Sequence record: OR544956
Length of the DNA: 64,000 bases
Reading direction: 5' to 3' (one strand)
DNA from: Escherichia phage vB_EcoM_EP57
Shown: piece by piece, positions 1 to 64,000 of the stretch
Layout of the letters: each line of letters opens with the position of its first letter
Numbering within the stretch: position 1 is the first letter of the stretch
Translations under genes and position numbers: made by a program
Notes under the pieces: model-generated
The model's database searches: none
Seen by the model: only the letters and a program-made list of their open reading frames with translations
Told to the model about the DNA's origin: nothing

Positions 1-47
1 TTTGTCGGTAGATAACTTGGTAGTATTTGTAGCAGTATTCGCAAGTT

Positions 48-686
48 TTGGTATTAAAAGCACACACTTGCAGCACAATAGGCACTTACTTGTTAAGTTT
101 GGGCTGGTATGTTAATATCTTCTTCGGTGCGGTCATCCTTTTCTGTGCAGCTAAAATGGTATTTGCTGGAGATAATGACGCAGAAGTTGATTACTCTAAA
201 CACTGGGCTACCCGTATTGTTCGTAAACTGTTCCCTGTATCTAATAAAATGGATGGGGAGAAGTTCTTCACAATCGAAAATGGTGTTCGTGTAGCAACTC
301 CAGCTTTGGTTTGCGTATTCGTGATGGAAATGGTGGATGTAATCTTTGCAGTAGATTCGGTTCCAGCGGTGATCGCAGTGACACAAGAACCCCTGCTTGT
401 ATTCTCTTCGATGTTATGTGCAATCTTAGGTCTACGTGCTCTGTTCTTTGTTCTTAGTGTCGCACTGAAGTATCTGGTTCACTTGGAGAAAGCAGTTATT
501 GTGGTTCTGGTGTTTGTAGGCGTTAAACTGATGTATCACCCGTTTGCAGAAACATTGCATGAGAAAATGAGTTTCCTGCCAGCACATATTGATCCAACTA
601 TTAGTATGTATATCGTGCTTGGTACTTTGGCCCTTGGTGTTATTGCAAGCTTTATCTTCCCTGAAAAAGAAGAAGCTACTGTTTAA
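48..686 (+). CDS. terC: TerC-family integral membrane protein, C-terminal part; the N-terminal part (LSVDNL motif) reads in another frame from position 2 and the gene starts upstream of the window
   Basis: Translation contains the second TerC signature VDVIFAVDSVPAVIAVT...FSSMLCAILGLRALFF; frame 2 at positions 2-112 reads LSVDNLVVFVAVFASFGIK; the two frames overlap at 48-115. Confidence 0.6.
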   Translation: MVLKAHTCSTIGTYLLSLGWYVNIFFGAVILFCAAKMVFAGDNDAEVDYSKHWATRIVRKLFPVSNKMDGEKFFTIENGVRVATPALVCVFVMEMVDVIFAVDSVPAVIAVTQEPLLVFSSMLCAILGLRALFFVLSVALKYLVHLEKAVIVVLVFVGVKLMYHPFAETLHEKMSFLPAHIDPTISMYIVLGTLALGVIASFIFPEKEEATV

Positions 687-692
687 TAAATG

Positions 693-717
693 AGCCTCCT
701 TCGGGAGGCTATTTTAT
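693..717 (+). terminator. Intrinsic terminator after terC
   Basis: agcctcc-ttcg-ggaggct hairpin followed by attttat. Confidence 0.5.
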
Positions 718-728
718 AGGAGAGACTT

Positions 729-1079
729 ATGAGTAATTTTGATGAAATTCAAGAACTTGTTTGGGATTTATCTGGTGATGTGGATTACATTTCAGATTAT
801 CTTTCAAAAGTTTACCCTGGGGTAAGCGTTATGATTGTGACCAAAGATCCAATTAATTTGCCTCCTAATGTTGTAGCTTGTTGTGGAAGTGGTTCAGGAG
901 AAGTAGAGCCTGTATCTCGTTGGGAATTAACTAAAGCTGTTTCAAAACGAAACGGTGAAGTTTTGAATATTGATATTGAGCAAATATGGACTTCTCCAGC
1001 AGCCAAATGGAATGATCCAAATGGTTGGGATTTGTTCTTCTGGGATAATGAGACTGATGATGAGGTGTTTTTAAAATGA
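729..1079 (+). CDS. Hypothetical protein
   Basis: ORF with ATG start preceded by ggagag; no recognisable motif. Confidence 0.4.
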   Translation: MSNFDEIQELVWDLSGDVDYISDYLSKVYPGVSVMIVTKDPINLPPNVVACCGSGSGEVEPVSRWELTKAVSKRNGEVLNIDIEQIWTSPAAKWNDPNGWDLFFWDNETDDEVFLK

Positions 1080-1146
1080 AATACTTGTTGGTTGTGTTTG
1101 AAAATATCTGTTTTGCAATAGGGTTGTTTGTTGTAATTTTTGTATT

Positions 1147-1175
1147 GACAAGCGTAATCAACGGCAGTAAAGTGA
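1147..1175 (+). promoter_or_regulatory. Candidate sigma70-like promoter (TTGACA-17-TAAAGT)
   Basis: TTGACA at 1147-1152 and TAAAGT 17 nt downstream, upstream of the lipoprotein gene. Confidence 0.3.
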
Positions 1176-1262
1176 GTTTATACCGAGATGGAGAGCAACT
1201 TTATTGCTTCTCTGGAGATTTCAAACACAGATGTATTAATAGCCAAAACGAGGAAAGCAAAT

Positions 1263-1700
1263 ATGAAAAAACTAGCCCTGATTTTAATTGGTTGTATCTT
1301 TTTAACAGCTTGCGAGGATGAAACAAATCCTGCACAATACCAACAACCTCCTCAACAATACGCTCAACAAGGATCTGACGGAGATACAACTATTATCAAC
1401 AATGGTGGCGGTTCTAGTAGTAGCGGTGTTGGTGAGTTTGCTACAGGTATGTTGTTAGGGCATATGATGAGTGGCGGTAGTAATCGTAGCAGTGGGGATT
1501 ATAACGATAACAGAACGATTATTAATAAGCATTATAATACACCTAAACCGAAAACTAATTTTTATGGTAAGCCTAAACAAGAGATAAAAACTTATGAAAA
1601 GCCGAGACAAACTTTTAAAACAAATAGTAGCTATACAACTCGTAAATCTTACAATAGCCCTTTAAGTAAAAAGAGTTCATCTCGTAGCAAGCGACGTTAA
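1263..1700 (+). CDS. Putative lipoprotein (signal peptide with lipobox LTAC, Gly/Ser-rich, basic C-terminus)
   Basis: Internal ATG at 1263 preceded by gaggaaag; MKKLALILIGCIFLTAC; the track ORF 1188..1700 is the same frame with an earlier start. Confidence 0.5.
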   Translation: MKKLALILIGCIFLTACEDETNPAQYQQPPQQYAQQGSDGDTTIINNGGGSSSSGVGEFATGMLLGHMMSGGSNRSSGDYNDNRTIINKHYNTPKPKTNFYGKPKQEIKTYEKPRQTFKTNSSYTTRKSYNSPLSKKSSSRSKRR

Positions 1701-1714
1701 TAAGGAGAAAAACA

Positions 1715-2308
1715 ATGACAATTTCTATTCGTACTTCCATCGTAGGTGTTAAAAGGTTGCCTAATGCTTTGCAAATCACACGCGCTTTGAGGGATACATT
1801 CTCTGCTGTGGACGAGCATAAGATGCTTGATAATCTTTCAAATTGGCCCTATTTCCATTATTTTAAAAATGAAGATGACGAGTTTATAGACGCTGTTTCT
1901 TATGGTTATGATTTCGGTAAGGAGGTTTCTGCTGAAGAATTTGTAGCTATGGTGTTCCCAAACGGTTTGCCTACTCGCAGTAAACGTAAAAAAGGACCAA
2001 AAAACAAGAAACGTGCTACTAATAAAGCTACCATTTTCTTTACTGATGGCACACAATATACGATTAAAGATTTTGAAGAGGTATCTTATACAGCAGGTGG
2101 GAATCTTTCTTTCTACACCATCAAAAAACAAAACTCTACGTTCAGCCATGTTTCTAACATGATTGAAATGTTAGTAGAAGATATTGAAAGCGTAGCTGTG
2201 TTAGGTATGCATAAAAGCTTTTTAATTACAAATATTTCAGATTTCAGTGCAAGTTTATCTGGCCCTGATTTTGAAGCCACGACCACGCATTTCGCTTTTA
2301 AGGTGTAA
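1715..2308 (+). CDS. Hypothetical protein
   Basis: ORF with aggagaaaaacaATG ribosome-binding context. Confidence 0.45.
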   Translation: MTISIRTSIVGVKRLPNALQITRALRDTFSAVDEHKMLDNLSNWPYFHYFKNEDDEFIDAVSYGYDFGKEVSAEEFVAMVFPNGLPTRSKRKKGPKNKKRATNKATIFFTDGTQYTIKDFEEVSYTAGGNLSFYTIKKQNSTFSHVSNMIEMLVEDIESVAVLGMHKSFLITNISDFSASLSGPDFEATTTHFAFKV

Positions 2309-2311
2309 GTT

Positions 2312-2902
2312 ATGCATACCGAGAGAGACTTGCAACTCTTGTGGTGGGAAGTGATGCAGGAAATAAAAGAAGATTTTCCTGTTTACTACAACATGTTACG
2401 TGAAGCAGGATATAAAGCTTGTGTTAGAAACAAAGTGAATAACTCTTTCGGTTGGTGCAACTACCGAGATAAAATTGTTGTTGTAAATTGGCACTTGCAT
2501 AAGAACTCCACAAGAGATATGATCGTGGATACAATGAAGCACGAAATTGCTCATGCTATTGATGGTTGTATGGGTAAGTTTAGTAGGCACGGTGCTCATT
2601 GGCAAAAACTGGCAGCAGAATTAGGGGCTAATCCTAAAGCCACTTCCAAAGAGCCGTTGAACCACGAATATAAATATGTTCTTGTTCTGGTAGATAGGTT
2701 TGCGACAAGATGTGTTAGAGGTTATAATCGTAAACCTAATCGCATGTACCCAGGTAAGCAACCTAATATGTGGTTGAAATCAGATAAAGAAGGGACCGAA
2801 GGAAAATTATGGTTGTATAAATGGGACGATTGGGTTAAAGTAGCTAAAGAGTACGGTGTTTCACCATATATAAGAGATGCAGAAGAGGAGAATGAAGAAT
2901 GA
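2312..2902 (+). CDS. SprT-like zinc metallopeptidase domain protein (putative)
   Basis: HEIAH motif in a context (KHEIAHAIDGCMGKFSRHGAHW) resembling SprT-family proteins. Confidence 0.4.
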   Translation: MHTERDLQLLWWEVMQEIKEDFPVYYNMLREAGYKACVRNKVNNSFGWCNYRDKIVVVNWHLHKNSTRDMIVDTMKHEIAHAIDGCMGKFSRHGAHWQKLAAELGANPKATSKEPLNHEYKYVLVLVDRFATRCVRGYNRKPNRMYPGKQPNMWLKSDKEGTEGKLWLYKWDDWVKVAKEYGVSPYIRDAEEENEE

Positions 2903-4011
2903 CAAGTCCATTTTTAAAAGCAGCTACTGGTGGTCAGAAGAAGCCTGAAATGAGCGTATTTGCTGCAACAACAGATGCAAGTAAATCTGTATTCGCTCCA
3001 AGCGTGTTAGATGCCAGTCCTGTTTATGCACCAGCGGCACCGCAAGAAGTTCCAGTTTTGCCTTCTATGACCCGACAAGAGATCGAAGAGATTGGGGCAG
3101 AGGCAGGAACAACCTTGCGTTCCTTGAATGCCGAGGTATTAAAACATCAACGTAGTAATCAAGGCGATCAGATGAGTGAACGACTCACAGCTTTGATTAA
3201 ACAGGCAAAACAACTTGATCCAAACTCTATTAAACAAAGCAAGGGTATTACTAAACTCATTAAAAAAGTTATGGGTATGAAAGAAGACCTGTTTGGGGAG
3301 TTTGATAATGTTAATAACCGTATTGAAGAGTTGGTAAAGAACCTTCAAATGGATATTCGCAAAGAAGAAGATTCCTTGGTATATCTTGAAAAGCTACATC
3401 AAGCTATTGGACAATATGCTGCAAGTTTGAACCGAGATATGCAGCTTCTAACAGCAACCTATGAAAAAGAAGAACAAGCTTTGGCTGCTCTTCCAGAAGA
3501 TGCAGTAGAACAGCGACAAGTGATCCGAGATACTTTGGATCTTCTGGAGATTCGTATTGCAGATTTAAAAGCATTGCGCCTACTGTGTGTCCAAATGGGA
3601 CCGCGTGTACAAGGTATGCAAAAAGTTTCTGCAAGCTTAATGCGATCTGCGCGTAACATAGTAAATAATGTTATTCCTGCTTACTCTGCTAACTTCTCAA
3701 TGTATATAGAGAGCTTACGTCAAATGAAAGCAGCAGAGACGCAGAATAACGTTCTTGATGAATTTAACCTGGCAATTAAACTGGGTAGCGATCTTGCCAC
3801 ACAGAATCAGATCGAAGCAGCAGCACTGGCTAACCGTCAAGTGTTGGATATTGAAACTCTGCGTCACGATCAGGAAAACTTGGTTAAGATGTTGGAAGAA
3901 ACTAACCGCATCAATACGGAAGCCCGTGCTGCTCGTGTTGATTATATTAATGAAGTTCAATCTCTGGAAGACGGGATGGTAGCTGCTGTGAAACGAGGGC
4001 TTGGTAAATGA
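2899..4011 (+). CDS. TelA-like coiled-coil protein (putative toxic-anion-resistance family)
   Basis: 370 aa, coiled-coil rich; pattern LKALRLLCVQMGPRVQGMQKV ... LDIETLRHDQENLVKMLEE resembles TelA/KlaA family; sits inside a Ter-like gene cluster. Confidence 0.4.
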   Translation: MTSPFLKAATGGQKKPEMSVFAATTDASKSVFAPSVLDASPVYAPAAPQEVPVLPSMTRQEIEEIGAEAGTTLRSLNAEVLKHQRSNQGDQMSERLTALIKQAKQLDPNSIKQSKGITKLIKKVMGMKEDLFGEFDNVNNRIEELVKNLQMDIRKEEDSLVYLEKLHQAIGQYAASLNRDMQLLTATYEKEEQALAALPEDAVEQRQVIRDTLDLLEIRIADLKALRLLCVQMGPRVQGMQKVSASLMRSARNIVNNVIPAYSANFSMYIESLRQMKAAETQNNVLDEFNLAIKLGSDLATQNQIEAAALANRQVLDIETLRHDQENLVKMLEETNRINTEARAARVDYINEVQSLEDGMVAAVKRGLGK

Positions 4012-4545
4012 GAATCCGTATCTATATAATTGATGAAGACATTGGTGTCCGTTATGATGACGAAAAACGATTCGCACCGATGGGAGGTATATATCCCCCA
4101 AGTGTTCTAGCAGTTTGTCGTGATTGTTATATTTATGAAGGTTGTCGTAACTTCCGTAAATTCGAACTCCTTGCAGATATTGACTTCAATGAGGAGGAGG
4201 AGTAATGAAAATATTACGAGTGAATATTGAAACTGCTTGGTGTGGATGCAATGAGGTTGTGGATATCGAAATTGAAGATGATATGTCTCAAGAGGATATA
4301 GAAGATCTTGCGCACGAAACCTTTCAGGATTATTGTAATTACGGGTTCCATATTTTAGAGGAGGAAGAAGATGTTTAATTGACTCGACAGGAACTGATCA
4401 CAATCATTGAAGATGCTTTTATTGATGGCTGGAATACACAAGATAATGACTGGGGTGGACCCGAAGCTTTTCTGGAACATCATAAAACTTATGGAGACTC
4501 TTGTGAAACCACTGTAGCTCTTGATAATCTGAAGGAGGGTTTGTA

Positions 4546-5109
4546 ATGGGTTGTTTTAGCTTTTTGTGCAAAGAATCGGGCAAAGCTGCCCTTTCTACTT
4601 CTTTCGACGGATCACCTTGCTACCTCTTTCTTTTGAAGGACGGTGTTGTTATTGAAGAGATGTATGGCAACTATGATAGTTATGGTTGTGTTTTCTCTGG
4701 AAAGGAGGATGAAAACGGCGTTCGTGAACGATTTGAATGGGCTATGGATTGGGGTAAGGTTTGTGATTTGATGCATTCCTCAAATCCAAGGGACGGTATC
4801 GCTATGGTGCTGGAAGAGTACTTTACAGGTGAAATCCCTACAGAACAATCTGACGGAGATCCTAACCAAGGTTGGGGTGATGGTGAAGAAGATCCAGATT
4901 GTTTTTTCAGCACAGAAAAGAATAAGTTTAAACGTGTTGACAACCCTTATCACAAAGTGCATAATACTCTCATTGAAACAGAAGATGACAAGATGGAAAT
5001 TGAAGAAGATGATCCTCTTGTAACACTTCCTGTAAGTGAGTTACAAAAGATCACTAAGGAAGCTTACGATTTGGGCTTCAAAATTGGTAGAGGAGGTATG
5101 CGTGTTTAG
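4546..5109 (+). CDS. Hypothetical acidic protein
   Basis: ORF track; ggagggtttgtaATG context. Confidence 0.35.
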   Translation: MGCFSFLCKESGKAALSTSFDGSPCYLFLLKDGVVIEEMYGNYDSYGCVFSGKEDENGVRERFEWAMDWGKVCDLMHSSNPRDGIAMVLEEYFTGEIPTEQSDGDPNQGWGDGEEDPDCFFSTEKNKFKRVDNPYHKVHNTLIETEDDKMEIEEDDPLVTLPVSELQKITKEAYDLGFKIGRGGMRV

Positions 5110-5380
5110 ATTCAATATTCAAGAAGAAAAAAGTCAGGATTTACCTATTGCTTTCGAAGATCTTGACGTAGGGGCCACATTCATGTATTATGATGCCTAT
5201 GAAGACGCAGGGTTGGATACCTACCGTAACTTGGTGTTCATTAAAAATTCCACAAACAGTGCGATCTGTATTAATGGATCACTAGCACAACGAGGCTATA
5301 CTCATTGCATCCCACCAGATACAAATATGGTGGAAGTAGATTTAGAAGTTACCAATATTACACTTAAGAAGGAGAAATAA
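5102..5380 (+). CDS. Small conserved protein, paralog A (shares DLDVGxTF ... EVxLxVTxITLK with 6402..6671)
   Basis: GTG start at 5102 after ggtagaggaggt; paralogous to 6402..6671. Confidence 0.4.
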   Translation: MFRFNIQEEKSQDLPIAFEDLDVGATFMYYDAYEDAGLDTYRNLVFIKNSTNSAICINGSLAQRGYTHCIPPDTNMVEVDLEVTNITLKKEK

Positions 5381-5381
5381 T

Positions 5382-6176
5382 ATGTCCGAGAAAATCAGCC
5401 TGAAAAAACGTCAAGAAAACCTTGCTTTCTCTCTGAAAAAGAATAAGAACCTGAATGAAGGTAAGATTGTTCTTCGTGTAGCATGTGCTCTAGATATTTC
5501 TGGTAGTATGCATGGTCTATATTCTAGTGGGGTAGTGAGTGATTTTGTAGGTAAACTGCTTCCTTTTGGTATGCTGTTCGACGATAATCAACAAATTGAT
5601 ATGTGGGCCTTCAATACGAGTTCCCAAGAGCTTACTCCAGCAACAGCAGATGTTTACGATGACTATGTTGGTAAATGTATGCGTAATGTTCGTATCGGAG
5701 GTGGAACAAATTACGCCCCTGTAATGGCGGATATCTACGATGAGTATTTTGGCACTGTTACTAAATATATTACCACTAAACAAGTGGTACAAGAGGAGGC
5801 TCCAAAGAAAGGTTTCTTTAATCGTCTACTTGGTAAAACTGAAACAGTATCTGTAGAGCGTGAAAAGGTCGTAGCTGTATCTGAACCAGGTGCTGACGTT
5901 ACCCCTGGTGTTGTATTCTTCCAGACAGACGGTGAGAATGGTGATCCTAGTGCTGTTCGTCGTCTTATCGAAGAGAATAAGAATAAACCTATTTATTGGT
6001 TCATGGTTGGCGTTGGTAATGAGAAGTTTGGCTTCCTGAAAGAACTGGCAAATGCTTATGATAATGTTGGTTTTATTGGCATTAAAGATTTAGACTTGAC
6101 AGATTCAGAGCTTTATGACAAACTCTTATCTGAAGAGTTCGGAGAGTGGGTTGTTAAAGTAGGTGCTAAAAAATGA
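5382..6176 (+). CDS. von Willebrand factor A domain protein (TerY-like)
   Basis: MIDAS-like motif VACALDISGSM near the N-terminus; located next to TerD. Confidence 0.5.
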   Translation: MSEKISLKKRQENLAFSLKKNKNLNEGKIVLRVACALDISGSMHGLYSSGVVSDFVGKLLPFGMLFDDNQQIDMWAFNTSSQELTPATADVYDDYVGKCMRNVRIGGGTNYAPVMADIYDEYFGTVTKYITTKQVVQEEAPKKGFFNRLLGKTETVSVEREKVVAVSEPGADVTPGVVFFQTDGENGDPSAVRRLIEENKNKPIYWFMVGVGNEKFGFLKELANAYDNVGFIGIKDLDLTDSELYDKLLSEEFGEWVVKVGAKK

Positions 6177-6421
6177 TCGACGAGCTTGCCTCTCAAGTCA
6201 TAGAAAATTATTGGCGCGAGAGAGAAGCTTTCATTATGCGCAGTCTCAAAGAGTATTTCATTGGGACTGTGCGAATGGAAGATATTGTAAGTAGAGTAGA
6301 GATTCATGTATGGCCCGATTATGAAGAATGGGTTGACAAAGAAAATGAAAATGCTATAATTCTTCGTATATACAAACCGGAGATAACATTAGGAGGAAGA
6401 AGTGTTAAACTTCGAAATTGA
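6173..6421 (+). CDS. Hypothetical protein
   Basis: ORF overlapping the upstream stop (ATGA). Confidence 0.35.
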   Translation: MIDELASQVIENYWREREAFIMRSLKEYFIGTVRMEDIVSRVEIHVWPDYEEWVDKENENAIILRIYKPEITLGGRSVKLRN

Positions 6422-6671
6422 TGAGCAAAAAGTAAATAAACGATGCCTTACCATTAAAGATTTGGATGTAGGAGATACTTTCGTCTATGAAAATGCATTT
6501 GACGAAAATGGTTTAGACCTTAGTGAAATCATTGTTTATTTAAAAGTAGATGATGGGGAAAATGATTATTCTGCTGTAGAACTAAACCATCATGCACAAT
6601 TAGTATCAATCCAAAACACATCTAAGCTTTTGGAAGTAGAATTGACTGTAACTGGTATTACACTTAAATAA
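6402..6671 (+). CDS. Small conserved protein, paralog B
   Basis: Paralog of 5102..5380; ggaggaagaaGTG context. Confidence 0.4.
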   Translation: MLNFEIDEQKVNKRCLTIKDLDVGDTFVYENAFDENGLDLSEIIVYLKVDDGENDYSAVELNHHAQLVSIQNTSKLLEVELTVTGITLK

Positions 6672-6686
6672 TAGAGGAGACAAAAG

Positions 6687-7289
6687 ATGACTGATAAAAT
6701 TTCCCTGAAAAAAGGCTCTAGCGAAAAAATTTCCCTGAAGAAAGTTGCTCCGGCTCTGAAAGAACTACGCCTGGAATTCTCTTGGAAATCTGATTCTAAA
6801 CTAGATCTGGATGTAAGTGCACTGGTTTGTCGTCACAATGCCGCTGGCAATCCTGAAATGCTGTCTGCACGTCATCTGGTTTGCTATGCTAACAAGTTTG
6901 ATCCTGAACGTTCTACCTTCGCTGGTGACGATGTTCGTGATGGAACTGGCAGCATGGAGCAGATTGATATTACTCTGGCTAAAATCTCTCCTGATGCACA
7001 AGAGATTGCCTTTGTTCTGACCATTGATGATGATACAGGTCTGAAACGTTTTGGTCATGCTTCTGAAGGTATGCTTAAAATCTTCGACTCCGAGCGCAAT
7101 GTGGAAATTCTGGATTTTGACTTCCTGGCTCCTGAAGTAGCTGGCAACACAATCTGCCACGTGGCTTCCTTGGTTCGTGAAGATGGGGAATGGAAGCTGA
7201 AAGCATATGGTGTAGGTAAAGCTGGTCTGGATATTTGTGATGTGGTGATGGCCTTCGGTGGTAAAAAAGAATGGTATGAATGTCCGTAA
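6687..7289 (+). CDS. terD: TerD-family protein (tellurium-resistance TerD/TerZ/TerE-like)
   Basis: ISLKKGSSEKISLKK, DLDVSAL, IAFVLTIDD and EDGEWKLKAYGVGKAGL align with my recollection of E. coli TerD (SLSKGGNVSLSK, DLDASAF, IIFVVTIHD, NGEWKFRAVGQGYAGGL). Confidence 0.8.
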   Translation: MTDKISLKKGSSEKISLKKVAPALKELRLEFSWKSDSKLDLDVSALVCRHNAAGNPEMLSARHLVCYANKFDPERSTFAGDDVRDGTGSMEQIDITLAKISPDAQEIAFVLTIDDDTGLKRFGHASEGMLKIFDSERNVEILDFDFLAPEVAGNTICHVASLVREDGEWKLKAYGVGKAGLDICDVVMAFGGKKEWYECP

Positions 7290-7307
7290 TAATTAACAAA
7301 TGATTTT

Positions 7308-7327
7308 GAGGGGGAGAAATCCCCCTC
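7308..7327 (+). terminator. GC-rich hairpin gaggggg-agaaat-ccccctc after terD (terminator or conserved stem-loop)
   Basis: 7-bp G/C stem; a similar element occurs at 23447-23464. Confidence 0.4.
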
Positions 7328-7388
7328 TTGCAATAAAGCCTCTATCGTGTTATACTAGAAATTCGTTAACTTAAAAAGGAGGCAAAAT

Positions 7389-7910
7389 TTGCTGATAAAA
7401 AACTTTGTAACAGTTGCGTTACTATCCTTAACTGCTTTTACATTTACACCTGTTGTGGCGAAAGCCGAAGCTGCAAACGTAAAAACCGCTAAAGTAGTTC
7501 ACAAATGTACAAAGCAATATAATGATAAAATTCTATTAGCTTGTGCAATTTACGCAGAAGGTCGCGGTCTGGGTAAAAAAGGAATGAATGCCGTTGGGAA
7601 TGTGGTAATCAACAGAAGAAATGATACCTACTTCCCTAACACAGTCAGAGGAGTCTTGTTCCAGAAAGGGCAATTCTCATATGCGAAAACTTTTAACGTA
7701 ACAGAGAAAGATAAGTGGCAGGAAGCAAAAGCAATAGCGGAGCGTTTACTTTATTTAGAGAAACATTTTCCTGAATTGCGGTCTGTTTTAGATGTTACTA
7801 AAGGTGCTCTATACTTCAAGAAACGGAATATAAGAACACACTGGGAACGTGATATGCGTCTTGTTTATCGAGATAAAGTGCATGGTTTCTATCTACCAAA
7901 GGGGAGTTAA
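7389..7910 (+). CDS. Cell-wall hydrolase, SleB/CwlJ-like, with N-terminal signal peptide (candidate endolysin)
   Basis: Signal peptide MLIKNFVTVALLSLTAF; motif LACAIYAEGRGLG...NVVINR typical of Hydrolase_2 family. Confidence 0.5.
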   Translation: MLIKNFVTVALLSLTAFTFTPVVAKAEAANVKTAKVVHKCTKQYNDKILLACAIYAEGRGLGKKGMNAVGNVVINRRNDTYFPNTVRGVLFQKGQFSYAKTFNVTEKDKWQEAKAIAERLLYLEKHFPELRSVLDVTKGALYFKKRNIRTHWERDMRLVYRDKVHGFYLPKGS

Positions 7911-7911
7911 A

Positions 7912-8196
7912 ATGCAAGAAGATAATACTGTTGTTGTAGCAAGTTACCTGGTTGTCGGTCTTACTGAAGAGGATGTATACTACACCCGTAAGCATTTAGA
8001 AGCATACGCTACTTTGTTTATGGAAGATGAAAAGGATGTAGATAAATATAGCATTGACATGATCAACGACAGTATTTATCCTTGTATGGTTCTTAAAGTA
8101 GATGCTGTGTTGTGGGAGCGTTTTGCAAGGACTCATGATGCTGTAGAATGCTCCGCAGTAATGTCTCAAAACAACATTTTAGGGGAGATTCACTGA
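7912..8196 (+). CDS. Hypothetical protein
   Basis: ATG at 7912 after aaggggag; track ORF 7849..8196 is the same frame. Confidence 0.35.
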   Translation: MQEDNTVVVASYLVVGLTEEDVYYTRKHLEAYATLFMEDEKDVDKYSIDMINDSIYPCMVLKVDAVLWERFARTHDAVECSAVMSQNNILGEIH

Positions 8197-8420
8197 TGGG
8201 AGAAGTCATTGAAGTCAATTTTCGCACTAAACAGAAAGTGCAAAAATATGTCGTTATTAAAAACATTTGCGTTGTCTGCTTCAATACAGTAATATACGAC
8301 TCACGACGCGGAGAAAACGAACCTTACATTGAAATTTCTAAGAACAAAGGTCAATGTATTTGTAAGAACTGTGCAGTAGCTATTAAGGAGGTTGTAAATG
8401 AAAACGCTTGGGACCAATGA
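8196..8420 (+). CDS. Small Cys-rich (zinc-ribbon-like) protein
   Basis: CVVCF...CICKNC; ATG overlapping the upstream TGA. Confidence 0.3.
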   Translation: MGEVIEVNFRTKQKVQKYVVIKNICVVCFNTVIYDSRRGENEPYIEISKNKGQCICKNCAVAIKEVVNENAWDQ

Positions 8421-8589
8421 AACTGGCGAGATCTCTCTTCAAGAAGTGACAAACGACAAACTGATTAAACTACGGGACGTAGCCCGTGACCATCTCCAAG
8501 AATCTTTTAAAGAATATATGGAAGCACGAGATCGTGTGATCCAAATCCAACAAGAAATGATTAAACGTGGGATTGTAGCCGACAGTTAA
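8398..8589 (+). CDS. Hypothetical small protein
   Basis: ORF track. Confidence 0.3.
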   Translation: MKTLGTNETGEISLQEVTNDKLIKLRDVARDHLQESFKEYMEARDRVIQIQQEMIKRGIVADS

Positions 8590-8605
8590 TATAACGGAGG
8601 GGAGA

Positions 8606-9169
8606 ATGATTTATTATATTACTCCCTATCTGACAGGAAATATCGGCAAGGCTATCAATGAAGCCATTGCCGTTCTTCCAGATGATAGTTGGGTGTGTTT
8701 AAGAGATACCGATACAATGTTCCTCCTACCTGATCAACCATCTATGCTTGAAGAGCTTGTTATGTCAAACCCGCCTTTTGATGTAATAGGTGCAACTTGT
8801 AACAGGTTAGGCAGTGGTTATCAGCTTTTCTCTAACCAAATTAACGATGATCCAGATATTCTAAACCATATAGAATATGCTAAGATTGCAAGAGAATATC
8901 ATAAAGTAAATGTTGAAGAAGTTCCTTTCGGAACACCTCTGGCAGGTTTCTTTTTGCTTTTTAGAAAATCATTGTGGAATGAAATTCCTTTTGAAGAAAA
9001 ATCTATCCAATTCGACTTAATTTTCTCTCGCACTTTACATGAAAAAGGAAAGAGGTTAGGATTGATGCGGGGAATGTATCTGTTTCACATTTACAGATTA
9101 GGTCAAACAAATCCTCAACGGTCTATACATCATTTATTACACTGTCATGATCACAGTAAAACTATTTAG
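8606..9169 (+). CDS. Putative glycosyltransferase-like protein
   Basis: N-terminal pattern NIGKAINEAIAVLPDDSWVCLRDTDTMF resembles GT-A nucleotide-sugar transferases; first gene of a glycosyltransferase block. Confidence 0.3.
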   Translation: MIYYITPYLTGNIGKAINEAIAVLPDDSWVCLRDTDTMFLLPDQPSMLEELVMSNPPFDVIGATCNRLGSGYQLFSNQINDDPDILNHIEYAKIAREYHKVNVEEVPFGTPLAGFFLLFRKSLWNEIPFEEKSIQFDLIFSRTLHEKGKRLGLMRGMYLFHIYRLGQTNPQRSIHHLLHCHDHSKTI

Positions 9170-9177
9170 GAGAGAAA

Positions 9178-9861
9178 ATGGAAAATATTAAAATCGGAGT
9201 GGGTGTTATCACTGTAGGTGTCCGTCCGCTTAAAGACTACCTTGTAACAGATCCACGTGCAGATTTTCGAGTATTCAACGATCCAGATCGTAAAGGTGTA
9301 GCTTATGCCAGGAATGAACTTATGCACCAGTTTTATGAAGAAGGTTATGATTATTGGTTTATTTTTGACGACGATTGCTACCCAGTCATGGAGGGATGGG
9401 AAACATATTTTGTAGATCAAGCTGTCTCTGGAGGATGGGATTTCTTTGGTATGCCGGAGTACTTCAAAGATAAAGTTGTTGGAAGCAAAGGAGAAGTTAT
9501 TCTCTGGGAACTTGCAATGTGTCAATTTGCAATGTATTCTCGTGCCGTTGTTGAGAAGATGGGTTATTTCCGTCCTTACACTCACGGTTATGGTTTTGAA
9601 GATGCTGAATGGGGACACCGTTTGCAAGCTGCTGGTTTGAATCATGGTATTCAGGCAACACCTTGTCCACTTCGTATCATGGCTTATATCCACCCAGACG
9701 ATGTTTTTGGAAACAATCCTATGCCTTTTGCTAATCTGACAAAAGAAGAGAAAGAAGCTGCTATTGGGATTAACTGGGAAGAATATAAAGCATCTTTAGA
9801 GGATATTAAAAATGGGAAAATCCGAATTTCCTATGAGGAGGCACTAGCACATGTCAAATAA
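9178..9861 (+). CDS. Glycosyltransferase, GT-A fold (family 2-like)
   Basis: GVRPLKDYL...AYARNELM...DYWFIFDDDCYP (DxD-type motif). Confidence 0.5.
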   Translation: MENIKIGVGVITVGVRPLKDYLVTDPRADFRVFNDPDRKGVAYARNELMHQFYEEGYDYWFIFDDDCYPVMEGWETYFVDQAVSGGWDFFGMPEYFKDKVVGSKGEVILWELAMCQFAMYSRAVVEKMGYFRPYTHGYGFEDAEWGHRLQAAGLNHGIQATPCPLRIMAYIHPDDVFGNNPMPFANLTKEEKEAAIGINWEEYKASLEDIKNGKIRISYEEALAHVK

Positions 9862-10798
9862 AAAATGGTCTAAACTAAAAATTGATGCAAAACCTCACAG
9901 CGGTTGTGACTATCATCGTATTGTTATGCCATTTAACAACAATAATATTCAACCTAAGAAAGATGCTGTTGTGTTTAACCGTATCCACTCTAAAGGTGCA
10001 GAATACGTTTTATCTTTGAAACGTCAAGGTGTTAAGATTGTTGTAGATTTAGATGATTTCTACCAACTTAATCCAGAACATTATTTAGCAAGTCTATACG
10101 AGTCAAACACTCATGCTATTGTAGCTATGGTTAAGCTTGCGGATGTGGTTATTGTGACTACGGAATATTTGGCATATAAGATCCGTCACTTAAATAGGAA
10201 TGTTGTTGTGATCCGAAATGCACTTCCTTTTGATAGTGGACAATTCACTTTGTCAAATGATCGTTCATCCGGTACCCCTGTTGTATGGGCTGGCGGTGCT
10301 AGTCACGAACCAGACTTACGACTAGTCTCTAATACTTTCGATGATGAACTTCTTACTATTGCGGGATATGAAACATCACAAAGCATCACGGGACAAGAGT
10401 GGATTAAGATTCGCAGAAATTTACCAAATGCTAAATATAAAGCCGCTGTAAAAGATTTAGATAATTACATGAGTGTTTACGAAAGTCATGCTATTGCTAT
10501 AGCTCCTTTGGTAGATAACGATTTTAATAATTGTAAAAGTAATCTCAAAATCCTGGAAGCTGGAGCAAAAGGTATTCCAATTGTTTGTTCTAAGGTATTA
10601 CCTTATTTTAACCCTGTAGATGCTCGCGCTGTTGCTTACGCAGAGAATAAAGCAGAATGGCATTACGAAATTGTTAAGCTTCTTCGCAATCCAAACTATC
10701 GGGAAGATCGTGGCTTGTTCTTGGCTGAACATGTTCGAACACATTATAATCTGGCAGATGCAAACGAGTTGCGACGCCAGGTTATTGAAAGTTTGTAG
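9851..10798 (+). CDS. Glycosyltransferase, GT-B-like, tandem paralog 1
   Basis: Paralogous to 10806..11750 over the full length; C-terminal NNCKSNLKILEAGAKGIPIVCS resembles the GT-B nucleotide-sugar binding motif. Confidence 0.5.
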   Translation: MSNKKWSKLKIDAKPHSGCDYHRIVMPFNNNNIQPKKDAVVFNRIHSKGAEYVLSLKRQGVKIVVDLDDFYQLNPEHYLASLYESNTHAIVAMVKLADVVIVTTEYLAYKIRHLNRNVVVIRNALPFDSGQFTLSNDRSSGTPVVWAGGASHEPDLRLVSNTFDDELLTIAGYETSQSITGQEWIKIRRNLPNAKYKAAVKDLDNYMSVYESHAIAIAPLVDNDFNNCKSNLKILEAGAKGIPIVCSKVLPYFNPVDARAVAYAENKAEWHYEIVKLLRNPNYREDRGLFLAEHVRTHYNLADANELRRQVIESL

Positions 10799-10805
10799 GT
10801 GAAGT

Positions 10806-11750
10806 ATGGGACAAATAATTCTTGACAATCGTAACGGAATCAATTATAGTGTCTGCGATTTCCATAGGGTAGTGCTGCCTTACTCAAGGCAGTTCTCTTC
10901 ACAACCTAAACACAACGTTTTCGTTTTTAACGGGGTGCCAACAAAAGGTAAAGAGGGCTTTTTAGCCCTTAAAAACCTAGGCTTTAAAATGGTTATGGAT
11001 TTGGATGACTCTTTAGTTATTCCAAAAGGACACATGTTAGAAGGTATTTTTGAATCAGGTATTCGTGAACATTTAAAATGGTTTTTAGAGCACAGCGATC
11101 TTGTTACAACTACGACACCTGCTTTGCAAGTTGAACTTTCACAATACAATGATAATGTGCACATAATCCCTAATGGACTTCCTTACGATGAAGGTCAATT
11201 TGTGTTGACCCGTGATCGCTACTCCAAAACTCCATTAGTCTGGGCTGGAAGTGAAACACATAAACAAGATTTGGCTATCTTGCCCGATTTTGGTAAAGAT
11301 CTTACAATATGTGGTTTTCGTAGGGATTCTGAAGTTTTAAGTAGTCGTGAATGGTCTGTGATCAGAGAAAATGTAGCACCAACTTGTGTTTATGAAGGTG
11401 TAAGACCATATGCCAACTACATGGAATCTTACGATGGTCATCAAATCAGTCTTGCGCCATTGATTGATAACGTGTTTAATAATGCAAAAAGCAATCTTAA
11501 AATTCTTGAGGCAGGTGCTAAGGGTTTACCTTTGATTTGTTCTCCTCGTGAGAATTATCATACACAAGAGTTTAAAGATTTGTTATTCTTTGCTGAAACA
11601 CCTTCCGAGTGGAAAGATATTACGGAATACTTATTAAGTGCTCCCGATGTTTGCATGGAGAAAGGATTAGCATTAGCTAAGTATGTCAGGACTCATTATC
11701 ACATTGATGTGTTGAATGAGCGTCGTAGACTTTTATTTGAGGAGCTATAA
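10806..11750 (+). CDS. Glycosyltransferase, GT-B-like, tandem paralog 2
   Basis: NNAKSNLKILEAGAKGLPLICS; about 35-40 percent identity to paralog 1 by eye. Confidence 0.5.
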   Translation: MGQIILDNRNGINYSVCDFHRVVLPYSRQFSSQPKHNVFVFNGVPTKGKEGFLALKNLGFKMVMDLDDSLVIPKGHMLEGIFESGIREHLKWFLEHSDLVTTTTPALQVELSQYNDNVHIIPNGLPYDEGQFVLTRDRYSKTPLVWAGSETHKQDLAILPDFGKDLTICGFRRDSEVLSSREWSVIRENVAPTCVYEGVRPYANYMESYDGHQISLAPLIDNVFNNAKSNLKILEAGAKGLPLICSPRENYHTQEFKDLLFFAETPSEWKDITEYLLSAPDVCMEKGLALAKYVRTHYHIDVLNERRRLLFEEL

Positions 11751-12028
11751 TGATTAACACTTTTGATTTTGAATACACCACTCGTAACGGGAAAGCTTTA
11801 GTCGTGGAGGTGGATTACTATTATGAAGAGCCTAACCCGCTTTCTCGTGAAAGTGATTGGGATTACCACGGAGGGCTTTTAATCGACGGTATTCGTTTTT
11901 ATGAAGGCTCTACAGAAGTTTTTGAAAAAGATTTAAATGTAACTGTAGCAGAAATTGCTTTCCAATTTAGAAAGCACATGGAAGAACTAGAAGCAGAATA
12001 TATGATGGAGACTAACGAACCATTTTAA
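11750..12028 (+). CDS. Hypothetical protein
   Basis: ATG overlapping the upstream stop. Confidence 0.35.
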   Translation: MINTFDFEYTTRNGKALVVEVDYYYEEPNPLSRESDWDYHGGLLIDGIRFYEGSTEVFEKDLNVTVAEIAFQFRKHMEELEAEYMMETNEPF

Positions 12029-12040
12029 CAGGAGAACAAA

Positions 12041-13561
12041 GTGTCGCACATTATAACTAAATATGGATTTGATGTTGATCTTAGCAAGGAAGGGCATACA
12101 GGTTGTCCGCGCTGCATGAAAAATGGCAAGGATCGCTCTCGTAATAACCTGATGGTTTATGGATTAGATTCTAATGGAGAGCATAAAGGTGCTAAGTGCT
12201 TTGCGTGTGAATACACTATTCCTAGCGTAGAATGGTTACGAGAAAATGGTGAAGTTTTAGAAGAAGAGGAGGAGATTGTGGGTTCGGAATTTAATAAACA
12301 GATTCATCGTAAAATTGTTCAAGAAACATCAACCAACCCACGTGGTTATCGAGGCATTAAAGAAAAAGTTTCATCTTTCTATGGCGTTCGTTATGAATAC
12401 CGTCAGGAAGGGGATCAGATGGTAGTAGAAAGTTGTTTATATCCGACTACCATCGGTAAAGAGTTGGTTGGTTTTAAGCGTCGTATTCATCCTAAAGATT
12501 TCAGTAAACCTATTGGTCAAGTAGGTAAAGATGTAGATCTTTTTGGACAAATTCGTTTTGCAGACCGTTCTCATACTGTGGTAATTACAGGTGGTGAACA
12601 CGATGCTCTGGCAGCTTATCAAATGCTGTCTGAAAACTTGGACAACAAATATGAACTTCCAGCAGTAGTTAGTGGCACAACTGGTGAAACCAGTATGTAT
12701 AAACAAGTTCAGGCACAATATCCTTTCTTTGAAAAATTTAAGAAGATTATTGTTTGCATGGATAATGACAAAGCAGGTAATGAGGCATTTGAAAATATTG
12801 TTAAGGTGCTGCCTCGTAACAAAGTCTACCGTATGCAGATGGATCTAAAGGATGCCAATCAGTATCTGGAAGAAGGCCGTGCAAAAGATTTCGTAAAAGC
12901 TTTTTGGAGTGCTCGTCTATACACCCCAGCAGGTGTTTATGCTTCTAATGTCTTGTATGAAGCTGCATTAGAATGCTTGGAATCCAAGATGATTACCTTG
13001 CCTCCTTTTATGCGTGTTGCTGCAAACATGCTGGGTGGTGGTTTAGTAGAGGAAGAGATTACCGTCATCCTGGCAAAGACCAGTATCGGTAAAACTTTGA
13101 TGGTGAACGAGATCACCAAACATATTATTGTTGCGCACCCAGAACATACCCTAGGTATTCTGTCCTTGGAAGCAACTTATAAGAAATATTCTCGTAACCT
13201 GTTGTCCTCGTTCCTGCATATTCCTCTACACAGGAAAACACCGGAAGAGAAATTTCAAATCTTGGAAGAGAATAAAGAAAAAATCCTAGATTTTTACGAA
13301 AGAGAAGATGGATCACCACGTTTTTATGTGTGTGATGATCGTGGAGCAGATGTGGAGTCTATCAAAGAAAAAGTTTTGGAGATGATCATCTATTTTGGAG
13401 TAACAATTCTTGTTATCGACCCTTATTCTGATTTGCTTTCTGGTATGGATGTTCAAGCCCAGGAAGAGTTAGCAACATGGTTGAAGCGCATCATGAAAGA
13501 GTATGCTATAACCATTATCCACACGTTAAGAAGTCGGCTAATGGTGGCAATGAACACTTAA
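12041..13561 (+). CDS. DNA primase/helicase (T7 gp4-like), N-terminal and central part; reading frame changes near 13520
   Basis: N-terminal Cys4 zinc ribbon (CPRCMKNG...CFACEY), Walker A LAKTSIGKT, beta-strand ITIIH; the C-terminal helicase motifs continue in the -1 frame. Confidence 0.7.
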   Translation: MSHIITKYGFDVDLSKEGHTGCPRCMKNGKDRSRNNLMVYGLDSNGEHKGAKCFACEYTIPSVEWLRENGEVLEEEEEIVGSEFNKQIHRKIVQETSTNPRGYRGIKEKVSSFYGVRYEYRQEGDQMVVESCLYPTTIGKELVGFKRRIHPKDFSKPIGQVGKDVDLFGQIRFADRSHTVVITGGEHDALAAYQMLSENLDNKYELPAVVSGTTGETSMYKQVQAQYPFFEKFKKIIVCMDNDKAGNEAFENIVKVLPRNKVYRMQMDLKDANQYLEEGRAKDFVKAFWSARLYTPAGVYASNVLYEAALECLESKMITLPPFMRVAANMLGGGLVEEEITVILAKTSIGKTLMVNEITKHIIVAHPEHTLGILSLEATYKKYSRNLLSSFLHIPLHRKTPEEKFQILEENKEKILDFYEREDGSPRFYVCDDRGADVESIKEKVLEMIIYFGVTILVIDPYSDLLSGMDVQAQEELATWLKRIMKEYAITIIHTLRSRLMVAMNT

Positions 13562-13812
13562 CAGAGGACGATGCAATGGGTAGTAGTTTCTTGGCTAAAG
13601 GTGCTGGTATTACCTTGGCTTTGGAACGAGATAAAGCCGCTGAAGACCCTGTAGAACGCAATACGACTCATTGCTTTATCCTAAAAAACCGTGAGTTCTC
13701 GGAAACTGGTCCGGCAGGGCAGTTTTACTATGACATTAGAACTGCAACTCTGCATGACAAAGAGCAGTATTTCAACAATCCTGCTAATTTGCCTACGGAT
13801 AGCAACTATTAA
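13477..13812 (+). CDS. C-terminal segment of the primase/helicase in the -1 frame
   Basis: HVKKSANGGNEHLTEDDAMGSSFLAKGAGITLALERDKAAED resembles the T7 gp4 helicase C-terminal motifs (LICHLKNPDKG...[23 protein letters not shown]). Confidence 0.55.
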   Translation: MVEAHHERVCYNHYPHVKKSANGGNEHLTEDDAMGSSFLAKGAGITLALERDKAAEDPVERNTTHCFILKNREFSETGPAGQFYYDIRTATLHDKEQYFNNPANLPTDSNY

Positions 13813-13831
13813 GGGCTTCGGCCCTTTTATT
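13811..13831 (+). terminator. Intrinsic terminator (GGGC-UUCG-GCCC then UUUU)
   Basis: aagggcttcggcccttttatt immediately after the helicase stop. Confidence 0.5.
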
Positions 13832-13842
13832 AAAAATACCTG

Positions 13843-13871
13843 TTGACAACTTTACGGAAGAGATTTATACT
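13843..13871 (+). promoter_or_regulatory. Strong sigma70-type promoter (TTGACA-17-TATACT)
   Basis: Consensus -35 at 13843-13848, 17-nt spacer, TATACT at 13866-13871; gaggagaag then ATG at 13905. Confidence 0.6.
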
Positions 13872-13904
13872 TGTCTCATCAACCAAACAAGAGGAGAAGT
13901 AAAA

Positions 13905-14336
13905 ATGCGTATGACAATCGATCTGAATGCAAAAGTTAAAGCTGCTGGTGCTCTGGGTGCTGGTGTTATTAAACACAAACAAGCGTTGGCATTTGCCATC
14001 CCACATATGATTGTTGAGGATCATCCTGAAGAGTTTGCTGTAAAAGTTGTTGAGAACAATGTCTCTGTTATTGAACATCTTCCAACTGGACGTTCTTACC
14101 GTGTTGTTTCTTCTAAAGGTTTTCGTTTCGATGTAAGCCCTTCTTTCACAAAAGGTGCTGGTCGTAGTAAAGTGGGTATTCTTTCTTACAAATATTATAT
14201 CGATAAAGTTGCAGATGGTGTCGCATTCTGTCGTGTAAGTGAAGGTAAAGTAGATATCATCTTTAAAAATACCAAAAACATGGTTATTTCTGACGATGGT
14301 AAAGTTGACCTCACTATTGAGTTCGCTAACAACTAA
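13905..14336 (+). CDS. Hypothetical protein, first gene behind a strong promoter
   Basis: ORF with strong ribosome-binding site. Confidence 0.45.
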   Translation: MRMTIDLNAKVKAAGALGAGVIKHKQALAFAIPHMIVEDHPEEFAVKVVENNVSVIEHLPTGRSYRVVSSKGFRFDVSPSFTKGAGRSKVGILSYKYYIDKVADGVAFCRVSEGKVDIIFKNTKNMVISDDGKVDLTIEFANN

Positions 14337-14345
14337 GGAGGACTA

Positions 14346-15140
14346 TTGAGCAAGTTGAATACACTTGATCAATATTACACTAACCCCGCTTATGCGGGGT
14401 TCTTATGTGATAAGATCAAAGAAATTTTTGGAGAGGAAGCTAACTACGTAGAACCATCTGCGGGAGAAGGAGCTTTCTCTTTTTGTTTTAAAAACATAAC
14501 TTCTTTTGATATTGATCCTAAGTTTGAAGATTGTATTGAGGCAGATTTTTTAGCTCAATCTGTTGAGTCTGTTGGTAGTGTAACTGCTTTTGTCGGTAAT
14601 CCTCCGTTTGGAAAAAATGCCAGTCTTGCCATTAAGTTCTTTAACCATTGTGCTGAAATGTTGGATAACGAAGGTGGTATTTGTTTTATCTTGCCTCGCA
14701 CATTTCAAAAAATCTTTTTTGCACACAAACTAAATCCCCACATGCATCTTCTTTACGAAGAAGAATGTCCAAAAGGATCTTTTATTCTTCATGGAGAACC
14801 TTGGGATGTTCCTTGTGTATTCCAGATATGGATTAAACGCAACGAGAAGCGTTCTCCCGTTGTTTTAGGAGAAAATCGACTGTTCGTATTAGGTAACAGT
14901 AAAGACTACGACATAGCCGTTAGGAGAGCGGGAGCAAGTGCAGGTAAAGTGTTATCAGAAGAAGATTCTTTATCTGAAGCATCTACCTACTTTTTAAAAG
15001 CCTTGACTTCTGATCTTAAAACACGTATCATTGAGGCTTACCCGTTACTTAAAGCTGAAGCTAGTAAAACTGCGGGAGTAAGAAGTTTAAGTTTAAAAGA
15101 ACTTCAGTGGGTTCTGGAGAACATTAGAAAGGAGGAATAG
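14346..15140 (+). CDS. DNA N6-adenine (amino) methyltransferase
   Basis: Motif I-like EPSAGEGAF and catalytic motif IV GNPPFG (NPPF/Y); TTG start after aaggagga. Confidence 0.6.
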   Translation: MSKLNTLDQYYTNPAYAGFLCDKIKEIFGEEANYVEPSAGEGAFSFCFKNITSFDIDPKFEDCIEADFLAQSVESVGSVTAFVGNPPFGKNASLAIKFFNHCAEMLDNEGGICFILPRTFQKIFFAHKLNPHMHLLYEEECPKGSFILHGEPWDVPCVFQIWIKRNEKRSPVVLGENRLFVLGNSKDYDIAVRRAGASAGKVLSEEDSLSEASTYFLKALTSDLKTRIIEAYPLLKAEASKTAGVRSLSLKELQWVLENIRKEE

Positions 15141-17737
15141 TGAGTAAGTTTACATGGGATATTGAAGCAAACGGATTGTTGAATAATGACACTATTGATT
15201 ATTTAGCTAGTCCTTATCGTCTCAAAGACACATTTCAAATGCACTGTATTGTCTTAGAGAACCATGAAACAGGAGAAATAGTAGCTTTCCACGATGGCCC
15301 TAAATACATCTTTGATGGGCGTCCTTATGAAGAGTCAGATGGTAAATACACATATGTTCTTAAAGAGTATGTGGCGCAAGATTACACACATTTTCAACTA
15401 AAAGATTTCCCAGATTTTATTAATCATGAAGGTTATTTTAAAGATAAGCCTGAATATCTGGTTGAAATGGCTGTGGCTCACAACGGTATCAACTACGACT
15501 GGTTGGCTACAAAACTGTTTTATGGATTAGATTACAGTGTTAAATATAATACGTGGGGCAAAAATAAGGTAAAACTTATTGACTCCTTGATTTTGAGTAA
15601 AGTGTTAAACCCAGATCGAAAGATTGAGGGCAAATCAGGACATAGCTTGGCAGCACTTTCTCGAAAAGCAGGTGGTGATGTAAAAATAGATTTCCGTAAA
15701 GAGATTCCAGAAGAAGATCGATTTAAGACTTTTGCTGCGGATATGCTTTATTACTGTATCTATGACAACAAAGCCAATACGAGCGTATATAATTACCTTA
15801 TGGAAGAATGGGGTGATTATGATAAATGGGAAGGTCCATTTGAACTTGAACAACGTGTAGCAGACATTATTACACGTCAGGAACACCGTGGATTTGCTTT
15901 TAACATGAAACAAGCAGAAGAGAACCTTGCTTTTTTGGATGCAGAAATGGAGCGTCTTCGTTTACTCGTTGAGCCTATTTTGCCACCTAAACCAGCAACA
16001 AAAGGTTATCTTAAGGCTTTTATTCCACCTAAGTTGCAAATTAAAAAGAACTTAGAGCCAACTAACCATATGATCAATTTTGCTAAGAAACATGATGGTC
16101 ATTTGGAAGAGAGGGATGGCGATTGGTGGTTAGTTATGTTGGGGAAAGAGTGGAAACTGCCAGTTGCAGCAGATGAGCCTCTATGTGATCCTAACATCCC
16201 TGCAACATTGAACGATACAACCCATATTAAAAACTGGCTTGTAGGATTAGGTTGGGTACCGTCTGAATATAAAGATAAAGACTTGACGCTTAAATCTGGC
16301 ACCAAAATTAAAAAGAGCGAGGAAGAACTTCAGAAAGGTATTCGAGCTTACGTTGAGCAAACTCTATCTTCTAATTTTTGTCAGGATCGTTGTGATCATC
16401 TGGAGTGCACACCGGAAACCTTGGAAAGGAAGATTCAAGAGCGTATAGCAAAAGGTAAAGGTCGCGGTCTTAAAGTATTGACTAACCCGTGTTTTACCAA
16501 AGGTCAGGAAAAAGAAATTTGTCCTAACCTGCAAGCTTTGGGTGAGAAGTTTCCTTATGCTACACAGATTGTAGAATACTTAACGTATAAGCATCGTAGG
16601 AACTCTATTTTAGGTGGCGGTGCTGATTGGGAAGAAGATGAAGAAGATCAAGAATACGATAAAGGTTTCTTAGCCGCAGTAAGGGCGGATGGTCGTATTC
16701 CTACCCCAGCAGCTACATGTGATGCTGCAACCTCTCGTATGAAGCATAGGTCTGTAGCTAATATTCCTCGTGTCACATCTTTGTTTGGATGGGAGATGCG
16801 TAACTTGTTTGGTGTAGAGGTTCCTAAATACTTCCAGATTGGCTACGACTTCGACTCTTTGGAAGCAAAAATTGAATCACACTACTGTTGGCGGTACGAG
16901 CCGGAGCCACACGAATATTGTAACGCTCTGTTATTAGAGAAACCTAATGATGTTCACACAATGATGGCAAAACGTATCACTGAAACTATCGGACGTAAAT
17001 TTGAACGTAGTCCTGCTAAATCTGTTAAGTATGGTATTACCTATGGTGCACAAGCCGACAAGGTTGCTAAAACAATTGGTAGCGATAAGTTTACAGGTCA
17101 ATTGGTGTTCGATGCTTTCTGGGAAGCTGCATTCCCATTGGCGCGTCTTAAAGAACGTTTAAACGATTTCTGGGTTAAGACTGGTAAACAATATGTTTTG
17201 GGTATTGACGGTCGTAAGGTTCCTACTCGTTCTGCTCACGCGATTCTTAACTCTCTGTTCCAAAGCGGCGGGGTTATCTGTGCTAAACGTGCAATGGTTA
17301 TTTATGACGACATGATCGAAGAAGAAGGGCTAAGTGTTGACTTCTTTAAAGATGACTGGAAGAATAAAGATTTCGTGCAACAAATGATTGCATATCACGA
17401 TGAAGCCCAGCTTGAAGTTTCTCGTAACCTTGTAGAATTTAAATGGTTTTCACCTGAATCATTAGGTTGGAAGAAAGTAGACGATCCTGAAGAACAAAAG
17501 AAAATTGATAAAGAATGCCTTGCTAAAGTTGAAGAATGGAAGCATAATAAGGAAAAAGAGACGGGACAAATTTGGGCTAACATTCATGAATCTCCCAAAG
17601 GTGGATGGTTTACAGCCTATAGTCGGGCAGGTGAACTTGCTGCTTTAGCTGTTACTAAGGCTGGAGAATTTTACAATCTTAACGTTCAGCTTACTGCCGG
17701 ATATGATGTGGGTAACTCTTGGGCGTCCTGTCACTAG
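15140..17737 (+). CDS. DNA polymerase, family A (T7 gp5-like) with N-terminal 3'-5' exonuclease
   Basis: WDIEANGL exonuclease motif; C-terminus RSAHAILNSLFQSGG ... GNSWASCH resembles T7 gp5 (RSPHAALNTLLQSAG ... GPNWAICH); GTG start after aggagg. Confidence 0.85.
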   Translation: MSKFTWDIEANGLLNNDTIDYLASPYRLKDTFQMHCIVLENHETGEIVAFHDGPKYIFDGRPYEESDGKYTYVLKEYVAQDYTHFQLKDFPDFINHEGYFKDKPEYLVEMAVAHNGINYDWLATKLFYGLDYSVKYNTWGKNKVKLIDSLILSKVLNPDRKIEGKSGHSLAALSRKAGGDVKIDFRKEIPEEDRFKTFAADMLYYCIYDNKANTSVYNYLMEEWGDYDKWEGPFELEQRVADIITRQEHRGFAFNMKQAEENLAFLDAEMERLRLLVEPILPPKPATKGYLKAFIPPKLQIKKNLEPTNHMINFAKKHDGHLEERDGDWWLVMLGKEWKLPVAADEPLCDPNIPATLNDTTHIKNWLVGLGWVPSEYKDKDLTLKSGTKIKKSEEELQKGIRAYVEQTLSSNFCQDRCDHLECTPETLERKIQERIAKGKGRGLKVLTNPCFTKGQEKEICPNLQALGEKFPYATQIVEYLTYKHRRNSILGGGADWEEDEEDQEYDKGFLAAVRADGRIPTPAATCDAATSRMKHRSVANIPRVTSLFGWEMRNLFGVEVPKYFQIGYDFDSLEAKIESHYCWRYEPEPHEYCNALLLEKPNDVHTMMAKRITETIGRKFERSPAKSVKYGITYGAQADKVAKTIGSDKFTGQLVFDAFWEAAFPLARLKERLNDFWVKTGKQYVLGIDGRKVPTRSAHAILNSLFQSGGVICAKRAMVIYDDMIEEEGLSVDFFKDDWKNKDFVQQMIAYHDEAQLEVSRNLVEFKWFSPESLGWKKVDDPEEQKKIDKECLAKVEEWKHNKEKETGQIWANIHESPKGGWFTAYSRAGELAALAVTKAGEFYNLNVQLTAGYDVGNSWASCH

Positions 17738-17754
17738 TTAACATATTGTTTTAT

Positions 17755-17776
17755 AAGGGGCTTCTGCCCCTTTATA
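17755..17776 (+). terminator. Intrinsic terminator after the DNA polymerase gene
   Basis: ggggc-ttct-gcccc then tttata. Confidence 0.45.
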
Positions 17777-17785
17777 GGAGGAAAT

Positions 17786-17977
17786 ATGCATTACGATTTA
17801 GATTGTCTTGGTATGCCTTACCTACCAGATGAATTTGAAGGCGAAGAAGAACGTGAATGGGACGATGGGGATATCCGTTGTTGGTCTTGTGGTAAAGATA
17901 TGTCTTATGAACAACATATGCACAATGATGGTTTCTGTATACATTGTTATAATGAAATTGATCTGGAGGAAGATTAA
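17786..17977 (+). CDS. Small Cys-rich protein
   Basis: CWSCG ... CIHC. Confidence 0.35.
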   Translation: MHYDLDCLGMPYLPDEFEGEEEREWDDGDIRCWSCGKDMSYEQHMHNDGFCIHCYNEIDLEED

Positions 17978-18154
17978 TGGGAAATGGTATCATGATTTGC
18001 TATAAAATTGTGCGTATTGTCGGAGACGAAGTTACCACTCGGTATTTTATGATAGAGTCTCAAGCCGATGAGGTTTACAATGACTGGCTTGAAAAAGGTG
18101 GATACGATTTTGTATCTAAAGAAACTTTCCGTTTAGAAGTATAAGGAGAAAACA

Positions 18155-18373
18155 ATGCGTAAACTAGTGAGCTTTAATGTTTCAATTCTTATTGATGAAC
18201 AAAATGAAGATGTTATTAAAGGTCTTGCAAATAAGATTGCAGGTGGAATGACGGAAGCTGAAGTGTGGGAAGAATGTGCTCGACTTTATGAGGAAGGTGT
18301 TATTGAGGTCTTGGGAGATGAGATTAATATGGACGATATTGTTAAAGTAACTGTGGAGCGTATCAATGACTAA
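18155..18373 (+). CDS. Hypothetical small acidic protein
   Basis: ORF track; aaggagaaaacaATG. Confidence 0.3.
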   Translation: MRKLVSFNVSILIDEQNEDVIKGLANKIAGGMTEAEVWEECARLYEEGVIEVLGDEINMDDIVKVTVERIND

Positions 18374-18593
18374 ATCAAAACAAATCAATATTGCCAAAGA
18401 AATTCTTACCGTATTAAAGATCGCTGATCCTAATTCTGTCTTGGCTGGCGGTGCTGTTCGTGATTGGCGTATTCTTGATATTGCTGGACGTGATCTGGAT
18501 TTTTACACATCTCTTCCTGCACATCGGAAGGTGTTACTGGTCTTAAACACGTTTTTGAGTTTGAACGTGATGGTCAGCTTTGCAACCTTATGA
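18366..18593 (+). CDS. Pol-beta-superfamily nucleotidyltransferase (CCA-adding-like head), N-terminal segment; continues in the -1 frame
   Basis: VLAGGAVRDWRILDIAGRDLDFYT (GGxVRD plus DxD). Confidence 0.45.
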   Translation: MTKSKQINIAKEILTVLKIADPNSVLAGGAVRDWRILDIAGRDLDFYTSLPAHRKVLLVLNTFLSLNVMVSFATL

Positions 18594-18868
18594 TTATGGA
18601 ACCAAGCGTAATGACAACCTTTCTAAATGAGTTTGATCTGTCCATCTGTCAAGCTGCATTTGATGGGAAGGATTGTTATTATTCTAAAGATTTTGAAACA
18701 ACCTTGGAAACAGGGATCTGCTTCTTGCACAAAGATGTTAGAGAAGATGCCAAACACGTTATTAAAATTGCTACACGTTTCCCATATCTTCGTTTTGTGA
18801 AAGAGGTTAAGGTTCCACGTCCACCTCAAGTAGATACCAGATTGGAAGAAGATGATATTCCTTGGTAA
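18590..18868 (+). CDS. C-terminal segment of the nucleotidyltransferase (frame -1 relative to 18366..18593)
   Basis: This frame is open upstream of its first Met and reads ...EGVTGLKHVFEFERDGQLCNLMIMEPSV... Confidence 0.4.
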   Translation: MIMEPSVMTTFLNEFDLSICQAAFDGKDCYYSKDFETTLETGICFLHKDVREDAKHVIKIATRFPYLRFVKEVKVPRPPQVDTRLEEDDIPW

Positions 18869-18875
18869 TTAAAGC

Positions 18876-18905
18876 TTGACAATATTAAACATTTTATGAT
18901 AGGAT
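18876..18905 (+). promoter_or_regulatory. Candidate promoter (TTGACA-18-TAGGAT)
   Basis: -35 consensus at 18876-18881; -10 is degenerate. Confidence 0.35.
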
Positions 18906-18913
18906 AGCATTCA

Positions 18914-19306
18914 ATGACTGAACGTTCTAAGATAGCTGTTGAAACTGTTTATGGAAACTATACCAGTTTGACACTAGTTGAGAAAAATGTTGTAGGTCTT
19001 GACAACTCTTTTTATTTTCAAATTTTGGTTATTCAAGGTGGAAACAAGAAGCTAACTGCTCGTGTTGAAACATCTGAAATAATTGAAACCACTGTTACAA
19101 ACAAAGAATTCATTTCACTGCAAGATACAATCCGAAACGTTATAGACGAAGAAGGCAAAGCTGCCACAATTAAACTCGGAGGTTTCCCAGTGCAAATAGT
19201 TCATTTTCCTAATGGTGAAATTGGAGTTGGAATAGGTAAAGGTAAATACCTGTTAGAGCAAGATGATATGGAAAGACTCCGCTCTTTCTGTGCAAAATTA
19301 ATGTAA
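18914..19306 (+). CDS. Hypothetical protein
   Basis: ORF track. Confidence 0.4.
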   Translation: MTERSKIAVETVYGNYTSLTLVEKNVVGLDNSFYFQILVIQGGNKKLTARVETSEIIETTVTNKEFISLQDTIRNVIDEEGKAATIKLGGFPVQIVHFPNGEIGVGIGKGKYLLEQDDMERLRSFCAKLM

Positions 19307-19322
19307 TGTAGAGGAGATAATA

Positions 19323-20210
19323 ATGTCCGTAATTAATACTGAAACTGATCGTAAAGGCAAAACCGTAACTTATGCAACTGGTATCGTAGACTACGTTAAA
19401 CTGGATAAATTCGCTGAACCTAAAACTTTCCATTGGGAAGGAAAAACGATTGTTTCAACTCACCGAGCTTCTCTTGTTCTGAAAGAGAAAGGTGCTAAAC
19501 CAGATGAGAAAGGTGTTTGGATTTCTCTTGGTGACATTGAACTGAAAGAAGGTTATGAAAACCTGCAAGTCAAAGAAGGTGATAACTGGATCACTATTGA
19601 AAAAGGTGTAGAAGTAAGTATTGATATTGATCGCGTTGATAATAAAGGCGGTAAAACTTACTACAATACTAAAAAATCTCGTATTACAGTATTGTCTACC
19701 GAGGGTGTTCAGAAGTCTAACAAATCTTCTGGCAATAAGGGGTCCAACGATGCGGCTCCTAAACAATCCTATAAAAAACGTGATACTGTAGGTCTGGAAA
19801 CTGGTCACGCAGTAAATGGTGCACTGGAACTGATTCGTAATGGTGTTAAAGGCGATGCTTTCGATATTGCTGGGGTTGTTCAATCTGCAACTGTCACGCT
19901 GAAATCTGAAATTGCTGAATCTCGTGGCGTTGATATTAATGATTATGATCTTGGGGCATCTGTTGGTCACGCTATTCTCAATGCTTGTAAAGACCATACT
20001 ATTAAGACTGTCTCTGTAGAAGATCTGATTGATTCTGCTCGTAAAGTTCTGGCTCTGTCTGATAAAGTTGCTGCTGCCATTCGTGGTTCAGCAGAACAGC
20101 CTAAGAAAGAAGAGAAGAAAGAAGTTAAGAAACCTGAACCACAACCAGAACCAACTCCAAGTAATCAAGAAGAACCTCCAATGGACTTCGACGATGATAT
20201 TCCATTCTGA
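19323..20210 (+). CDS. Single-stranded-DNA-binding-like protein with an E. coli SSB-type C-terminal tip
   Basis: C-terminus EEPPMDFDDDIPF is essentially the E. coli SSB interaction tail (MDFDDDIPF), preceded by a Pro/Glu-rich linker. Confidence 0.5.
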   Translation: MSVINTETDRKGKTVTYATGIVDYVKLDKFAEPKTFHWEGKTIVSTHRASLVLKEKGAKPDEKGVWISLGDIELKEGYENLQVKEGDNWITIEKGVEVSIDIDRVDNKGGKTYYNTKKSRITVLSTEGVQKSNKSSGNKGSNDAAPKQSYKKRDTVGLETGHAVNGALELIRNGVKGDAFDIAGVVQSATVTLKSEIAESRGVDINDYDLGASVGHAILNACKDHTIKTVSVEDLIDSARKVLALSDKVAAAIRGSAEQPKKEEKKEVKKPEPQPEPTPSNQEEPPMDFDDDIPF

Positions 20211-20220
20211 TCTTATTGAT

Positions 20221-21849
20221 TTATAAAGAGTTTTTATAAAAGAAAAGATACTCAACAACCATACCAGGTAAGCTTGCTGCCCCTGTTGGCGTTATTTCTG
20301 CTACCATTGTTTGTGTTGTTCCTACATCCATCGCAGATAAGCTAGGAGTGTAAACGCTCAATGTTGAAGCATATCCTCCAGAGGTATCTGATAAAGTTGT
20401 TCCTTCAGCGTTTAAGGCTGTCATACCTGCATCAAAACCACCTTCTGCATGGAAAGTCATTAAACCAGTAGATGATATTGTCATGTTTGCAGGGGCAGAA
20501 GAAGTGTATTTAATATTGAAAAGTTTACCTCCTTCTGGGCTAACAGAATGTGTCAACTGTTTAGTTCCACCTACAATACAAATTCCTAAAGAATCTGTAG
20601 TTAAGCCAGTTGCCAGAATATCACCCGTAATCACGGAGCTTGCTATTGGTGTGAATTTATTATAGTTTAGACCGCTATTGAACAGATACGAGGCTTTCCC
20701 ATCTTTCCAAATACCGGAATAATACATATCTCCATTATAAACGAAAAAGGTTCCTTGATAACCTAATTGGTTAGTAACATCCATATTCAGCGTATGAACG
20801 CTTGTGAGCTTGTTTATATCCCAAGAACCCACTCCTTCAGGTTTAACTGGTTTTCCCACTTGGAGTGGATCTCCGCTCGCAGAATCATACCCCAAACCTA
20901 AGTTTGCAGTGTAGTTCTTACCAATAGCCCACAAGGAATTATTGATCCCAACGAAAAAAGAGTGGCGGCTTGGTGGAAACTTCCATGTTGAGAAACCTGC
21001 TGCAAAGGTATCCAGTTTAGTGTAGGTTGTTTCTGTATTAGACCTAACATATAAGTAGTTTACTGTACCCGAGCCACCGGAGGTATCTCCTACAACTATT
21101 GTCTGGGAAACTGTATTGATGTAATCTTTGACATACACTGTTTCAGTAGCGGATATCTTAGCATTGACAAAAGCTGTTGTTGTGTTATTATTACCTGCTA
21201 AACCTTTACTAGCTCCACAAACACGCAAGGTTCCCACATTGTTGACATAAGAGCATTGGTTGTAACCTGCATCAAAAGCAACTGCTGCACTTGTTATCTG
21301 ACGAGGAGTAGAAACTTCGTTAGTAGTACTTGCACCTAAACTACCTACTGTGTTTTGACCTGATCCATAAAGAACACCACTATTCATTAACCAGAGAGTG
21401 TTGTTATATCCTCCCTTAACCTCTTTAAGATTGGCTAAAGAGATAGTCCCTGTTATTACAGATGGAAAGCTGGTCCAAGTAGTTACACATGCGTCCGTAC
21501 CACCTGCCGCTATAGATCCTACCAATCCTGCTGTCAATCCTGAATATTGCCATCCCCCACTGTTAGTTTTAATAACAAAACAACGATCTGCGGTAAACAC
21601 ATCCGCTACTACAGTAGAAGCTAAGTGGAAATTATTGAATCGTGCACTACGAGTTCCATCTGCAATCTCACCAAAAAGGTTTGCGCCTTGAGTAAACAAT
21701 CTACCATCATTAAGCAAAATTGCTAAACTGCTATTAGAATTACCAGCATTATCTGGGTAATCTAAAGTGATTACTTTTTTAACAATACCTGCTGGCAGAG
21801 GAACGACACCAGTGCTGGTCATAATAGTAAATATTGGAATTGGAAACAT
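20221..21849 (-). CDS. Tail fiber or receptor-binding protein (Gly/Thr/Ser-rich, repetitive)
   Basis: 542 aa, last gene of the late module; repeated G-x-hydrophobic segments. Confidence 0.4.
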   Translation of the reverse strand: MFPIPIFTIMTSTGVVPLPAGIVKKVITLDYPDNAGNSNSSLAILLNDGRLFTQGANLFGEIADGTRSARFNNFHLASTVVADVFTADRCFVIKTNSGGWQYSGLTAGLVGSIAAGGTDACVTTWTSFPSVITGTISLANLKEVKGGYNNTLWLMNSGVLYGSGQNTVGSLGASTTNEVSTPRQITSAAVAFDAGYNQCSYVNNVGTLRVCGASKGLAGNNNTTTAFVNAKISATETVYVKDYINTVSQTIVVGDTSGGSGTVNYLYVRSNTETTYTKLDTFAAGFSTWKFPPSRHSFFVGINNSLWAIGKNYTANLGLGYDSASGDPLQVGKPVKPEGVGSWDINKLTSVHTLNMDVTNQLGYQGTFFVYNGDMYYSGIWKDGKASYLFNSGLNYNKFTPIASSVITGDILATGLTTDSLGICIVGGTKQLTHSVSPEGGKLFNIKYTSSAPANMTISSTGLMTFHAEGGFDAGMTALNAEGTTLSDTSGGYASTLSVYTPSLSAMDVGTTQTMVAEITPTGAASLPGMVVEYLFFYKNSL

Positions 21850-21860
21850 TTAAACCCTCC

Positions 21861-21886
21861 ATAAAAAGAAAGCCCCTTTCGGGGCT
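21861..21886 (-). terminator. Intrinsic terminator (AGCCCC-GAAA-GGGGCU then U-run)
   Basis: Hairpin plus T-run immediately downstream of the 21891..23429 stop on the minus strand. Confidence 0.45.
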
Positions 21887-21890
21887 TCTG

Positions 21891-23429
21891 TTATCGTGTT
21901 ACAACAACCATGTCCACGATATCACCCACACCAGGATACGTTAATTGCAAAATTGTTACTGCGTTAGCAGTAGTTGCTATTTCTGTATCATTTAGTGCTC
22001 CATAAGACGCATCTAGTGTAACCGTGTGTCCCGTTGTATCTTGAATCAAATAAATCATTGCTGAAAACGCTTTAGGTTTTGTAGAGCCAGTGACACCAGG
22101 CCATGCTCCAACTGTCAGAGCGTCAGTTACTGTAACAACATACATATTGGAAGTTCCAGAAGGAGTCCAAGATGCTCCAGAGTTGGCAGTAGTTGTTTCA
22201 AGTTCCATGAAACCTGCTGTAACTCTAGTTGGTGTTATAGCTTCCGTAGGATCTGATCCTGATATTTCGATCCAGTTTCCATCAGAACGACCATACGTCA
22301 AGCCGTCTTGAGGGGCTTCTGGTATACTAGGAAGAGTTCCTATAAGTGTCCACGTAGAAGAATCTGTTTTCTTAAACACTGCTCCAGTGGTAGTATTGAA
22401 GGCGTAATCATTGATAACACCGTCTCCTGCGACTGGATTAGTTGTTGCTACAAACCATTGTGCGCCGTCCTTACCGACAAAATCTACTTCTGTCCCTTCA
22501 TTACCAGCATCCAGCCAACTTTGATATGCAGATTTCCCTTCGTCTCCATCTGTTCCATCTAGACCGTCTTTACCTGCCTCACCTTGTGGACCTTGAGGAC
22601 CAACAATATTACCCATGTTGACCCAAGCTGTCCCATTAGAGACATAAAGATTACCACTGATAGAATAAGCTTGGCTTACGTTTTCAGAGTTAGGTTGTGG
22701 TAAGTTACTTGTAGAAGGCAAATCTCCACGATAATCAAAACCGTTGGCGTTAACACCAGGTGCTCCCTGTGGCCCTGTAGGACCAACATCGCCTTTATCA
22801 CCTTTTATAGAGGTAAGAAAATCATAAACAGACCCTGTATTACCATCTGCCAACCATACCTCGTAAGCTGATTTACCTTCTGGCCCAAGAGAAGAAATAA
22901 GTTTCCAAACAGAACCATCCCAAGCGTAAATCACATCACCTACAATATAACCGTCCCCTGCAACGTTACCTGTGGATGGTAGTTCACTAGTGCTTGCTAA
23001 TGATCCTTTAATATTAAGTTGAGCACCAGTATCCCCTTTCAAAGAGGCAAGCCATTGTGCTTCTGTTCCAACAAAACCATTATCAAGTGCGATCTGATAA
23101 GCCGATTTACCAGCTTCAGGTATTGTTTCCGACAGATCATCAATTTGTTGCTGCACTGCCGTAAACTTGGCATTGATAATTGCTATATCATCAGCGGTCC
23201 CAACACTTTGCCATGCAAGGGAAGAAATACCACCTGTGGTGGCTGGCGTAGAGTTTGCTGGAACTACTTTAGGAAAAGTTCCTTTCCATTGGTAATAATT
23301 CCCTTCTGCTGCTAACAGCAAAACTTCACGGGAATTACGTAATGTAAAACCTGCCTCAAAGCTGCGACGTTTTCGATAAGTAGCTTCTACCAGATCGGCT
23401 ATCGCACTATTAGGTCTTGTTAAATTCAT
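21891..23429 (-). CDS. Tail fiber protein with collagen-like G-X-Y repeats
   Basis: GDKGDVGPTGPQGAPG and GPQGPQGEAGKDGLDGTDGDEGKSAY; repeated KSAYQ/EVWL modules. Confidence 0.6.
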   Translation of the reverse strand: MNLTRPNSAIADLVEATYRKRRSFEAGFTLRNSREVLLLAAEGNYYQWKGTFPKVVPANSTPATTGGISSLAWQSVGTADDIAIINAKFTAVQQQIDDLSETIPEAGKSAYQIALDNGFVGTEAQWLASLKGDTGAQLNIKGSLASTSELPSTGNVAGDGYIVGDVIYAWDGSVWKLISSLGPEGKSAYEVWLADGNTGSVYDFLTSIKGDKGDVGPTGPQGAPGVNANGFDYRGDLPSTSNLPQPNSENVSQAYSISGNLYVSNGTAWVNMGNIVGPQGPQGEAGKDGLDGTDGDEGKSAYQSWLDAGNEGTEVDFVGKDGAQWFVATTNPVAGDGVINDYAFNTTTGAVFKKTDSSTWTLIGTLPSIPEAPQDGLTYGRSDGNWIEISGSDPTEAITPTRVTAGFMELETTTANSGASWTPSGTSNMYVVTVTDALTVGAWPGVTGSTKPKAFSAMIYLIQDTTGHTVTLDASYGALNDTEIATTANAVTILQLTYPGVGDIVDMVVVTR

Positions 23430-23446
23430 TTATCTCTCCTATCATT

Positions 23447-23464
23447 AGACCATTCTATTGGAAG
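23447..23464 (-). other. GC-rich hairpin (GAGGGGGG-AAU-CCCCCUC family), intergenic
   Basis: Similar to the hairpin at 7308-7327. Confidence 0.35.
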
Positions 23465-23491
23465 AAGAGGGGGGAATCCCCCTCTATTCCA

Positions 23492-24940
23492 TTAGGTTGT
23501 TGGCACATCTACTACTGGCGTTGGGCGAATAACCGCAGTATTACCTACAGAAACATTACTGGAATCATTAGGTATGGTTTTAATTCTAACTCCAGCACTT
23601 GTAGGCGTTACAATTGGATCTGCAATGTCTATTTTAACTGGGTTAGTCCACGTATCATTATCTTGATAAGGTGCACGAGTAATAACTGTGTCCAAATCTG
23701 CTCCACCTACGCCAGCACCAGGAATACGGATACGTGTCCCTGCTGACAGAGGGTAATGATACAACCAAGAAGCATTTGTTGCTGTCCCGTTAGGAGTCAA
23801 GTTCTGTGTCAGGAAGGTATCTCCTGCCTGTGTAGCTCGAATACCGAAAGCTGGGATATCTGGAATATATGCCCCACTTGTTGTTACAAGGAAGAACGTA
23901 TTATCCGCCTTGACTATCATATCACCTTTGTCAAACTCTTTCCCTGTTGGGAAATGCATTCCATCAATGTTTCGACTAGGATTAGGCTCTAAGTAATAAA
24001 CTTTGCCCGTTGTCCCTACAATAGCTCCAATACCACCTGCGATATTGGTATACATATTAGCTTCAACATTACAGTTGACACGATGAATATCCGAGTAACG
24101 GCAACGGCTCCACTGTGGACGACCAGTAACCATCGTCTTGCCATCTGGGTAACAGTTTACGTTAACCATTTCAAGAACAGATTTTTCTCTACGGAAGAAT
24201 CCATCATAAAATGTTCCTGGACCAGATTCAGGTTGACCAACACAATCGAAGATATTACAGGTGATGTTAGACATTGAAAGCCAAGAAGCTATACCGAACA
24301 ACTGCAATGCAGCGCAACGAATATTTTCAAAGCTAACTCTGTTTTCATAACCTGGCCCAGCGGAAACTCCCGCAAAAACACGCCCAGTTTTGGTGTGAAT
24401 GTTACGAACAGAATAGTTAAAGCATGGGTTTGAAGGTCTACCCTGTGCCGGAACTACCGGATTACCCTCTTCGTCCAGAACTGCGTTAGTTCCCCACTCC
24501 AAATAAATCATACGGATATTACTTGCAAGTGTGCTACCGTCTGTTTTAGGCTCCCCATAAACACCGTCAATCGTAAAATCTTTACTTCCATACATTACAA
24601 CTGCGCCAGTTGCCAAACCTGTCCCAACAGATACGGTTTGATCTGGATCGCCATGAATGTTTTCGATAGAAATATTACGACCAACTTCTACGTGGACAAT
24701 CTGACGGCAACGTTTTGCAAAAACGTTACGAATTGTAATATTCTTGCAATATTGATCATCAGGGATTCCGTAACCATATGGTCCTTTACCAGCTACACCG
24801 ATACCGATACCCCAGTTGGACAGAGGAATAGGAGCGTTAGTCCCATCGATATTAGACAGGTAAATATTCTCAATCACACAACCATCATCATAATGTTTAT
24901 TGATGACGTTCAGTTCTATCGCATCACCTTGCATGTCCAT
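23492..24940 (-). CDS. Tailspike or tail fiber C-terminal segment with a parallel beta-helix (pectate-lyase-like) region
   Basis: NITIRNV...ISIENIHG...NIRMIYLEWG repeats; its frame is open upstream of the first Met and overlaps the end of 24970..25704 in the -1 frame. Confidence 0.5.
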   Translation of the reverse strand: MDMQGDAIELNVINKHYDDGCVIENIYLSNIDGTNAPIPLSNWGIGIGVAGKGPYGYGIPDDQYCKNITIRNVFAKRCRQIVHVEVGRNISIENIHGDPDQTVSVGTGLATGAVVMYGSKDFTIDGVYGEPKTDGSTLASNIRMIYLEWGTNAVLDEEGNPVVPAQGRPSNPCFNYSVRNIHTKTGRVFAGVSAGPGYENRVSFENIRCAALQLFGIASWLSMSNITCNIFDCVGQPESGPGTFYDGFFRREKSVLEMVNVNCYPDGKTMVTGRPQWSRCRYSDIHRVNCNVEANMYTNIAGGIGAIVGTTGKVYYLEPNPSRNIDGMHFPTGKEFDKGDMIVKADNTFFLVTTSGAYIPDIPAFGIRATQAGDTFLTQNLTPNGTATNASWLYHYPLSAGTRIRIPGAGVGGADLDTVITRAPYQDNDTWTNPVKIDIADPIVTPTSAGVRIKTIPNDSSNVSVGNTAVIRPTPVVDVPTT

Positions 24941-24969
24941 GAAGGTAAGGTTACGGAAGACACCACGTG

Positions 24970-25704
24970 TTACTGGTTCCCCTGTCCCTTGTTGAAGCCA
25001 TATAACCCGTTTTTAAAAGTACAGTTATCAATTTCAAAAGTACCTGATATTGGGTTGCCTTGGAATACCAAGCTACCAACTTGACCTGCGCGAGGAGCAC
25101 CGTCCCACAAACAATCGAACATGCGCACAGCACCACCCCAATACATAACACGAGAGTTACGGAAAGTTGTGCCTTCTACTGTAGCATTTTGCACACGATA
25201 GTCGCGTTGACCACGGAACACACCCCCACGCAAAGTGATATCTTGAATATCAAAAGAGCTTGTCGTGAAAGTCATATCGCAACCGTAAGCATCGAGAATC
25301 TTGCTTTTCGAAGCTTTTGCTGCTAACAGTGCCGCCTGGAAAGCTGCTTCTGGTGTGGTATAGGTAGTTGTATTGTTAGCAAATTCTGACAAGTAGACAA
25401 CATCGAATAAATCGTTGTATGTTCCACCACGAGGGGTTAACAGTCCTTCCGTATTAGTTAGAACCCATGCGTTTGGACCTAATCCACCGCTTGTCTCTAA
25501 TGTGTCAGAGGCCAAAATACTTTTTGGTAAACTTCCAGCCCAACGATAACGACCAGCACCACGTCCAATCGTCTGATTTTTAGCTGTCAGGGTTACGTTA
25601 TTACCAAAGCTTGTAGGCAAATGGACAAATTGTCCACGTTCAACAGCCAGTGCAGAAAGATCTACAGATCCCCCAGAATAAGTCATTACTCCAGAAACAG
25701 ACAA
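24970..25704 (-). CDS. Tailspike middle segment, probably the same gene as 23492..24940
   Basis: This frame is open upstream of its TTG start; junction to the downstream ORF lies at a TTTTAAAAA run near 25010. Confidence 0.4.
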   Translation of the reverse strand: MSVSGVMTYSGGSVDLSALAVERGQFVHLPTSFGNNVTLTAKNQTIGRGAGRYRWAGSLPKSILASDTLETSGGLGPNAWVLTNTEGLLTPRGGTYNDLFDVVYLSEFANNTTTYTTPEAAFQAALLAAKASKSKILDAYGCDMTFTTSSFDIQDITLRGGVFRGQRDYRVQNATVEGTTFRNSRVMYWGGAVRMFDCLWDGAPRAGQVGSLVFQGNPISGTFEIDNCTFKNGLYGFNKGQGNQ

Positions 25705-25709
25705 AGATG

Positions 25710-26261
25710 TTAAAGTTCCTGTAATGTTAGGAGGTAGTGTGTAGGAAGACTGTGACTATCTTCTATGCGGAAAGCTTCCCCCAGAACCTGAATAACACCA
25801 TTGATCGTAACAATAGCACTATCAAAGATGTAAGGAGGACTAATTACTGTTTCATAACCAGTTGCACCAGAATATACCCAAGGGGTGACTTCTGTTGCCA
25901 ATTGTTCTGTCTTCAGTCCCCACAATACCCAGTTGTTATCTCCTACTGGAGTCCCTTGCATAGGGATAGGGTTAACCAATGTAGCGTTAGGAGCATAGTA
26001 ATAACCGCTCAATACTCCATTCTGGAAATAACGAAGTTGGTTAAAAACTGTTTCGTTTGTGCCTTGCGCCCAATCCAATGGGCTTTTAAAGAAAAAGTTG
26101 TCAACAAGGGCTTTTCTCAGGGTTGGTATCAACCCTGATTCTGTTTCAATACTCTCTGTAGCACTTCCATTAATAACATCATGGAGTTGGTTAGATGAGA
26201 AAATAACCAGGTCTACGCCCTGTTCGAGAGACGTTGCTGGATATGTTGGGAATGTTGCCAT
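25710..26261 (-). CDS. Tailspike N-terminal segment or separate tail-associated protein
   Basis: Ends 5 nt upstream of the next ORF; both frames are open across the junction. Confidence 0.35.
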   Translation of the reverse strand: MATFPTYPATSLEQGVDLVIFSSNQLHDVINGSATESIETESGLIPTLRKALVDNFFFKSPLDWAQGTNETVFNQLRYFQNGVLSGYYYAPNATLVNPIPMQGTPVGDNNWVLWGLKTEQLATEVTPWVYSGATGYETVISPPYIFDSAIVTINGVIQVLGEAFRIEDSHSLPTHYLLTLQEL

Positions 26262-26264
26262 TAA

Positions 26265-26516
26265 TTACCCCTTATTCTGTGTACGTTTAACTATGTCATC
26301 TAGCATCATTTGGATAGTCGCATTCTTGAGGTCCATAATCTTTTCAATTTTTTGCTCAAGGGTGTTGTTATTTGCCATTAATGTAGAGTTAATTTGATTT
26401 AGCATCTGGGTAAGTTCGGCTTTAGTTGCGTAAGTTGATTCAACAAAGACCAACTTCTTCTCTAGCTCTCGACTTTTCTCCTCCATTTCCTCAAGATCAG
26501 AGCCGAATTTATCCAT
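26265..26516 (-). CDS. Hypothetical coiled-coil protein
   Basis: ORF track. Confidence 0.3.
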   Translation of the reverse strand: MDKFGSDLEEMEEKSRELEKKLVFVESTYATKAELTQMLNQINSTLMANNNTLEQKIEKIMDLKNATIQMMLDDIVKRTQNKG

Positions 26517-26557
26517 TTTTTGTTTGAAAAAGAACCAGATGACTCCGATTAAAGGGA

Positions 26558-26950
26558 TTATTGCATCCTTTGCAAGTCCCCATGCGTAGCATCTGTAATA
26601 TTTGCCGACAAGTGATTATGACTGTTATCTAGAACTTGAATAGATAAAGTAACTTCTTTATTACCATTCCAAGTAGCCTCACCAGTAGCATCACCTGCCA
26701 TTGTAATCTTAGTTCCAACTAAAGGCAAGTAAGTATCAGGTAAAGTTGGAAGAAAGTCATCCACCAAATAGCGAATCCATAAACCGATATTATTAAGAAT
26801 CCAGTTCATTTCTTCGCAAGTCATGATTTGACCATAATCCATACCAACTGTGCGGATGGTTTCTTTAGGTCTAATTTTGTTTGTGTTTAAAGTTCCTGGG
26901 AGCGTTACAGTTTGTGTAGCCCAGTCAGGATAATATATTGGCTTCGCCAT
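26558..26950 (-). CDS. Hypothetical tail or baseplate protein
   Basis: ORF track; position in the tail module. Confidence 0.35.
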   Translation of the reverse strand: MAKPIYYPDWATQTVTLPGTLNTNKIRPKETIRTVGMDYGQIMTCEEMNWILNNIGLWIRYLVDDFLPTLPDTYLPLVGTKITMAGDATGEATWNGNKEVTLSIQVLDNSHNHLSANITDATHGDLQRMQ

Positions 26951-26959
26951 TTAAACTCC

Positions 26960-27589
26960 TTAATCTATTTGCTTGAGAAGCGTACACATGCGTCCTGTTT
27001 CATCCCCAGTAGATTCCATGTACAGGGAACCTAAACCACCAATACCATGAGGCGGTTTGGTAGCATAATAAGAACTAAAACCAAAAGCTGATCCTGCTTT
27101 TGCTCCAAGACGGTAGCTACTAATGATAGGGAAAACACTTAGCAACTGTTCTAAAGCTTGATCAGATTGAAGACACAGGTTGTAGAAAAACACATCAAAG
27201 GTTTTATTCAAACCTACGTAAGTATTAAGCGTTTCACGCTCTGTTCCTGTGAAACGGGCGAAGATATCAATTATGTCACCACGAGTCCCCGATGAGGCTA
27301 CGCGGTAAGCCCTGATTTTTAATATTGTTCTATACTCTTCATCATCAGAGCCATTACGTTCGATCCCCATTTCTTCTCCTAAGATATCTAGGTATTTGCC
27401 TGTGGCTGTGGAGATCAAGCGGTGTTTAGCAAGATAGATCATTGCCTGATCTATCTTTTGCTTTTCACTGGATACGATGTAGAGGAGCTTGACAATGTTA
27501 GGAGAAGATTTAAAATCTTCAATCAGAAGGTTTTTAACGTCTTCATTGATACTGGCCCAAGTTGTTACATGGTCAACACTCACTGCCAT
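26960..27589 (-). CDS. Hypothetical baseplate-associated protein
   Basis: ORF track; position. Confidence 0.35.
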   Translation of the reverse strand: MAVSVDHVTTWASINEDVKNLLIEDFKSSPNIVKLLYIVSSEKQKIDQAMIYLAKHRLISTATGKYLDILGEEMGIERNGSDDEEYRTILKIRAYRVASSGTRGDIIDIFARFTGTERETLNTYVGLNKTFDVFFYNLCLQSDQALEQLLSVFPIISSYRLGAKAGSAFGFSSYYATKPPHGIGGLGSLYMESTGDETGRMCTLLKQID

Positions 27590-27591
27590 TT

Positions 27592-27933
27592 TTACACTCC
27601 ATACTCGTAAGAAATGTTATCAAGGTCAAAAGAAGGGACAACATTATAAGCAGGAACTATATTATTCTCTGTATATTTACTGTCATCCTCAGTATTAAGT
27701 TTAACATAAACACGAAGAGAAGTCAAGCGTCCAAAAGCAAGTGCTGCATAAATAACCCCTTTGATTTGATCGTTCGTTACTGAAGAACCTAATTCAAAGT
27801 AAGCTTGCAGGTTTTGTAAAGCTTCTACGATGTTTTGTTTTTCTGTTCCACTTAAAGTTGTTCCGTTGACAGTTTGATAAACAAGTTTTACAGAATACAT
27901 AGCAGAAGCACCTTTCTTCAGCACTCCCTCCAT
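27592..27933 (-). CDS. C-terminal segment of the baseplate J-like protein (different frame from 27794..28969)
   Basis: Overlaps 27794..27933 with the upstream ORF, whose last ~40 residues look out-of-frame. Confidence 0.35.
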   Translation of the reverse strand: MEGVLKKGASAMYSVKLVYQTVNGTTLSGTEKQNIVEALQNLQAYFELGSSVTNDQIKGVIYAALAFGRLTSLRVYVKLNTEDDSKYTENNIVPAYNVVPSFDLDNISYEYGV

Positions 27934-28969
27934 AAACTATAGTCTGGAAAGTCATAGCTGGAGCATGTTCTTGATCATGTAACGTAGGGTTATCATAAAT
28001 CTTCACCTTAGTAACACCATCTGTAAGTAACAGAGCTTTCACAATAGCTGCTCGTGTCCCTGCGTTAGCTTCGTCAACGTTGTCATTGAAACGAGAGCGG
28101 AATTCTGCGTCTGTCTCAACATCTCGACCAGGGGAAAATGAATAGAAGTTACCACTATCAAGATAACCTGTAAAGGTAGAAGATATCCCTGTAATAGACT
28201 CCACACCAACAGGATTGTATCCTTTCTCTGCTGCAACTACCGGAATCTCACTCCACTTGGTTCCAACCGGAACACTAGCATAAAATTTAATAGGAGTTAC
28301 CAGTCCCACTGGAGTATCACTGGTTAAAGAAGTAAAACCAATTGATAAGTTACCTGAATCAGAAAATACAAGACTACGATCAGCTTCTGTTAAATTTGCC
28401 TTGATAAAAGTTTCAAGATCGGTTATAAATGTAGAAGAACCAGGTGCAAGTGTTTTACTGTTTAGTCCTCCATCGACCGCACTTTGTGCATAAAAAGTAA
28501 TATTTGGAACACCTGTAGCAGTTGCATTAGCACGAGAGATTTGATAAGCTGCAATCTTAGCATTCAACATGGTTGGTGTGCTAACATAATAGTTCATATC
28601 ACTATCAGAGTTGAAGTAAATATCCGTGCCTAACTCATAAGTCCAAGCTGCTTTGTTATTACTCTTAACATATGCATAACCTGTACTTGCTGCTGCCCCT
28701 GCTCGATAGAAACCGCGTTTAGAAAAAATTTCGTCAAGATAAATACCTTCTGCGCCATCTAGTGTTTGAGTATTATAAACACCTTGCATACCTTCCCACA
28801 ATGTGTAATCTGTGTATGCAATTATTCTAAACAGTTGTCCGATCACAGTATCTTCAGAAGTGGCTGCATCTGCACCAAATGTGTTTTTTACTGCTGTCAT
28901 ATAATTGTTTAGAACATCGTCAAAAGTCGGGATTACAAATCCCGCATCTGTTAAACCATATTCGTCCAT
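27794..28969 (-). CDS. Baseplate J-like (gp6/gpJ-like) wedge protein, frame-disrupted near its C-terminus
   Basis: N-terminus MDEYGLTDAGFVIPTFDDVLNNYMTAVKN... resembles Baseplate_J family; C-terminus ERCFCYVFCKTCLSNCQRNN looks like frame noise. Confidence 0.45.
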   Translation of the reverse strand: MDEYGLTDAGFVIPTFDDVLNNYMTAVKNTFGADAATSEDTVIGQLFRIIAYTDYTLWEGMQGVYNTQTLDGAEGIYLDEIFSKRGFYRAGAAASTGYAYVKSNNKAAWTYELGTDIYFNSDSDMNYYVSTPTMLNAKIAAYQISRANATATGVPNITFYAQSAVDGGLNSKTLAPGSSTFITDLETFIKANLTEADRSLVFSDSGNLSIGFTSLTSDTPVGLVTPIKFYASVPVGTKWSEIPVVAAEKGYNPVGVESITGISSTFTGYLDSGNFYSFSPGRDVETDAEFRSRFNDNVDEANAGTRAAIVKALLLTDGVTKVKIYDNPTLHDQEHAPAMTFQTIVYGGSAEERCFCYVFCKTCLSNCQRNNFKWNRKTKHRRSFTKPASLL

Positions 28970-29151
28970 TAGTCATCCTCTTTGGTAGATTGTGATCTGC
29001 CCCAACGTAAATCAATAAGATTTTTCATGAGGCGAGAAGGGGTTATCATGAAAACAAAAGCCCAACCCATCCATTCAGGAATTTCTTTTTCTATTCCTAA
29101 AAAGATAAACATGCCTGTCATAACAGACATGCCTACAGCGTTCCAGACCAT
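28969..29151 (-). CDS. Small two-TM membrane protein
   Basis: Two hydrophobic segments in 60 aa. Confidence 0.3.
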   Translation of the reverse strand: MVWNAVGMSVMTGMFIFLGIEKEIPEWMGWAFVFMITPSRLMKNLIDLRWGRSQSTKEDD

Positions 29152-29202
29152 TAACTTTTGATGTTTCGGGTAAATTAGTAATTGTAGTTGACATTTTTAC
29201 TC

Positions 29203-29517
29203 CTATATATAAAATTTTTGTGTTGTTACTAAATCTTCTCCAGATTTAGTGGCTAATGTAATTCCACTTATGGTGGCAATCTCAACATTTACCTGTTTAA
29301 GAGTGATATCCTGTAAATAAACGTTCAAAGGCACGTTACCCATATAGAAAACTTGGGATTGAGAATTAACTACCGTGATAGAATCGTGCATTATTTGAGG
29401 ATAGGCCCATATATATTGTGTAAGTCCGTCAAACTTATTGGCGTTCAACACTATGTTACCTATAATCATCTTCCAAAGATACGTGCGGTAGTTTGATTTA
29501 GGATCAAAGCCATACAA
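29203..29517 (-). CDS. C-terminal segment of the Calx-beta tail protein (-1 frame)
   Basis: Overlaps 29466..29517 with 29466..31283. Confidence 0.35.
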   Translation of the reverse strand: MYGFDPKSNYRTYLWKMIIGNIVLNANKFDGLTQYIWAYPQIMHDSITVVNSQSQVFYMGNVPLNVYLQDITLKQVNVEIATISGITLATKSGEDLVTTQKFYI

Positions 29518-31283
29518 AGGTGCAAGAGTAGCATCTGGAACAAAACCTGCATCTTACCTTCCAACAACCAGTCATAACACTCTGAACAGTAAAAATCAAA
29601 AGCTTCAGGAATGTAGTAATCAGACGGGAAGTTAACTTTCTCCATCAAACCGTTGCCGATAATTGATGGCAAGAACGGAAGCAATGTTACCTTGGCTCCT
29701 GGGTAAGTTGCTCTAGTATCTGTTGCAAACTTTGTAACTCTTAATCCTAGTTTACGAGACAAAAATGCATAGTATTCGTCAAACGGCGTTCCTGTTTTAT
29801 AATTATCTATTGTTCCTGCATCTTGTGCAAATAAACCTGTTTCTGTGTTGAATGCCAGTTTGGTAGTGTAATCATATATGCAAGGCATTTTACTTGCTGT
29901 ATTATACCACCACCAAGGCTCACCAATTTGAATGACAACTGGAATATTATTAGCTTGCGAAATAGATGCTATTTTATTAATAACATTTTGCAAATATTCC
30001 ATACCTTCGTCAATAGTTGGAGACAACACATAACTAGGAGGTTTATACCCTGTTGCTGCAAGAGCATCGTTCCAATCATGCTGGACCCATTCTACAGGAC
30101 AAACTGTGCTCATCAATTCAAAACTTAAAGAGTTCATTATTGTGTAGCCCTTCTCGTTTGCTATAGAATGGAAGCTGTTAAGCCAAGCTTCTGTAGCCGG
30201 ATTCAGGAAAACAGATTTATTTAAAGCCCAAGATGTTCCATTCCATGAGAACTCATAATAGTGAGACATTCCGTTATAATGGTTAATCATCCCACGATAA
30301 CCTAGTGCATATGTATTATAAATAACTCTCTCTGGAGTCAGGTTATACATATCATCATAAGATGTGCACATGCGAATATCATGTTCAGGCTGGACAAGGT
30401 TGCTGACTTTCATCATACTGTAACCAGAAGTAGGTTCAAGAAGAGTGAAAGTAAACCAAGCCTCTTGACTGGCAATAGGTACAATCTCTTCTATTTCTTC
30501 GTACCTTGCTGTAATCAAAGAGAAGAAAATATTATCTACAGCACTCATATCCAAAGGAATATCATTATTAGGGCCAGAAAAGATATTACCAAAATCTAAC
30601 TTGATTGTAGCTGTTTTACCATCTTCTGAAATATCTAAAGCGTAGAATCCTAAACTGACATAATGAACACTTTTATCCAGGAGAGTTACAGTCAAAGTCG
30701 GCACCAAAGGTTCTTCTTTAAAACCTGGCATGTTTTGACTAATTTCCATTTTAAACCAAAGTTTCTCTGAACTTAAATCTGTGTGGGGTAAATACCCAAC
30801 ACCTTTATGGTCATATTTGTCAACTGTGCTCCAGATAACCCCTGCCAAACCTGCTGTTGTTCTGTTTACAAATCTTGCAGTAAAAGAGTCTCCATGAGAT
30901 ACAATAGAACAACTTTCCGTTGCTTGAGAATCTATTGTCCAATACATAGGAGAGAACATTTTAACGTCTTTTGTAGTCCAAGTTATTGGAGTAGTATTTT
31001 CTTGGATAGTAGTTATAATACAATTGATGGTTGTTTCAACCATCATATTATTTTGACTAATCCCTGAAACTTGGAGGGAGAAGTTAAGATCTATTGAGTT
31101 CTTTGGTCGTTCAAATACTTCAACCACAATAGTAGCAGAATCAGCATCATCAGGGAACACAAGTGTTCCCGATTTTGCAATATAATCTCTACCAGCGACT
31201 GCTGTTCCGTCAACAGTCGTGTAGTTAAATGAACTCGCATTTACTCTCTTGTCTCGCGTGACAGTAAATATAGCTTGTTTCAT
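29466..31283 (-). CDS. Tail-associated protein with N-terminal Calx-beta domain and a probable glycoside-hydrolase-like domain
   Basis: TVDGTAVAGRDYIAKSGTLVFPDDADSATIVVEVFER matches the Calx-beta signature; C-terminal ~30 aa look out-of-frame. Confidence 0.5.
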   Translation of the reverse strand: MKQAIFTVTRDKRVNASSFNYTTVDGTAVAGRDYIAKSGTLVFPDDADSATIVVEVFERPKNSIDLNFSLQVSGISQNNMMVETTINCIITTIQENTTPITWTTKDVKMFSPMYWTIDSQATESCSIVSHGDSFTARFVNRTTAGLAGVIWSTVDKYDHKGVGYLPHTDLSSEKLWFKMEISQNMPGFKEEPLVPTLTVTLLDKSVHYVSLGFYALDISEDGKTATIKLDFGNIFSGPNNDIPLDMSAVDNIFFSLITARYEEIEEIVPIASQEAWFTFTLLEPTSGYSMMKVSNLVQPEHDIRMCTSYDDMYNLTPERVIYNTYALGYRGMINHYNGMSHYYEFSWNGTSWALNKSVFLNPATEAWLNSFHSIANEKGYTIMNSLSFELMSTVCPVEWVQHDWNDALAATGYKPPSYVLSPTIDEGMEYLQNVINKIASISQANNIPVVIQIGEPWWWYNTASKMPCIYDYTTKLAFNTETGLFAQDAGTIDNYKTGTPFDEYYAFLSRKLGLRVTKFATDTRATYPGAKVTLLPFLPSIIGNGLMEKVNFPSDYYIPEAFDFYCSECYDWLLEGKMQVLFQMLLLHLCMALILNQTTARIFGR

Positions 31284-31291
31284 TTTACCCC

Positions 31292-31885
31292 TTACTCAGT
31301 AACGTCCACACTAATGTTTGCCATTGTCAAAACAGTAAGTGCAGGAATATTGCTCGAATCCAAAACAGGTAATGCATTTTGGGGATTAAGTTTTTTGTAT
31401 AAGGCATACAACCCAAAACCACGTAACAACTCTCCAGCGTGGAAGCCAAAGAAAACTCCGTTATCACTGTCTGGTCTAGGGGCAGCACTCCAACAACCAT
31501 TCATAACGTGATTAGGACCAAGAACAATATAATTTTCCTGAATAAGTTCAAAACAGCGGTCTGCTACTATTTTAATGTTAGGAATTTCTGAATCATATCC
31601 AGCCATCCCCATTATAGCACATCCCGCCATAAAGAGCGCAGACATGTGACTTGTAAAGTCATCTACAGGCGCAGCCACTTCTCCGTTGGGATAAAATATT
31701 GTTGGTGTTCTTCCTTCGTTGTTATCTTGGAACCACTTCAGATAGTTGATCCAGTTTTTACAAACTGTTAAAAGTTTTTCAGGAACTTCTGCTCCTCGTC
31801 GCTTTAGTTCGTATACCGTATGACACGCACAGAAGAATGCTCGTGCTTCATAACCATCCCAAGCTTTATCGTTCCAATGATACAT
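31292..31885 (-). CDS. Tail fiber or depolymerase segment 4 of 4
   Basis: Overlaps the upstream ORF in the -1 frame. Confidence 0.35.
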   Translation of the reverse strand: MYHWNDKAWDGYEARAFFCACHTVYELKRRGAEVPEKLLTVCKNWINYLKWFQDNNEGRTPTIFYPNGEVAAPVDDFTSHMSALFMAGCAIMGMAGYDSEIPNIKIVADRCFELIQENYIVLGPNHVMNGCWSAAPRPDSDNGVFFGFHAGELLRGFGLYALYKKLNPQNALPVLDSSNIPALTVLTMANISVDVTE

Positions 31886-32340
31886 TGTGAACTCATTTTT
31901 GTTTCCATAACATAAGCTTGTGCCATTGGCCCAGGCATTACAGGGGCAAACTTATTATAAAACCACATTTGTGAATCATATAAAAAGTCTATACTGTTGT
32001 TCATACGAACCCAGTCAATATCTCTCCCTTTAAAACAATATAAGGATGGGTATTGATAACCTGGGTAAGGAATACCACGCCAACCGTCATATAATGCTGT
32101 GTTAGGATCACTAATATTGGAAAATGGAATGATTCCTGGAGTATAATTCAAACTATCAAGTTTGTAGTCCAGTATTGTACAATCTCCAAGTTTTGCTGTA
32201 TAAGGATTTTCAGATGAAACTGTAACCCTGAAATACATTGTGTAATCATCGCCAGCGGCTGAAGAATACAAAGATGGGATATCGTTAACGCAATAAAAGT
32301 CGATTGCCCCTGTCAAGCCATTTGCAGGTTCAGAATCCAA
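31804..32340 (-). CDS. Tail fiber or depolymerase segment 3 of 4
   Basis: Frame open upstream of its TTG start, reading ...TAVDQINIALDSEPANG. Confidence 0.35.
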   Translation of the reverse strand: MDSEPANGLTGAIDFYCVNDIPSLYSSAAGDDYTMYFRVTVSSENPYTAKLGDCTILDYKLDSLNYTPGIIPFSNISDPNTALYDGWRGIPYPGYQYPSLYCFKGRDIDWVRMNNSIDFLYDSQMWFYNKFAPVMPGPMAQAYVMETKMSSQCIIGTIKLGMVMKHEHSSVRVIRYTN

Positions 32341-32356
32341 TGCAATATTGATCTGA

Positions 32357-33406
32357 TCAACAGCAGTCAGGTTTATTGACGAAGGTTTTGCCTCGTTGCC
32401 AAGTACTTAATTTGAAATCGGCAGGACTTAAAGCTTTAGTAACCCATGCAGAATTTGTTTTTTCTAACATGGCCCACCATCTCCAACCTGCGGAATCCGT
32501 AATAGTGATGTTAAAATCATCTGCGTATGAACGATATGTAATAGATTTTAAATTGGCTGTTTTAGTTGGTGTTAACCAAAACCCAACAGTAAAACCACCA
32601 TCTGAATCCATATTAGCAGAAACTATCTGATCACTATTTGTCCCAGCAATACCAGTTGCATATTTATATTGTATCACAGTATTGCTTCCCCAGTCAACAA
32701 TAATTCTGGGTTCAGCAATAATATATACACCCCCTCCAGGAGGTTCAGTGCGCATAAAACTGGATAAAGGTATATCCATCTTAGTCATATTAGCTGCACC
32801 AAGAGGTAAGCCACAACGATATGTCACTGTGTCTGTTTCACTCTTAGTCTTGCTTAATTCTAACTCTGGACGGAAAAGAACACCTTCCCCTGCATCATCT
32901 ACACCTTGAAACTCAATACGCAGTTTTGAATTCTGATCCACTCTGAACCAAACTGCTTGTTGTTCTAGAGTTGTTTGTGCTGCAACATCTTGGCGAATTA
33001 CTGTGTATCCTAACTCGTCACGAGAATATTTAGGTATTGCTGTAGATGGGTATGAGTAATCATACGAGATACCATCTGTAAAAGGAATTATTGCTGTCGT
33101 AGATCTACGGAAGAATTTATCAAACATATCGATGTTTGAGTAGTCTTGACACAGCAATAAAGAAGATTGCCAGCAAAGCCAGTATTTTCTCTCTCCTGTG
33201 ATCTGATACATCAGGTAGTTTGCATCACACCACCACGTTTCAGCATCGGAAGCATTATCTTGATAACCTAACTCTACCGGAACGTTTACAGGACGGTTAT
33301 GCCACATCTCATTACGCTTAAGCAGATATCCACCGTGTTCTACAGGGTTGCATGTAGCGTAGTTGAATTTATAGTCACCGTTCACAGAAGCATTTTTAAG
33401 TTGCAC
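32357..33406 (-). CDS. Tail fiber or depolymerase segment 2 of 4
   Basis: Frame is open upstream into 33481..34107 (reads ...ADKAWFAFNGNLGWNSVNATVYAINPDG...). Confidence 0.4.
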   Translation of the reverse strand: MQLKNASVNGDYKFNYATCNPVEHGGYLLKRNEMWHNRPVNVPVELGYQDNASDAETWWCDANYLMYQITGERKYWLCWQSSLLLCQDYSNIDMFDKFFRRSTTAIIPFTDGISYDYSYPSTAIPKYSRDELGYTVIRQDVAAQTTLEQQAVWFRVDQNSKLRIEFQGVDDAGEGVLFRPELELSKTKSETDTVTYRCGLPLGAANMTKMDIPLSSFMRTEPPGGGVYIIAEPRIIVDWGSNTVIQYKYATGIAGTNSDQIVSANMDSDGGFTVGFWLTPTKTANLKSITYRSYADDFNITITDSAGWRWWAMLEKTNSAWVTKALSPADFKLSTWQRGKTFVNKPDCC

Positions 33407-33480
33407 TGTTCCATATTCTGCAAAGCTGTGACCTGTAGATAAAATGTTACCGTCCCAATCAACTTTACGTCCTAGACGAT

Positions 33481-34107
33481 CTATAATCCATTCAACGTCC
33501 CACTGATCTCCATATTCTTTCCAGTTGGTTGAACCGTCTGGGTTAATTGCATAAACTGTTGCGTTAACGGAGTTCCAACCAAGATTACCATTGAAAGCAA
33601 ACCAAGCTTTATCTGCGCACCTTTAGGAATAATAGTCCTTCCGTTAATCCAAGTCATCATGCTACCTTTGAACCCACCGTGCGTAGGATACCCATCATCT
33701 GTGAGAGGATAGTGTGCTAAACGTGGTTCTTTACCATTGATGATCCAGTTGGGACGATATTTAGCTGGAGGATCAGGAATAGGTTGGCCCCCGAAGAAGT
33801 GATCTATATAGGCTTGCCAATACTTCTCGGCAGATTCAAGATATTTTTTATCCCCTGTAGCCAAATATGCATAAGCAAAACCAGTGATAAGCACAGATTG
33901 ACCTTCGGTAGTAGCGTCACCGTTTGGTTGCCCTTCCTGCGCTGTCCAGTTAATAAAGTGTCTGTTGTTCGCCAATACGTTTTGTGGGTTGATAATGTAA
34001 TGCTGAACCGTAGGATCTATGGTAAGCCCAGTATTTCTTTCCAAAAACTGAACCAACCCTTCAATCAACTGAAACGTGTTGTCAATATTGTGCTTAACTC
34101 TTGACAT
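33481..34107 (-). CDS. Tail fiber or depolymerase segment 1 of 4 with a glycosidase-like (alpha/alpha-toroid-like) motif
   Basis: VLITGFAYAYLATGDKKYLESAEKYWQAYIDHF; C-terminal ~35 aa look out-of-frame. Confidence 0.4.
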   Translation of the reverse strand: MSRVKHNIDNTFQLIEGLVQFLERNTGLTIDPTVQHYIINPQNVLANNRHFINWTAQEGQPNGDATTEGQSVLITGFAYAYLATGDKKYLESAEKYWQAYIDHFFGGQPIPDPPAKYRPNWIINGKEPRLAHYPLTDDGYPTHGGFKGSMMTWINGRTIIPKGAQIKLGLLSMVILVGTPLTQQFMQLTQTVQPTGKNMEISGTLNGL

Positions 34108-34400
34108 TAAATAACTCCTGCTAAAACTAAGCTACCTGTCCAAGTTGCACCATTATCATAACTGATAAACTCAAAAGTGTCTGTTGCACCTTGACGATAA
34201 CTCAAAACTGGGGAACGACCAAAACTCCATTTTACAGAAGAAGGCCATACGACTTTATTTGCACCACTTCCTTGACGCAAAGCTAAAGTAAAGTTTAAAA
34301 CTGCATTTGTTGCTACTGGAATATTAGTAAAACTAATTGTGCACGTTGCAGAAGATAAAGTTGCAGAAAAATATTCTGCTGAACTAATATCTAATGCCAA
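34107..34400 (-). CDS. Small tail or baseplate protein
   Basis: ORF track. Confidence 0.3.
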   Translation of the reverse strand: MALDISSAEYFSATLSSATCTISFTNIPVATNAVLNFTLALRQGSGANKVVWPSSVKWSFGRSPVLSYRQGATDTFEFISYDNGATWTGSLVLAGVI

Positions 34401-34578
34401 GGCTGGTTACTGTTCCCCGTGCATTCAGACGGTTTCTAGTTACCCCTGCACCACTCAACAACACTTTCAAAGAAGTTTTCTTTGTTATTCCAGCCTGATC
34501 TGTTACAAAGAAATCTGTATCAGACACAGAGGTTGTTTGTGTAAGATCAGAAATTTTGATCGTAGTTAAATCTGCCAT
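34384..34578 (-). CDS. Small tail or baseplate protein
   Basis: ATG with ggag ribosome-binding site. Confidence 0.3.
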   Translation of the reverse strand: MADLTTIKISDLTQTTSVSDTDFFVTDQAGITKKTSLKVLLSGAGVTRNRLNARGTVTSLGIRY

Positions 34579-35204
34579 TACTCTTCTACTCCTGTCATAG
34601 CTGTTATACCGAAATTATTGTTTGTAGTTAATGCATCACCTTTTTCGTTAACCATGATTCTTTCCACTGCTGACTCTGTAGACCATTCATTCCACCAAGT
34701 AGAGTAGGTATCACGTGGCAAACCAACAAAGTTGATAAAGCGATAAAGTCTATTCGAATTCTCAACAATACTGTAAGCTTCACAAATGATCGCTGCATTG
34801 TCTTCACCAGCTTCAGGGTAAATAAACTCTTCAGAAGGTTGAGTATTGAATATAGATGTTACTGTATCTGCTCCTACTGTGACCATAACTGTCATTGAGT
34901 AATAACGTTGATCCATGTCATAAGCAGATTTATAACTGTTTATTGTATCTATGTAAACGTTTTTGGCAATCTCTGCTAAAAATATTCTGTCTACAATATC
35001 TTTCTTTCTAGCAACACCAATAATCTCTTGTAAGTAAGGAACACCGAAGTTAGTATTTAAAAACCACTCCCCACGATACGTGTTCAGAGTTATCCCAAGA
35101 GTTTGTGCTGCAATTTCTGTTCTGGTTGTAGTGAGGACCAAATCCCCATCATCCATGATGAGGTCGTTGTTTGGTCCAAGTTTTAAGTCAAAAGGGATTC
35201 CCAT
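34578..35204 (-). CDS. Baseplate wedge protein (gpW/gp25-like, putative)
   Basis: Position next to the spike; LKLGPNNDLIMDDGDLVLT motif. Confidence 0.35.
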   Translation of the reverse strand: MGIPFDLKLGPNNDLIMDDGDLVLTTTRTEIAAQTLGITLNTYRGEWFLNTNFGVPYLQEIIGVARKKDIVDRIFLAEIAKNVYIDTINSYKSAYDMDQRYYSMTVMVTVGADTVTSIFNTQPSEEFIYPEAGEDNAAIICEAYSIVENSNRLYRFINFVGLPRDTYSTWWNEWSTESAVERIMVNEKGDALTTNNNFGITAMTGVEE

Positions 35205-35205
35205 G

Positions 35206-35940
35206 TTAGGCTCCTGTTGGTTTTAAGGACTCGGCACTTGAGTTACCGCTCTGAATGTTACGAACCGTGTGCGTGTGAGTATGGAATCCGATGCCATTAC
35301 CATCTGTCATCAAACCGTTCTGGTCTATTTTAAGACCATTGATATCTGCCACGCCGCCTTTGAAAGTTAAATTACCACCTTTTAGATCCAAAGTCCCTGT
35401 GCCATCTGTAATAGTAATACCAGAGGTGGTAATATCTATTTTCATCCCTTGACTATTCCATATTGAAATATTACCTGTAGGGTCGAAAGAAGCGTACGTG
35501 TTTTTGTTATTAGAAATAACTACCTTTTCAGAATCTACAGCTTCTGTTGAATCTGTTCCTGTAGCTATTTTGGGAATAAAACAAATAGGGTATAATCCAC
35601 AAGGCTGCATAAAAGTGGATGATGAAGAGGTTTCTCCACTAGTTTGCAGTGCATTAGAAGGATCTCTTTCAGAAAATATAACAGTTCCTAAATCGCCAGC
35701 TTTAATAGGGAATGAGATTCTTCCTGTCCCACCACCATTAACCATAAAAGGAACATCTTCAAAAGTAGGGTAATCTATTTCATCTTCGCTAGATCGTGTG
35801 TTTTTAACAATAGATTCTAAGGTGACAGTCTTAGCACCATAATTAACGCCAGTCACACGGACTGGCAGGGCTGTATGGACTTCTGCTAATTGTTCTGTCA
35901 TTAAGCCACGCATTGCTGTGACAAAATTTAATGCATCCAT
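35206..35940 (-). CDS. Baseplate central spike protein (gpV/gp5-like)
   Basis: C-terminal tip with HTHTHT motif of the kind seen in metal-binding spike apexes. Confidence 0.5.
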   Translation of the reverse strand: MDALNFVTAMRGLMTEQLAEVHTALPVRVTGVNYGAKTVTLESIVKNTRSSEDEIDYPTFEDVPFMVNGGGTGRISFPIKAGDLGTVIFSERDPSNALQTSGETSSSSTFMQPCGLYPICFIPKIATGTDSTEAVDSEKVVISNNKNTYASFDPTGNISIWNSQGMKIDITTSGITITDGTGTLDLKGGNLTFKGGVADINGLKIDQNGLMTDGNGIGFHTHTHTVRNIQSGNSSAESLKPTGA

Positions 35941-36950
35941 TATTTCTCCTTAGTCATTATTTCAGACACAGATACACACTCCACTTCAGTAACCCACTCT
36001 TTACCCTCTTTATCACCATTGTGAGAAACAGAAACAACTTTAAACGGACCATCATAATCTCGGCTTTTTAACCAGATTGTTTTTTCTGGTAATATTGCAC
36101 CATTCATTTGGCATTTGAATTTAACACCATCTGTAGGTTTCTTTGCCTTCTTAGAGGACTTGGTAACTTTTTTAGTAGGTTTTATATCGTTGTGGAATGG
36201 TTCTGGACTTCCTATCAGACCAGTTTCAGGGCTAATGTAGGCGCTACGTGCACTAGACATTTGTGAACGAGGAGTGACATAAACAGATCCATCTTGTATT
36301 GACACATTGTGATCAATACTTTTACAAATATGTTCTAGGTAATGTGAAGTGTTTCCACACATAGCTGTTGCTGAAGATAAGGTTTGATCATTATCTACGT
36401 GTATATTACCTTCTGTAGTTCCTAAATCCTTTACCAAATCTGTCACAACACGTTTGATTTTAGTTCCTTTTGGATAACTGCGGCTTGTTCTTGCTTCTGC
36501 AATGTTAATACCGCCATCCAAACAGTGTAAAGTGGTTTTCCTGTCTACCGAGTCAAAAGTATCACTAACCCACTGGATAGTTCCTTTGAAAATCATAACC
36601 AACTCTTCACCTTCGTATCCTACCGCTAAAGCAACAGCCAAGTTATTTCGGATACCACGGTTTATATAGTTAACAGTATCATCCGAAAGGTTATAAACTA
36701 CAATCTCTGCTTGGTTAGGATCTTTGTTATTATCTTTCTTAATACTGAAGGTTATTTGATGGTCTTGCAACAAATACAAATTAGAAGAGGATTTTTCTGT
36801 TGTTCCTAACTTGGTATCCAAATCTACTGTAGATTTAAATGCCGAGTTCTTAGTTCTCTTCTGTATTGTGTTTGTGGCAGAACCAATTAATAGTTTGTAT
36901 GCCCTGTTTAAATTAGGGGCAGGAGCTTTTGTATACTCTCTTTCTGCCAT
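35940..36950 (-). CDS. Baseplate hub or tail protein (putative)
   Basis: Position between the distal tail protein and the spike. Confidence 0.35.
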   Translation of the reverse strand: MAEREYTKAPAPNLNRAYKLLIGSATNTIQKRTKNSAFKSTVDLDTKLGTTEKSSSNLYLLQDHQITFSIKKDNNKDPNQAEIVVYNLSDDTVNYINRGIRNNLAVALAVGYEGEELVMIFKGTIQWVSDTFDSVDRKTTLHCLDGGINIAEARTSRSYPKGTKIKRVVTDLVKDLGTTEGNIHVDNDQTLSSATAMCGNTSHYLEHICKSIDHNVSIQDGSVYVTPRSQMSSARSAYISPETGLIGSPEPFHNDIKPTKKVTKSSKKAKKPTDGVKFKCQMNGAILPEKTIWLKSRDYDGPFKVVSVSHNGDKEGKEWVTEVECVSVSEIMTKEK

Positions 36951-36959
36951 ATTATCTCC

Positions 36960-37373
36960 TTACGCCTGATTAGGTTTGTTATCAATATAAACCAATACAA
37001 AACGTTTATCTCGACCTGTAGTTGTATACCCAGGACGACCATTAATCTTGACTGTATCTACTATATATAATTGACCATCTGGCACACTTTCAAGATATTT
37101 ATAAGGTTTAAGAAGATCTAAACCATTTGTAACTTTGAAACTTATACTCGGATCATCCCCAGATAATCCCATCTGACATTGCCAAGATTCGTCCCTAGTG
37201 TTCCACCTTAAACGAATGTCATAATCAACCCCATCCAATGTAACTGTATATGTTTGATCAGGGTACTCTTCAGTTTTCAGATACCATGCAAAATAAGTAG
37301 AATGGTCCTCCAGATAAACTGCACTGTAGCCTGTATTACTTGTAGACCTTGTTGTTTTAGAATAAGTTGTCAC
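36960..37373 (-). CDS. Tail or baseplate protein (hypothetical)
   Basis: ORF track. Confidence 0.3.
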   Translation of the reverse strand: MTTYSKTTRSTSNTGYSAVYLEDHSTYFAWYLKTEEYPDQTYTVTLDGVDYDIRLRWNTRDESWQCQMGLSGDDPSISFKVTNGLDLLKPYKYLESVPDGQLYIVDTVKINGRPGYTTTGRDKRFVLVYIDNKPNQA

Positions 37374-37375
37374 TA

Positions 37376-38077
37376 TTAACCTCCGTTGTTTGTTGGGGTA
37401 TTAGTAGCTTTGGCAGTTCTTACTGTAATATCTGACTTAGGACCATCCGAAGAAACTTGACCTTTCACATCACCACCAGTCGATTTATTTGGTGCTGTTT
37501 TTACAGCAATAGCATTAGTAGTGGCCTTAGAAACGAGACGGATTTGTTCGAACTCTAAATCAAATTGCATAGCAAATTCAGATTTATAATCATAAGAGTA
37601 GCCTTTGAGAATAACATTTTCAAAAGTTCTGTGTTCTGTCAAAAGAACTATTGGTTGTCTTGACTCAAATATTTGATCTAGATATTCTATTGCTTGAGAA
37701 ATCCTTGCACCATTTACACCTGCACTGTATAATTGATCTCGCATAAGCCGAATTGGTGTTTCGGTAATTATACCTGAAAGTTTAAATCTGTTGTTTTTTA
37801 TTTGAACGTGGTCACTTACATCCGATCCTGATTCTACTGGAAAACTTGTAACATCTGCCTCACGAGTTACACCTATTTCAGGGACTGAATCGAAAGTAAT
37901 TGCTTTAAAGTTTTGAATGTATTGATCACTTGAACTATTATAAACACTTGCTAAAATGCAGAAACCATTATCACCCTTTACAGTAGATGCCGAGGTATTT
38001 TTATTCTCGGTAGAGTTGATTTCCTGTTCTGCCTTATAGACGGCTCTCACCGACTGTTGTGGAGTCATTGCTGCCAT
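37376..38077 (-). CDS. Distal tail or baseplate protein (hypothetical)
   Basis: First gene after the tape-measure terminator/promoter. Confidence 0.35.
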   Translation of the reverse strand: MAAMTPQQSVRAVYKAEQEINSTENKNTSASTVKGDNGFCILASVYNSSSDQYIQNFKAITFDSVPEIGVTREADVTSFPVESGSDVSDHVQIKNNRFKLSGIITETPIRLMRDQLYSAGVNGARISQAIEYLDQIFESRQPIVLLTEHRTFENVILKGYSYDYKSEFAMQFDLEFEQIRLVSKATTNAIAVKTAPNKSTGGDVKGQVSSDGPKSDITVRTAKATNTPTNNGG

Positions 38078-38136
38078 GATAACCTCGTAGTAATGATAAT
38101 GCCAAAAGGAAGATGCAAGATCTTCCCATATTGATT

Positions 38137-38166
38137 ATTGTAACACATATAGAAACTTCGTGTCAA
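38137..38166 (-). promoter_or_regulatory. Sigma70-like promoter on the minus strand (TTGACA-18-TACAAT)
   Basis: Reverse complement of 38137-38166 reads TTGACAcgaagtttctatatgtgtTACAAT. Confidence 0.45.
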
Positions 38167-38174
38167 GGGAAACG

Positions 38175-38203
38175 AAAAAACCCCGCCGAAGCGAGGTATT
38201 TTA
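38175..38203 (-). terminator. Intrinsic terminator after the tape-measure gene (CCUCGC-UUCG-GCGGGG then UUUUUU)
   Basis: Hairpin with UUCG loop and six U on the minus strand. Confidence 0.55.
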
Positions 38204-40048
38204 TTAACCACCAGTGTTAGATTGTCCACTTAGAGTTGAAAGAGATAAACGTTGGAAAATGCTATTTCCGCTATTTTGAATTCTTGCATCAAGAATATTT
38301 CCAAACTCTGAAGAAGGGCTGATCGTAACTTTGATAAGATCACTTGGTATTGCTACCGTATTCTCAACAACAGGTTGATTACGAGCCAAACTTACATTAG
38401 GTGTATATGCCGACTGACGTAAATCTTCCAGAGGATTACCAAATCCAAAAGCACGTGTCCTTGTTTGTTCTCCTCTCCACATACGACCAATATCTTGTGT
38501 ATCAATACCTGTTAAATTGTACAACCAATCTGCTACAGGATTGCTGTCTCCACTTTGCGTTGCCTCGTATGCTTTTTGTGCTAAAGATTTATTAGGATCT
38601 GTGTCTTTAACGTTATCCAACCAAGAATCATCTTTAGGTAAGGCTTTCACAAAACCCTCTAAGAAGTGGTTCTGCATACCTTGACCTACAAGCTGAACTG
38701 TTGCAGCAAAACGAGTAAACTCTTTAGAAGCATCTATTTGTTCTTGAGTTAATGTTGCACCTGTTCTTTGAAGCATTTTCAATACTTCATTATACCCTTC
38801 GCCGTTTTTACTAAACATACGTTGGTAGTGCATAAGGTCATCACCAAGGTTTTCAAGAAGTCGCCCGATTTGAGCAGAGTTCATACCTCGACGCTCACCT
38901 TCATTAACAGTAGCCTGAATAAAAGCTAAAGGATCGTTCTGTAAAGGTTTAAGCTGTTCTGGATTCCATCCAAACAAGTTCATAATGTCATTTATGCCAT
39001 TATCACCGCCTTTCCACTTCCCTTCTTTCTCATTCCATTTTGAGGCTAAAACTGTATTACCAAGACGTTCACGAACGTCTTTAATATTATCTATTGACTT
39101 AATAATATTTGCAGAGTCTACACCGTTCTGTTCACCCCAAGCTGTCATCGCTAAAATAGAGTTGGCGTTTGTCTGAACGTTTTCAGCGCCACGACTTACA
39201 AGTTTAATTCTTTCGTTAGTATTCATCAACGTGTTACCAACTACAGAACCACCTGCAAACAGCCCAGCACCTATTAAAGAGGATGCAATCATGCGTGGAT
39301 TAAGACCTGCTGCACCTTCTTTTAATTGTCCATATCGACGATCACGATCACGTTTTTGTTGAGCTAATTCACGCTTACGGTTGCGTTCTATATCTCTAAG
39401 TTCACGATTTCGCATACGTATACGCATTTTAGCTTCTGCTTCTAGCTCTCTACGAATACGGCGACGACCGCGAACCTCGTCTTCTATTTCAGCATTCTTT
39501 TCACGATGAGATCTGCGTAAGGCATCTAACTGGTGAGCAAGAGCTTGGTTCATACGTTGAAGAGTTATTTCACCCTTTTTGTATTGCTCTACAGCTTTAC
39601 CCATAACGTCCCTAGCTTCTTGCATAGCCCCAGGACTGGCTTTACTAAATGCTCTTGCTCTGTAGTTAAAGTTCTGCAAACGAAGATTACCTAAATCTTC
39701 CCTACGTGCTGCTGCTTTAGCTTCGCGTTCAGCAGCTTTACGAGCTTTTTCTTCTTCTCTTCCTTGCGGGGTTTTAGGAGTTCTAGGTCTACCAGATCCG
39801 CCTACAGGAGCACCCGCTCCAGCGGGAGTAGGTGCTCGCATAGGTTTTTGACTTTGAGTTTGAGCTTTCTTAAGTTCACGCTCAATCTCTTTCATTTGTT
39901 GTCTAAACTTGGTCATGTTCATAGTGGGTTGCATTTTATTTGCAAACTTCTGAACACTCAACACGGCATCTTTTGCTTCCTTGAGACTGTTCTTGTCCAC
40001 CTTAAACGTAACCACGTTACTAATTTTGGAGGCGTTAATTTCTAACAA
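38204..40048 (-). CDS. Tail tape measure protein
   Basis: 614 aa, highly charged coiled-coil (RRELEAEAKMRIRMRNRELRDIERNRKRELAQQKRDRDRR), located after the tube and chaperone genes. Confidence 0.7.
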   Translation of the reverse strand: MLEINASKISNVVTFKVDKNSLKEAKDAVLSVQKFANKMQPTMNMTKFRQQMKEIERELKKAQTQSQKPMRAPTPAGAGAPVGGSGRPRTPKTPQGREEEKARKAAEREAKAAARREDLGNLRLQNFNYRARAFSKASPGAMQEARDVMGKAVEQYKKGEITLQRMNQALAHQLDALRRSHREKNAEIEDEVRGRRRIRRELEAEAKMRIRMRNRELRDIERNRKRELAQQKRDRDRRYGQLKEGAAGLNPRMIASSLIGAGLFAGGSVVGNTLMNTNERIKLVSRGAENVQTNANSILAMTAWGEQNGVDSANIIKSIDNIKDVRERLGNTVLASKWNEKEGKWKGGDNGINDIMNLFGWNPEQLKPLQNDPLAFIQATVNEGERRGMNSAQIGRLLENLGDDLMHYQRMFSKNGEGYNEVLKMLQRTGATLTQEQIDASKEFTRFAATVQLVGQGMQNHFLEGFVKALPKDDSWLDNVKDTDPNKSLAQKAYEATQSGDSNPVADWLYNLTGIDTQDIGRMWRGEQTRTRAFGFGNPLEDLRQSAYTPNVSLARNQPVVENTVAIPSDLIKVTISPSSEFGNILDARIQNSGNSIFQRLSLSTLSGQSNTGG

Positions 40049-40068
40049 AGTATGTTCCTCGTGTTGGA

Positions 40069-40404
40069 TTAAACAAGTTTCTTAAACAAATCTGACATTT
40101 TATTTGTCTGGTTTTGATGTTTTCTCTTTATTGAAGTGTCTTTAACATACATGGCTTCAACATACTCTTCGTATGTTAAATACTCATATAGTTTTAAAAG
40201 ATAATCTACACCGTAGTTATCCAATGTTTTCAGTGTTTCCGAGGTATCTTTAACGACTTTGCAAAGAATAACCTCATACCACTTCAAAGTAAGGGTTTTC
40301 GTTGCTGTGTCGATAGCATGTTCAATCGCAGGTGTTAATTTGCTGCTAAACTCGTCATCGCCTGAAGCTGTGTGAACAGTTTTCCGAAACCTCGTTTGAA
40401 AAAA
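40069..40404 (-). CDS. Tail assembly chaperone frameshift extension (GT-like product made by -1 frameshifting from 40335..40817)
   Basis: The -1 frame is open from 40428 to the stop at 40069; slippery site on minus-strand codons occupies plus 40398-40404. Confidence 0.5.
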   Translation of the reverse strand, partial: FFQTRFRKTVHTASGDDEFSSKLTPAIEHAIDTATKTLTLKWYEVILCKVVKDTSETLKTLDNYGVDYLLKLYEYLTYEEYVEAMYVKDTSIKRKHQNQTNKMSDLFKKLV

Positions 40405-40817
40405 GGGCCGTAGTTTACCTCCAGAACTTTAGCAGTAAGATCTAACACTAGTTCTGGGTGAGCCATAAATAATTCATCAAAATTTTCTGCAACGTTATAA
40501 CCGTCTTGAGTATAAACCTCATCTAAAATTTTACGCAAAAATACAGTTAAATTCTTTTCTTCCAAACCTGCAAAAAGTTGGATCAGTGCCATAGCAATAC
40601 GTGACTCAAGGTCTTCGTCTGCGGACATTGTTGCTGTGCTATACATAGTCATAGGAACAACCAGAACACTACCCAATTCTGGAATCCTGTCAAACACTTT
40701 AGATGGACTCCACTTCATAATACGGAAAGTAACAGATCTGTTTCCATCTAACGGAATCTCAACTACTTCTTCTGGTCGAGCATATTTTTGAATCGTGTTA
40801 TCTTGTTCTTGTGACAT
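40335..40817 (-). CDS. Tail assembly chaperone (G-like short product)
   Basis: Sits between tube and tape measure; carries the slippery heptamer T_TTT_TTC 21 codons before its stop. Confidence 0.55.
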   Translation of the reverse strand: MSQEQDNTIQKYARPEEVVEIPLDGNRSVTFRIMKWSPSKVFDRIPELGSVLVVPMTMYSTATMSADEDLESRIAMALIQLFAGLEEKNLTVFLRKILDEVYTQDGYNVAENFDELFMAHPELVLDLTAKVLEVNYGPFFKRGFGKLFTQLQAMTSLAAN

Positions 40818-40862
40818 ATTTTCCTCTCTAATGATAAAAAGGGCATTTCTGCCCTTTATTTA

Positions 40863-41111
40863 TTATTGAATTGTCAGAGCAGAGATTGAGTTAAGGGTGC
40901 TCAAACCTACACCAACTTCATTACGCAGAAGACTTGCATCTTTAAGACCAATAACCCATTGGTTCTCTGTAATCATTTCGCCAATAGTATCTTCAGGCTG
41001 ACTTTGAATCCATCCAATCGTGCTAATGTAATAGCCACGTGGGTCTTCCAAGTAAACACTGAACGCTACTTGACGAGTAGAATACATTGTTTGTGCATAT
41101 GTTGCAAGCAA
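40863..41111 (-). CDS. Tail tube protein, C-terminal segment (frame -1 relative to 41066..41314)
   Basis: Frame is open upstream to a TAA at about 41135; together with 41066..41314 gives about 150 aa. Confidence 0.45.
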   Translation of the reverse strand: MLATYAQTMYSTRQVAFSVYLEDPRGYYISTIGWIQSQPEDTIGEMITENQWVIGLKDASLLRNEVGVGLSTLNSISALTIQ

Positions 41112-41314
41112 GACATTGTGAGTGTTCCCAAACGGTTACGACTCAAAGCTAGTGAAACGTCGCCATCAGTCCCTGAATAAGGGTTGATAATATCGTTAGA
41201 TTTAGCAATAACGATTTTAGTATCAGCCGCAAAACCCCACGGTTCCCAACCACCTAATGAAAGGATAACTTGAGATGGGTCGTAGGCCATTACGCCAGTA
41301 AGCATTTTATCCAT
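41066..41314 (-). CDS. Tail tube protein, N-terminal segment
   Basis: Immediately downstream of the sheath gene. Confidence 0.45.
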   Translation of the reverse strand: MDKMLTGVMAYDPSQVILSLGGWEPWGFAADTKIVIAKSNDIINPYSGTDGDVSLALSRNRLGTLTMSCLQHMHKQCILLVK

Positions 41315-41338
41315 TATAGATCCTCTTTATTTTGATAA

Positions 41339-41355
41339 CGGGGGCTTAACCCCCG
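41339..41355 (-). other. Sheath-tube intergenic hairpin (CGGGGG-UUAAG-CCCCCG)
   Basis: Stable stem-loop between sheath stop and tube ribosome-binding site. Confidence 0.35.
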
Positions 41356-41360
41356 CCGTA

Positions 41361-42734
41361 TTAGTTTGCAGTACGGTTAGTCAGGACGTTGACCTGAACT
41401 TTAACGTAATGGAAGAAGCCAGCGTAAACATATTCAATCTTCATCCCATCGACCAGACGAGCATTGATTTGCGCATCAGTCATATCGGCACGAGAAGGAA
41501 TATAAACAATAGGTTTCAGATCGACACGCAAACCAGTCTCTTCAGAAGTAACAACTTCATTAGCGATGGAACCGTTGAGGATACCTACTTGGATTGGGTT
41601 AGCCAGAACAGCTTGTCGAATCAAAGCCAGACCGTTTGAAGTAGCACGAACACCACCACCCAGCATAGACTGTTGTTTAAACAGTGTAAACAGTGATTCT
41701 TCTGTGCGAGCTTTAAACCACAAAGCATGAACAACATAGTCAACAAAGAAACCGCTAACCATCAATCCATCACGATAGAACAGAGTTCCATGCTCTTTAC
41801 GATAGATGTTACCGTTCTGTTGAACAATATTGTTTTCCGAAGTCTGATCCAGTTTCTCGATCTCTACACCTACCAGTGTTTTACCGTGAAGAGTAGTTAA
41901 ACCAGGTTGACGAGAACAGATTGCACCAACAACTGCTGCTTCTGGGAATACAGAATCTGCATCGGTCATCCACAAAGCAAAGCAAGTGTTATTATAACCG
42001 AGGTCATTCAGTCGTTCCAGAACGTTATCTTCTGCTTTCGTTTTAATTCCAGGTTCAGAACTAGAGAAGAAGTAAACTTTATCATTCTCTTCTACCCATG
42101 CAGCCAAAGCTAGAACATCTTCTGTTTCATGGGAATCTGAAAGGGTCCAGAACCAGCTACTATCAATATCATGCAGAGCAGCGATATCTTCCGTAATAGC
42201 ATTAGCATAGACAGTTTCTTGAGTGAAACCTGTGCTGTCAATAGAACCAAACTTACCTTCTACTGGAGTGAAAGTCATTGCAGCGCCGTTGTTAGCTACT
42301 GTAAACAGTGGGCCATAAACAAGATCTGCATTGATCATTTCAGTCAGACCAACTACAATCTCTTGTGCAGTTGCAGTGTCATCAGCAATGAATTTAAATT
42401 CTTTTTTCTTGGTACCATTTTTGATGGTAATTGTGTAAGTTGCACTATCTTCTACGATTGGAGTTAGAGTAAAGTTTGTAACTTCACGCTTACCAACCAT
42501 GACTTGATCTGGTGGGAACAAACCGTTAAACAGTTTGACTGCCATAATATACGCTGGATCATTTAATCCATAACCTGCTTCCAAAAGTGCATCGGAAGAA
42601 GAGTAATATTGAATCGCTTCGCCAGTTACGTTCTGACCTGTAAGGATCAGGGGAATATCGAACTGGGTTTCACGAATTGATGTAGCACCATACAGTAAAG
42701 TTACGGTTGCTACCTTTTCACGAAAAGTTGCCAT
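41361..42734 (-). CDS. Tail sheath protein
   Basis: 457 aa, directly upstream of tube, chaperone and tape measure. Confidence 0.65.
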   Translation of the reverse strand: MATFREKVATVTLLYGATSIRETQFDIPLILTGQNVTGEAIQYYSSSDALLEAGYGLNDPAYIMAVKLFNGLFPPDQVMVGKREVTNFTLTPIVEDSATYTITIKNGTKKKEFKFIADDTATAQEIVVGLTEMINADLVYGPLFTVANNGAAMTFTPVEGKFGSIDSTGFTQETVYANAITEDIAALHDIDSSWFWTLSDSHETEDVLALAAWVEENDKVYFFSSSEPGIKTKAEDNVLERLNDLGYNNTCFALWMTDADSVFPEAAVVGAICSRQPGLTTLHGKTLVGVEIEKLDQTSENNIVQQNGNIYRKEHGTLFYRDGLMVSGFFVDYVVHALWFKARTEESLFTLFKQQSMLGGGVRATSNGLALIRQAVLANPIQVGILNGSIANEVVTSEETGLRVDLKPIVYIPSRADMTDAQINARLVDGMKIEYVYAGFFHYVKVQVNVLTNRTAN

Positions 42735-42768
42735 TTATGCTCCTGTTAGAAACTTAATTCCAATGAGT

Positions 42769-43407
42769 TTATTCGGTAGGGTTGTTAAATAATGATCCAT
42801 TTTGATTGACTGACGAGTATTCGCCTGGAACCAAAGTAATTGCATAAACCCTGTTTAGAATTAAATCTAAAGGGATAGGATCATTGTAACTATCTCTGAA
42901 TGAACGGATGTGCATGTTGATTGCTTCTATTGGTGTAGTAGCAATATCTTCAATACTCATACGAGTGTTGAACGTCATAACCATACGCGCTCTTAATTCA
43001 GTCTTATCTCCGTCTACAATTGTATTGGCTTGAGCTATATTGGAGGCTCCTAAAAAACCAAGACCTTTAGAATAGAGATGTTTGTATTTTAATTCCTCTG
43101 CACCACGGAGAGCAGCCAGAACATAGCTCATCAAAGTGGTAGGTCTTCCACGATAGGCTACAAGTTCAATCTCGTAGGTATTATCCATCTCGTAGGAATA
43201 CATATCATTTTGAATAGAGCTTCGGTAAGACCAACCTCCAGAATCGCTGGAAGTGATAATATGTAGTGCTAGGTAAGGAGTATCCGGTTTAATGAATGGC
43301 TTATCCATAACATAGACTGGCAACCCCACTAATTCTTGAAGGAAGCCACCTATATTTAAGTAGATGGCATTTTCGTATGCTTCTATTTGTTGGTAAATAT
43401 TAGCCAC
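42769..43407 (-). CDS. Virion structural protein (tail completion or neck, hypothetical)
   Basis: Position between head and tail modules. Confidence 0.3.
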   Translation of the reverse strand: MANIYQQIEAYENAIYLNIGGFLQELVGLPVYVMDKPFIKPDTPYLALHIITSSDSGGWSYRSSIQNDMYSYEMDNTYEIELVAYRGRPTTLMSYVLAALRGAEELKYKHLYSKGLGFLGASNIAQANTIVDGDKTELRARMVMTFNTRMSIEDIATTPIEAINMHIRSFRDSYNDPIPLDLILNRVYAITLVPGEYSSVNQNGSLFNNPTE

Positions 43408-43503
43408 TGTTCTGTTCCTTGTTGTAACCCCTTCATTTCTGTTTTAGTCCAGAAACTATATTGAGCCTTAGATCTGTAACCTTCAGGTAGTGCATTCAGT
43501 GTT

Positions 43504-43695
43504 TTACCAGATATCGGTTGTAAGCTTGCCTTCAATGGTAAATGGTTCATATTCTACACTACTTTCTAAGTTAGCAATAACTGAACCAACAGCCTCTTTG
43601 TAGACTCGTCTACGACCTTGGTATTCAGTTAGATCAAGGAGAGTAAATTGATCTAGTAACACTTGTATCTCCTTTTTAGTATACATCAAAAACAA
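43504..43695 (-). CDS. Hypothetical small protein
   Basis: ORF track. Confidence 0.25.
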   Translation of the reverse strand: MFLMYTKKEIQVLLDQFTLLDLTEYQGRRRVYKEAVGSVIANLESSVEYEPFTIEGKLTTDIW

Positions 43696-43707
43696 AGTTT
43701 ATGCAAG

Positions 43708-44196
43708 TTATTTTTTAGACTTGCTTTTTGTGATTTTTGTTTCGATTGCATTTATCATGTGTGCCGTATCTATTAAGATATGATTAGAATAGTTTCCTTT
43801 ATCTTGTCGTATCTTAATTGTCACAGGAGACAAAGGACGATAACGTTGCATTGCAATCGCTTGAGCTATTCCTTCTCTAGAGGCTCTCGCTATAGGCTCA
43901 AAAACAGCTAACCCGACATTATTCATTAAGTAATTTGCAAACACCTGCTTCATCTTTTTAGCGATATCGTTCTGTGAGATAACAGCACCATCTGTTATAA
44001 AAGGGCGAGCAGGTATGTTATTTGTTTCATTACCATATTGTTGAATAGCTGCTATTGCAGGAATAGTGAGATCTGATTCAGGATGCCTTTTGTTTGTTAA
44101 AAAACCAGCTTCGATTTGAACTTGTTCAAGGTCCATCATCTTTTTGATAATGGTTTCCCAATCTGTATCGTCACCTGGTAAGATCTCACTTTCCAT
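43708..44196 (-). CDS. Head-tail joining protein (hypothetical)
   Basis: Position. Confidence 0.3.
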   Translation of the reverse strand: MESEILPGDDTDWETIIKKMMDLEQVQIEAGFLTNKRHPESDLTIPAIAAIQQYGNETNNIPARPFITDGAVISQNDIAKKMKQVFANYLMNNVGLAVFEPIARASREGIAQAIAMQRYRPLSPVTIKIRQDKGNYSNHILIDTAHMINAIETKITKSKSKK

Positions 44197-44744
44197 TATT
44201 TGTCCCTACGATAAAAAGAAACAGGTCCGTAATTTCGCAAATAATTAACGTTGCGTGTATTCCGATCAACACTTGCAACATTACCAAGACCATTTACAGA
44301 GTTAGGATCGCTGTTTACTCGATCAATCTCACGAGCATCCACACCACCAATAAGAACTTTACTGGTTGCTCCTCGTCCTGCCGTGCACCCAGGGATCACC
44401 ATAAGACCATTTAAATAGTTATGATAGATATCTTCCCACGGAGATTTATAAGTGACTTGACCGTTGTTAAATTTAACTTCAACTTCGACTTCACCCATCT
44501 TTTCTCTGCGGGACATAGCCCCTCCTGTTTGAGTACTGTTGTTAAGAACATCGTTGTTCCATAAATACTCTAAAACAGAAATCAAGCTGTTCCACAATAC
44601 TGCACACTTATCCTTATCTTCATTCCCTATAATATCAATCCAAGTTTGGATGATCTGAATCAGCATTGCGTCTGGCAATACTTCTTGAGAAGGGTTATAA
44701 ACAAGGATTCGGATCAGTGGTGCCAACTCTACCGCATTCAGCAT
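44196..44744 (-). CDS. Head-tail adaptor or head completion protein (hypothetical)
   Basis: Position. Confidence 0.3.
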   Translation of the reverse strand: MLNAVELAPLIRILVYNPSQEVLPDAMLIQIIQTWIDIIGNEDKDKCAVLWNSLISVLEYLWNNDVLNNSTQTGGAMSRREKMGEVEVEVKFNNGQVTYKSPWEDIYHNYLNGLMVIPGCTAGRGATSKVLIGGVDAREIDRVNSDPNSVNGLGNVASVDRNTRNVNYLRNYGPVSFYRRDK

Positions 44745-44753
44745 AAGCCCACC

Positions 44754-45152
44754 TTATTTTTTACGAAGGGAACGTTTTTTAGCTGGAGTGTCTACCGCTT
44801 CTACTTTTAAAACTTCTTCTTTGATTTTTACAGGCGAATAGTCTTCATAACTTACAAGATAGTAACCCATGTGTTCTTCACTTGCAAAAGGATGCACAAG
44901 AATACCTGTTTCTTCTCTCAAACGCGTGAGGAAGTGAATGAAGTTTCCACCTAATGCAATACGACCATCTTTCAGATAGAAAGACATTGGTGGCGCAGAT
45001 ACTAATGTTTTATCAGCATCAATCAGTGGTGAAAGCGATTCGAAATCACGAATCATTTCGTGATAACTAAAGTAACGTTTCAATTCTGGGTTTGACATAT
45101 CAATCTCCTCATTGTAAACTCTTATTGTAAACAGAAAAGGCTCGCCCATCAC
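44754..45152 (-). CDS. Hypothetical structural protein
   Basis: Position downstream of the capsid gene. Confidence 0.3.
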   Translation of the reverse strand: MMGEPFLFTIRVYNEEIDMSNPELKRYFSYHEMIRDFESLSPLIDADKTLVSAPPMSFYLKDGRIALGGNFIHFLTRLREETGILVHPFASEEHMGYYLVSYEDYSPVKIKEEVLKVEAVDTPAKKRSLRKK

Positions 45153-45161
45153 GGACGAGCC
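45129..45161 (-). terminator. Intrinsic terminator after the major capsid gene (GGCUCG...CGAGCC then UUUUCUGUUU)
   Basis: Hairpin plus U-rich tract on the minus strand; overlaps the start of the next gene. Confidence 0.4.
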
Positions 45162-45182
45162 TCTAATATTAACAGAGTTCTA

Positions 45183-46184
45183 TTAAGCCGTAGTCAGTTT
45201 AACTACCAGTTCTGGACGGGTGTTAACTGCGAGCAGCGAGAATTCAGACTGAAGCTGAATAGTGCGGTGCTGGCTGATCATGAAGGTATACAGTTCACGA
45301 GCCTGGGTGTTAGCCAGTTCTGGAGTATCCGCAGGAGCGTAGTGCGCCTGGAACATACCTTCGATACCCATAGGCAGAACATATGCTTCACCAGCAGGGA
45401 TGTTACCGTGGATATCTTCAATGTAAGTTACACCGTTCCATTCGAACACCTGAACATCCATGTTACCGCTAAGGCGGTCACGCAGAAGGTTAGGAGTTCC
45501 CTGGAAATACTGATATGCCTGGCGAACAAATGGAGAGTTAACCAGAGATGCGAAAAACTCACGAGAACACAGAGCTACGATACGGGTAGCGGTAGAGCCA
45601 TCTTGTTTAGTATCGATGATGTAAGCACGAGCTTCTTGTTCGATAGTGGCTGCTGGAGAAACAGTGGTAGAAGCAAAGTCTACAGCAACAGATTTCTGGG
45701 TAGCACCCCATTCGGTATACCAGTTGTATGCAGAGTTAGCTGCACCACCTACGCCGTTATAGGCACGACCCATAACTGCTTCTGCAAAGATTTTCTCTTT
45801 GGTTTTTGCTACGTCACGCAGAATCTGGGACATATAGCGGTTAACAACTTCAGCGTCTGTGCGCAGAGAGTCATTGATTCCTGCCATTGCAAAGCTACGG
45901 AAAGATTGAATATCTTGAGCTTTGATGTTTTTATCCAGAGGGAAGAACGGAATGCGGAACGCTTTCAGTTCTGGATTTTTCATGGTCAGGAAGTTACGCT
46001 CACCACCACGCTCACGAGCGGAGATCAGAGCATCTTCAGCTTTTTCTTTACCGATTTCAATAGCGGTAGTTGAATGATAGTCAACACTGAACAGATTCAG
46101 GCTGGCAATCAGTGTATCAGGGGAATCCTGAAGTTCGATCATAGGGCTGAAATCTACAACCTGATCTAAAATTACTGCTGGCAT
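45183..46184 (-). CDS. Major capsid protein (lambda gpE-like)
   Basis: 333 aa; C-terminal region LPMGIEGMFQAHYAPADTPELANTQARELYTF resembles lambda gpE (LGNTQARGLRTY); follows a decoration-like gene. Confidence 0.65.
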   Translation of the reverse strand: MPAVILDQVVDFSPMIELQDSPDTLIASLNLFSVDYHSTTAIEIGKEKAEDALISARERGGERNFLTMKNPELKAFRIPFFPLDKNIKAQDIQSFRSFAMAGINDSLRTDAEVVNRYMSQILRDVAKTKEKIFAEAVMGRAYNGVGGAANSAYNWYTEWGATQKSVAVDFASTTVSPAATIEQEARAYIIDTKQDGSTATRIVALCSREFFASLVNSPFVRQAYQYFQGTPNLLRDRLSGNMDVQVFEWNGVTYIEDIHGNIPAGEAYVLPMGIEGMFQAHYAPADTPELANTQARELYTFMISQHRTIQLQSEFSLLAVNTRPELVVKLTTA

Positions 46185-46205
46185 TATATTAATCTCCTAT
46201 TAAAA

Positions 46206-46604
46206 TTAAGAAGTGAAAACGACTTTTTCGGTCAGTTTCAGATCATGTGTTTCCAGTGCTGCTACGCCAGCGTCATCTACCAGGGAGCCATCTTTGTAGT
46301 ATACTGCAAAGCGGTTCAGAGTAAGATCACGTACGCCAACAACTGCGGTGAAAGTGTCACCTACTGCTACATCGTCAATACCGAACAGAGCATCAGTCCA
46401 AAGCAGAACTTTAGCAGCATCGGCAGCTTCAGCTTTAGCAGCTTCAGTGTTGTCAGCTTTCAGGATAGAACCAATTTTCATGGTTGCTGTTTTAACCAGG
46501 TTAACTTCACGTACACAGTGTCCAAGGTCAGAGCTAAACACTCCACCCAGAACCAGGTGTCCGAATTCCTGGCGAGAGTTAGATAAAGTAATTCCTTTAG
46601 CCAT
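46206..46604 (-). CDS. Head decoration protein (gpD-like, putative)
   Basis: 132 aa immediately upstream of the capsid gene. Confidence 0.4.
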   Translation of the reverse strand: MAKGITLSNSRQEFGHLVLGGVFSSDLGHCVREVNLVKTATMKIGSILKADNTEAAKAEAADAAKVLLWTDALFGIDDVAVGDTFTAVVGVRDLTLNRFAVYYKDGSLVDDAGVAALETHDLKLTEKVVFTS

Positions 46605-46623
46605 TTAATTTAATCTCCTAAGA

Positions 46624-47739
46624 TTATTGTTTCTGGGCTTTTTTAAGTTCAGCAGCTTTCTGACTAATCAGTTCAGAAGAAGATTTAGCTACAGGTTGAG
46701 TATTGATCACATCAACACCACGTTCTGTTCCAAATTCTTTCTTAACTGCGTCCACTTCTGCACGTGCTTTTTCGAATGCTTTGACGATAGTTTCAGCGAT
46801 ATCTTTATTGTCTACCAGATATTTAACGAGAGCTTCAACTTTGTCTTCTTCTACGAAAGAATAGGATTTAACAACAGTTGTATATTCTTCTTCGATACGA
46901 GCTTGTTCAGCTTTACGAAGTTCTTCTGCTTCCTGTTCTGCCTTAGCGATTTTTTCCTGTGCTTCAAGTTCTGCGGCTGCACGTGCATCTGCTGCTGCTT
47001 TTTCTACAGCTTCAGCGATCTGTGCTTTCATCAGTTCTTGGAATTCAGCAGATTTCAGGAATTCTTCTTTGTTGATATTTTCCAAAGGGGTTTCTCCTTT
47101 ATTGATTCCAGTTGTGTTTGCAGATTTATCACCTGCGGGGTTAGCCTCTGCATCCACAGAGTTTGTATTAGCTTTAGCGTGAGCTTTCACTAAATAATCT
47201 TTAACTTGACTTTGTTTCAAGGAACTCTTAACGAGATTACTCAAAGCATCGTCTAAAACGTCCTCAAAGAAATCAATGGAGATCATTACATCACCATCAA
47301 CAACTTGATAATCAGTAACACGAACAACAGGTTTAGCAACCTCTTCAACTTCAACATTCAGTCCGTCAACTTTAAAGCCAACAGAGAACATACCGTTATC
47401 TGAACAGAAAATTGCAACGTTCGCATCGAAGTCAGCATCAATAACGTAAACCCAATCCCAACCAGCTTCAAATTTTTCACGCACTTTTTCAGAAATGCGA
47501 TCCATCACTTGTTGAATATAGCTTTTACGTAACTCTGTAACATCTTCTCCCATTTTAGTGAGAGCTTCTAACTTTTCAAAAGTTATGTCTGGAGATCCGT
47601 CTGACTTAAATAAAAGGGGGGTATTATAACCAGATGCCGCTCCACCTTGAAAATCAAAAGTGTAAGCAATATGAGCACCTAGTGACTCTTCCGTAGCTTT
47701 TCCAGAAAAGTCTACGTTAGTTAAATATGTATTTGCCAC
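46624..47739 (-). CDS. Head scaffolding protein (possibly with protease domain)
   Basis: Ala/Glu/Lys-rich coiled-coil AAADARAAAELEAQEKIAKAEQEAEELRKAEQARIEEE; position between portal and capsid. Confidence 0.4.
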   Translation of the reverse strand: MANTYLTNVDFSGKATEESLGAHIAYTFDFQGGAASGYNTPLLFKSDGSPDITFEKLEALTKMGEDVTELRKSYIQQVMDRISEKVREKFEAGWDWVYVIDADFDANVAIFCSDNGMFSVGFKVDGLNVEVEEVAKPVVRVTDYQVVDGDVMISIDFFEDVLDDALSNLVKSSLKQSQVKDYLVKAHAKANTNSVDAEANPAGDKSANTTGINKGETPLENINKEEFLKSAEFQELMKAQIAEAVEKAAADARAAAELEAQEKIAKAEQEAEELRKAEQARIEEEYTTVVKSYSFVEEDKVEALVKYLVDNKDIAETIVKAFEKARAEVDAVKKEFGTERGVDVINTQPVAKSSSELISQKAAELKKAQKQ

Positions 47740-47741
47740 GA

Positions 47742-48221
47742 TTAGTCCTTCTTGACTTTAACGCCCATTGCGCCTATACTCAAACCTTTAAGAACGCCGT
47801 CTTTACGAGCTTGATATAATTCAGGGTCGTTGAATTGGATTTTAACGAGGGGAGTTCCTTCCACAACGAGTTCGTCACCAATGTAACAATCGACTTCATT
47901 TACCCAAGCTTTAATTGGAGAAAACTTATCGGTGTTCTTCATGTGACCAAGATTACCACTAATGTTGGTAATATTCTCATTGAAGTTGTCAACCATCTTC
48001 CTGATTTCCAAATCAGACATGCGCTCTCCGTGGAGATCGTCTTCTTCAGGTGGACAATACAAGACCTCAATAACCTGCATCTTTTCTTCATCAAATTTAT
48101 TTTGTTTGACTAGAGTTTCAGGTTTTTGAGATGGTATAGAATCTTGTTGGGATTCAGAATTCTCTTTAAAACCAGCGAAGGTTTTGAAGAGTTCCCACAG
48201 TGTATCTTTATTGAGTTCCAT
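47742..48221 (-). CDS. Head morphogenesis protein (hypothetical)
   Basis: Position after the portal. Confidence 0.3.
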   Translation of the reverse strand: MELNKDTLWELFKTFAGFKENSESQQDSIPSQKPETLVKQNKFDEEKMQVIEVLYCPPEEDDLHGERMSDLEIRKMVDNFNENITNISGNLGHMKNTDKFSPIKAWVNEVDCYIGDELVVEGTPLVKIQFNDPELYQARKDGVLKGLSIGAMGVKVKKD

Positions 48222-48257
48222 TTGAAACCTCTTAAAAACAGATATCCCATAAATCTT

Positions 48258-48286
48258 AGTCTACAGGATATTTGTTGTTTTGTCAA
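48258..48286 (-). promoter_or_regulatory. Promoter on the minus strand with CTATTGACAA -35 context (TTGACA-17-TAGACT)
   Basis: Same extended -35 motif as the three promoters in the tRNA locus. Confidence 0.4.
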
Positions 48287-48314
48287 TAGAAAAATTAAAA
48301 AATATTAAATATTT

Positions 48315-49880
48315 TTAATTCGACAGGTTTTGTGCTGAAGGATCTAAAGCAGAAACAGTATCAGACGTTCCAGTTCCCGCTGTAGCTAAACCGTCTCCTG
48401 ATCGTGAAGTTTTGTCAGGCATATAGTTATCCATGAATTCAAAGAATTTCTCTTTATTGGCAACAATATCGTCAGGGATACGATATTCAAAACCAATTTT
48501 TTCAAGGAACTCGTTAATAACTTCTGGGGTTAAAGGTATTGCACCAGAGGCTACCAACTGCTGAATAGCTTTAGCATTTACTTCAATATCAGGATCACCC
48601 ATTTCACCACTGACAAACTTAGGCATATCTTCATCAGAAAGGAAGATATTGTTTAGTCGTAGTGTTTGAGGGATCAGTTGAGAGTTTATAGCTTCTACAA
48701 CAATATCTACATCTCGCTCAATAAAATGAGACAATAGTGTTTGTTTGTTGTCAGAAAGCGCAAAACTTCCTGCATCACCATCACCCATAATCAACACACC
48801 CGCACCAAAACGGTTATAAATATCTAGCTTGCGTTGTTTGATTAGTGCTTGAGTGTCAAACTGTTTACCCGTGCCATCAACACCTTGGAATACAAGATCG
48901 TATTGACGCATCACTGTGCCTTCATAAACGTCTGAAGGCAATACCATGTAGGCTTGCTCCCCAGAGTGCAGGTTAGCGATGTTGGCTTGAAGAACTCGAA
49001 GAGATTGTGCTTCATCCCCAGCAGGATCTAAAGATGCCCTGTTTAGAATGTCACTTGGAACCTTAAGAACTGGCATACCACCTAAATCTTTAGATACCCC
49101 AATAACCTCAAATTCCTGAATAAGAGATTTTTCACGCCAGCTACGATATACAGCTAAAAGCGGACTAACTCCTAGTGGGTTATTCTCTGTAATGTTGCTA
49201 CCAACAAATAAAACTTTACTGAAAGGAATTTCTTTAATACCAGTTTCTAAAGTTGTATTACCTGGAGCTAACATCGTATTGGTGATATTCTGGTTAACAG
49301 ATAGAATAGAACGTCCGTCTGCCGAATATGTAAAAGGTTGAGCCATGTGAAGAGTGTCTTGTGGTCTAAAAGCCAGTTTGGTTAATCGCCAATACCCAAA
49401 GTAAGGACTTTTAGGATCTTCATCCAACTCATAAACTTTCTCTGCGAATGCAAAACCATATTGCTTATATGTCAAAAGTGATCTAACATATTGACGTAGA
49501 GGGGCTTGCATATTGCGTAACATGTAATCAATAAACTTAGCAGCTTTTCTTGACTTTGCCGAGTTTACATTGTATTTTATCTTGAAATCAAAGAATGCTC
49601 TATCTACAAAGATATATGTAGCGTCAAGAGCAGTAGCTACATCAGGGTCTTCACCCATCTCTTTAAAAGTGCGAATACATTCTGGGAAACGAGTCTCATA
49701 AGGTTGCATGAAATTCGTAAATGCTTTGATTGAGTTTAATCCGATCGTTCCTATTTCAGGTGACAGGAGTAACGTTTTCTCTTTCTCTGCCTCTTTTGTT
49801 GGAGAGAGAGCAGCTTTATTTGCAGCACCTTTGTCCCAGTATTCTGACTTTTTAGTGTACGTTCTTTTTCCTGTTGACAC
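48315..49880 (-). CDS. Portal protein
   Basis: 521 aa, immediately downstream of the large terminase. Confidence 0.55.
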   Translation of the reverse strand: MSTGKRTYTKKSEYWDKGAANKAALSPTKEAEKEKTLLLSPEIGTIGLNSIKAFTNFMQPYETRFPECIRTFKEMGEDPDVATALDATYIFVDRAFFDFKIKYNVNSAKSRKAAKFIDYMLRNMQAPLRQYVRSLLTYKQYGFAFAEKVYELDEDPKSPYFGYWRLTKLAFRPQDTLHMAQPFTYSADGRSILSVNQNITNTMLAPGNTTLETGIKEIPFSKVLFVGSNITENNPLGVSPLLAVYRSWREKSLIQEFEVIGVSKDLGGMPVLKVPSDILNRASLDPAGDEAQSLRVLQANIANLHSGEQAYMVLPSDVYEGTVMRQYDLVFQGVDGTGKQFDTQALIKQRKLDIYNRFGAGVLIMGDGDAGSFALSDNKQTLLSHFIERDVDIVVEAINSQLIPQTLRLNNIFLSDEDMPKFVSGEMGDPDIEVNAKAIQQLVASGAIPLTPEVINEFLEKIGFEYRIPDDIVANKEKFFEFMDNYMPDKTSRSGDGLATAGTGTSDTVSALDPSAQNLSN

Positions 49881-49981
49881 TTGTTCCTCCAGTCAGGTAT
49901 AAAATCGTTAAGGCAAGGCTGTATTATATACAACCTCACCTATCTAGTTATAATACACTTTAAAGTGACTTTTGTCAACAA

Positions 49982-52057
49982 TTATCTTTTACGGACACTA
50001 TACGGTTGGTGAAATCCGCTGTTCATTCTACTGTATCCTGTAGGAGCATTTGTTGTTGTAGGGATAGCTACTGCTTTGAAAGTATTCTCTTTTGACAGAG
50101 TATTAAAACAAGAGGCAGCAGCATCGGGAATGTCATCTTTAATAGTGGCTGTAGATCTTTCACCATTGAAAGATTCCAATTCTTTATAAAAGTGGGTTAA
50201 AGTCTCCACATTAGGGAAAGAATCTTCAACAATATAAACAAAACCGTTTTGACACGCACTACTAAAAGGCATGAAACGCTGAAGCTTTTTCTTGTTACCT
50301 GGCATAGCATCTGGTTTAACAACAAAACCCTCTAGAATAAGTTTCTTTGCAGACTCTGTGTATTCTATTGTCCCAGCACCAGATGGGTCTTTAGGAAGCA
50401 CTACTGTAACTTCTGGTCCATCAATCTTACATTGATTTAGAATCAGGTTATCCCTTTCCCCAGGTAGTCTTCGAAACCTTCCGAAAATTTTACTTTTCTC
50501 ATCCACAGCATCATAATCATAGTCGCCAAAGATGTAGATATTACCATCTTGGTCTTTACCCATTTTGACAGATGTTGTATAGTCTGGATAACGGTAAGTT
50601 TCTGTAGGAACTGAAACAGCTTTATCCCATGCTCGCATTAGTTTAAGATTGTTAGGAACATCTTTATAAGATATTTTATGTAACCATTCACGTTGAAAGA
50701 AAGATTCTTTCTGGATACGTGCAAACCAACAACCGTCCAGAAGCTGTGCTCTTTTGATCGCTGTTTGTGATTTAAGCTGTGCTAAGTAATTAGGGTTAAG
50801 CCTAATGAGTTCTGGGTTATCAAATATTGTCCCACCAATAAATACGAAAGTTTGTGGTTCAATAACAACTGTCTCCCCTGTATTAGGGTTTTCCATGAAA
50901 CAGTTTTCTGGATATTTTTCTTTCAGTTCTTCAGGTGTGTCAGCAAAAACAGGTTCATCGTTAACAATGATGAAATATTTTTGTTTACCACACATATCTT
51001 CTCTAGGATAACCACCCTCATCAAGATAAGGTAACACCCAATTCAAAACCCAACTATCTGCGTCAGGGTTACATGTGCACAACATGAAACTTGTTTCTGA
51101 CTCTGAACGCATACGTCCCAGAAGATAGAGCATTTCATATTGTGTGAAGTGGGTTAACTCGTCAAAACCTACCATTGAATACTGTGTACCCTGATGGTTT
51201 GTTTCTGCTGTTACGTTATCATTTTCCAAATGGTCAAATTTGAGGGTTCCGCCACCAGTGGCTTCAAAAATGATATCCATTGTACTTTCTTTTACGTGTG
51301 GTTGTAAAGGAAGATACAAACGTTTTGCTTCTGTAAACAGACCACCTGGTTTACGGTGAGCAGTGGTGTTCTTACGGAAAAGTATTCCACCAAACAAAGG
51401 GTCTTTGTAGGCGTATTTTAAAGCTTTCAGCAATAGCAGACGAGACTTGCCGCTATTCCCAGTAACGAAGCAGTGATCGCCACGTCTAAAGACAATATAG
51501 CTGCTTGGAGTCTCAAAACAATATTTCTTATCATCTGTTGAAATAACCTCGTGTATTTTTAAGTAAGTGCTCTTTTTACCAGGTATGTTAAAAGGAACAC
51601 GTTTACCGAATGGATTTTCTACATAACCTTGCAGGGGTTTTCCTATTTGCTGTAATGCAATAAGATCTCCTACAAGAATCTCGAAATGTTTCTTTGATTT
51701 CTTTTTCTTATAGAATACAAAACGGTGTTCCATACTAAGTTCTTGGAATAATCCTACACCATTTGTTATTCTGTATAGGTTATCTCCATTTAAATCGTAT
51801 TCTACAAAATAAGGTGTTACCAATTCTAAACGCTTATTCTTAGGATTGTATTGGTAAATATCCTCTCCCGAATATTCACTAATCTGCCTCCAACCATCTT
51901 TTGTAAGATATTCCGTTTCAGCAGAAACACATCCAGCGGCACCACCATAAATCATAACCTCTGGCATTAAATCCATTGCAAGAGTCTGTTTACCTGGTTG
52001 AGCCTTTACTTCAATATCTACTCCAGCTAAACTACCTGCTGCCTTTTTCTTTGCCAC
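49982..52057 (-). CDS. Terminase large subunit, intein-containing
   Basis: Walker A split as GGAAG / SGKS by an insertion; C-terminal nuclease region; 691 aa including a 159-aa intein. Confidence 0.8.
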   Translation of the reverse strand: MAKKKAAGSLAGVDIEVKAQPGKQTLAMDLMPEVMIYGGAAGCVSAETEYLTKDGWRQISEYSGEDIYQYNPKNKRLELVTPYFVEYDLNGDNLYRITNGVGLFQELSMEHRFVFYKKKKSKKHFEILVGDLIALQQIGKPLQGYVENPFGKRVPFNIPGKKSTYLKIHEVISTDDKKYCFETPSSYIVFRRGDHCFVTGNSGKSRLLLLKALKYAYKDPLFGGILFRKNTTAHRKPGGLFTEAKRLYLPLQPHVKESTMDIIFEATGGGTLKFDHLENDNVTAETNHQGTQYSMVGFDELTHFTQYEMLYLLGRMRSESETSFMLCTCNPDADSWVLNWVLPYLDEGGYPREDMCGKQKYFIIVNDEPVFADTPEELKEKYPENCFMENPNTGETVVIEPQTFVFIGGTIFDNPELIRLNPNYLAQLKSQTAIKRAQLLDGCWFARIQKESFFQREWLHKISYKDVPNNLKLMRAWDKAVSVPTETYRYPDYTTSVKMGKDQDGNIYIFGDYDYDAVDEKSKIFGRFRRLPGERDNLILNQCKIDGPEVTVVLPKDPSGAGTIEYTESAKKLILEGFVVKPDAMPGNKKKLQRFMPFSSACQNGFVYIVEDSFPNVETLTHFYKELESFNGERSTATIKDDIPDAAASCFNTLSKENTFKAVAIPTTTNAPTGYSRMNSGFHQPYSVRKR
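51455..51931 (-). other. Mini-intein (Hint domain without homing endonuclease) inserted in the terminase P-loop
   Basis: Begins with Cys (CVSAETEYL) right after GGAAG and ends ...DHCFVTGN followed by SGKS; removing it restores a GGAAGSGKS-type P-loop. Confidence 0.6.
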
Positions 52058-52060
52058 TCC

Positions 52061-52405
52061 TTATTCAGCAATAATACCTTTTTCTTGCAGTGTTTTAATA
52101 TATGTTTGTAAACCTAGAACCTTTCGTCTATCTTGCTCCCAAAGAGCATTGTTTTGAGTTTGGTTGTTAACAACTTCAGATCTACTAACCCCTTTTGCAA
52201 TTTGATTTTTAGTGTATGGCACAGGTGTCGATACTTTATCCATCAAGTCCGAATCTGGACCTTTAACCTTTTCTATGGCTACAGCCTTACACTCATCAAT
52301 AAGAACTGGGGAAACTTTTGTTGATGATGAACAACCCGTCATCATTAGGGGCAAAGCAAGACATACTGCCAGAATTAGTTTTTGCATAATTCGTTGTATC
52401 CTCAT
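52061..52405 (-). CDS. Outer-membrane spanin (o-spanin, Rz1-like lipoprotein)
   Basis: Lipobox LMMTGC; overlaps the 3' end of the i-spanin gene in another frame. Confidence 0.45.
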   Translation of the reverse strand: MRIQRIMQKLILAVCLALPLMMTGCSSSTKVSPVLIDECKAVAIEKVKGPDSDLMDKVSTPVPYTKNQIAKGVSRSEVVNNQTQNNALWEQDRRKVLGLQTYIKTLQEKGIIAE

Positions 52406-52688
52406 TGATCGTTTGTTTCTTCTTCTCTAAATCTGCTTTTAATTGTGCATTGTTTTTAGACAAGTTGTTTATTTGAGTATTTAATAATGCTCTTTCTTCA
52501 TCTGCTCTTTTTTGAAGAACATCAAAATCTTGTTTTGCTTTTGCTTGGGCTGCTTGATATACTTGCGTTTGATAGGCAACACCATCTTTGTAGCCAGACT
52601 CACGTATCTTGTTATAAGCAAACATTCCGGCAAGAATAAGAACAACAATTAAAACAAAACTTAATACAGTTTTAGTCTTTAGATTCAT
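52296..52688 (-). CDS. Inner-membrane spanin (i-spanin, Rz-like)
   Basis: N-terminal TM (VLSFVLIVVLILAGMFAY) followed by coiled-coil. Confidence 0.5.
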   Translation of the reverse strand: MNLKTKTVLSFVLIVVLILAGMFAYNKIRESGYKDGVAYQTQVYQAAQAKAKQDFDVLQKRADEERALLNTQINNLSKNNAQLKADLEKKKQTINEDTTNYAKTNSGSMSCFAPNDDGLFIINKSFPSSY

Positions 52689-52738
52689 TATCTTCTACTT
52701 CCTCATAAAATTTTATTTTAGGAAGAGAAGGGGCGTTG

Positions 52739-52909
52739 TTAACTATCTTCTTCACTTCCATTGGTTGAGCCTCCGCTAGGATCTCTTCCCAAGTCTTCTC
52801 TGTCATCATAAAGTTCTTCCTCCAAGTTCCAAGCCCGTGTGTAATCATTCTTTTTATCTTTATGATAAGAAGAACGGTTAAAATCATTTTTAACTACAAA
52901 ATTGCGCAT
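52739..52909 (-). CDS. Small acidic protein (56 aa) with strong ribosome-binding site; overlaps track ORF 52672..52887 in another frame
   Basis: gaggagga then ATG at 52909; reads MRNFVVKNDFNRSSYHKDKK... Confidence 0.3.
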   Translation of the reverse strand: MRNFVVKNDFNRSSYHKDKKNDYTRAWNLEEELYDDREDLGRDPSGGSTNGSEEDS

Positions 52910-52930
52910 ATTTTATCCTCCTCATATCTG

Positions 52931-52960
52931 ATCTTATCACAAAATGATATATAATTGCAA
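52931..52960 (-). promoter_or_regulatory. Sigma70-like promoter on the minus strand (TTGCAA-18-TAAGAT)
   Basis: Upstream of the small gene and spanin/terminase block. Confidence 0.4.
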
Positions 52961-52964
52961 GCAT

Positions 52965-53002
52965 TAAAAATAAAAAAGCCCCTAACCTTTCGGAGAGGGG
53001 TG
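52965..53002 (-). terminator. Intrinsic terminator (second of a tandem pair) on the minus strand
   Basis: CCCCUCUCC-GAAA-GGUUAGGGG then CUUUUUUAUUUUU; a first hairpin GGGGCUUUGCCCC lies at 53021-53034. Confidence 0.45.
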
Positions 53003-53049
53003 TTAAAAATAACAAGGAGGAGGGGCAAAGCCCCAAGAGAGGAGAGGGA

Positions 53050-53346
53050 TTAGATTACGATCTTTTTAGGAACGTCATCTGTATTCTGCACGGCAGGGGT
53101 TTCTTCTTCCATAGCTTCATAATGTTCTTCTAACCATTCTTCTACTTGCTCTTTAATAGCTTTAGCTGCTTGGAAGCGGAGAGGTTTTGCTGCATCCTTA
53201 TCATTAACAAGTTCAACAATATACCGCATAGCTTCTAAATAATGCTCTGCAAATAATTCTTTTACACTTGCTTGCGCCGCATCCATTGCGTAAATCTGTT
53301 GCATTTCGGCTGTTGGTCTTCCACGACCACGTTTTAGTTTAGGCAT
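53050..53346 (-). CDS. Small DNA-binding protein with AT-hook-like KRGRGRP motif (terminase small subunit candidate)
   Basis: 98 aa; its own promoter and tandem terminators. Confidence 0.3.
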   Translation of the reverse strand: MPKLKRGRGRPTAEMQQIYAMDAAQASVKELFAEHYLEAMRYIVELVNDKDAAKPLRFQAAKAIKEQVEEWLEEHYEAMEEETPAVQNTDDVPKKIVI

Positions 53347-53367
53347 AATAAAATCCTCCTAAACTTT

Positions 53368-53396
53368 ATCTTAACATATAAAAAATAATAAGTCAA
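53368..53396 (-). promoter_or_regulatory. Sigma70-like promoter on the minus strand (TTGACT-17-TAAGAT)
   Basis: Followed by AGGAGG and the ATG of 53050..53346. Confidence 0.45.
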
Positions 53397-53553
53397 GTTT
53401 TATTCAATAGATAGCAAAAAGCCTCCAATAAGGAGGCTAATAAATACTGTTAAGTTGAAATGCTTTATTATAATTGTGCGTTAAGGAGTCGCACCCCTCC
53501 ATCTTAGAAGGAACCAGGCAAGGTCTTCAAAGATACCGCTGGCAAGCGATATT

Positions 53554-53632
53554 TGGAGGCGGGAATTGGATTTGAACCAATGATCTCCAGCATATGAAAC
53601 TGGCGAGGACGACCAGACTCCTCTATCCCGCT
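53554..53632 (-). tRNA. tRNA with anticodon CAT (Met or Ile2)
   Basis: Manual fold: T-arm ATTGG-TTCAAAT-CCAAT, anticodon loop TTCATAT, CCA encoded; 1-72 is an A-C mismatch. Confidence 0.55.
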
Positions 53633-53638
53633 ATTATG

Positions 53639-53708
53639 TATCCCGTGCTGGATTCGAACCAGCATCACAATAAGCTGTGGAACTCTTATCCTGTAAGTCT
53701 AACGGGAA
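53639..53708 (-). tRNA. tRNA-like element, unassigned (anticodon arm cannot be folded; possibly degenerate)
   Basis: Good T-arm GCTGG-TTCGAAT-CCAGC and acceptor pairing, but only about 70 nt. Confidence 0.3.
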
Positions 53709-53710
53709 AC

Positions 53711-53784
53711 TGGTTGTTTCGACAAGAATCGAACTTGTGTCTCACGATTATCAGTCGTGGGTTCTACCATTGAACTACGAAACA
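53711..53784 (-). tRNA. tRNA-Ile (anticodon GAT)
   Basis: Perfect acceptor, T-arm and anticodon stem; loop CTGATAA; CCA encoded. Confidence 0.7.
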
Positions 53785-53790
53785 TTAAAT

Positions 53791-53867
53791 TGGTCGGAAT
53801 TGCAGGATTCGAACCTGCGACCCTACGCTCCCAAAGCGTATGCTCTACCAAACTGAGCTAAATTCCG
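53791..53867 (-). tRNA. tRNA-Pro (anticodon TGG)
   Basis: Perfect cloverleaf; anticodon loop TTTGGGA; CCA encoded. Confidence 0.7.
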
Positions 53868-53960
53868 TCATAACATTCTAAAGGTACACCGCAAAAGAAA
53901 GTGTTCGGCGGCTCCTCGTTTTTAACTTCACACTTGAGGTAGTGACTCACCTTTGTTATA

Positions 53961-54036
53961 TGGCTGGTCTGTCTGGATTTGAACCAAACCTACGACAGTC
54001 AAAGTGTCGTGTGCTACCGGACTACACTACAAACCA
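53961..54036 (-). tRNA. tRNA-Gln (anticodon TTG)
   Basis: Cloverleaf with anticodon loop CTTTGAC; CCA encoded. Confidence 0.65.
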
Positions 54037-54134
54037 ATAAATCATTTAATGAAGGGCAACCAGAAGAGGTGTGAGAGAAGGAGAAAACCATGAGTAAAAG
54101 AGAAAGTTTTCTGGCAACCCTTTATTAAATAATT

Positions 54135-54208
54135 TGGAGCGTTCTACGAGGATCGAACTCGTGCCGCCGACTTGGAAGGACGGAATGCTACCGCTACACC
54201 AAGAACGC
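54135..54208 (-). tRNA. tRNA-Gly (anticodon TCC)
   Basis: Acceptor GCGTTCT/AGAACGC, anticodon loop CTTCCAA; one mismatch in the anticodon stem. Confidence 0.55.
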
Positions 54209-54219
54209 CCTACATCTTT

Positions 54220-54249
54220 ACTATACTACATTTTACTATTGGTTGTCAA
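54220..54249 (-). promoter_or_regulatory. tRNA-operon promoter 1 (CTATTGACAA-18-TATAGT)
   Basis: Minus strand; -10 ends about 11 nt before the tRNA-Gly 5' end. Confidence 0.55.
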
Positions 54250-54524
54250 TAGTTTTATTGAGTGGGACAGTGACGAGTATCCCGTTGGGTGACTAGCCCT
54301 ACGTTCGGTAAGCTAACTTAAAATAATACAAAACCAAAGTCAAATATTATTCTTCGTTGCTGTCGATGGGAGAGCCGCTTCTCATTTTGCCCCATCCAAC
54401 CCTACTCCGGTCAAGTTTCGGGTAACTCTTTTTGTGTGATCAACACAATACTAAGAACACTGTCTTTCGAACAGACCTTGTGCACAGGATACGACGATCA
54501 ATCACAGTGCTCTTAATGTTGTGT

Positions 54525-54599
54525 TGGTGCTCCCACACTGAATCGAACAGAGATCCACGGATTACAAAACCGTTGTAATAGCCATTATACTATAGGAGC
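54525..54599 (-). tRNA. tRNA-Thr (anticodon TGT)
   Basis: Anticodon loop TTTGTAA; minor stem mismatches. Confidence 0.5.
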
Positions 54600-54605
54600 A
54601 AAGCT

Positions 54606-54682
54606 GGGACTCGGCAGGATTCGATACCTGCAATTCCAGAAGCCTCTTGGCGACTGGGGGTTTACCTTAACTCTACAAGTCC
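54606..54682 (-). tRNA. tRNA-like element, unassigned (T-arm near-identical to tRNA-Pro but with an 8-nt loop; no foldable anticodon arm)
   Basis: gcaggattcgatacctgc versus gcaggattcgaacctgc in tRNA-Pro. Confidence 0.3.
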
Positions 54683-54689
54683 ATAATTC

Positions 54690-54775
54690 TGGCGATGAGT
54701 ATAGGATTTGAACCTATATCGTTCTTTCGAACACGGATTAACAGTCCGCCGCTTAAACCATTCAGCCAACTCATC
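54690..54775 (-). tRNA. Class II (long variable arm) tRNA with anticodon GTT
   Basis: Perfect acceptor GATGAGT/ACTCATC, T-arm ATAGG-TTCAAAT-CCTAT, extra arm GTTC-GAAA-GAAC, anticodon loop CTGTTAA. Confidence 0.45.
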
Positions 54776-54781
54776 TTAATT

Positions 54782-54869
54782 TGGTGGTGAGTGATGGAGT
54801 TGAACCACCCGAATCGCAATGATAACAGATTTACAGTCTGCCCCGCTACCCCTACGGAATTAACTCACC
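54782..54869 (-). tRNA. tRNA-Tyr (anticodon GTA), class II
   Basis: Anticodon arm CAGA-CTGTAAA-TCTG as in E. coli tRNA-Tyr; 88 nt. Confidence 0.6.
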
Positions 54870-54947
54870 TAAATACTAATATTTAAATTCTTTTTAAAAT
54901 AGCCAGTGTTCACACCACTAACTATGTAAGCCATATTAAAAAGAACT

Positions 54948-55033
54948 TGGCGGTAGATGTAGGACTCGAACCTACACGCCGTTTCCGACTACAGTTTAGC
55001 AAACTGTCGTGGCTACCATTTCACCAATCTACC
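54948..55033 (-). tRNA. tRNA-Ser (anticodon GCT), class II
   Basis: Anticodon arm ACAGT-TTGCTAA-ACTGT; long variable arm. Confidence 0.65.
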
Positions 55034-55038
55034 TAATC

Positions 55039-55129
55039 TGGCGGAAGGAGGGAGAGTCGAACTCCCAAGGCTCTTTCAAGCTCGGCGGTTTTCAAGACCG
55101 TTTTCGTCGCCACGTCGATTTGCCCTTCC
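55039..55129 (-). tRNA. tRNA-Ser (anticodon TGA), class II
   Basis: Anticodon loop CTTGAAA; long variable arm; 91 nt. Confidence 0.55.
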
Positions 55130-55137
55130 ATACTTAT

Positions 55138-55167
55138 AATCTAACATAAAATAATGTTTGTTGTCAA
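55138..55167 (-). promoter_or_regulatory. tRNA-operon promoter 2 (CTATTGACAA-18-TAGATT)
   Basis: Minus strand; -10 ends about 9 nt before the tRNA-Ser(TGA) 5' end. Confidence 0.5.
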
Positions 55168-55363
55168 TAGTTTTTTAAAACATTTTACCATGAATGGTGA
55201 CTCCACCAACCCCCGTTCTCCACGAACGGTGCTCTTCGAGCATTTATGTCTTCTAATATAACCGTGGCCTTTGTTTATAATGTCTGACATACTTGCCTCA
55301 TTCTCTGCCACCATGATCAGTAGTGGGTTCAAATTACTTGAGCTAATTCATGTTAAAATGTTC

Positions 55364-55438
55364 TGGTGTCTTTACAAGGAATCGAACCTTGACTAAGAGT
55401 TTAGAAGACTCCTGTGCTATCCATTACACCATAAAGAC
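55364..55438 (-). tRNA. tRNA-Arg (anticodon TCT)
   Basis: Anticodon loop CTTCTAA; acceptor GTCTTTA/TAAAGAC. Confidence 0.6.
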
Positions 55439-55440
55439 GT

Positions 55441-55515
55441 TGGTGGCCCTGGCTGGTTTCGATCCAGCTACCTATCGGTTATGAGCCGACAGCTCTCCCA
55501 TTGAGCTACAGGGCC
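55441..55515 (-). tRNA. tRNA with anticodon CAT (Met or Ile2), second copy
   Basis: Acceptor GGCCCTG/CAGGGCC, D-stem GCTC/GAGC, anticodon loop CTCATAA. Confidence 0.6.
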
Positions 55516-55519
55516 ATAA

Positions 55520-55713
55520 ATGTGGTAACAGAGACGCTGACGATTGTAGAGAACCGCTACATTCTCTAAGACCAAGCCCAACTTTCAGCGTAAAAGTTCT
55601 TGAGCCGAGACTGTTCCTTTTCCTCTTTGGTAGCTAACCTCTGAAGAAGTAGTCTCTAACACTACCGCAGTGCAAGCCCCTCTTAACAAAAGTCAACGAC
55701 ACTGTTACCACAC
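55520..55713 (-). ncRNA. Candidate structured small RNA (about 190 nt) closed by a perfect 10-bp terminal stem, first transcript unit behind promoter 3
   Basis: Plus 55522-55531 gtggtaacag is the exact reverse complement of plus 55702-55711; lies between a promoter and the first tRNA; no ORF. Confidence 0.35.
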
Positions 55714-55724
55714 TTGATGAACGT

Positions 55725-55754
55725 ATCCTAACATATGAAGGATACGTTTGTCAA
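55725..55754 (-). promoter_or_regulatory. tRNA-locus promoter 3 (CTATTGACAA-18-TAGGAT)
   Basis: Minus strand, directly downstream of the 55762..56010 stop. Confidence 0.5.
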
Positions 55755-55761
55755 TAGTTAT

Positions 55762-56010
55762 TTAAGCATATTCTGCTACTTCTTCACTATCTTTCTTTTC
55801 CAGAAGAGCAACAACCAAAGCTTCTGCGTTAAAAGTATTAATTTCAAGATCCATCTCTCGCATCAGAGCCAAGAAATCAATAACTTTAACATCTTTAGTG
55901 ATTACAATAGAAGTTGTACCATTGTTTTCAGATGTGTATTTTTCTGGATGGAAAAGAAAAACTGCATTGCCGTTACCATCTTCAAACACGTGTTTTTCTA
56001 ATAGAGACAT
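55762..56010 (-). CDS. Hypothetical protein
   Basis: Strong ribosome-binding site tAGGAGGaacaATG. Confidence 0.45.
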   Translation of the reverse strand: MSLLEKHVFEDGNGNAVFLFHPEKYTSENNGTTSIVITKDVKVIDFLALMREMDLEINTFNAEALVVALLEKKDSEEVAEYA

Positions 56011-56018
56011 TGTTCCTC

Positions 56019-56270
56019 CTAATCTGTTAGTTGTTCGTCCTCTACCAAGTTTGACACGAGAACGTCTGTTATATATTGATGCTGATAAACCCTTTCGGGA
56101 CTATCATCAAAAGCCAAACCTGTGCAAATAGAACAGAGGTCTGATTCCTTGATGACTCCATTTTTATCACGTCTGGAGTGGTTTGTCAAATGCCTATTAC
56201 AAGCACGGCACCTAAAATAAAAGCTATTTTGCATATATCCTTCGAACCCCAAATGGGGAGTGATCGGCAT
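56019..56270 (-). CDS. Small Cys-rich protein
   Basis: CRACN ... CSIC. Confidence 0.35.
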   Translation of the reverse strand: MPITPHLGFEGYMQNSFYFRCRACNRHLTNHSRRDKNGVIKESDLCSICTGLAFDDSPERVYQHQYITDVLVSNLVEDEQLTD

Positions 56271-56307
56271 CTCCTCACTTCTAGTTTAGCACGAAGGATA
56301 TCTTAAG

Positions 56308-56505
56308 TCAACTAGGAATAATTTTATCCCTTTTGGTTTCATAACCAGTCCAATCTAAATCCTCCCAGCCTTCATCATCGTCTAACACATTGTCATCATC
56401 ATAAGATGCAATGTTATAAATAGAACGTGGATTACAAGACATACAATCTTTAATAGGCACATGATGCCATTTGCACGGATTCTCACTAATCATTGCACAC
56501 CTCAT
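56308..56505 (-). CDS. Small Cys-containing acidic protein
   Basis: ORF track. Confidence 0.3.
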   Translation of the reverse strand: MRCAMISENPCKWHHVPIKDCMSCNPRSIYNIASYDDDNVLDDDEGWEDLDWTGYETKRDKIIPS

Positions 56506-56514
56506 CTATAGATC

Positions 56515-56700
56515 AAGTATTATTTATAATAATTTATTATTTTATTTTTAATTGATAGAAGTTGATCTGTACGTACCAGTTCTGATACACTGTACCTGTT
56601 TGTTAGATCTAATAATTATTTATTATTAATATTTAATAATTATTAATCTAGTACGGAGTACAGTACTTGAGTACAGAGTACTACATCAACGACCTAAAAC
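56515..56700. repeat. AT-rich repeat region at the switch between divergent gene blocks (candidate origin or divergent promoter region)
   Basis: Direct repeat TAATAATTATT at 56601 and 56626, imperfect palindrome around 56596-56650, and clustered GTACAG/GTACGG repeats at 56650-56690. Confidence 0.35.
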
Positions 56701-56915
56701 CTTAACTCGCTGCGCTCGTTAATAGATTTCTAGGGTAACATACTTCGAACACAAAAGTCAAGAGTTTTATTAAAAATTATTTTCTGTGTGCAAAAACCTT
56801 GCTTAAACAGGTAGCAATAGTATTAAGAGGCTGTAGAGCAAGTTTACTTACTAGGTAAGGTGATTTATCATCTTATATATAAAAAGTGCGTCAGAGACGC
56901 GTTTAGGAGGCTAGA

Positions 56916-57332
56916 ATGAGATTTACAAGACAAGAGGTAGTTGTACTTGACGAAGCAATGACAATGATCGTCTTTTACTATGAGGATATCTTCTGTGCAG
57001 CATATCATTTAAATGATATTCAGATTGAATGGAAGCAGATAGCATTCCTGTTGGACAAGAGTAATCATTTGGATGGCTTTGAGTATTTGGAGTGGGATGG
57101 TGCAAAGGAAGTTAAAATTGTAGGGTTAAATCACGATCAGATTGTTGACATGCAATGTAAGTTGTGTCATTATCAGTTCTCAAACAATCCTGGCAACAAT
57201 TGTTCTGATTTTTGCCATGTGTGTGGTTCACGATGTTCTGGTAAGCTACTTTTGAAGACACAAGATGTGTCCTACAGCCGTGTTACGCTTACTGGCGACC
57301 ATACCCCAATCATGGAGTACGTAAAGAAATGA
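56916..57332 (+). CDS. Cys-rich hypothetical protein
   Basis: CKLCHY ... CHVCGSRC; taggaggctagaATG. Confidence 0.4.
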   Translation: MRFTRQEVVVLDEAMTMIVFYYEDIFCAAYHLNDIQIEWKQIAFLLDKSNHLDGFEYLEWDGAKEVKIVGLNHDQIVDMQCKLCHYQFSNNPGNNCSDFCHVCGSRCSGKLLLKTQDVSYSRVTLTGDHTPIMEYVKK

Positions 57333-58132
57333 GCAACTATCCAATTACAGGCGTAACCTATTCTTGTGTAGCAAAAGGTGGTTTATATACAGTAGTGGAA
57401 TTTCCAAAACCTGCCGGAATATCTAAAGTGTTTGATCCTGTGGTTATCTATGAAGATCTTAGAACAGGTCAACGTTACTGGAGATTTGTGAATGACTTTT
57501 TAGATCGTATGGAGGTAGTAAGTGGCGAAAACACCGAAGAAGTTATCAAAGCCAACGTTACTAAGAAACCGAAAAACGAGGTTCTCAAAGTAGCCAAATC
57601 AGTTCCTAAGAAAGATAAATTTGATACGGAGGCATTCGTCTTTGACACACCAATCGAGAAGATTGAAGAAGCGTTGCAACGTCTTGAGGAGCAGGAGGCA
57701 GATCCAATGGCTGAACCACTCGCTGAAGCAAAAAACATTGGTCGTTCCAATGAAACAACACCAGAAGAACAAGCTGAACTTGAAGCTTTTGCCAAATGGA
57801 CAAAACAGTTAAAGAATGGCTATTATAAAACAAAAGAAGAAGCTGAAAACCATGTTCCTTCCACACCAATGAAATGCCAGGATTATAAAGATTATCCTGA
57901 AAGGGTTGTGTTCCCTGGTTATGCACAATACAAACTGAACGGGTTACGTTCTATGATTAACATGAAAGGAGAGTGTTTATCAAAAGCTGGGGAAGTGTAC
58001 AACCTGCCACCTCATTGGAAAGGTATTCCAAACTTTATTAGTGAAGTTGTTGGTCATCCTCTTGATGGTGAAGTGTTTGCTGGGTTAGGTGTCCTTAGTC
58101 TGCAACAAATTAACAGTGCTTGCAGTAGTTGA
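57329..58132 (+). CDS. ATP-dependent DNA ligase-like protein, N-terminal and adenylation part; frame changes near 58090-58130
   Basis: Motif I-like YKLNGLR (KxDG-type with N in place of D) and motif III-like LDGEVFA. Confidence 0.45.
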   Translation: MSNYPITGVTYSCVAKGGLYTVVEFPKPAGISKVFDPVVIYEDLRTGQRYWRFVNDFLDRMEVVSGENTEEVIKANVTKKPKNEVLKVAKSVPKKDKFDTEAFVFDTPIEKIEEALQRLEEQEADPMAEPLAEAKNIGRSNETTPEEQAELEAFAKWTKQLKNGYYKTKEEAENHVPSTPMKCQDYKDYPERVVFPGYAQYKLNGLRSMINMKGECLSKAGEVYNLPPHWKGIPNFISEVVGHPLDGEVFAGLGVLSLQQINSACSS

Positions 58133-58592
58133 AGATTATGGTCTTGATGAGCTTATTTGTGTAGTTCATACAGAGTATATTGAAAACCAAGAACAGTTTG
58201 ATGCTTTCTATGAAAAAGCTTTACTTGAGAAAGCTGAAGGTGTAGTATATCGTAATGCTCACGGAGTTTACGAATTTGATAAACGTTCTTATGACGTTAT
58301 TAAACGTAAGCCTCGCCATACGCTTGAAGTTAAAGTAATAAATTCAAAAAGTGATAAAAATGGCGATGGAGTGTTGACAGGTGAGATGGAAAATGGTAAA
58401 GTAGTCGAATTCTTAATGCGTAAAGATGCTCATGAGACTATCAATTATCGTAAAGCAGAGAATGCTTCTACCTTGATTAATCAGTTCGTTGAAATAGAGT
58501 ATGAAGAATTTTCAGATGAAGGTATTCCAACAAAACCTGTTGGTGTTCGTATTCGAGAAATGATCCCAGGCACTTGGGAACCAGCAGAATAA
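58089..58592 (+). CDS. DNA ligase C-terminal part (motif IV/V and OB-fold region), +1 frame relative to 57329..58132
   Basis: EGVVYRN ... KPRHTLEVKV pattern typical of ligase motifs IV-VI. Confidence 0.45.
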   Translation: MSLVCNKLTVLAVVEDYGLDELICVVHTEYIENQEQFDAFYEKALLEKAEGVVYRNAHGVYEFDKRSYDVIKRKPRHTLEVKVINSKSDKNGDGVLTGEMENGKVVEFLMRKDAHETINYRKAENASTLINQFVEIEYEEFSDEGIPTKPVGVRIREMIPGTWEPAE

Positions 58593-58645
58593 GGAGGAAA
58601 AATGTTCTTAGCTTATCATTGTGCAAAATACCTGGAGGCATTTTT

Positions 58646-58828
58646 ATGATAATTTTAGCAACAATTCTTATGATGTTGATAGCAATTGCTATTATAATTC
58701 TGGCATCTTTTCCGGCGGATAAATGGTATTTCAATATTCCACGTATGCTTGTTTTCGGTTTCGCAGGGATTTACATGGGTGAGTCTGTAGTAAATATTAG
58801 CAACTTTCTAGAAAGCTATTTTAAATAA
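58646..58828 (+). CDS. Small two-TM membrane protein (holin-like candidate)
   Basis: Internal ATG at 58646 after ggaggca; MIILATILMMLIAIAIIILA and MLVFGFAGIYMG hydrophobic segments. Confidence 0.3.
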   Translation: MIILATILMMLIAIAIIILASFPADKWYFNIPRMLVFGFAGIYMGESVVNISNFLESYFK

Positions 58829-58837
58829 GGAGTTATA

Positions 58838-59551
58838 ATGATCGAGAATTTTTTTAAAGATATTAAATTCGATACTGAATTTTTCAAAAATGCAGCAAAG
58901 CACGTAATTGATTGGAATGCCAAAGCACGAGGTGGTGAACAACCTGAATTCACTCAAGAGCTATTTATGTCCCAAATCGGGTTCGTTCGTGAAGAGCTTA
59001 AAGAGTATGAAACAGCCGCGAAAGTAAACGATCATGTAGAACTCTTGGATGCAGCAGCGGATATTTTTGTAGTATCCAGTTATCTTACTTACATGTTCTT
59101 TGGTGAAGAACATACGATGAATTTCTTGGACTATGCTGTAGGCGATGTTTTTACTCCAACTGTGTATACTGATTTTGATGCTTTGGAACAAACATTTACA
59201 GAGCCAGTTCAAATGGCACTAATGGCTGCTGGTATTATGCGTATGTCTCGTGACACTCTAATCCGTTCAAAATATCCAGAAAAGAAAGTTATTAAAGAGG
59301 TATTGAAAAGTAATGATTCCAAGTATCCAACTAAACAACAGTTGCTGAAAACTTGGAAAACTTCGGATATCGATTCAGCCATTGCACAAGAATGCGCTGC
59401 AATTGAAGAACGAAATGCCAATCGTCCAGAAGGGGCATACACTGGTGTTCATGCTGTTTATAATGAAAAACAGAAAGTGTATGTGTTCTTTGATGATAAA
59501 GGTAAGATCATGAAACCATCGACCTTTGTCAAACCTAATATTAATAAGTAA
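58838..59551 (+). CDS. Hypothetical protein (possibly MazG-like nucleotide pyrophosphohydrolase)
   Basis: EELKEYETAAKVNDHVELLDAAADIFVV resembles the EExxE...D motif of all-alpha NTP pyrophosphatases. Confidence 0.3.
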   Translation: MIENFFKDIKFDTEFFKNAAKHVIDWNAKARGGEQPEFTQELFMSQIGFVREELKEYETAAKVNDHVELLDAAADIFVVSSYLTYMFFGEEHTMNFLDYAVGDVFTPTVYTDFDALEQTFTEPVQMALMAAGIMRMSRDTLIRSKYPEKKVIKEVLKSNDSKYPTKQQLLKTWKTSDIDSAIAQECAAIEERNANRPEGAYTGVHAVYNEKQKVYVFFDDKGKIMKPSTFVKPNINK

Positions 59552-59607
59552 TGTTGTAAGCCGCCCTTTATGGGCGGTAATGTGAGATGTATTAAATAGG
59601 AGGAAAC

Positions 59608-60486
59608 ATGTTTGTAAAATCTTTTAAATCCGCTCTGCCTATGGTTGTTGGTGACAATGCTTCTGTAGCATCCCTTAACAGCATTACAGATATTCCTCTG
59701 GAATTTGTAACAGCAGAAGGCTCCCAGTCACACACTATTGGTCTTGTTCGTTTTGAAGATGACTCTAAATTTGTAAAAGAGTTCTCAGATCTTGAACTGC
59801 TTAATGTAGGTCAATCTGTGAAGAAGGTAGATAAAAAGAAAGTTAAACGTATTCTGAATGAACGTCTAGAAGAAATGCGTCAGGACATGGAGAGCGAAGG
59901 TAAAGAGTTTTATGTCGATAAAGAAGTAGTCAAAGCAATGAAGGAAGATATTGAATTTGCACTATTGCCTGAAACAGAACCTGAAGATTTCTTTAACTAT
60001 GTTGTCTTGGATAAAACTACGAATCTTCTTTATGTTCTTAATGGAAGTAAAAAGGTTGCAGAAGAGATTACTTCTTTCCTCCGTTCCGTTCTGGGGACTT
60101 TCCCTTCGGTAGGTTTTAGTGTGCATGAAGAAGCTATTGTAAAAGGTTTTGGTGAATTGCTGGAGAATCACGAAGCAGATCGTATTACTCTCGGAAATTA
60201 TATCAAAATGGAGGATAGCGAGGGCGTTGTTGTTTGGAGTAAAGAATCCCTATACGAGTCTAAAGCTGTCGAACTAAAAGAAGATGGTAAAGATGTTGTT
60301 GCAATCGGTCTTGAATATGACGGTGTTGTAGATTTTGTAGTGGATAAAGAGTTTAAACTTTCTAAACTACGTTTTCCGAAATATTTTGCAGACGAAGAAG
60401 GTAGTATTGAAGCTTCAGTCCTTCTGTGCTTCAATGAGATTCGAGGTCTGATGGAAGATTTAACCAAAGCAACAATCCTTAAATAA
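59608..60486 (+). CDS. RdgC-like recombination-associated protein
   Basis: About 290 aa; pattern resembling E. coli RdgC in the C-terminal half. Confidence 0.4.
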   Translation: MFVKSFKSALPMVVGDNASVASLNSITDIPLEFVTAEGSQSHTIGLVRFEDDSKFVKEFSDLELLNVGQSVKKVDKKKVKRILNERLEEMRQDMESEGKEFYVDKEVVKAMKEDIEFALLPETEPEDFFNYVVLDKTTNLLYVLNGSKKVAEEITSFLRSVLGTFPSVGFSVHEEAIVKGFGELLENHEADRITLGNYIKMEDSEGVVVWSKESLYESKAVELKEDGKDVVAIGLEYDGVVDFVVDKEFKLSKLRFPKYFADEEGSIEASVLLCFNEIRGLMEDLTKATILK

Positions 60487-60490
60487 GTTC

Positions 60491-60519
60491 TTGACTTGCG
60501 GGATTAGTTATGATATTAT
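60491..60519 (+). promoter_or_regulatory. Sigma70-type promoter (TTGACT-17-TATTAT)
   Basis: Near-consensus boxes, then aggagg and the ATG at 60559. Confidence 0.5.
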
Positions 60520-60548
60520 GCCTACCTACTTAATGAGGTAGGCTTTTT
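60520..60548 (+). terminator. Intrinsic terminator overlapping the promoter-proximal region (GCCTACCT ... AGGTAGGC then TTTTT)
   Basis: 8-bp stem followed by a T-run. Confidence 0.45.
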
Positions 60549-60558
60549 AGGAGGCGTT

Positions 60559-60768
60559 ATGAAAAAGATTCTGACAGTCGTTCTTTTAGCTTTTAGTTTC
60601 ACAGTAGCAGCAGGTCAAATTACTTTAATCTTGTCTGATTCTGAAGTTAATGGCAATACAAAATATTGCTACTATTCTAACGCTAACCAAGATGAAGTTA
60701 TAGCAATCCCGAAAAGTCGTCAATGTCCGTATACTAAAACATTCTCAACAGAGGATGACGATGAATAA
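60559..60768 (+). CDS. Small secreted protein (signal peptide, two Cys, acidic tail)
   Basis: MKKILTVVLLAFSFTVAAGQ signal peptide. Confidence 0.45.
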   Translation: MKKILTVVLLAFSFTVAAGQITLILSDSEVNGNTKYCYYSNANQDEVIAIPKSRQCPYTKTFSTEDDDE

Positions 60769-61209
60769 TTAGGGGGAAATATTAGCGGTTATATTTTAAT
60801 TAAGCCTGAAGATCTTCATTTATATGTCAACGAAGAAACAATAGCTGCAATTGATTATGATCAGATCGCTTTCCAAGCAGCGTCTGCATTAGAGAAAAGA
60901 ACAATCATTGCAAAGCACATCCCTTCAGGTGCTCAAAAGGAATTTAAAAATAAGACAGAGTTTTGGGGTAAAAGCAAGACTAAGATTGGAGGTTGGCTAG
61001 GAGATACAAATGCAGAAAGAGCCTCCAAAAACAAACGTCCCTTCACAAAGGAAGAGTTCGAAATCATTGATAAGCAATACCCGCCAGAAGATATCGGACA
61101 CACCTTCCAAGCAGCTAAAACAAAAGTCTTAGGTATTCTAAAACATCTACGTTTAGAAAAATATTGCGGAGTTATTGGCGTAGGAAAAACTTTCAGACAC
61201 GCCTTCAAA

Positions 61210-61899
61210 ATGCCTGTAGAATATAAATCTGAACGATTAGATATCAAACCACTTCAGCTTTCAGAAACCAAAGATTATCTTGTGGAGTTCCACAATGGTG
61301 ATGTTGTTACTGTAATAGAAGCTGATGATGAGTTAGAGAAGTATGGTTTCCAAGGTTATAAAGATTATAAAAGGACGGGTAAATTTTCTTATATCGTTGT
61401 ATCTATAGATAAAGATAGTTTACATACTCCTAGTATCCTTTTTAATTTCTACAAAGAGGATGGAGTATTTAAAAATCCAGATATAATTCTTATTGACGAG
61501 TCTATTGGCGATATATGGATCGTAGATAAAGGTAAAAAGAAAGAAGTTAAAGGTTGGGGCAGTTACTGGTTAGCATATCAGATGCTAATGGGAGATAAAA
61601 CAGATAGTATCCGACCTTATCAAGATTTTGATATTAAGTTCGGAGATATTACTTGTTTTAATCTTCTTTCAGCTTGTAAAACTCAAGCAGAACTTTTCCA
61701 AACAGTTAAAGACACTTACTACTCATGGTTCCCAGAGGGTGTTAATTTTACTTCTTGGGATGGAGAAGAAGTCCATATGACAACAGATGAATGGATAGAA
61801 ACAATTTTCCAGTTGGTATACATGAAACGCTGGGATAATGACGATACAACATTTGAGAGTATGCTTCAGTCATACATCTCGCAACAGGAGGCAGAGTGA
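61210..61899 (+). CDS. Hypothetical protein; the reading frame is open from 60769 with no canonical start before 61210
   Basis: Same frame as 60559..60768, separated only by the TAA at 60766-60768. Confidence 0.35.
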   Translation: MPVEYKSERLDIKPLQLSETKDYLVEFHNGDVVTVIEADDELEKYGFQGYKDYKRTGKFSYIVVSIDKDSLHTPSILFNFYKEDGVFKNPDIILIDESIGDIWIVDKGKKKEVKGWGSYWLAYQMLMGDKTDSIRPYQDFDIKFGDITCFNLLSACKTQAELFQTVKDTYYSWFPEGVNFTSWDGEEVHMTTDEWIETIFQLVYMKRWDNDDTTFESMLQSYISQQEAE

Positions 61900-62849
61900 G
61901 CAGATTAACAGAAGAGCAGAAAGCAGATATCCTTAGTATGAGTGCAGAGGGTATGTCTTCTCGTAATATTGCAGCAATTGTTTTAGGTAGTCCAACAAGA
62001 AAAAGCACAGTGAACGATTTCCTTGCACGATTAAGTAAACAAGAGCCAGTTAAAAAGAAACAACCCGTTATTAAAATTATTGATGTTGAAACTGCACCAG
62101 AGATTGCATATACTTTCCGTCGATTCAAAGCCTTCATTTCTCCAGATCAAGTAATTCGTAGGGGTTATTTGTTATCTTACTCTTCTGCTGACCTATATAC
62201 TGGTGAAGTGGAAGGTAAGAACTTGTCTTCTTATCCTCTTTTTGATATTGATCATACAGATGATTGGGAGCTTTGCCAAGATCTTTGGAACCTTCTGAAC
62301 GAGGCAGATGTAGTTGTGGCACACAACGGGTATAAGTTTGACCGTGCATACATTAACCAACGATTTGCATATCACGATATGGCTCCTCCTTCTAATTATG
62401 TAGTTGTTGATACATTGAAGGCAGCTAAGAAACAATTTGCACTTCCTTCCAACTCCCTTAAAGAAATGGGAGCATATTTCGAAACAGAAAGTGAAAAACT
62501 GGATAACGAGGGGTTCCCTTTATGGAAAGCATGTTGTGAAGGTGATCGTGATGCTTTTGAACGTATGCAGATTTACAATGATGGTGATGTTGTTTCACTC
62601 CGTGATTTGTATATGAAAATCCTTCCGTGGATTCCACAGCATCCTAACTTATCCGCTTATTACCCAGATGAGAAAGTCCGTTGTTCTCGTTGTGGCAGTG
62701 ATCACGTTCACGTTGTTACTGGTAAGCAATACCACACTGCGGTAAGTTCTTTCGATATCATTCGTTGTGAATCTTGCGGCGGTTTGTCACGTAGTAGAGC
62801 AAACACCAGATCCAAGGATAAACGAGCAGCAACTATCATTGGAATCTAA
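61896..62849 (+). CDS. DnaQ-like 3'-5' exonuclease (DEDD family) with N-terminal HTH and C-terminal zinc-finger
   Basis: Exo I IIDVETAP, Exo II VVVAHNGYKFDRAYI, Exo III YNDGDVVSLRDLY; C-terminal CSRCG ... CESCGG. Confidence 0.55.
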   Translation: MSRLTEEQKADILSMSAEGMSSRNIAAIVLGSPTRKSTVNDFLARLSKQEPVKKKQPVIKIIDVETAPEIAYTFRRFKAFISPDQVIRRGYLLSYSSADLYTGEVEGKNLSSYPLFDIDHTDDWELCQDLWNLLNEADVVVAHNGYKFDRAYINQRFAYHDMAPPSNYVVVDTLKAAKKQFALPSNSLKEMGAYFETESEKLDNEGFPLWKACCEGDRDAFERMQIYNDGDVVSLRDLYMKILPWIPQHPNLSAYYPDEKVRCSRCGSDHVHVVTGKQYHTAVSSFDIIRCESCGGLSRSRANTRSKDKRAATIIGI

Positions 62850-62855
62850 TAATCA

Positions 62856-62878
62856 GGGAGCTTATTGCTCCCTTTTTT
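62856..62878 (+). terminator. Intrinsic terminator (GGGAGC-UUAUU-GCUCCC then UUUUUU)
   Basis: Hairpin plus T6 right after the exonuclease stop. Confidence 0.55.
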
Positions 62879-62879
62879 A

Positions 62880-62908
62880 TTGACAAAAATTTTATATTAG
62901 TGTATACT
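62880..62908 (+). promoter_or_regulatory. Strong sigma70-type promoter (TTGACA-17-TATACT)
   Basis: Same boxes as the promoter at 13843; followed by aaggagg and the ATG at 62936. Confidence 0.6.
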
Positions 62909-62935
62909 CTGCTAACCACAATAAAAGGAGGAAAT

Positions 62936-63090
62936 ATGAGCATTACATTAACAGGTAACGAAATTTTCGAACTGTTTGAAATGTTAGGTTTGAACTATAC
63001 CATCCGATGGTGATATTATCTATCAAGGTAGGGTAGCTTATTATGCAGACTACCCAGAAGAAGGCGCAGTAGGAATTCAGGAGGAAAATT
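62936..63090 (+). CDS. Small protein (about 50 aa) split by a frame change near 63005-63013
   Basis: MSITLTGNEIFELFEMLGLNYTIRW stop, continuing in another frame as GDIIYQGRVAYYADYPEEGAVGIQEENYV. Confidence 0.3.
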
Positions 63091-63492
63091 ATGTCTAATG
63101 CTTTTGATAATCAGGTTGACGGTGATCACTACACAAAGATGGCAATGCAACCTATTGAACTAGCTTATTTGGTTGGTGGCACACCTTGTTTTTGCAAATT
63201 GGCAAAATATGCAACACGTATTAAAGGTGAACGTCAGATTAACCTAGATAAAGCTATTCATTGTATTGAACTAGAAAGAACCCTTATGCAAAATAACACG
63301 TATATGGTTCGTGAAAATTATCCCTCTATGACAAATGCAGCTAAACATGATCAAGCTATGCTTCTTATTGATTTCTTCACAAAAGATCCTTTAATACGAG
63401 TAGCACTGAAACACATGTATAACTCTTCTTATGTAGATGCAATCGAAGCTATTAAACAACTTAAGGAACGTATTAGTGGCGAGCAATACTAA
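63091..63492 (+). CDS. Hypothetical protein
   Basis: caggaggaaaattATG. Confidence 0.45.
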   Translation: MSNAFDNQVDGDHYTKMAMQPIELAYLVGGTPCFCKLAKYATRIKGERQINLDKAIHCIELERTLMQNNTYMVRENYPSMTNAAKHDQAMLLIDFFTKDPLIRVALKHMYNSSYVDAIEAIKQLKERISGEQY

Positions 63493-63580
63493 ACAATATG
63501 GAGCAGGAGAAGTTTATAAAATATTCAACCGAAAAGGTGATAAACTTTTACTAACTTTGACTATTCCAGAAACAATGTGC

Positions 63581-63610
63581 AAGGCGGGGTTAGACCGCCT
63601 TTTGTTTTTT
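63581..63610 (+). terminator. Intrinsic terminator (AAGGCGG-GGUUAGA-CCGCCUU then UUUGUUUUUU)
   Basis: Strong hairpin plus T-run; it lies inside track ORF 63437..63670, which argues against that ORF being fully coding. Confidence 0.5.
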
Positions 63611-63680
63611 AAACATAATATCCCACCAGGGGAATATACAGCTAAAAAGGTGAGCAATATTGGCAGGTGAACCAAAAATA

Positions 63681-64000
63681 ATGTGGGGTGAAGGAACACC
63701 CTGGAAAACACAAGCTGAATTTTATACTTATCTTAGGGGATGTTTTAGAAAAGCATGGATGAGACACCCTAATAAAATTAAGGTTATCAATGCAAGGCGT
63801 TTTAAAGTTGATCGTGTAGATAAAGACGGCAATGTAATGATAGACAAGAAAACTGGAAAACCAAAACAAGTTTGGAATTGTGAGTGCGAAATATGTGGAC
63901 ACAGAGGAGGAATGAAAGACTTCCAAGTGGATCATATTCACGCAGCAAAACAACTTCAATGTTTTGAGGATATTCCCCTTTTTGTTTTCCGTTTAATCTA
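63681..64000 (+). CDS. HNH/endonuclease VII-like nuclease, 5' partial (runs off the window end)
   Basis: CECEICGHRGGMKDFQVDHIHAAKQ resembles the T4 endonuclease VII CxxC ... HLDHDH zinc/catalytic region; no stop before 64000. Confidence 0.4.
   Translation, partial: MWGEGTPWKTQAEFYTYLRGCFRKAWMRHPNKIKVINARRFKVDRVDKDGNVMIDKKTGKPKQVWNCECEICGHRGGMKDFQVDHIHAAKQLQCFEDIPLFVFRLI

Follow-up and report, generated by a model that had tools for sequence, protein, structure and literature searches.

An abbreviated Ter gene set in the replication arm of Escherichia phage vB_EcoM_EP57

Genes of the region

The window, a stretch of 64,000 nucleotides from Escherichia phage vB_EcoM_EP57 (OR544956), comes from a Phapecoctavirus (phAPEC8-like E. 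coli myovirus) and is 99.5% identical to phage tuntematon. Four Ter genes, for TerC, a TelA-family protein, a vWA protein and a TerD-domain protein, are dispersed across its first 7.3 kb, with twelve lineage-specific genes between them (for a SprT-like peptidase, a lipoprotein, the dupA/dupB pair and others); all features located below are on the plus strand. The module is surrounded by nrdD/G, primase/helicase and polymerase genes, and the structural genes are on the other strand. Domains were called with Pfam profiles at scores well over the Pfam curated cut-offs. The identities proposed in an earlier note, made from the letters of this DNA, for TerC, TelA, vWA, TerD and the SprT-like protein were borne out by this search (E 4.2e-9 to 1.6e-37), and it is confirmed that the region encodes genuine TerC, TelA, TerF-type vWA and TerD. 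The names TerC, TelA and TerD were already present for these genes in public records.

The TelA-family protein (2899..4011; phrog_5890) matches Pfam TelA with 115.7 bits (E 3.2e-33). Its AF2 model predicts a soluble, all-alpha protein with two very long helices. Compared with phage ESCO13, the amino-acid identity is 100%, with 5 synonymous and 0 non-synonymous changes in the gene.

The vWA protein (5382..6176) is of the TerF C-terminal type (Pfam PF10138, vWA-TerF-like; 130 bits, E 1.6e-37), and its MIDAS residues are intact: DISGS (aa 38-42), GGGTNY, and QTDGENGD. Ten synonymous and 0 non-synonymous changes separate its gene from that of ESCO13. The label "vWA/TerY-like" given to it before was right about the vWA domain, but the TerY type was rejected on the PF10138 match and the lack of a match to the TerY-P model of PADLOC. 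The TerY-P defence triad, composed of the vWA protein TerY, a PP2C phosphatase and a Ser/Thr kinase, resembles the phage module in its vWA protein, whose name links it to Ter, but neither a kinase nor a PP2C phosphatase is present in the module. None of the module proteins matched any of the PADLOC defence models.

The TerD-domain protein (6687..7289; Pfam TerD 98.9 bits, E 3.2e-28) is related to the solved TerD structures 2KXT and 3IBZ (E 1e-15). In the alignment to these, the DLD motif is kept and the GDNxTGxGDGDDE loop is degenerate (GDDVRDGTGSME). This acidic loop binds Ca2+ in bacterial TerD, as in the structure of the K. pneumoniae protein. The gene differs from that of ESCO13 by 9 synonymous and 0 non-synonymous changes; summed over TelA, vWA and TerD, the differences are 24 synonymous and 0 non-synonymous.

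Two small acidic proteins accompany the latter two genes. DupA (92 aa; 5102..5380) is encoded directly upstream of the vWA gene, the position that its homologue PD06 gp071 also holds, and dupB (89 aa; 6402..6671; phrog_11278), which starts with GTG preceded by AGGAGG, is directly upstream of TerD. The duplicated 90-aa pair of the earlier note is real; the two are true paralogues (34% identity, E 2e-14). Ahead of each pair of genes is a candidate sigma-70 promoter, identified by consensus match only: a near-perfect TTGACA-17-CATAAT (4937..4965) before dupA-vWA, and a perfect TTGACA-16-TATAAT with a TG extension (6333..6360) before dupB-TerD. A promoter-like site is also found directly upstream of TerD in PD06, and the FBKp34 record has a promoter annotated at the same place.

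The other genes are accessory. A 116-aa acidic protein (729..1079) has an ACCGxGxGE motif that is invariant in the alignment, and matches FBKp34 gp125 (phmmer E 1.7e-26); its AF2 model (pLDDT 86.5) gave no match in the PDB. It is followed by an 81-aa protein with one N-terminal transmembrane helix predicted from hydropathy (1076..1321; annotated in tuntematon), and by a 145-aa protein (1263..1700; phrog_21570), whose reading as a lipoprotein was upheld by the lipobox LTAC at aa 14-17, with Glu at +2; it has a basic low-complexity tail and a homologue in Justusliebigvirus PD06. A 197-aa protein (1715..2308; phrog_27550), also with a PD06 homologue, has no Pfam match. The SprT-like zinc metallopeptidase (2312..2902; Pfam SprT-like E 4.2e-9) retains an intact HEIAH at aa 77-81. 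Beyond TelA, the ORF list and comparison with relatives give three small acidic ORFs (65, 57, and 55 aa; 4008..4546), the third of which is at a variable spot where about 222 bp are missing here relative to tuntematon, and an 82-aa protein (6173..6421). Between the former and dupA is a very acidic 187-aa protein (4546..5109; phrog_14928), which has no Pfam match and a dN/dS of 0.02 against ESCO13.

TerC and its 56-bp deletion

TerC is interrupted in this sequence. Translation and alignment to the intact TerC of tuntematon and ESCO13 place a remnant of the N-terminal half at 2..112 (frame 2), which is cut by the window edge, begins with LSVDNLVVFVAVFASFGIK, and keeps the conserved LSVDN motif. 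Relative to both phages, 56 bp are deleted at the junction 79..80. The deleted bases encode the helix KILLWGIAGAIVFRGVFVAV, which is lost here, and the frame is shifted; the TAA ending the remnant at 112 is a product of this shift. The 56 bp are kept in all 67 of the 67 phage records that match window positions 1-190, and the deletion junction was absent from IMG/VR in a search there. By these sequence comparisons, the deletion is private to this sequence.

The ORF at 48..686 (212 codons; phrog_7180) had been taken for TerC itself. It does belong to the TerC family (Pfam 78 bits, E 9.4e-22), but the match spans only positions 49-177 of the 178 in the profile, and the intact homologue in relatives has 324 aa; it is a C-terminal piece behind the frameshift. 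No Shine-Dalgarno sequence is evident before its TTG start, and therefore this fragment is probably not expressed as such. A terminator-like GC hairpin with a T-run (693..710) is directly 3' of TerC.

With the TerC of plasmid ter operons, the intact protein of the nearest relative shares 47% identity (E 3e-102), and with chromosomal Alx 35%. TerC is also an allelic hot spot: identity between co-generic phages is 73% where neighbouring genes show 98-100%, and the gene has been exchanged between phage genera.

Since TerC is frameshifted, the Ter system is probably crippled or TerC-independent in this particular genome. The broken gene is tolerated, and TerC is therefore dispensable for propagation, which fits an accessory role in exclusion and fits equally a module that is wholly dispensable in the laboratory. 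The frameshift might also suggest that the genes are functionless, decaying relics, or that the motifs arose by chance. The probability of this is close to nil: it is refuted by E-values of 1e-21 to 1e-37, by intact genes in about 132 related genomes, and by the synonymous-only divergence of TelA, vWA and TerD.

Ter sets of other phages, plasmids and bacteria

In relatives, the module extends upstream of the left edge of the window with genes for a HAD-like hydrolase, PRTase_3 and, adjoining the latter, a Macro domain. The Ter-linked PRTase_3 gene and the HAD-like gene are just upstream of the edge, so the module is not confined to 1-7289 as had been assumed. At an identity threshold of at least 60%, TelA, vWA, TerD, TerC and PRTase_3 are each found in about 131-132 Stephanstirmvirinae records, and by this count the subfamily as a whole has the Ter set as a fixed feature. 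Taken together, the region almost certainly represents the abbreviated Ter system common to all phAPEC8/phi92-like (Stephanstirmvirinae) phages, located in the replication/nucleotide-metabolism arm. Its parts are a membrane protein TerC of the ter-operon type, the soluble TelA, built of helices throughout, a vWA protein of TerF type whose metal-binding MIDAS is intact, and one TerD beta-sandwich, with the PRTase_3/HAD-like pair just upstream in relatives; TelA, vWA and TerD are under strong purifying selection.

In phages that infect Caulobacter, Rhizobium and Pseudomonas and are unrelated to this one, TelA, vWA, TerC and TerD form a compact four-gene cluster, a tight block in contrast to the spread seen here; an Acinetobacter phage has a TerD-vWA-TerC cluster, and FBKp34 retains the same gene set despite rearrangement. 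PRTase_3 and a HAD-like gene next to it are found again in these phage lineages, beside the Ter genes in some but not all of them.

Compared with the terZABCDEF operons (IncHI2 R478; Klebsiella plasmids such as pRJA166a), TerC is similar (47% identity) and TerD less so (31%), the vWA protein is of the C-terminal type found in the plasmid terF remnant, and both are accompanied by a PRTase and a HAD enzyme. However, profile searches of the module found no TerB and no TerZ/A/E, with a single TerD paralogue. TerW, ATPgrasp_Ter, C-C_Bond_Lyase, StiP and DUF4236 are also missing from the phage, its PRTase_3 has no BLAST similarity to the plasmid PRTase_2, TelA is absent from the plasmid locus, and the gene order is unlike terZABCDEF. 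Calling the set "near-complete" was therefore an overstatement, to which the frameshifted TerC adds.

TelA of the RK2 kilA/telAB determinant is KlaB, and the Bacillus subtilis yceCDEFGH operon encodes three TerD-like proteins, the TerC-like YceF and the TelA-like YceH. As in the phage, TelA here co-occurs with TerC-family and TerD-family proteins, and the yce operon is the bacterial arrangement nearest in composition to the phage set. To our knowledge, neither arrangement includes a vWA protein, and both are plasmid or chromosomal stress operons, unlike the phage early genes.

Phage-borne Ter sets have been discussed in print (PMC7824862, section 3.4.10; PMC8386662, section 3.5; PMC9796965). 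They were reported in PhiPsa374-like Otagovirus (terC, terD, terF, telA), Klebsiella phage phiKp34/FBKp34, Caulobacter CbK-like and Brevundimonas jumbo phages, and Acinetobacter vB_AbaM_ME3 (PMC9796965, PMC8386662, PMC7824862). These are virulent tailed phages with the same four families, several of them with PRTase_3 and HAD; the frameshifted TerC distinguishes the present genome. The earlier note was correct in placing a Ter-like module on a virulent-type phage, but this is not unusual: the abbreviated set is real but already known, since all phAPEC8/phi92-like E. coli phages have it, as do several other groups of phages, and earlier descriptions of it exist.

The database names read "tellurite resistance", and xenobiotic resistance during pseudolysogeny was mentioned by Iyer et al. 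(PMC7824862). That the genes are cargo conferring tellurite or xenobiotic resistance on the host is nevertheless very improbable: no lysogeny module is seen in these virulent-type phages, the set lacks TerB and TerZ/A/E, and the same incomplete set was considered unlikely to give resistance by the authors of the PhiPsa374 study (PMC9796965). A point in favor of cargo is that TerC-TerD is a minimal tellurite-resistance unit, according to work cited in PMC12054061.

Possible roles of the module

A phage that manipulates a host membrane or chemical-stress pathway, as proposed in the earlier note, is plausible and matches a published hypothesis: for the Ter sets of phages, Iyer et al. suggested a role in superinfection exclusion (PMC7824862). 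According to work cited in PMC12054061, both phage inhibition and resistance to colicins are lost on insertion into terZ, terC and terD, and TerC-TerD is the smallest unit that functions; deletion of terC in K. pneumoniae led to larger plaques and to sensitivity to Zn, Mn and Te (PMC12054061). A full-text literature search found no experiment on any phage-borne Ter set.

We tentatively favor an exclusion complex of this kind, while giving it somewhat less than an even chance. The Ter proteins would be made early, from host-type sigma-70 promoters; early expression is suggested by the promoter matches before dupB-TerD and dupA-vWA and by the location among replication and nucleotide genes. They would assemble on the inner membrane around TerC into a complex that senses a divalent metal or a ligand. 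The PRTase_3/HAD pair might make a nucleoside-like ligand, to be bound by TerD or the vWA protein. By changing the membrane and ion state, the complex could cause DNA entry of later-arriving phages and killing by pore-forming colicins to fail. What plasmid ter operons do in inhibiting phages and resisting colicins would thus be reproduced for the benefit of the phage, which would exclude superinfecting phages and protect the cell it has infected.

It should be mentioned that several observations were counted against such a complex: the empty PADLOC result, the degenerate acidic loop of TerD, the status of the promoters as consensus matches, the separation of PRTase_3/HAD from the Ter genes in some lineages, and the tolerance of a broken TerC.

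Host ter operons inhibit phages (PMC12054061, PMC7824862), and the proteins might instead serve in counter-defence, by mimicking or titrating host Ter or other membrane-acting abortive-infection systems, or by destruction or diversion of a nucleotide-derived alarm signal by the PRTase_3/HAD/Macro enzymes. The Macro domain next to PRTase_3 and the hot-spot behaviour and inter-genus swapping of TerC, a pattern often seen in conflict genes, are consistent with this. However, most laboratory hosts of these phages (K-12) lack a ter operon, and the module is nevertheless retained in all of the phages; the soluble components are near-invariant rather than diversifying, and no anti-defence precedent was found for these families. 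We consider counter-defence improbable.

Housekeeping of the envelope and ions has a better claim, though it still seems unlikely. TerC, as a Mn/Zn-handling transporter of the TerC/Alx type, would act with TelA, vWA and TerD to keep the divalent cations of the infected cell in balance and its membrane stably energised. This might support metal-dependent phage enzymes, and prevent premature release or activation of the secreted SleB-type endolysin, so as to set the timing of lysis. At 319 bits (cut-off 246), the intact TerC matches the NCBIfam family of TerC/Alx metal-homeostasis proteins; the Alx of E. coli has the annotation of a Mn2+ exporter, and terC influences Zn and Mn tolerance (PMC12054061). 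Anaerobic ribonucleotide reductase genes are nearby. No holin or spanin was found within the module.

The endolysin itself (7389..7910; Pfam Hydrolase_2 E 1.9e-17), a cell-wall hydrolase with an N-terminal signal sequence, is classed as a conserved neighbour, and it is beside or near Ter genes in three genera (Phapecoctavirus, Justusliebigvirus, and that of FBKp34), in favor of housekeeping. However, only one subfamily shows this adjacency, which the compact clusters of other phage families lack, and inherited synteny could therefore account for it. In FBKp34, a distant relative, the hydrolase and the 116-aa protein are the only accessory genes still beside a Ter gene, the latter being beside TerC.

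Components of the Ter module

The module lies on the plus strand, opposite to the structural genes, with anaerobic ribonucleotide reductase genes upstream and glycosyltransferase, primase/helicase and DNA polymerase genes downstream. The domains named in the earlier note (TerC, TelA, vWA, TerD and SprT-like) all gave Pfam matches far beyond chance, with E-values from 4.2e-9 to 1.6e-37. TerC (48-686, plus strand) matched at E 9.4e-22, over profile positions 49-177 only, and the SprT-like protein (2312-2902, plus; E 4.2e-9) has an intact HEIAH. In TelA (2899-4011, plus; PF05816, E 3.2e-33), the domain spans residues 59-361 of 370, that is, nearly the whole protein, and transmembrane segments are absent. 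The AF2 model of TelA (pLDDT 73, pTM 0.45) is all-alpha; a near-full-length domain and a soluble helical protein are thus found, as in the TelA/KlaB family. Foldseek of this model against the PDB gave nothing at E ≤ 0.001. The weak matches were parts of ClyA-family toxins, such as AhlC (E 0.014), and amount only to non-specific long-helix similarity of the model.

The vWA protein (5382-6176, plus; E 1.6e-37) stands alone, without fusion to TerD, and its MIDAS residues DISGS, GGGTNY and QTDGENGD are intact. It had been described as TerY-like; the domain is instead of the TerF C-terminal type (PF10138). A PADLOC match to the TerY-P triad was absent, and neither a kinase nor a PP2C was found among the ORFs scanned. 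TerD (6687-7289, plus; PF02342, 98.9 bits, E 3.2e-28) is kin to the solved TerD structures 2KXT and 3IBZ (E 1e-15). Alignment to these structures places GDDVRDGTGSME of the phage protein against GDNRTGEGDGDDE, which means that the acidic loop is partly lost.

The module lipoprotein carries the lipobox LTAC, and the two acidic proteins of about 90 residues, dupA (5102-5380) and dupB (6402-6671), are true paralogues (34% identity, E 2e-14), as had been proposed. dupA is directly upstream of the vWA gene and dupB directly upstream of the TerD gene. A strong consensus match to a sigma-70-like promoter (4937-4965, plus; TTGACA-17-CATAAT) is ahead of the dupA-vWA pair, and a perfect sigma-70-type match (6333-6360, plus; TTGACA-16-TATAAT) with a TG extension (extended -10) is ahead of the dupB-TerD pair. 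This arrangement of motifs and pairs suggests a duplicated promoter-small-gene cassette. In other phage lineages, the small ORFs that precede vWA showed no detectable kinship to dupA or dupB. At position 4379, a variable spot within the module, about 222 bp of Escherichia phage tuntematon are missing, and the ORF there has 55 residues, versus 132 in tuntematon and 67 in phage ESCO13.

The gene adjoining TerC, g116 (729-1079), encodes an acidic protein of 116 residues whose ACCGxGxGE motif is invariant and whose tail reads WDLFFWDNE; the gene adjoins TerC even in the distant Klebsiella phage FBKp34. Its predicted structure has a pLDDT of 86.5, yet the five models disagree and the prediction is unstable; no PDB match was found for the predicted fold. 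The NCBIfam scan yielded family names for TerC and, weakly, SprT only. Among ten module proteins scanned with PADLOC, defense-system matches were absent, with the sole exception of a negligible SspF match of the SprT-like protein.

Relation to other phage and bacterial Ter sets

Positions 1-7400 share 99.5% identity with tuntematon and 96-99% with some sixty further phAPEC8-like Phapecoctavirus phages (Stephanstirmvirinae), E. coli myoviruses with genomes of roughly 150 kb. The module had been taken to begin at the window edge; in tuntematon, it continues upstream with a weak HAD-like hydrolase, PRTase_3 (PF15610, E 4.5e-42), a Macro-domain protein and a small ORF, followed by a TerC of 324 residues. 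In the relatives, PRTase_3 and the weak HAD match are just upstream of the window edge, outside the window.

The spread of the set was measured by tblastn against 50,697 phage records, in which TelA matched 222 records, vWA 209, TerC 176, PRTase_3 156 and TerD 145. For each query, approximately 131-132 records at ≥60% identity correspond to Phapecoctavirus and Justusliebigvirus, including phi92 (counts are per search, and lists were compared by number). FBKp34 has the same gene set in another order, TerC-g116 ... vWA-TerD-TerD-x-TelA-hydrolase ... HAD-PRTase. Compact TelA/vWA/TerC/TerD blocks are found in Pseudomonas Otagovirus, Caulobacter Bertelyvirus and Rhizobium Cuauhnahuacvirus, and a TerD-x-vWA-TerC block in an Acinetobacter phage. 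A helical protein of 419 residues beside the latter block gave no significant match to TelA of the window. PRTase_3 with a HAD-like gene beside it occurs in Rhizobium, Caulobacter and Brevundimonas phages too. Among distant phage Ter clusters, the only accessory genes in common were g116 and the SleB-type hydrolase, in FBKp34 only.

TerC, TerD, the TerF-type vWA protein and TelA are thus encoded together on a tailed-phage genome, as in the abbreviated phage Ter sets already described by Iyer et al. (PMC7824862); their list of Ter signal-biosynthesis components includes the phosphoribosyltransferase class, to which PRTase_3 belongs. The set of phiKp34 was described in PMC8386662. Several public records already carry the labels TerC, TelA-like, TerD/TerE or "tellurite resistance" for the module genes, and a literature search on phAPEC8/Phapecoctavirus turned up a single one-line mention of these genes. 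With the set present in the Stephanstirmvirinae records and in unrelated phage lineages, its description as unusual for a lytic phage was too strong. Judged from its sequence, the module is real and was correctly identified; it is already known and annotated, and adds no new component.

It had also been called near-complete, and this was overstated. One Klebsiella plasmid ter locus has the order terW-DUF4236-C-C_Bond_Lyase-StiP-x-PRTase_2-ATPgrasp_Ter / terZ-terA-terB-terC-terD-terE-(IS)-terF remnant-HAD. With its counterpart on that plasmid, phage TerC shares 47% identity; phage TerD shares 31% with the plasmid TerD family. The phage set, however, is without TerB, TerZ/A/E, ATP-grasp, lyase and StiP; its PRTase_3 belongs to a different family from the plasmid PRTase_2, and it contains TelA, which is absent from the plasmid locus. 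Because of these missing and different components, the phage set is a reduced and differently composed one. TerB was not found by Pfam in the 16 scanned window ORFs (1-7910) or the tuntematon upstream genes, dupB (89 residues) having been compared with PHROGs and PADLOC only; no ATP-grasp, C-C lyase or StiP turned up. Only one TerD occurs in the 64-kb window, and the comparison of gene order proposed in the earlier note gave an order unlike the Z-A-B-C-D-E-F of plasmids, with their several TerD paralogues (TerZ, TerA, TerD, TerE).

Capture of the host alx gene as the source of phage TerC was rejected: the protein shares 35% identity with Alx of E. coli K-12, versus 47% with plasmid TerC. The yybP-ykoY Mn2+ riboswitch of the Alx type gave nothing at the Rfam gathering threshold in the tuntematon region upstream of TerC, where only some 80 nt separate the genes; the Rfam scan of the window gave only tRNAs, located elsewhere than near TerC.

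Frameshift and allele exchange in TerC

At the window edge, TerC is read in frame 2 (LSVDNLVVFVAVFASFGIK...). The ORF 48-686, which had been read as the whole gene, is only a fragment: compared with tuntematon and ESCO13, a 56-bp deletion between bases 79/80 shifts the frame. The deleted bases encode the transmembrane helix KILLWGIAGAIVFRGVFVAV. The TerC domain is therefore present in a split gene, and an intact TerC, as in a Ter system, is not found in the window. In all of the approximately 132 related genomes, TerC is uninterrupted, with 324 residues. The 56 bp are kept in 67 of the 67 phage records matching positions 1-190, so that the deletion is private to this genome; an exact search of IMG/VR for its junction found nothing. 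The deletion represents a natural knockout or else an error of assembly. Unless it is the latter, the frameshift probably makes TerC inactive in this genome. In a background 99.5% identical to tuntematon, it would offer a ready-made near-isogenic comparison.

TelA, vWA, TerD, PRTase_3, g187 and g116 are functional in the lineage, because their changes relative to ESCO13 are synonymous or nearly so. The protein sequences of TelA, vWA and TerD match fully (100%), with 5, 10 and 9 synonymous changes, respectively, and no non-synonymous ones; for PRTase_3, g187 (4546-5109) and g116, dN/dS is 0.02-0.04. TerC alleles were compared over window positions 1-690 and three related-phage loci (L001, 2768-3742; L002, 2526-3500; L010, 8764-9741). 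Between the window-type allele (about 10 records) and the phAPEC8/ESCO13 allele (60 records), identity is only 73% and dN/dS is 0.19, although the genes on either side match at 98-100%. With the phi92-type allele of Justusliebigvirus, the window-type allele shares 95% protein and 88% DNA identity, whereas the neighboring genes of the two genera share only 69-80% DNA identity. Since the identity of TerC exceeds that of its neighbors, the allele seems to have been exchanged between genera. These alignments indicate that TerC is an allelic hot spot. What is particular to this window is the TerC frameshift, together with this swapping of TerC beside almost invariant TelA, vWA and TerD.

Possible function of the phage set

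Ter systems are common in pathogens, and their biochemistry has eluded explanation for some 30 years. According to work cited in PMC12054061, phage inhibition and colicin resistance are lost when terZ, terC or terD carries an insertion, and TerC-TerD is the minimal unit; in PMC12054061 itself, terC deletion gave larger plaques and cells sensitive to Zn, Mn and Te. By analogy, the phage proteins might form a TerC-centered membrane complex early in infection. This complex would alter the membrane and ion state, and later-arriving phages and pore-forming colicins would then fail; the PRTase_3/HAD product may be its ligand. The grounds computed here are the domain identities, the intact vWA metal-site residues, the soluble helical TelA and the host-type promoter motifs; the partial loss of the TerD loop counts against it, and we propose this exclusion model only tentatively.

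A wider proposal, which we regard as rather doubtful, is that TerC/TelA/TerF-vWA/TerD with PRTase_3/HAD is a self-contained, small-molecule-gated superinfection-exclusion machine, spread horizontally over at least 5-6 unrelated phage lineages, with TerC as its rapidly exchanged, conflict-facing part. If so, this role of TerC would account for the 73%-identical alleles, the swaps between genera and the loss here, and the compact phage sets would be the simplest handle on how Ter systems act, a question open since 1995.

The main rival is a role in ion and envelope housekeeping, which would also time lysis by the adjoining secreted endolysin. This SleB-type cell-wall hydrolase (7389-7910, plus; Pfam E 1.9e-17) has an N-terminal, cleavable-looking signal sequence (…VAKAEA), and it adjoins or is near Ter genes in three genera of Stephanstirmvirinae. 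Its presence next door speaks for housekeeping, but the adjacency is confined to this subfamily, and we consider this explanation unlikely. Counter-defense is less likely still and seems improbable. Resistance of the host to tellurite is the least credible, to the point of being nearly negligible. That virulent phages retain a reduced set, and do so under strong purifying selection, speaks for a core activity that has nothing to do with tellurite. For PhiPsa374, the function of the Ter set was likewise called unknown, and tellurite resistance unlikely (PMC9796965). As a small form of the system, the phage set is genetically tractable; its interest lies in the unsolved function of Ter systems together with the natural frameshift of TerC found here.

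Several other features should be mentioned. Upstream of nrdD in the tuntematon locus (L003, 7919-9857), gp083 (185 residues, "histidyl tRNA synthetase") and gp084 (462 residues, "ribonucleotide reductase") have no Pfam match at E ≤ 0.1, and for this reason their product names look unsupported. Four glycosyltransferase-like genes stand in a row at 8606-11750, the last two (9851-10798 and 10806-11750) being visibly tandem paralogues, and 11 tRNA genes are clustered at 53557-55515 on the minus strand. Five "Campylobacter phage" records (MG065639, MG065645, MG065650, MG065656 and MG065689) share 96-99% identity with these E. coli phages, which suggests mislabeled hosts or contaminated submissions.

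Follow-up and report, generated by a model that had tools for sequence, protein, structure and literature searches.

The 64,000-nucleotide stretch of Escherichia phage vB_EcoM_EP57 analyzed here (record OR544956; hereafter the window, with its positions 1-64,000 preceded by w) raises the question of why so many of its conserved genes are broken. An earlier note on this DNA reported single-nucleotide frame disruptions in at least ten conserved genes and proposed indel errors in the underlying sequence. Alignment to Escherichia phage tuntematon (NC_052660.1) confirmed that every named gene is frame-broken, i.e., those encoding TerC, the primase-helicase, the nucleotidyltransferase, tailspike gp130 (twice), baseplate J, Calx-beta gp141, the gp142 fibre (three times), tube gp151 and the ligase, which is affected by 107 bp at w58121 as well as by a 4,044-bp loss at w57721. 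The alignment contained no 1-nt indel; instead it showed 33 deletions, ranging in size from 2 to 4,044 bp, as the source of the breaks. About 20 of these gaps, including 16 wholly absent genes, were missed by the earlier reading.

Relatives of the window and properties of the gaps

The window is collinear with tuntematon across all 64 kb at 99.4% nucleotide identity. For tuntematon, phAPEC8, Mt1B1_P17 and some 60 further records taken together, identity to the window is 98-99.4% and gene order is again collinear, which places it in the genus Phapecoctavirus. Tuntematon (Phapecoctavirus, Stephanstirmvirinae; phAPEC8 group) matches the window in gene order from TerC to the HNH/exonuclease region and has 10 tRNAs and a chaperone frameshift site in common with it, but tuntematon and every other relative hold 10.8 kb, in 33 pieces, that the window lacks. 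Only 2 of the 64,000 bases of the window could not be aligned to tuntematon, leaving the window without unique DNA; tuntematon itself leaves 7.2-7.6 kb unaligned when compared with phAPEC8 or with Mt1B1_P17. Some uncultured contigs are locally nearer to the window than tuntematon, namely L033-L036 (99.8-99.9% over w1-15096), which hold 67 of the 69 "private" SNPs of the window, and L040/L041 over w20.2-22.5 kb. Relative to the near-parent contig L033, the window carries no insertions. Sequence searches did not find a fully identical undeleted parent.

Apart from one natural 3-bp insertion relative to tuntematon, there were no gains; window-specific insertions were absent and all 33 events are losses. 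Gap sizes have a median of 56 bp and are evenly spread over the three remainders modulo 3 (10/12/11). The lengths of 23 gaps are not divisible by three, and because 21 of these lie in coding sequence, where they shift the frame, net +1 or -1 changes were perceived when the sequence was first read. The lesions are unrelated to homopolymers or repeats. The homopolymer run touching a junction averages 1.48 nt versus 1.72 nt at random sites, so that the check for junctions in homopolymers, which the earlier note had proposed, was negative. Junction microhomology averages 0.87 nt versus 0.71±0.18 nt by chance (P=0.2), with a maximum of 4 nt, and direct repeats above chance, sought at the deletion end points as a sign of microhomology-mediated or slipped-strand deletion, were not seen. 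The small gaps fit an exponential size distribution with a mean of 62 bp (KS p=0.29) and are uniformly spread along the window (KS p=0.25), a pattern that drop-outs in coverage would be expected to give.

Each missing segment is carried by all three of tuntematon, phAPEC8 and Mt1B1_P17. When 26 more contigs (Logan, ENA, NCBI) were counted wherever they covered a junction, no gap was shared by another genome (3-19 independent genomes per junction). The comparison with close relatives that the earlier note had called for therefore shows all 33 breaks to be private to the window. Over the same region, tuntematon, phAPEC8 and Mt1B1_P17 carry zero net frame-disrupting coding indels, and the density of frame breaks in the window is far above that baseline. 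Filling the gaps with tuntematon sequence restored all 104 testable CDSs, and neither a nonsense mutation nor a further frameshift remained among them, which indicates that there are no lesions besides the 33 gaps. The lesions are multi-base, private to this string and the sole lesions present.

Substitutions specific to the window have a ts:tv ratio of 136:34 (4:1, as in intact relatives), and those in coding sequence comprise 136 synonymous and 22 non-synonymous changes. The resulting synonymous fraction of 86%, compared to about 30% under neutrality and 84% in intact relatives, together with the ts:tv ratio, indicates genes under full selection; the genes of the window's lineage were under normal purifying selection. 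Signs of pseudogenisation or decay, i.e., a near-neutral non-synonymous fraction or nonsense mutations, were not found in the coding sequence of the window.

Genes affected by the gaps

Gene identities at the broken sites were checked with Pfam. Gaps 1 to 5 affect genes on the plus strand. Gap 1 (w75-79) removes 56 bp, also relative to L033, from a gene for a TerC-like membrane protein and breaks its frame; the window start also cuts this gene. Gap 2 (w4378-4379), in the gp102 homologue, measures 223 bp against tuntematon, phAPEC8 and Mt1B1_P17 but no more than 28 bp against L033-L036, the lineage of the window itself, in which a short 67-aa gp102 allele occurs naturally; it is frame-breaking by either measure. 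The 6 bp (GAAAAT) lost in frame from gp111 at gap 3 (w8318-8319) are present in 13 of 13 genomes; this gap lies in a hexamer repeat and has no divergence nearby. Gap 4 (w13519-13520), a loss of 7 bp, cuts the 592-aa primase/helicase gene (Toprim_2 and DnaB_C) into ORFs w12041-13561 and w13477-13812, and gap 5 (w18526-18527) takes 91 bp from the nucleotidyltransferase gene.

Gaps 6 to 23 are on the minus strand, beginning with the genes for tail proteins. Gap 6 (w20245-20248; about 1,090-1,144 bp) takes the C-terminal ~356 codons and the stop codon of tail protein TfpM1, leaving a 542-aa ORF in place of the 890/891 aa found in relatives, and encloses a family-variable module. A divergent patch is enclosed by gap 7 (w22476-22477), an in-frame loss of 486 bp in the collagen-repeat tail fibre gp129. 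Tailspike gp130 (Tail_spike_N, colanic-acid-degrading type) lost 4 bp at gap 8 (w24996-24997) and 280 bp at gap 9 (w25754-25755), the latter segment being about 10% divergent among relatives. Gap 10 (w26585-26586; 1,247-1,267 bp, gp131-gp133) removes the end of lipoprotein gp131, the tail-fibre assembly gene gp132 in full and two thirds of gp133, a short fibre. At gap 11 (w27912-27913), 110 bp are lost from the gene for the baseplate wedge (Baseplate_J), and gap 12 (w29146-29147) takes a whole exchangeable tailspike cassette and the 5' end of gp136 (2,227 bp versus tuntematon; 2,051-2,955 bp versus other genomes). Gap 13 (w29549-29550) removes 73 bp from the Calx-beta / NCTSP TIM-barrel protein gp141, and the long tail fibre gp142 (TfpL, 958 aa) is hit by gaps 14 (w31908-31909; 25 bp), 15 (w32394-32395; 17 bp) and 16 (w33614-33615; 19 bp). 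Further losses are 2 bp in gp143 (TfpS3, 157 aa; gap 17, w34401-34402), 144 bp, in frame, in the tape measure protein (gap 18, w38604-38605) and 28 bp in the tail tube / virion structural gene gp151 (gap 19, w41109-41110), the last being present in 19 of 19 genomes. Gap 20 (w43405-43406; 152 bp) runs from gp154, encoding a head-completion / minor head protein, to the start codon of gp153, and gap 21 (w43529-43530) takes 2 bp from gp154. Gap 22 (w52056-52057) leaves the large terminase ORF intact at 691 aa, as the 6 bp lost there separate its Shine-Dalgarno sequence from its GTG start codon. Gap 23 (w54925-54926; 51-52 bp) lies in the spacer between tRNA-Ser and an inherited pseudo-tRNA-Tyr and leaves the tRNAs unhit.

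Two gaps are intergenic and were assigned no strand, namely gap 24 (w56503-56504; 38 bp) and gap 25 (w56823-56824; 20 bp, or 13 bp versus phAPEC8). Gaps 26 to 33 are on the plus strand. Gap 26 (w57184-57185; 63 bp) spans the gp278/gp277 boundary, gap 27 (w57251-57252; 135 bp) extends across gp277/gp276 and gap 28 (w57554-57555; 4 bp) lies in the gp275/gp274 overlap. The largest, gap 29 (w57721-57722), measures 4,044 bp versus tuntematon and 2,617-4,942 bp versus other relatives; it opens in the middle of gp274, takes in 12 accessory genes and reaches codon 47 of the gene for DNA ligase, creating a chimeric ORF, w57329-58132. Gap 30 (w58121-58122) takes another 107 bp from this ATP-dependent ligase. 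In-frame losses of 12 bp and 6 bp affect the nucleotide pyrophosphohydrolase (gap 31, w59538-59539) and the polymerase exonuclease subunit (gap 32, w62032-62033), and gap 33 (w63004-63005) removes 65 bp from gp254. In total, 16 genes are wholly absent from the window because of the gaps. Several tiny gaps (2, 2, 4, 4 and 6 bp) fall where the sequence is well conserved and where they are not readily explained by a failure of mapping.

Frameshift site and tRNA array

The slippery heptamer that the earlier note had found convincing is a canonical -1 run, C CCU UUU UUC, in the tail assembly chaperone gene (w40398-40407, minus strand), and it shows no indel versus relatives. The run is located near the end of the chaperone ORF (w40335-40817), and the -1 frame is open from w40428 through w40069, giving a 94-nt overlap; relatives annotate an equivalent ORF pair. 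This arrangement resembles the G/GT-type -1 frameshift of tail assembly chaperones in tailed phages, in having, close to the chaperone 3' end, a zero-frame X XXY YYZ run (here C CCU UUU / U UUU UUC) and, upstream of the gene for the tape measure, a -1 ORF that overlaps. The site is a predicted programmed frameshift that is natural and inherited and lies outside the artefact; it is a single site in the window and is unconnected to the 33 gaps. The combination of a slippery heptamer and a conserved frame change was found only at this chaperone site and at none of the 33 junctions, where the ORFs of relatives are uninterrupted.

Two damaged tRNA-like elements had also been counted among the disruptions, a view that did not survive comparison. 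ARAGORN predicted an intact array of 10 tRNAs (w53554-55515, minus strand), identical in content and order in tuntematon and Mt1B1_P17, and the annotation of Mt1B1_P17 includes tRNA-Pseudo-CAT and tRNA-Pseudo-GTA. The degenerate tRNA-like elements are therefore natural and inherited, and do not belong to the artefact.

Origin of the gaps

The gaps are concentrated on family-variable sequence. The five largest hold 7,902 of the 8,174 family-hypervariable bases (97%; permutation p<5e-5), compared to a largest overlap of 5,849 bp among 20,000 permutations. The small gaps contain 174 polymorphic sites where 44 were expected, an approximately 4-fold enrichment (p≈4e-4). The enrichment at variable patches was measured against a handful of relatives, from which the actual guide sequence may differ. 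The w4378 gap equals 28 bp of L033, 27 of which are without homology to the three reference phages; these 27 bases are the sole lineage-specific unalignable part of L033 in the 15-kb comparison. Losses without gains, placed on variable or unalignable sequence, point to segments dropped in assembly or consensus building and not to read-level indel error. We thus consider it likely (probability about 0.8) that the underlying Phapecoctavirus genome is normal and functional and that the window is its gap-collapsed draft, from which segments were dropped while the sequence was being built. The particular step can be suggested from the pattern. Stretches that were uncovered, or unalignable to a close tuntematon-type guide, may have been left out and the flanking pieces then joined directly, without N placeholders, most likely through a reference- or homology-guided consensus or through reference-ordered contigs; the outcome would be 33 pure losses of 2-4,044 bp. 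Some consensus tools omit uncovered positions instead of writing N, e.g., through an option that skips low-depth positions. The window resembles gap-collapsed reference-guided drafts in its pure losses where the strain departs from the guide, in small exponential drop-outs elsewhere and in SNPs that are natural and consistent with selection, and it is from this pattern that it would be assigned to that class.

Other explanations fit parts of these data. Base-calling indels, i.e., homopolymer errors of long-read or flow-based sequencing, would fit the net +1 or -1 at many sites, which is all that shows without a reference, but the alignments to relatives refute this model, with gap sizes of at least 2 bp, no window-specific insertions and junction runs shorter than at random sites; it can be given practically no credence. 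The earlier indel-error explanation accordingly stands in that the breaks are artefacts and should be annotated as such, and fails as to mechanism. A model of programmed recoding, through ribosomal frameshifting or bypassing, or of pseudogenisation that the phage tolerates has one real -1 slippery site, in the chaperone gene, to its credit and stands for that site only. At the 33 junctions it is refuted and equally close to impossible, as the proteins of relatives continue there without interruption and contain further conserved residues, the frame changes are conserved in no relative and sixteen genes are absent altogether. A position-blind excision after assembly, in which file or record corruption or a synthetic perturbation removed segments at random, accounts for the clean excisions, for junction features at chance level, for sizes over three orders of magnitude and for the uniform distribution of sizes modulo 3 and of junctions along the window. 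Searches for the string itself also turned up no public copy. Random removal gives no reason why the five family-variable modules should be enclosed by the five largest gaps, why small gaps should be about 4-fold enriched in polymorphic sites or why exactly the sole unalignable 28 bp in 15 kb should be lost, and we regard this explanation as improbable.

Real biological deletions, which would make the window a defective Phapecoctavirus genome with many deletions, whether a helper-dependent or defective-interfering-like derivative or a remnant in decay, appear very improbable. The deletions are truly present in the string, decaying DNA typically shows a bias towards deletions alone, and the terminase, portal and capsid ORFs are intact, making a helper-complemented packageable molecule conceivable. 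However, primase/helicase, baseplate J, tube, head-completion protein, several fibres and ligase are hit, which would render the genome incapable of replicating or assembling alone, and the predominance of synonymous substitutions, as in functional relatives, and the absence of nonsense mutations leave no period under relaxed selection. In addition, the junctions lack the microhomology of illegitimate recombination or slippage and occur in no other genome or metagenome contig, and biology gives no reason for the loss of 97% of variable sequence or of exactly the lineage-specific 28 bp. The specific version in which the string is a real molecule, a helper-dependent derivative that was propagated by co-infecting wild-type phage, kept its packaging and capsid genes and very recently lost 33 segments, is more doubtful still; if it were true, all exchangeable receptor-binding cassettes would be among the lost segments.

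Under the preferred reading of a gap-collapsed draft, the broken genes almost certainly represent a quality problem and not biology. Short-read polishing of this string would not repair it, as the missing 10.8 kb needs re-assembly, and annotation of the window should treat the breaks as sequence artefacts.

Missing segments and the genes they affect

Phage records (about 50,700) were searched by megablast, and each of the window's three parts matched Phapecoctavirus (phAPEC8-like, Stephanstirmvirinae), with Escherichia phage tuntematon as the top match (99.0–99.3%). The window is collinear with positions 39,576–114,412 of the tuntematon record and runs from a TerC-like gene through replication genes, a complete tail/baseplate/head module and a 10-tRNA array to a ligase/exonuclease region. 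Each chunk of the window is shorter than its counterpart in every relative (25 kb vs. ~27 kb, 25 kb vs. ~29–30 kb and 14 kb vs. 17–20 kb). Only 2 of the 64,000 bases could not be aligned to tuntematon, which indicates that the window has practically no DNA of its own; 7.2–7.6 kb of tuntematon are unaligned when compared with either phAPEC8 or Mt1B1_P17. The window is an ordinary Phapecoctavirus with a defective sequence record.

Some features of gene content were also observed. A tellurite-resistance-like cluster typical of the family (TerC, TelA, vWA-TerF-like and TerD by Pfam labels; window 1-11750, + strand) is followed, upstream of the replication module, by four glycosyltransferase-annotated genes in a row; this arrangement is kept in all relatives and may point to a role in the modification of DNA or of the surface. 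Mt1B1_P17 (L005 21354-21761) and one Logan contig (L008 15208-15591) carry an additional small gene between gp127 and the gene for the fibre TfpM1, annotated as an endonuclease in Mt1B1_P17 and missing from tuntematon and the window. In Logan contig ERR10789694 (L038 4990-8322, equivalent to window ~16886), DNA polymerase I is lengthened from 865 to 1,110 aa by an in-frame insertion of ~733 bp, which may be of an intein or homing-endonuclease type.

Base-by-base comparison with tuntematon identified 363 substitutions and 35 alignment gaps. One gap, at w4191 (w, position in the window), reflects natural length variation (3 bp, in-frame) at a site where contig L033, a near-parent of the window, aligns gap-free and phAPEC8 and Mt1B1_P17 have 6 additional bp. 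Another, at w25755, is a 1-bp HSP-edge artefact; once the HSPs are stitched properly, the gap here is a clean 280 bp and gp130 is intact (3,054 nt). The remaining 33 are deletions in the window that sum to 10,840 bp (2, 2, 4, 4, 6, 6, 6, 7, 12, 17, 19, 20, 25, 28, 38, 51, 56, 63, 65, 73, 91, 107, 110, 135, 144, 152, 223, 280, 486, ~1,090, 1,247, 2,227 and 4,044 bp), without a single-nucleotide event among them. The earlier note had reported a high density of single-nucleotide frame disruptions; the density is real and far above chance, but the lesions, at 2 to 4,044 bp, are not single-nucleotide.

Every gene named there as split does carry a real frame break when compared with tuntematon, with identities confirmed by Pfam. 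These breaks affect TerC (56 bp), the primase-helicase (Toprim_2 + DnaB_C; 7 bp), the nucleotidyltransferase (91 bp), the tailspike gp130 (Tail_spike_N; 4 and 280 bp), baseplate J (Baseplate_J; 110 bp), the Calx-beta protein (Calx-beta + NCTSP TIM barrel; 73 bp), the long fibre gp142 (25, 17 and 19 bp), the tube (28 bp) and the ligase (107 bp and the 4,044-bp loss). The tally of at least ten broken genes was too low, however, as ~24 of the 106 tuntematon CDSs in the region are truncated, fused or frame-split in the window and 16 are wholly missing; 64 are intact, 5 of them with a window-specific in-frame shortening. Due to the 4,044-bp gap, codons 1–68 of the transposase-like gp274 are joined in-frame to the DNA ligase from its codon 47, forming a chimeric 267-aa ORF (window 57329-58132, +) that would be wrongly annotated as a novel protein. 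Stephanstirmvirinae fibres have been reported to measure 943/958 aa (TfpL), 890/891 aa (TfpM1), 353 aa (TfpS1) and 157 aa (TfpS3) (PMC12695924); by comparison, TfpL is in four pieces in the window, TfpM1 is a truncated 542-aa read-through ORF, TfpS1 is two-thirds gone and TfpS3 is frame-broken by a 2-bp gap. The large terminase ORF (691 aa) is intact, and a 6-bp gap upstream of it (window 52040-52075, -) deletes the bases that separate the Shine-Dalgarno sequence AAGGAG from the GTG start codon, so that the two directly adjoin each other.

Privacy of the gaps and state of the remaining sequence

Flank-to-flank distances across each junction were measured in other genomes, and gap alleles in the closest loci were mapped by BLAST, as SNPs near junctions mostly defeat exact-flank extraction. 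Tuntematon (Denmark), phAPEC8 (Belgium) and Mt1B1_P17 each contain every missing segment at equal length, except at four spots where these relatives differ among themselves. A further 26 contigs from Logan, ENA and NCBI, retrieved by exact match to intact window proteins, were undeleted at every junction covered. Each junction was covered by 3 to 19 independent genomes, none of which shared a gap; comparison with close relatives, a check that the earlier note had suggested, thus showed all 33 gaps to be private to the window. Over the same region, no net frame-disrupting coding indels were found in tuntematon, phAPEC8 or Mt1B1_P17, which differ from each other only by in-frame indels, compensating pairs within divergent patches and intergenic indels. 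When the tuntematon segments were put back at the 33 junctions, 104 of 104 testable CDSs became full-length ORFs with a single terminal stop. The window is therefore free of nonsense mutations and of frameshifts beyond those at the gaps, which are its sole defects. At full length, the primase-helicase has 592 aa, Baseplate_J 495 aa, TfpL 958 aa, the tape measure protein 662 aa, the tube 159 aa and the ligase 371 aa.

No exact match was found in IMG/VR or GTDB genomes for a 48-mer spanning the baseplate J junction at w27912, in IMG/VR for two 40-mers dense in window-specific SNPs, or in JGI metagenomes for one of these two. Exact lookups of a junction-specific 391-aa ORF and of gp148 with three window-specific amino acid changes returned no record, and a complete undeleted parent was not found by these junction, SNP and gp148 searches. 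Partial near-parents were located through gp103 and gp127. Four contigs (L033–L036), retrieved with the window's gp103 allele as an exact query, are 99.78–99.87% identical to the window over w1–15096 and share 67 of its 69 "private" SNPs. Relative to these contigs, which keep the sequence missing from the window, the window has gaps of 56, 28, 6 and 7 bp and no insertions. The closest known alleles near w20.2–22.5 kb (contigs L040 and L041, 99.8%) likewise contain every missing segment.

Two natural gp102 alleles (window 4371-4546; L033 9798-10001; L001 5000-5398) were found in the genus, one of 132 aa (tuntematon, phAPEC8 and Mt1B1_P17) and one of 67 aa (L033–L036), the latter with a short non-homologous replacement segment. 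The window is a member of the short-allele lineage, which explains why a gap of 223 bp against tuntematon is only 28 bp against L033. Of these 28 bases, 27 form the sole part of L033 in 15 kb without homology to tuntematon-type phages. The window thus retains sequence alignable to a tuntematon-type genome, and sequence that fails to align to one is missing from it.

The window is set apart from three mutually agreeing relatives by 170 substitutions (ts:tv 136:34); among the 158 coding ones, 135 affect a third codon position. Synonymous changes number 136 (86%), compared to a neutral expectation of ~30% and to 84% for changes private to phAPEC8 or Mt1B1_P17. Many of the "private" SNPs recur in other contigs and therefore represent natural circulating polymorphisms. 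Purifying selection thus acted fully on the lineage, also in the genes that are now broken. Gradual pseudogene decay was rejected, since 33 indels predict about a hundred or more unconstrained substitutions, of which the spectrum shows no sign.

The tRNA array is intact as well. ARAGORN identified 10 tRNAs with order and anticodons matching tuntematon and Mt1B1_P17. A functional tRNA-Tyr(GTA) between tRNA-Ser and tRNA-Asn is extra in phAPEC8 (L003 12838-12921), while the window (54776-54947, -), tuntematon and Mt1B1_P17 have only a degenerate copy, and the Mt1B1_P17 annotation lists tRNA-Pseudo-GTA and tRNA-Pseudo-CAT. Two damaged tRNA-like elements, previously counted among the lesions, are thus inherited; a 51-bp gap at w54925 falls within a spacer. 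The first tRNA-Met (53554-53632) has an odd anticodon position (37) and corresponds to tRNA-Pseudo-CAT in the relatives' annotation.

The tail assembly chaperone (40335-40817, -) overlaps a -1 ORF (40069-40428, -) by 94 nt, and a slippery run, C CCU UUU UUC (40398-40407, -), lies within this overlap. The zero frame reads GGC CCU UUU UUC, providing C CCU UUU and U UUU UUC, and the -1 frame runs on through an ORF of 72 aa that precedes the tape measure gene. In several relatives, this downstream part is annotated as a separate 72-aa "hypothetical protein". The site, already recognized as slippery in the earlier note, is unchanged from intact phages and is a natural feature of the G/GT type, with a predicted -1 programmed frameshift.

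Junction anatomy and placement of the gaps

End-point microhomology at the junctions averaged 0.87 nt (maximum 4), whereas size-matched random excisions gave 0.71±0.18 (P=0.2). The proposed check for junctions in homopolymers was negative (mean run 1.48 nt vs. 1.72 at random sites), and no boundary motif was apparent at the 33 junctions. Deletion sizes were divided 10/12/11 among remainders 0/1/2 modulo 3 and hence are indifferent to reading frame. Junction anatomy excluded homopolymer base-calling error and a recoding signal or slippery site, and, with microhomology at chance level, slipped-strand, illegitimate-recombination or microhomology-mediated deletion.

Gap placement is not random. 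Sequence was defined as family-hypervariable where megablast found no homology between tuntematon and phAPEC8 or Mt1B1_P17 (8,174 bp: the TfpM1 C-terminal module, a patch in fibre gp129, the stretch at gp132–133, the tailspike cassette and, upstream of the ligase, the accessory block). The five largest gaps enclose 7,902 bp (97%) of it, compared to a mean of 1,160 bp and a maximum of 5,849 bp in 20,000 permutations (p<5e-5). The 28 small gaps (≤300 bp) cover 174 family-polymorphic sites vs. 44 expected (p≈4e-4), and the 280-bp gap is a patch ~10% divergent between relatives. Small-gap sizes fit an exponential distribution with a mean of 62 bp (KS p=0.29), and the small gaps are spread uniformly over the genome (KS p=0.25). 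Uniformly random excision is unlikely according to the permutation tests. The slot at w29146, beside the Calx-beta/NCTSP gene, is a natural cassette-exchange site; among eight contigs (L025–L032, locus coordinates ~17893-20660), it is occupied by six distinct receptor-binding proteins (540–921 aa), namely an endosialidase-type (921 aa), a G7C-type (849 aa), two Tail_spike_N (688 and 762 aa), a pectate-lyase-like (540 aa) and another protein (558 aa).

Origin of the gaps and consequences for annotation

The most economical explanation is non-biological, with a probability of roughly 0.8: the phage genome itself would be functional, and the window a draft of it in which gaps were collapsed. As to the exact pipeline step, we infer that the sequence was most likely built as a reference- or homology-guided consensus or from reference-ordered contigs, with uncovered or unalignable stretches left out and flanks joined without Ns. 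Some consensus tools can skip low-depth positions. Large gaps would mark spots where the strain's cassettes differ from the guide, and the small, exponentially distributed gaps would be coverage or alignment drop-outs, commoner in divergent patches. Post-hoc excision or corruption blind to position is improbable given the permutation tests. A genuine, multiply deleted, helper-dependent genome is considerably less probable still; essential functions are lost, the substitution spectrum and the absence of microhomology at junctions speak against it, no second occurrence was found in the genomes and databases searched, and the targeting of variable sequence would be left without explanation. Single-base sequencing error and recoding, both refuted by the alignments, have a negligible probability. 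The earlier note suspected an artefact rightly but mistook its kind, which is missing segments and not single-base indels.

Because segments are missing, polishing would be no remedy, and de novo re-assembly or read-based gap filling is required. The main value of these results is in quality control, their biological interest being very low. The tests applied here can be reused to distinguish assembly gaps from genuine decay or recoding; they ask whether indels are private, whether filling the gaps restores ORFs, which fraction of lineage-specific substitutions is synonymous, how much microhomology the junctions show and how far the gaps coincide with family-variable sequence. If annotated as it stands, the record would misrepresent an ordinary lytic coliphage: ~24 genes would appear truncated, fused or frame-split, 16 would wrongly be taken as absent, pseudogenes would be called falsely and at least one chimeric ORF would be listed. 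All of the phage's exchangeable receptor-binding modules, i.e., the genes that decide host range, would be concealed.

Follow-up and report, generated by a model that had tools for sequence, protein, structure and literature searches.

The stretch of DNA analysed here (the window, 64,000 nucleotides from Escherichia phage vB_EcoM_EP57, sequence record OR544956) begins inside a terC gene, the first 78 of whose 324 codons lie upstream of it. As far as position 78, TerC is read in frame 2; at position 79 the reading passes to frame 3 (Table 1). In the 5′ part, the codons start at positions 2, 5 and so on, and the first of the two conserved acidic/polar TerC motifs, SVDN, lies within it, while the second, DSVPAV, sits in the 3′ part. 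Both motifs are kept in the window and align with those of distant phage homologs, but they stand in different frames. Within the longer of the two mechanical open reading frames (ORFs), positions 48-80 are not TerC sequence in frame 3, and the first in-frame ATG of the 3′ part of the gene is at 156-158; its use as a restart codon is a conjecture. Downstream of terC, the proteins encoded in the undamaged region have exact matches in two relatives, Dompiswa phage TSP7_1 and Escherichia phage tuntematon.

The sequence-only reading had placed a change of the terC reading frame at 48-115. That the frame changes is borne out, both halves being true TerC as judged by profile matches and by codon identity to relatives. 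The interval itself corresponds to the overlap of the two mechanical ORFs, but the breakpoint lies between positions 78 and 79.

Table 1. Features of the window around terC and the other places where bases of the related genomes are missing; the names of the genes hit come from RefSeq
Feature	Position	Strand	Details
ORF in frame 2	2..115	+	translation (L)SVDNLVVFVAVFASFGIKSTHLQHNRHLLVKFGLVC*
ORF in frame 3	48..686	+	translation ...GTYLLSLGWYVNIFFGAVILF...EKEEATV*; bulk of TerC
terC 5′ of the break	1..78	+	codons 79-103 and the first two bases of codon 104
Deletion junction	78..79	+	56 nt of relatives missing; TSP7_1 version AATTCTACTTTGGGGTATTGCAGGTGCGATTGTCTTCCGAGGTGTGTTTGTAGCGG
Out-of-frame tail	79..115	+	K104N, then RHLLVKFGLVC; TAA at 113-115
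terC 3′ of the break	81..686	+	residues 124-324 (GTYLLSLGWYVN...EKEEATV), frame 3; stop 684-686
Undamaged region 3′ of terC	729..4011	+	conserved hypothetical genes, SprT-like gene, TelA-like gene
SprT-like gene	2312-2902	+	from gene tables and Pfam labels of ten public contigs
TelA-like "tellurite resistance" gene	2899-4011	+	PHROG 5890, E=1.5e-139
Other deletion junctions (1)	8318, 13519, 18526/7, 20245/6, 22476/7, 24996, 25754/5, 26585/6, 27912/3, 29146/7, 29549/50, 31908
Other deletion junctions (2)	32394, 33614, 34401, 38604/5, 41109, 43405/6, 43529, 52056, 54925/6, 56503, 56823
Other deletion junctions (3)	57184/5, 57251/2, 57554, 57721/2, 58121/2, 59538, 62032, 63004/5
Frame-breaking gap, primase/helicase	13519		7 nt
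Frame-breaking gap, nucleotidyltransferase
Frame-breaking gap, tail protein gp128
Frame-breaking gap, colanic-acid-degrading tail protein
Frame-breaking gap, baseplate wedge			110 nt
Frame-breaking gaps, tail fibre gp142			25, 17 and 19 nt
Frame-breaking gap, virion structural protein			28 nt
Frame-breaking gap, minor head protein
Frame-breaking gap, DNA ligase			107 nt; first 46 codons also lost
In-frame gap, tape measure protein			144 nt
In-frame gap, tail fibre gp129			486 nt

A megablast comparison of window positions 1-3000 with 50,697 phage records gave TSP7_1 (MW175890, 100.0% identity) and tuntematon (MN850618, 99.8%) as the best matches, each in two pieces that together take up 3056 record bases per 3000 window bases. 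The alignment to TSP7_1 holds one clean 56-nt gap between positions 78 and 79, without microhomology, and otherwise no difference and no 1-nt change; the alignment to tuntematon shows a clean 56-nt gap at the same place. The 56 nt are kept in all 11 of the 11 closest records; in TSP7_1 they occupy about positions 60473-60528 of MW175890. They code for residues 105-123, ILLWGIAGAIVFRGVFVAV, a hydrophobic stretch of the 324-amino-acid TerC that the intact 975-nt gene encodes, and since 56 leaves a remainder of 2 when divided by 3, their absence moves the reading from frame 2 to frame 3. The part in front of the break is 100% identical to TSP7_1 and tuntematon and matches codons 79-104 of their intact terC base for base. 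Of the two causes offered by the sequence-only reading, a disrupted gene is thus the right description of the sequence as given, with 56 nt missing at this point, whereas a single-base insertion is contradicted by both alignments. The predicted product of the deleted gene would be 115 amino acids long instead of 324, with 103 native residues, the change K104N and 11 out-of-frame residues, a reconstruction made from the TSP7_1 sequence that assumes an upstream part like that of the relatives.

The frame-3 part is recognized by the family profiles. It matches Pfam TerC PF03741 with E=9.4e-22 over profile positions 49-177 (78 bits, cut-off 27.8), PHROG 7180 with E=4.9e-61 and TIGR03718, the NCBIfam "TerC/Alx family metal homeostasis membrane protein", with E=3.3e-56 over profile positions 118-302. 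On this last profile it scores 191 bits, below the curated cut-off of 246.4 bits, while the TerC of an intact relative passes both cut-offs with 133 bits on PF03741 and 319 bits on TIGR03718. The frame-2 part is too short for profile scoring by itself. These frame-3 matches, together with the identity of the frame-2 part to intact terC, show that this is no chance effect. No single uninterrupted frame spans all the TerC hydrophobic stretches in the window, residues 105-123 being gone, and on the profile and alignment evidence the window terC would belong to the TerC/Alx family by descent, though it is no intact member. In Phapecoctavirus and related genomes, the intact gene goes by the names "integral membrane protein TerC", "alx" or "tellurium resistance protein". 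An Rfam scan upstream of the intact TSP7_1 terC found no riboswitch or other element, and a literature search for TerC together with phAPEC8 found no paper.

Homologs were compared at increasing distance. A sensitive blastn search with the intact 361-nt terC region matched 145 phage records, and all 60 of the 60 phage records among the matches listed align in one piece, the record span being equal to the query span. The Yersinia and Pectobacterium phages, which are the most distant nucleotide matches at 85-90% identity, align only over about query positions 132-199, and this is the segment deleted in the window. By these alignments, the segment missing from the window is the best-conserved and least variable stretch of phage terC. 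At the protein level, tblastn with the intact protein matched 176 phage records, 170 of them in one uninterrupted piece over at least 80% of TerC. An intact 324-amino-acid TerC was likewise found in all ten public contigs among those listed (23 were read, chosen because they carry the neighbouring 116-amino-acid gene). In a protein alignment, the TerC of Cronobacter phage A24, Vibrio phage BUCT194 and Brevundimonas phage Papperlapapp (45-50% identity) keep the pattern QH-(I/V)L-WGI-GA(I/L)(V/I)FR-(I/V)FV across the gap. Neither two separate genes, an arrangement that would have counted against the sequence-only reading, nor a frame change at terC was found among the homologs compared, and this excludes both programmed frameshifting and a gain of the 56 nt by the relatives. 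Such a gain, as an insertion or a mobile mini-element, is also rejected by the nature of the segment, which codes for the most conserved part of TerC and is present in distant phages.

The 5′ half of terC in the window (positions 1-354) is in addition a recombination boundary within the genus. In megablast, the match of the ESCO13-type phages to the window does not begin before position 187 or 354. At the protein level, TerC is 73% identical in these phages, compared with 95-96% in Justusliebigvirus.

The loss in terC is not the only one in the window. The window was compared with tuntematon over its whole length, with TSP7_1 over 1-42.8 kb and with phAPEC8 over about 38.9-64 kb. In each of the twelve closest records listed, a stretch of 25,000 window bases takes up 28,300-31,300 bases. 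About 32 private deletions of 2-4044 nt, 10.6 kb in total, are shared by no reference genome compared, and each is reproduced against tuntematon and against the second reference for its region (TSP7_1 or phAPEC8). Seventeen gaps are of at least 51 nt (56, 91, 1090, 486, 281, 1247, 110, 2227, 73, 144, 152, 51, 63, 135, 4044, 107 and 65 nt), and 15 are of 2-38 nt (2, 2, 4, 4, 6, 6, 6, 7, 12, 17, 19, 20, 25, 28 and 38 nt). The sole real insertion in the window has 3 nt (4191-4193). Multiples of three account for 10 of the 32 deletions, which is the chance expectation, the other 22 are not divisible by three and none is of 1 nt. Most of the 31 deletions besides that in terC are out of frame and within genes. 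The 17 larger junctions have 0-4 nt of microhomology, no more than chance would give; replication slippage between repeats is rejected on this ground and on the absence of microhomology at the terC break relative to TSP7_1. As a natural comparison, tuntematon and TSP7_1 over the same about 50 kb differ from each other only by a small number of replacement-type changes, a 730-nt insertion and an indel of 3 nt, and by no small out-of-frame deletion.

The five largest gaps, of 1090 nt (20245/6), 486 nt (22476/7), 1247 nt (26585/6), 2227 nt (29146/7) and 4044 nt (57721/2), enclose modules that are hypervariable among the relatives, with a non-identical fraction of 0.24-0.89 against a background median of 0.01. 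The modules are C-terminal parts of tail proteins and tail fibres and a block of early genes that includes an HNH endonuclease. Among the smaller gaps there is little bias to hypervariable segments, and several of the lost segments, that of terC included, are highly conserved.

Several other loci of the window deserve a record. At 57329-58132, the 4044-nt gap fuses codon 68 of a "transposase-like" gene (tuntematon gp175) in frame to codon 47 of an ATP-dependent DNA ligase; the resulting artificial ORF of 267 amino acids is broken in turn by the 107-nt gap between 58121 and 58122. The minus strand of 53554-55515 carries ten tRNA genes (Met, Ile, Pro, Gln, Gly, Thr, Asn, Ser, Arg and Met), and the 51-nt gap at 54925/6 falls within the spacer between tRNA-Asn and tRNA-Ser, where phAPEC8 has an annotated tRNA-Tyr and where ARAGORN makes no call in the window. 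In the DNA polymerase I gene, at 16884-16888, TSP7_1 has the 730-nt insertion relative to the window and tuntematon (3333 nt versus 2598 nt), which could be a mobile element or resemble an intein. Finally, 4378/4379 is a natural indel hotspot, with 223 nt in tuntematon and 28 nt in TSP7_1 that are both absent from the window; the small gene adjoining it (gp102 of tuntematon) is 399 nt long in that phage and 204 nt long in TSP7_1.

Between the gaps, the window is a segment of a Phapecoctavirus (an Escherichia coli myovirus of the phAPEC8/tuntematon/TSP7_1 group), 99.2% identical to tuntematon. Its identity to TSP7_1 differs by region, from 98.8 to 100%, and the backbone is thus a mosaic; it also carries private clusters of substitutions, for example at 38396-38429. 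Relative to tuntematon, we counted 363 substitutions with 290 transitions and 73 transversions (~4:1). Of these, 326 fall in long ORFs, where 279 (86%) are synonymous and 47 non-synonymous and where 84% are at the third codon position. The underlying genome is thus that of a genuine Phapecoctavirus strain under purifying selection. Selection has not acted on the deletions at all, and their origin is either extremely recent or outside a living phage. In terC, the flanks of the break have zero substitutions relative to the intact TSP7_1 gene, hence no sign of decay. A natural pseudogene or decaying accessory gene would be expected to have a lesion that recurs in independent sequences, signs of relaxed selection, or both, and neither is seen here.

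Searches for the break elsewhere gave a consistent picture. The 30-mer across the terC junction has a single occurrence in the window and is absent from IMG/VR, from JGI metagenome contigs and from GTDB genome contigs, and the junction is also absent from the closest INPHARED records. Exact look-ups of three window-specific proteins, truncated products such as the one starting at ATG 156 among them, gave no match, and a private 39-mer had no match in IMG/VR, JGI metagenomes or GTDB genomes. Complete E. coli genomes and PLSDB plasmids held nothing similar. None of the junctions tested is common to any other sequence. The strain backbone was not found either in INPHARED, IMG/VR, JGI metagenomes, GTDB genomes or the ENA/Logan/NCBI gene index. 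The private k-mers and proteins being unmatched, there is therefore no undamaged copy of the exact strain with which to compare the window.

Altogether, we regard the 56-nt gap in terC as most probably a defect of the sequence record and not of a living phage, the sequence having been corrupted, stitched or edited. This reading follows from the gap belonging to a set of about 32 deletions that only the window has, and on the same ground the interpretation moves from a single broken gene of interest to a sequence with defects all along it. An artefact would be expected to leave many private lesions that no viable phage could carry and that no relative has, and such lesions were found. Between positions 78 and 79, 56 bases of the most conserved core of terC are absent, with loss of a conserved hydrophobic stretch and a shift of frame, and terC as written would give the 115-amino-acid truncated product followed by an untranslated 3′ remnant. 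The candidate causes would be stretches lost in a reference-guided consensus, contig stitching or editing at a later stage, and under any of them an ordinary intact 324-amino-acid TerC would be expected in the phage itself.

The candidate causes fit the gaps to different degrees. The gaps over hypervariable modules fit a reference-guided consensus or contigs stitched without Ns, and this hints at a mapping or stitching drop-out as the origin of the five largest. A divergent terC patch that failed to map is unsupported, the deleted segment being the least variable part of the gene. Later editing fits the gaps in conserved segments and those of 2-7 nt at least as well as a drop-out of coverage does. 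No single technical mechanism accounts for every deletion.

For users of the record, the chief value of the terC break is as a warning about the whole window, in which ~10.6 kb are missing in 32 pieces. Frameshifts, split genes, fusions or a "missing domain" in these 64 kb are suspect, and tuntematon, TSP7_1 and phAPEC8 should be compared first.

A real deletion, in a defective or very recently damaged genome where terC is inactivated to a 115-amino-acid stump, is the alternative that survives best, and we hold it to be unlikely. It could take the form of a non-viable population variant, of packaged defective DNA or of a laboratory deletion series. The junction in terC is clean and unambiguous, the natural-looking substitutions point to the backbone of a real strain, and terC is plausibly a dispensable accessory gene, as PHROG classes it under "moron, auxiliary metabolic gene and host takeover". 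Against these points stand the broken reading frames of the primase/helicase, baseplate wedge, tail fibres, a structural protein and DNA ligase, because of which a phage with the window sequence could not, as predicted from these genes, propagate alone, that is, replicate or assemble. Moreover, multiples of three are not favoured among the deletions while the substitutions show strong purifying selection, the tested junctions recur nowhere else, and a terC without substitutions relative to TSP7_1 shows no decay. A Phapecoctavirus that is naturally terC-null, or a defective genome with many deletions that relies on a helper to propagate, is given a low probability. In that case, the conserved TerC/TelA accessory module would prove dispensable; a real deletion would otherwise show no more than that an accessory membrane-protein gene can be lost, which would be of minor interest.

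Two further explanations have next to no weight beside a faulty record. Programmed ribosomal frameshifting or recoding, by which one TerC would be made from two frames, is suggested by the fact that both overlapping frames carry TerC sequence, but we consider it extremely improbable: the 56 missing nt explain the shift fully, the 19 conserved residues could not be restored by any change of frame, relatives identical on both flanks read straight through in one frame, and neither a conserved two-frame arrangement nor a slippery site was found, the frame change being present in no homolog compared. One extra base would give a +1 frame change, but a single-base insertion or 1-nt sequencing error has a negligible chance in view of an alignment with one 56-nt gap, 100% identity on both sides and no 1-nt difference, of residues 105-123 that would still be missing after any one-base correction, and of the lack of any 1-nt deletion in the window.

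Compared with known systems, the likeness of the window terC to the programmed frameshifting of tail assembly chaperones of the G/GT type is superficial and consists in two overlapping frames that hold parts of one family. Unlike in those genes, the shift in the window is not conserved and calls for no slippery site, and a conserved stretch has been lost here, not bridged. In assembly and consensus artefacts, unresolved stretches are dropped instead of being written as N, and the window resembles them in its loss in one direction only, at many sites, with codon phase ignored and with the five largest losses on hypervariable modules. It differs from them in that its terC segment and others are highly conserved and in that losses of 2-7 nt are atypical of coverage gaps. 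Another close counterpart is the TerC/Alx gene of Phapecoctavirus itself (TSP7_1 QPX72153.1; tuntematon QHR71949.1, gp93). On either side of the break, the window matches TSP7_1 without a difference, and it has the same gene order of terC, small hypothetical genes, the SprT-like gene and the TelA-like gene, the difference being that its copy is without the 56 nt for residues 105-123 and is frameshifted. The intact gene is a standard member of the TerC/Alx family, with no new biology here.
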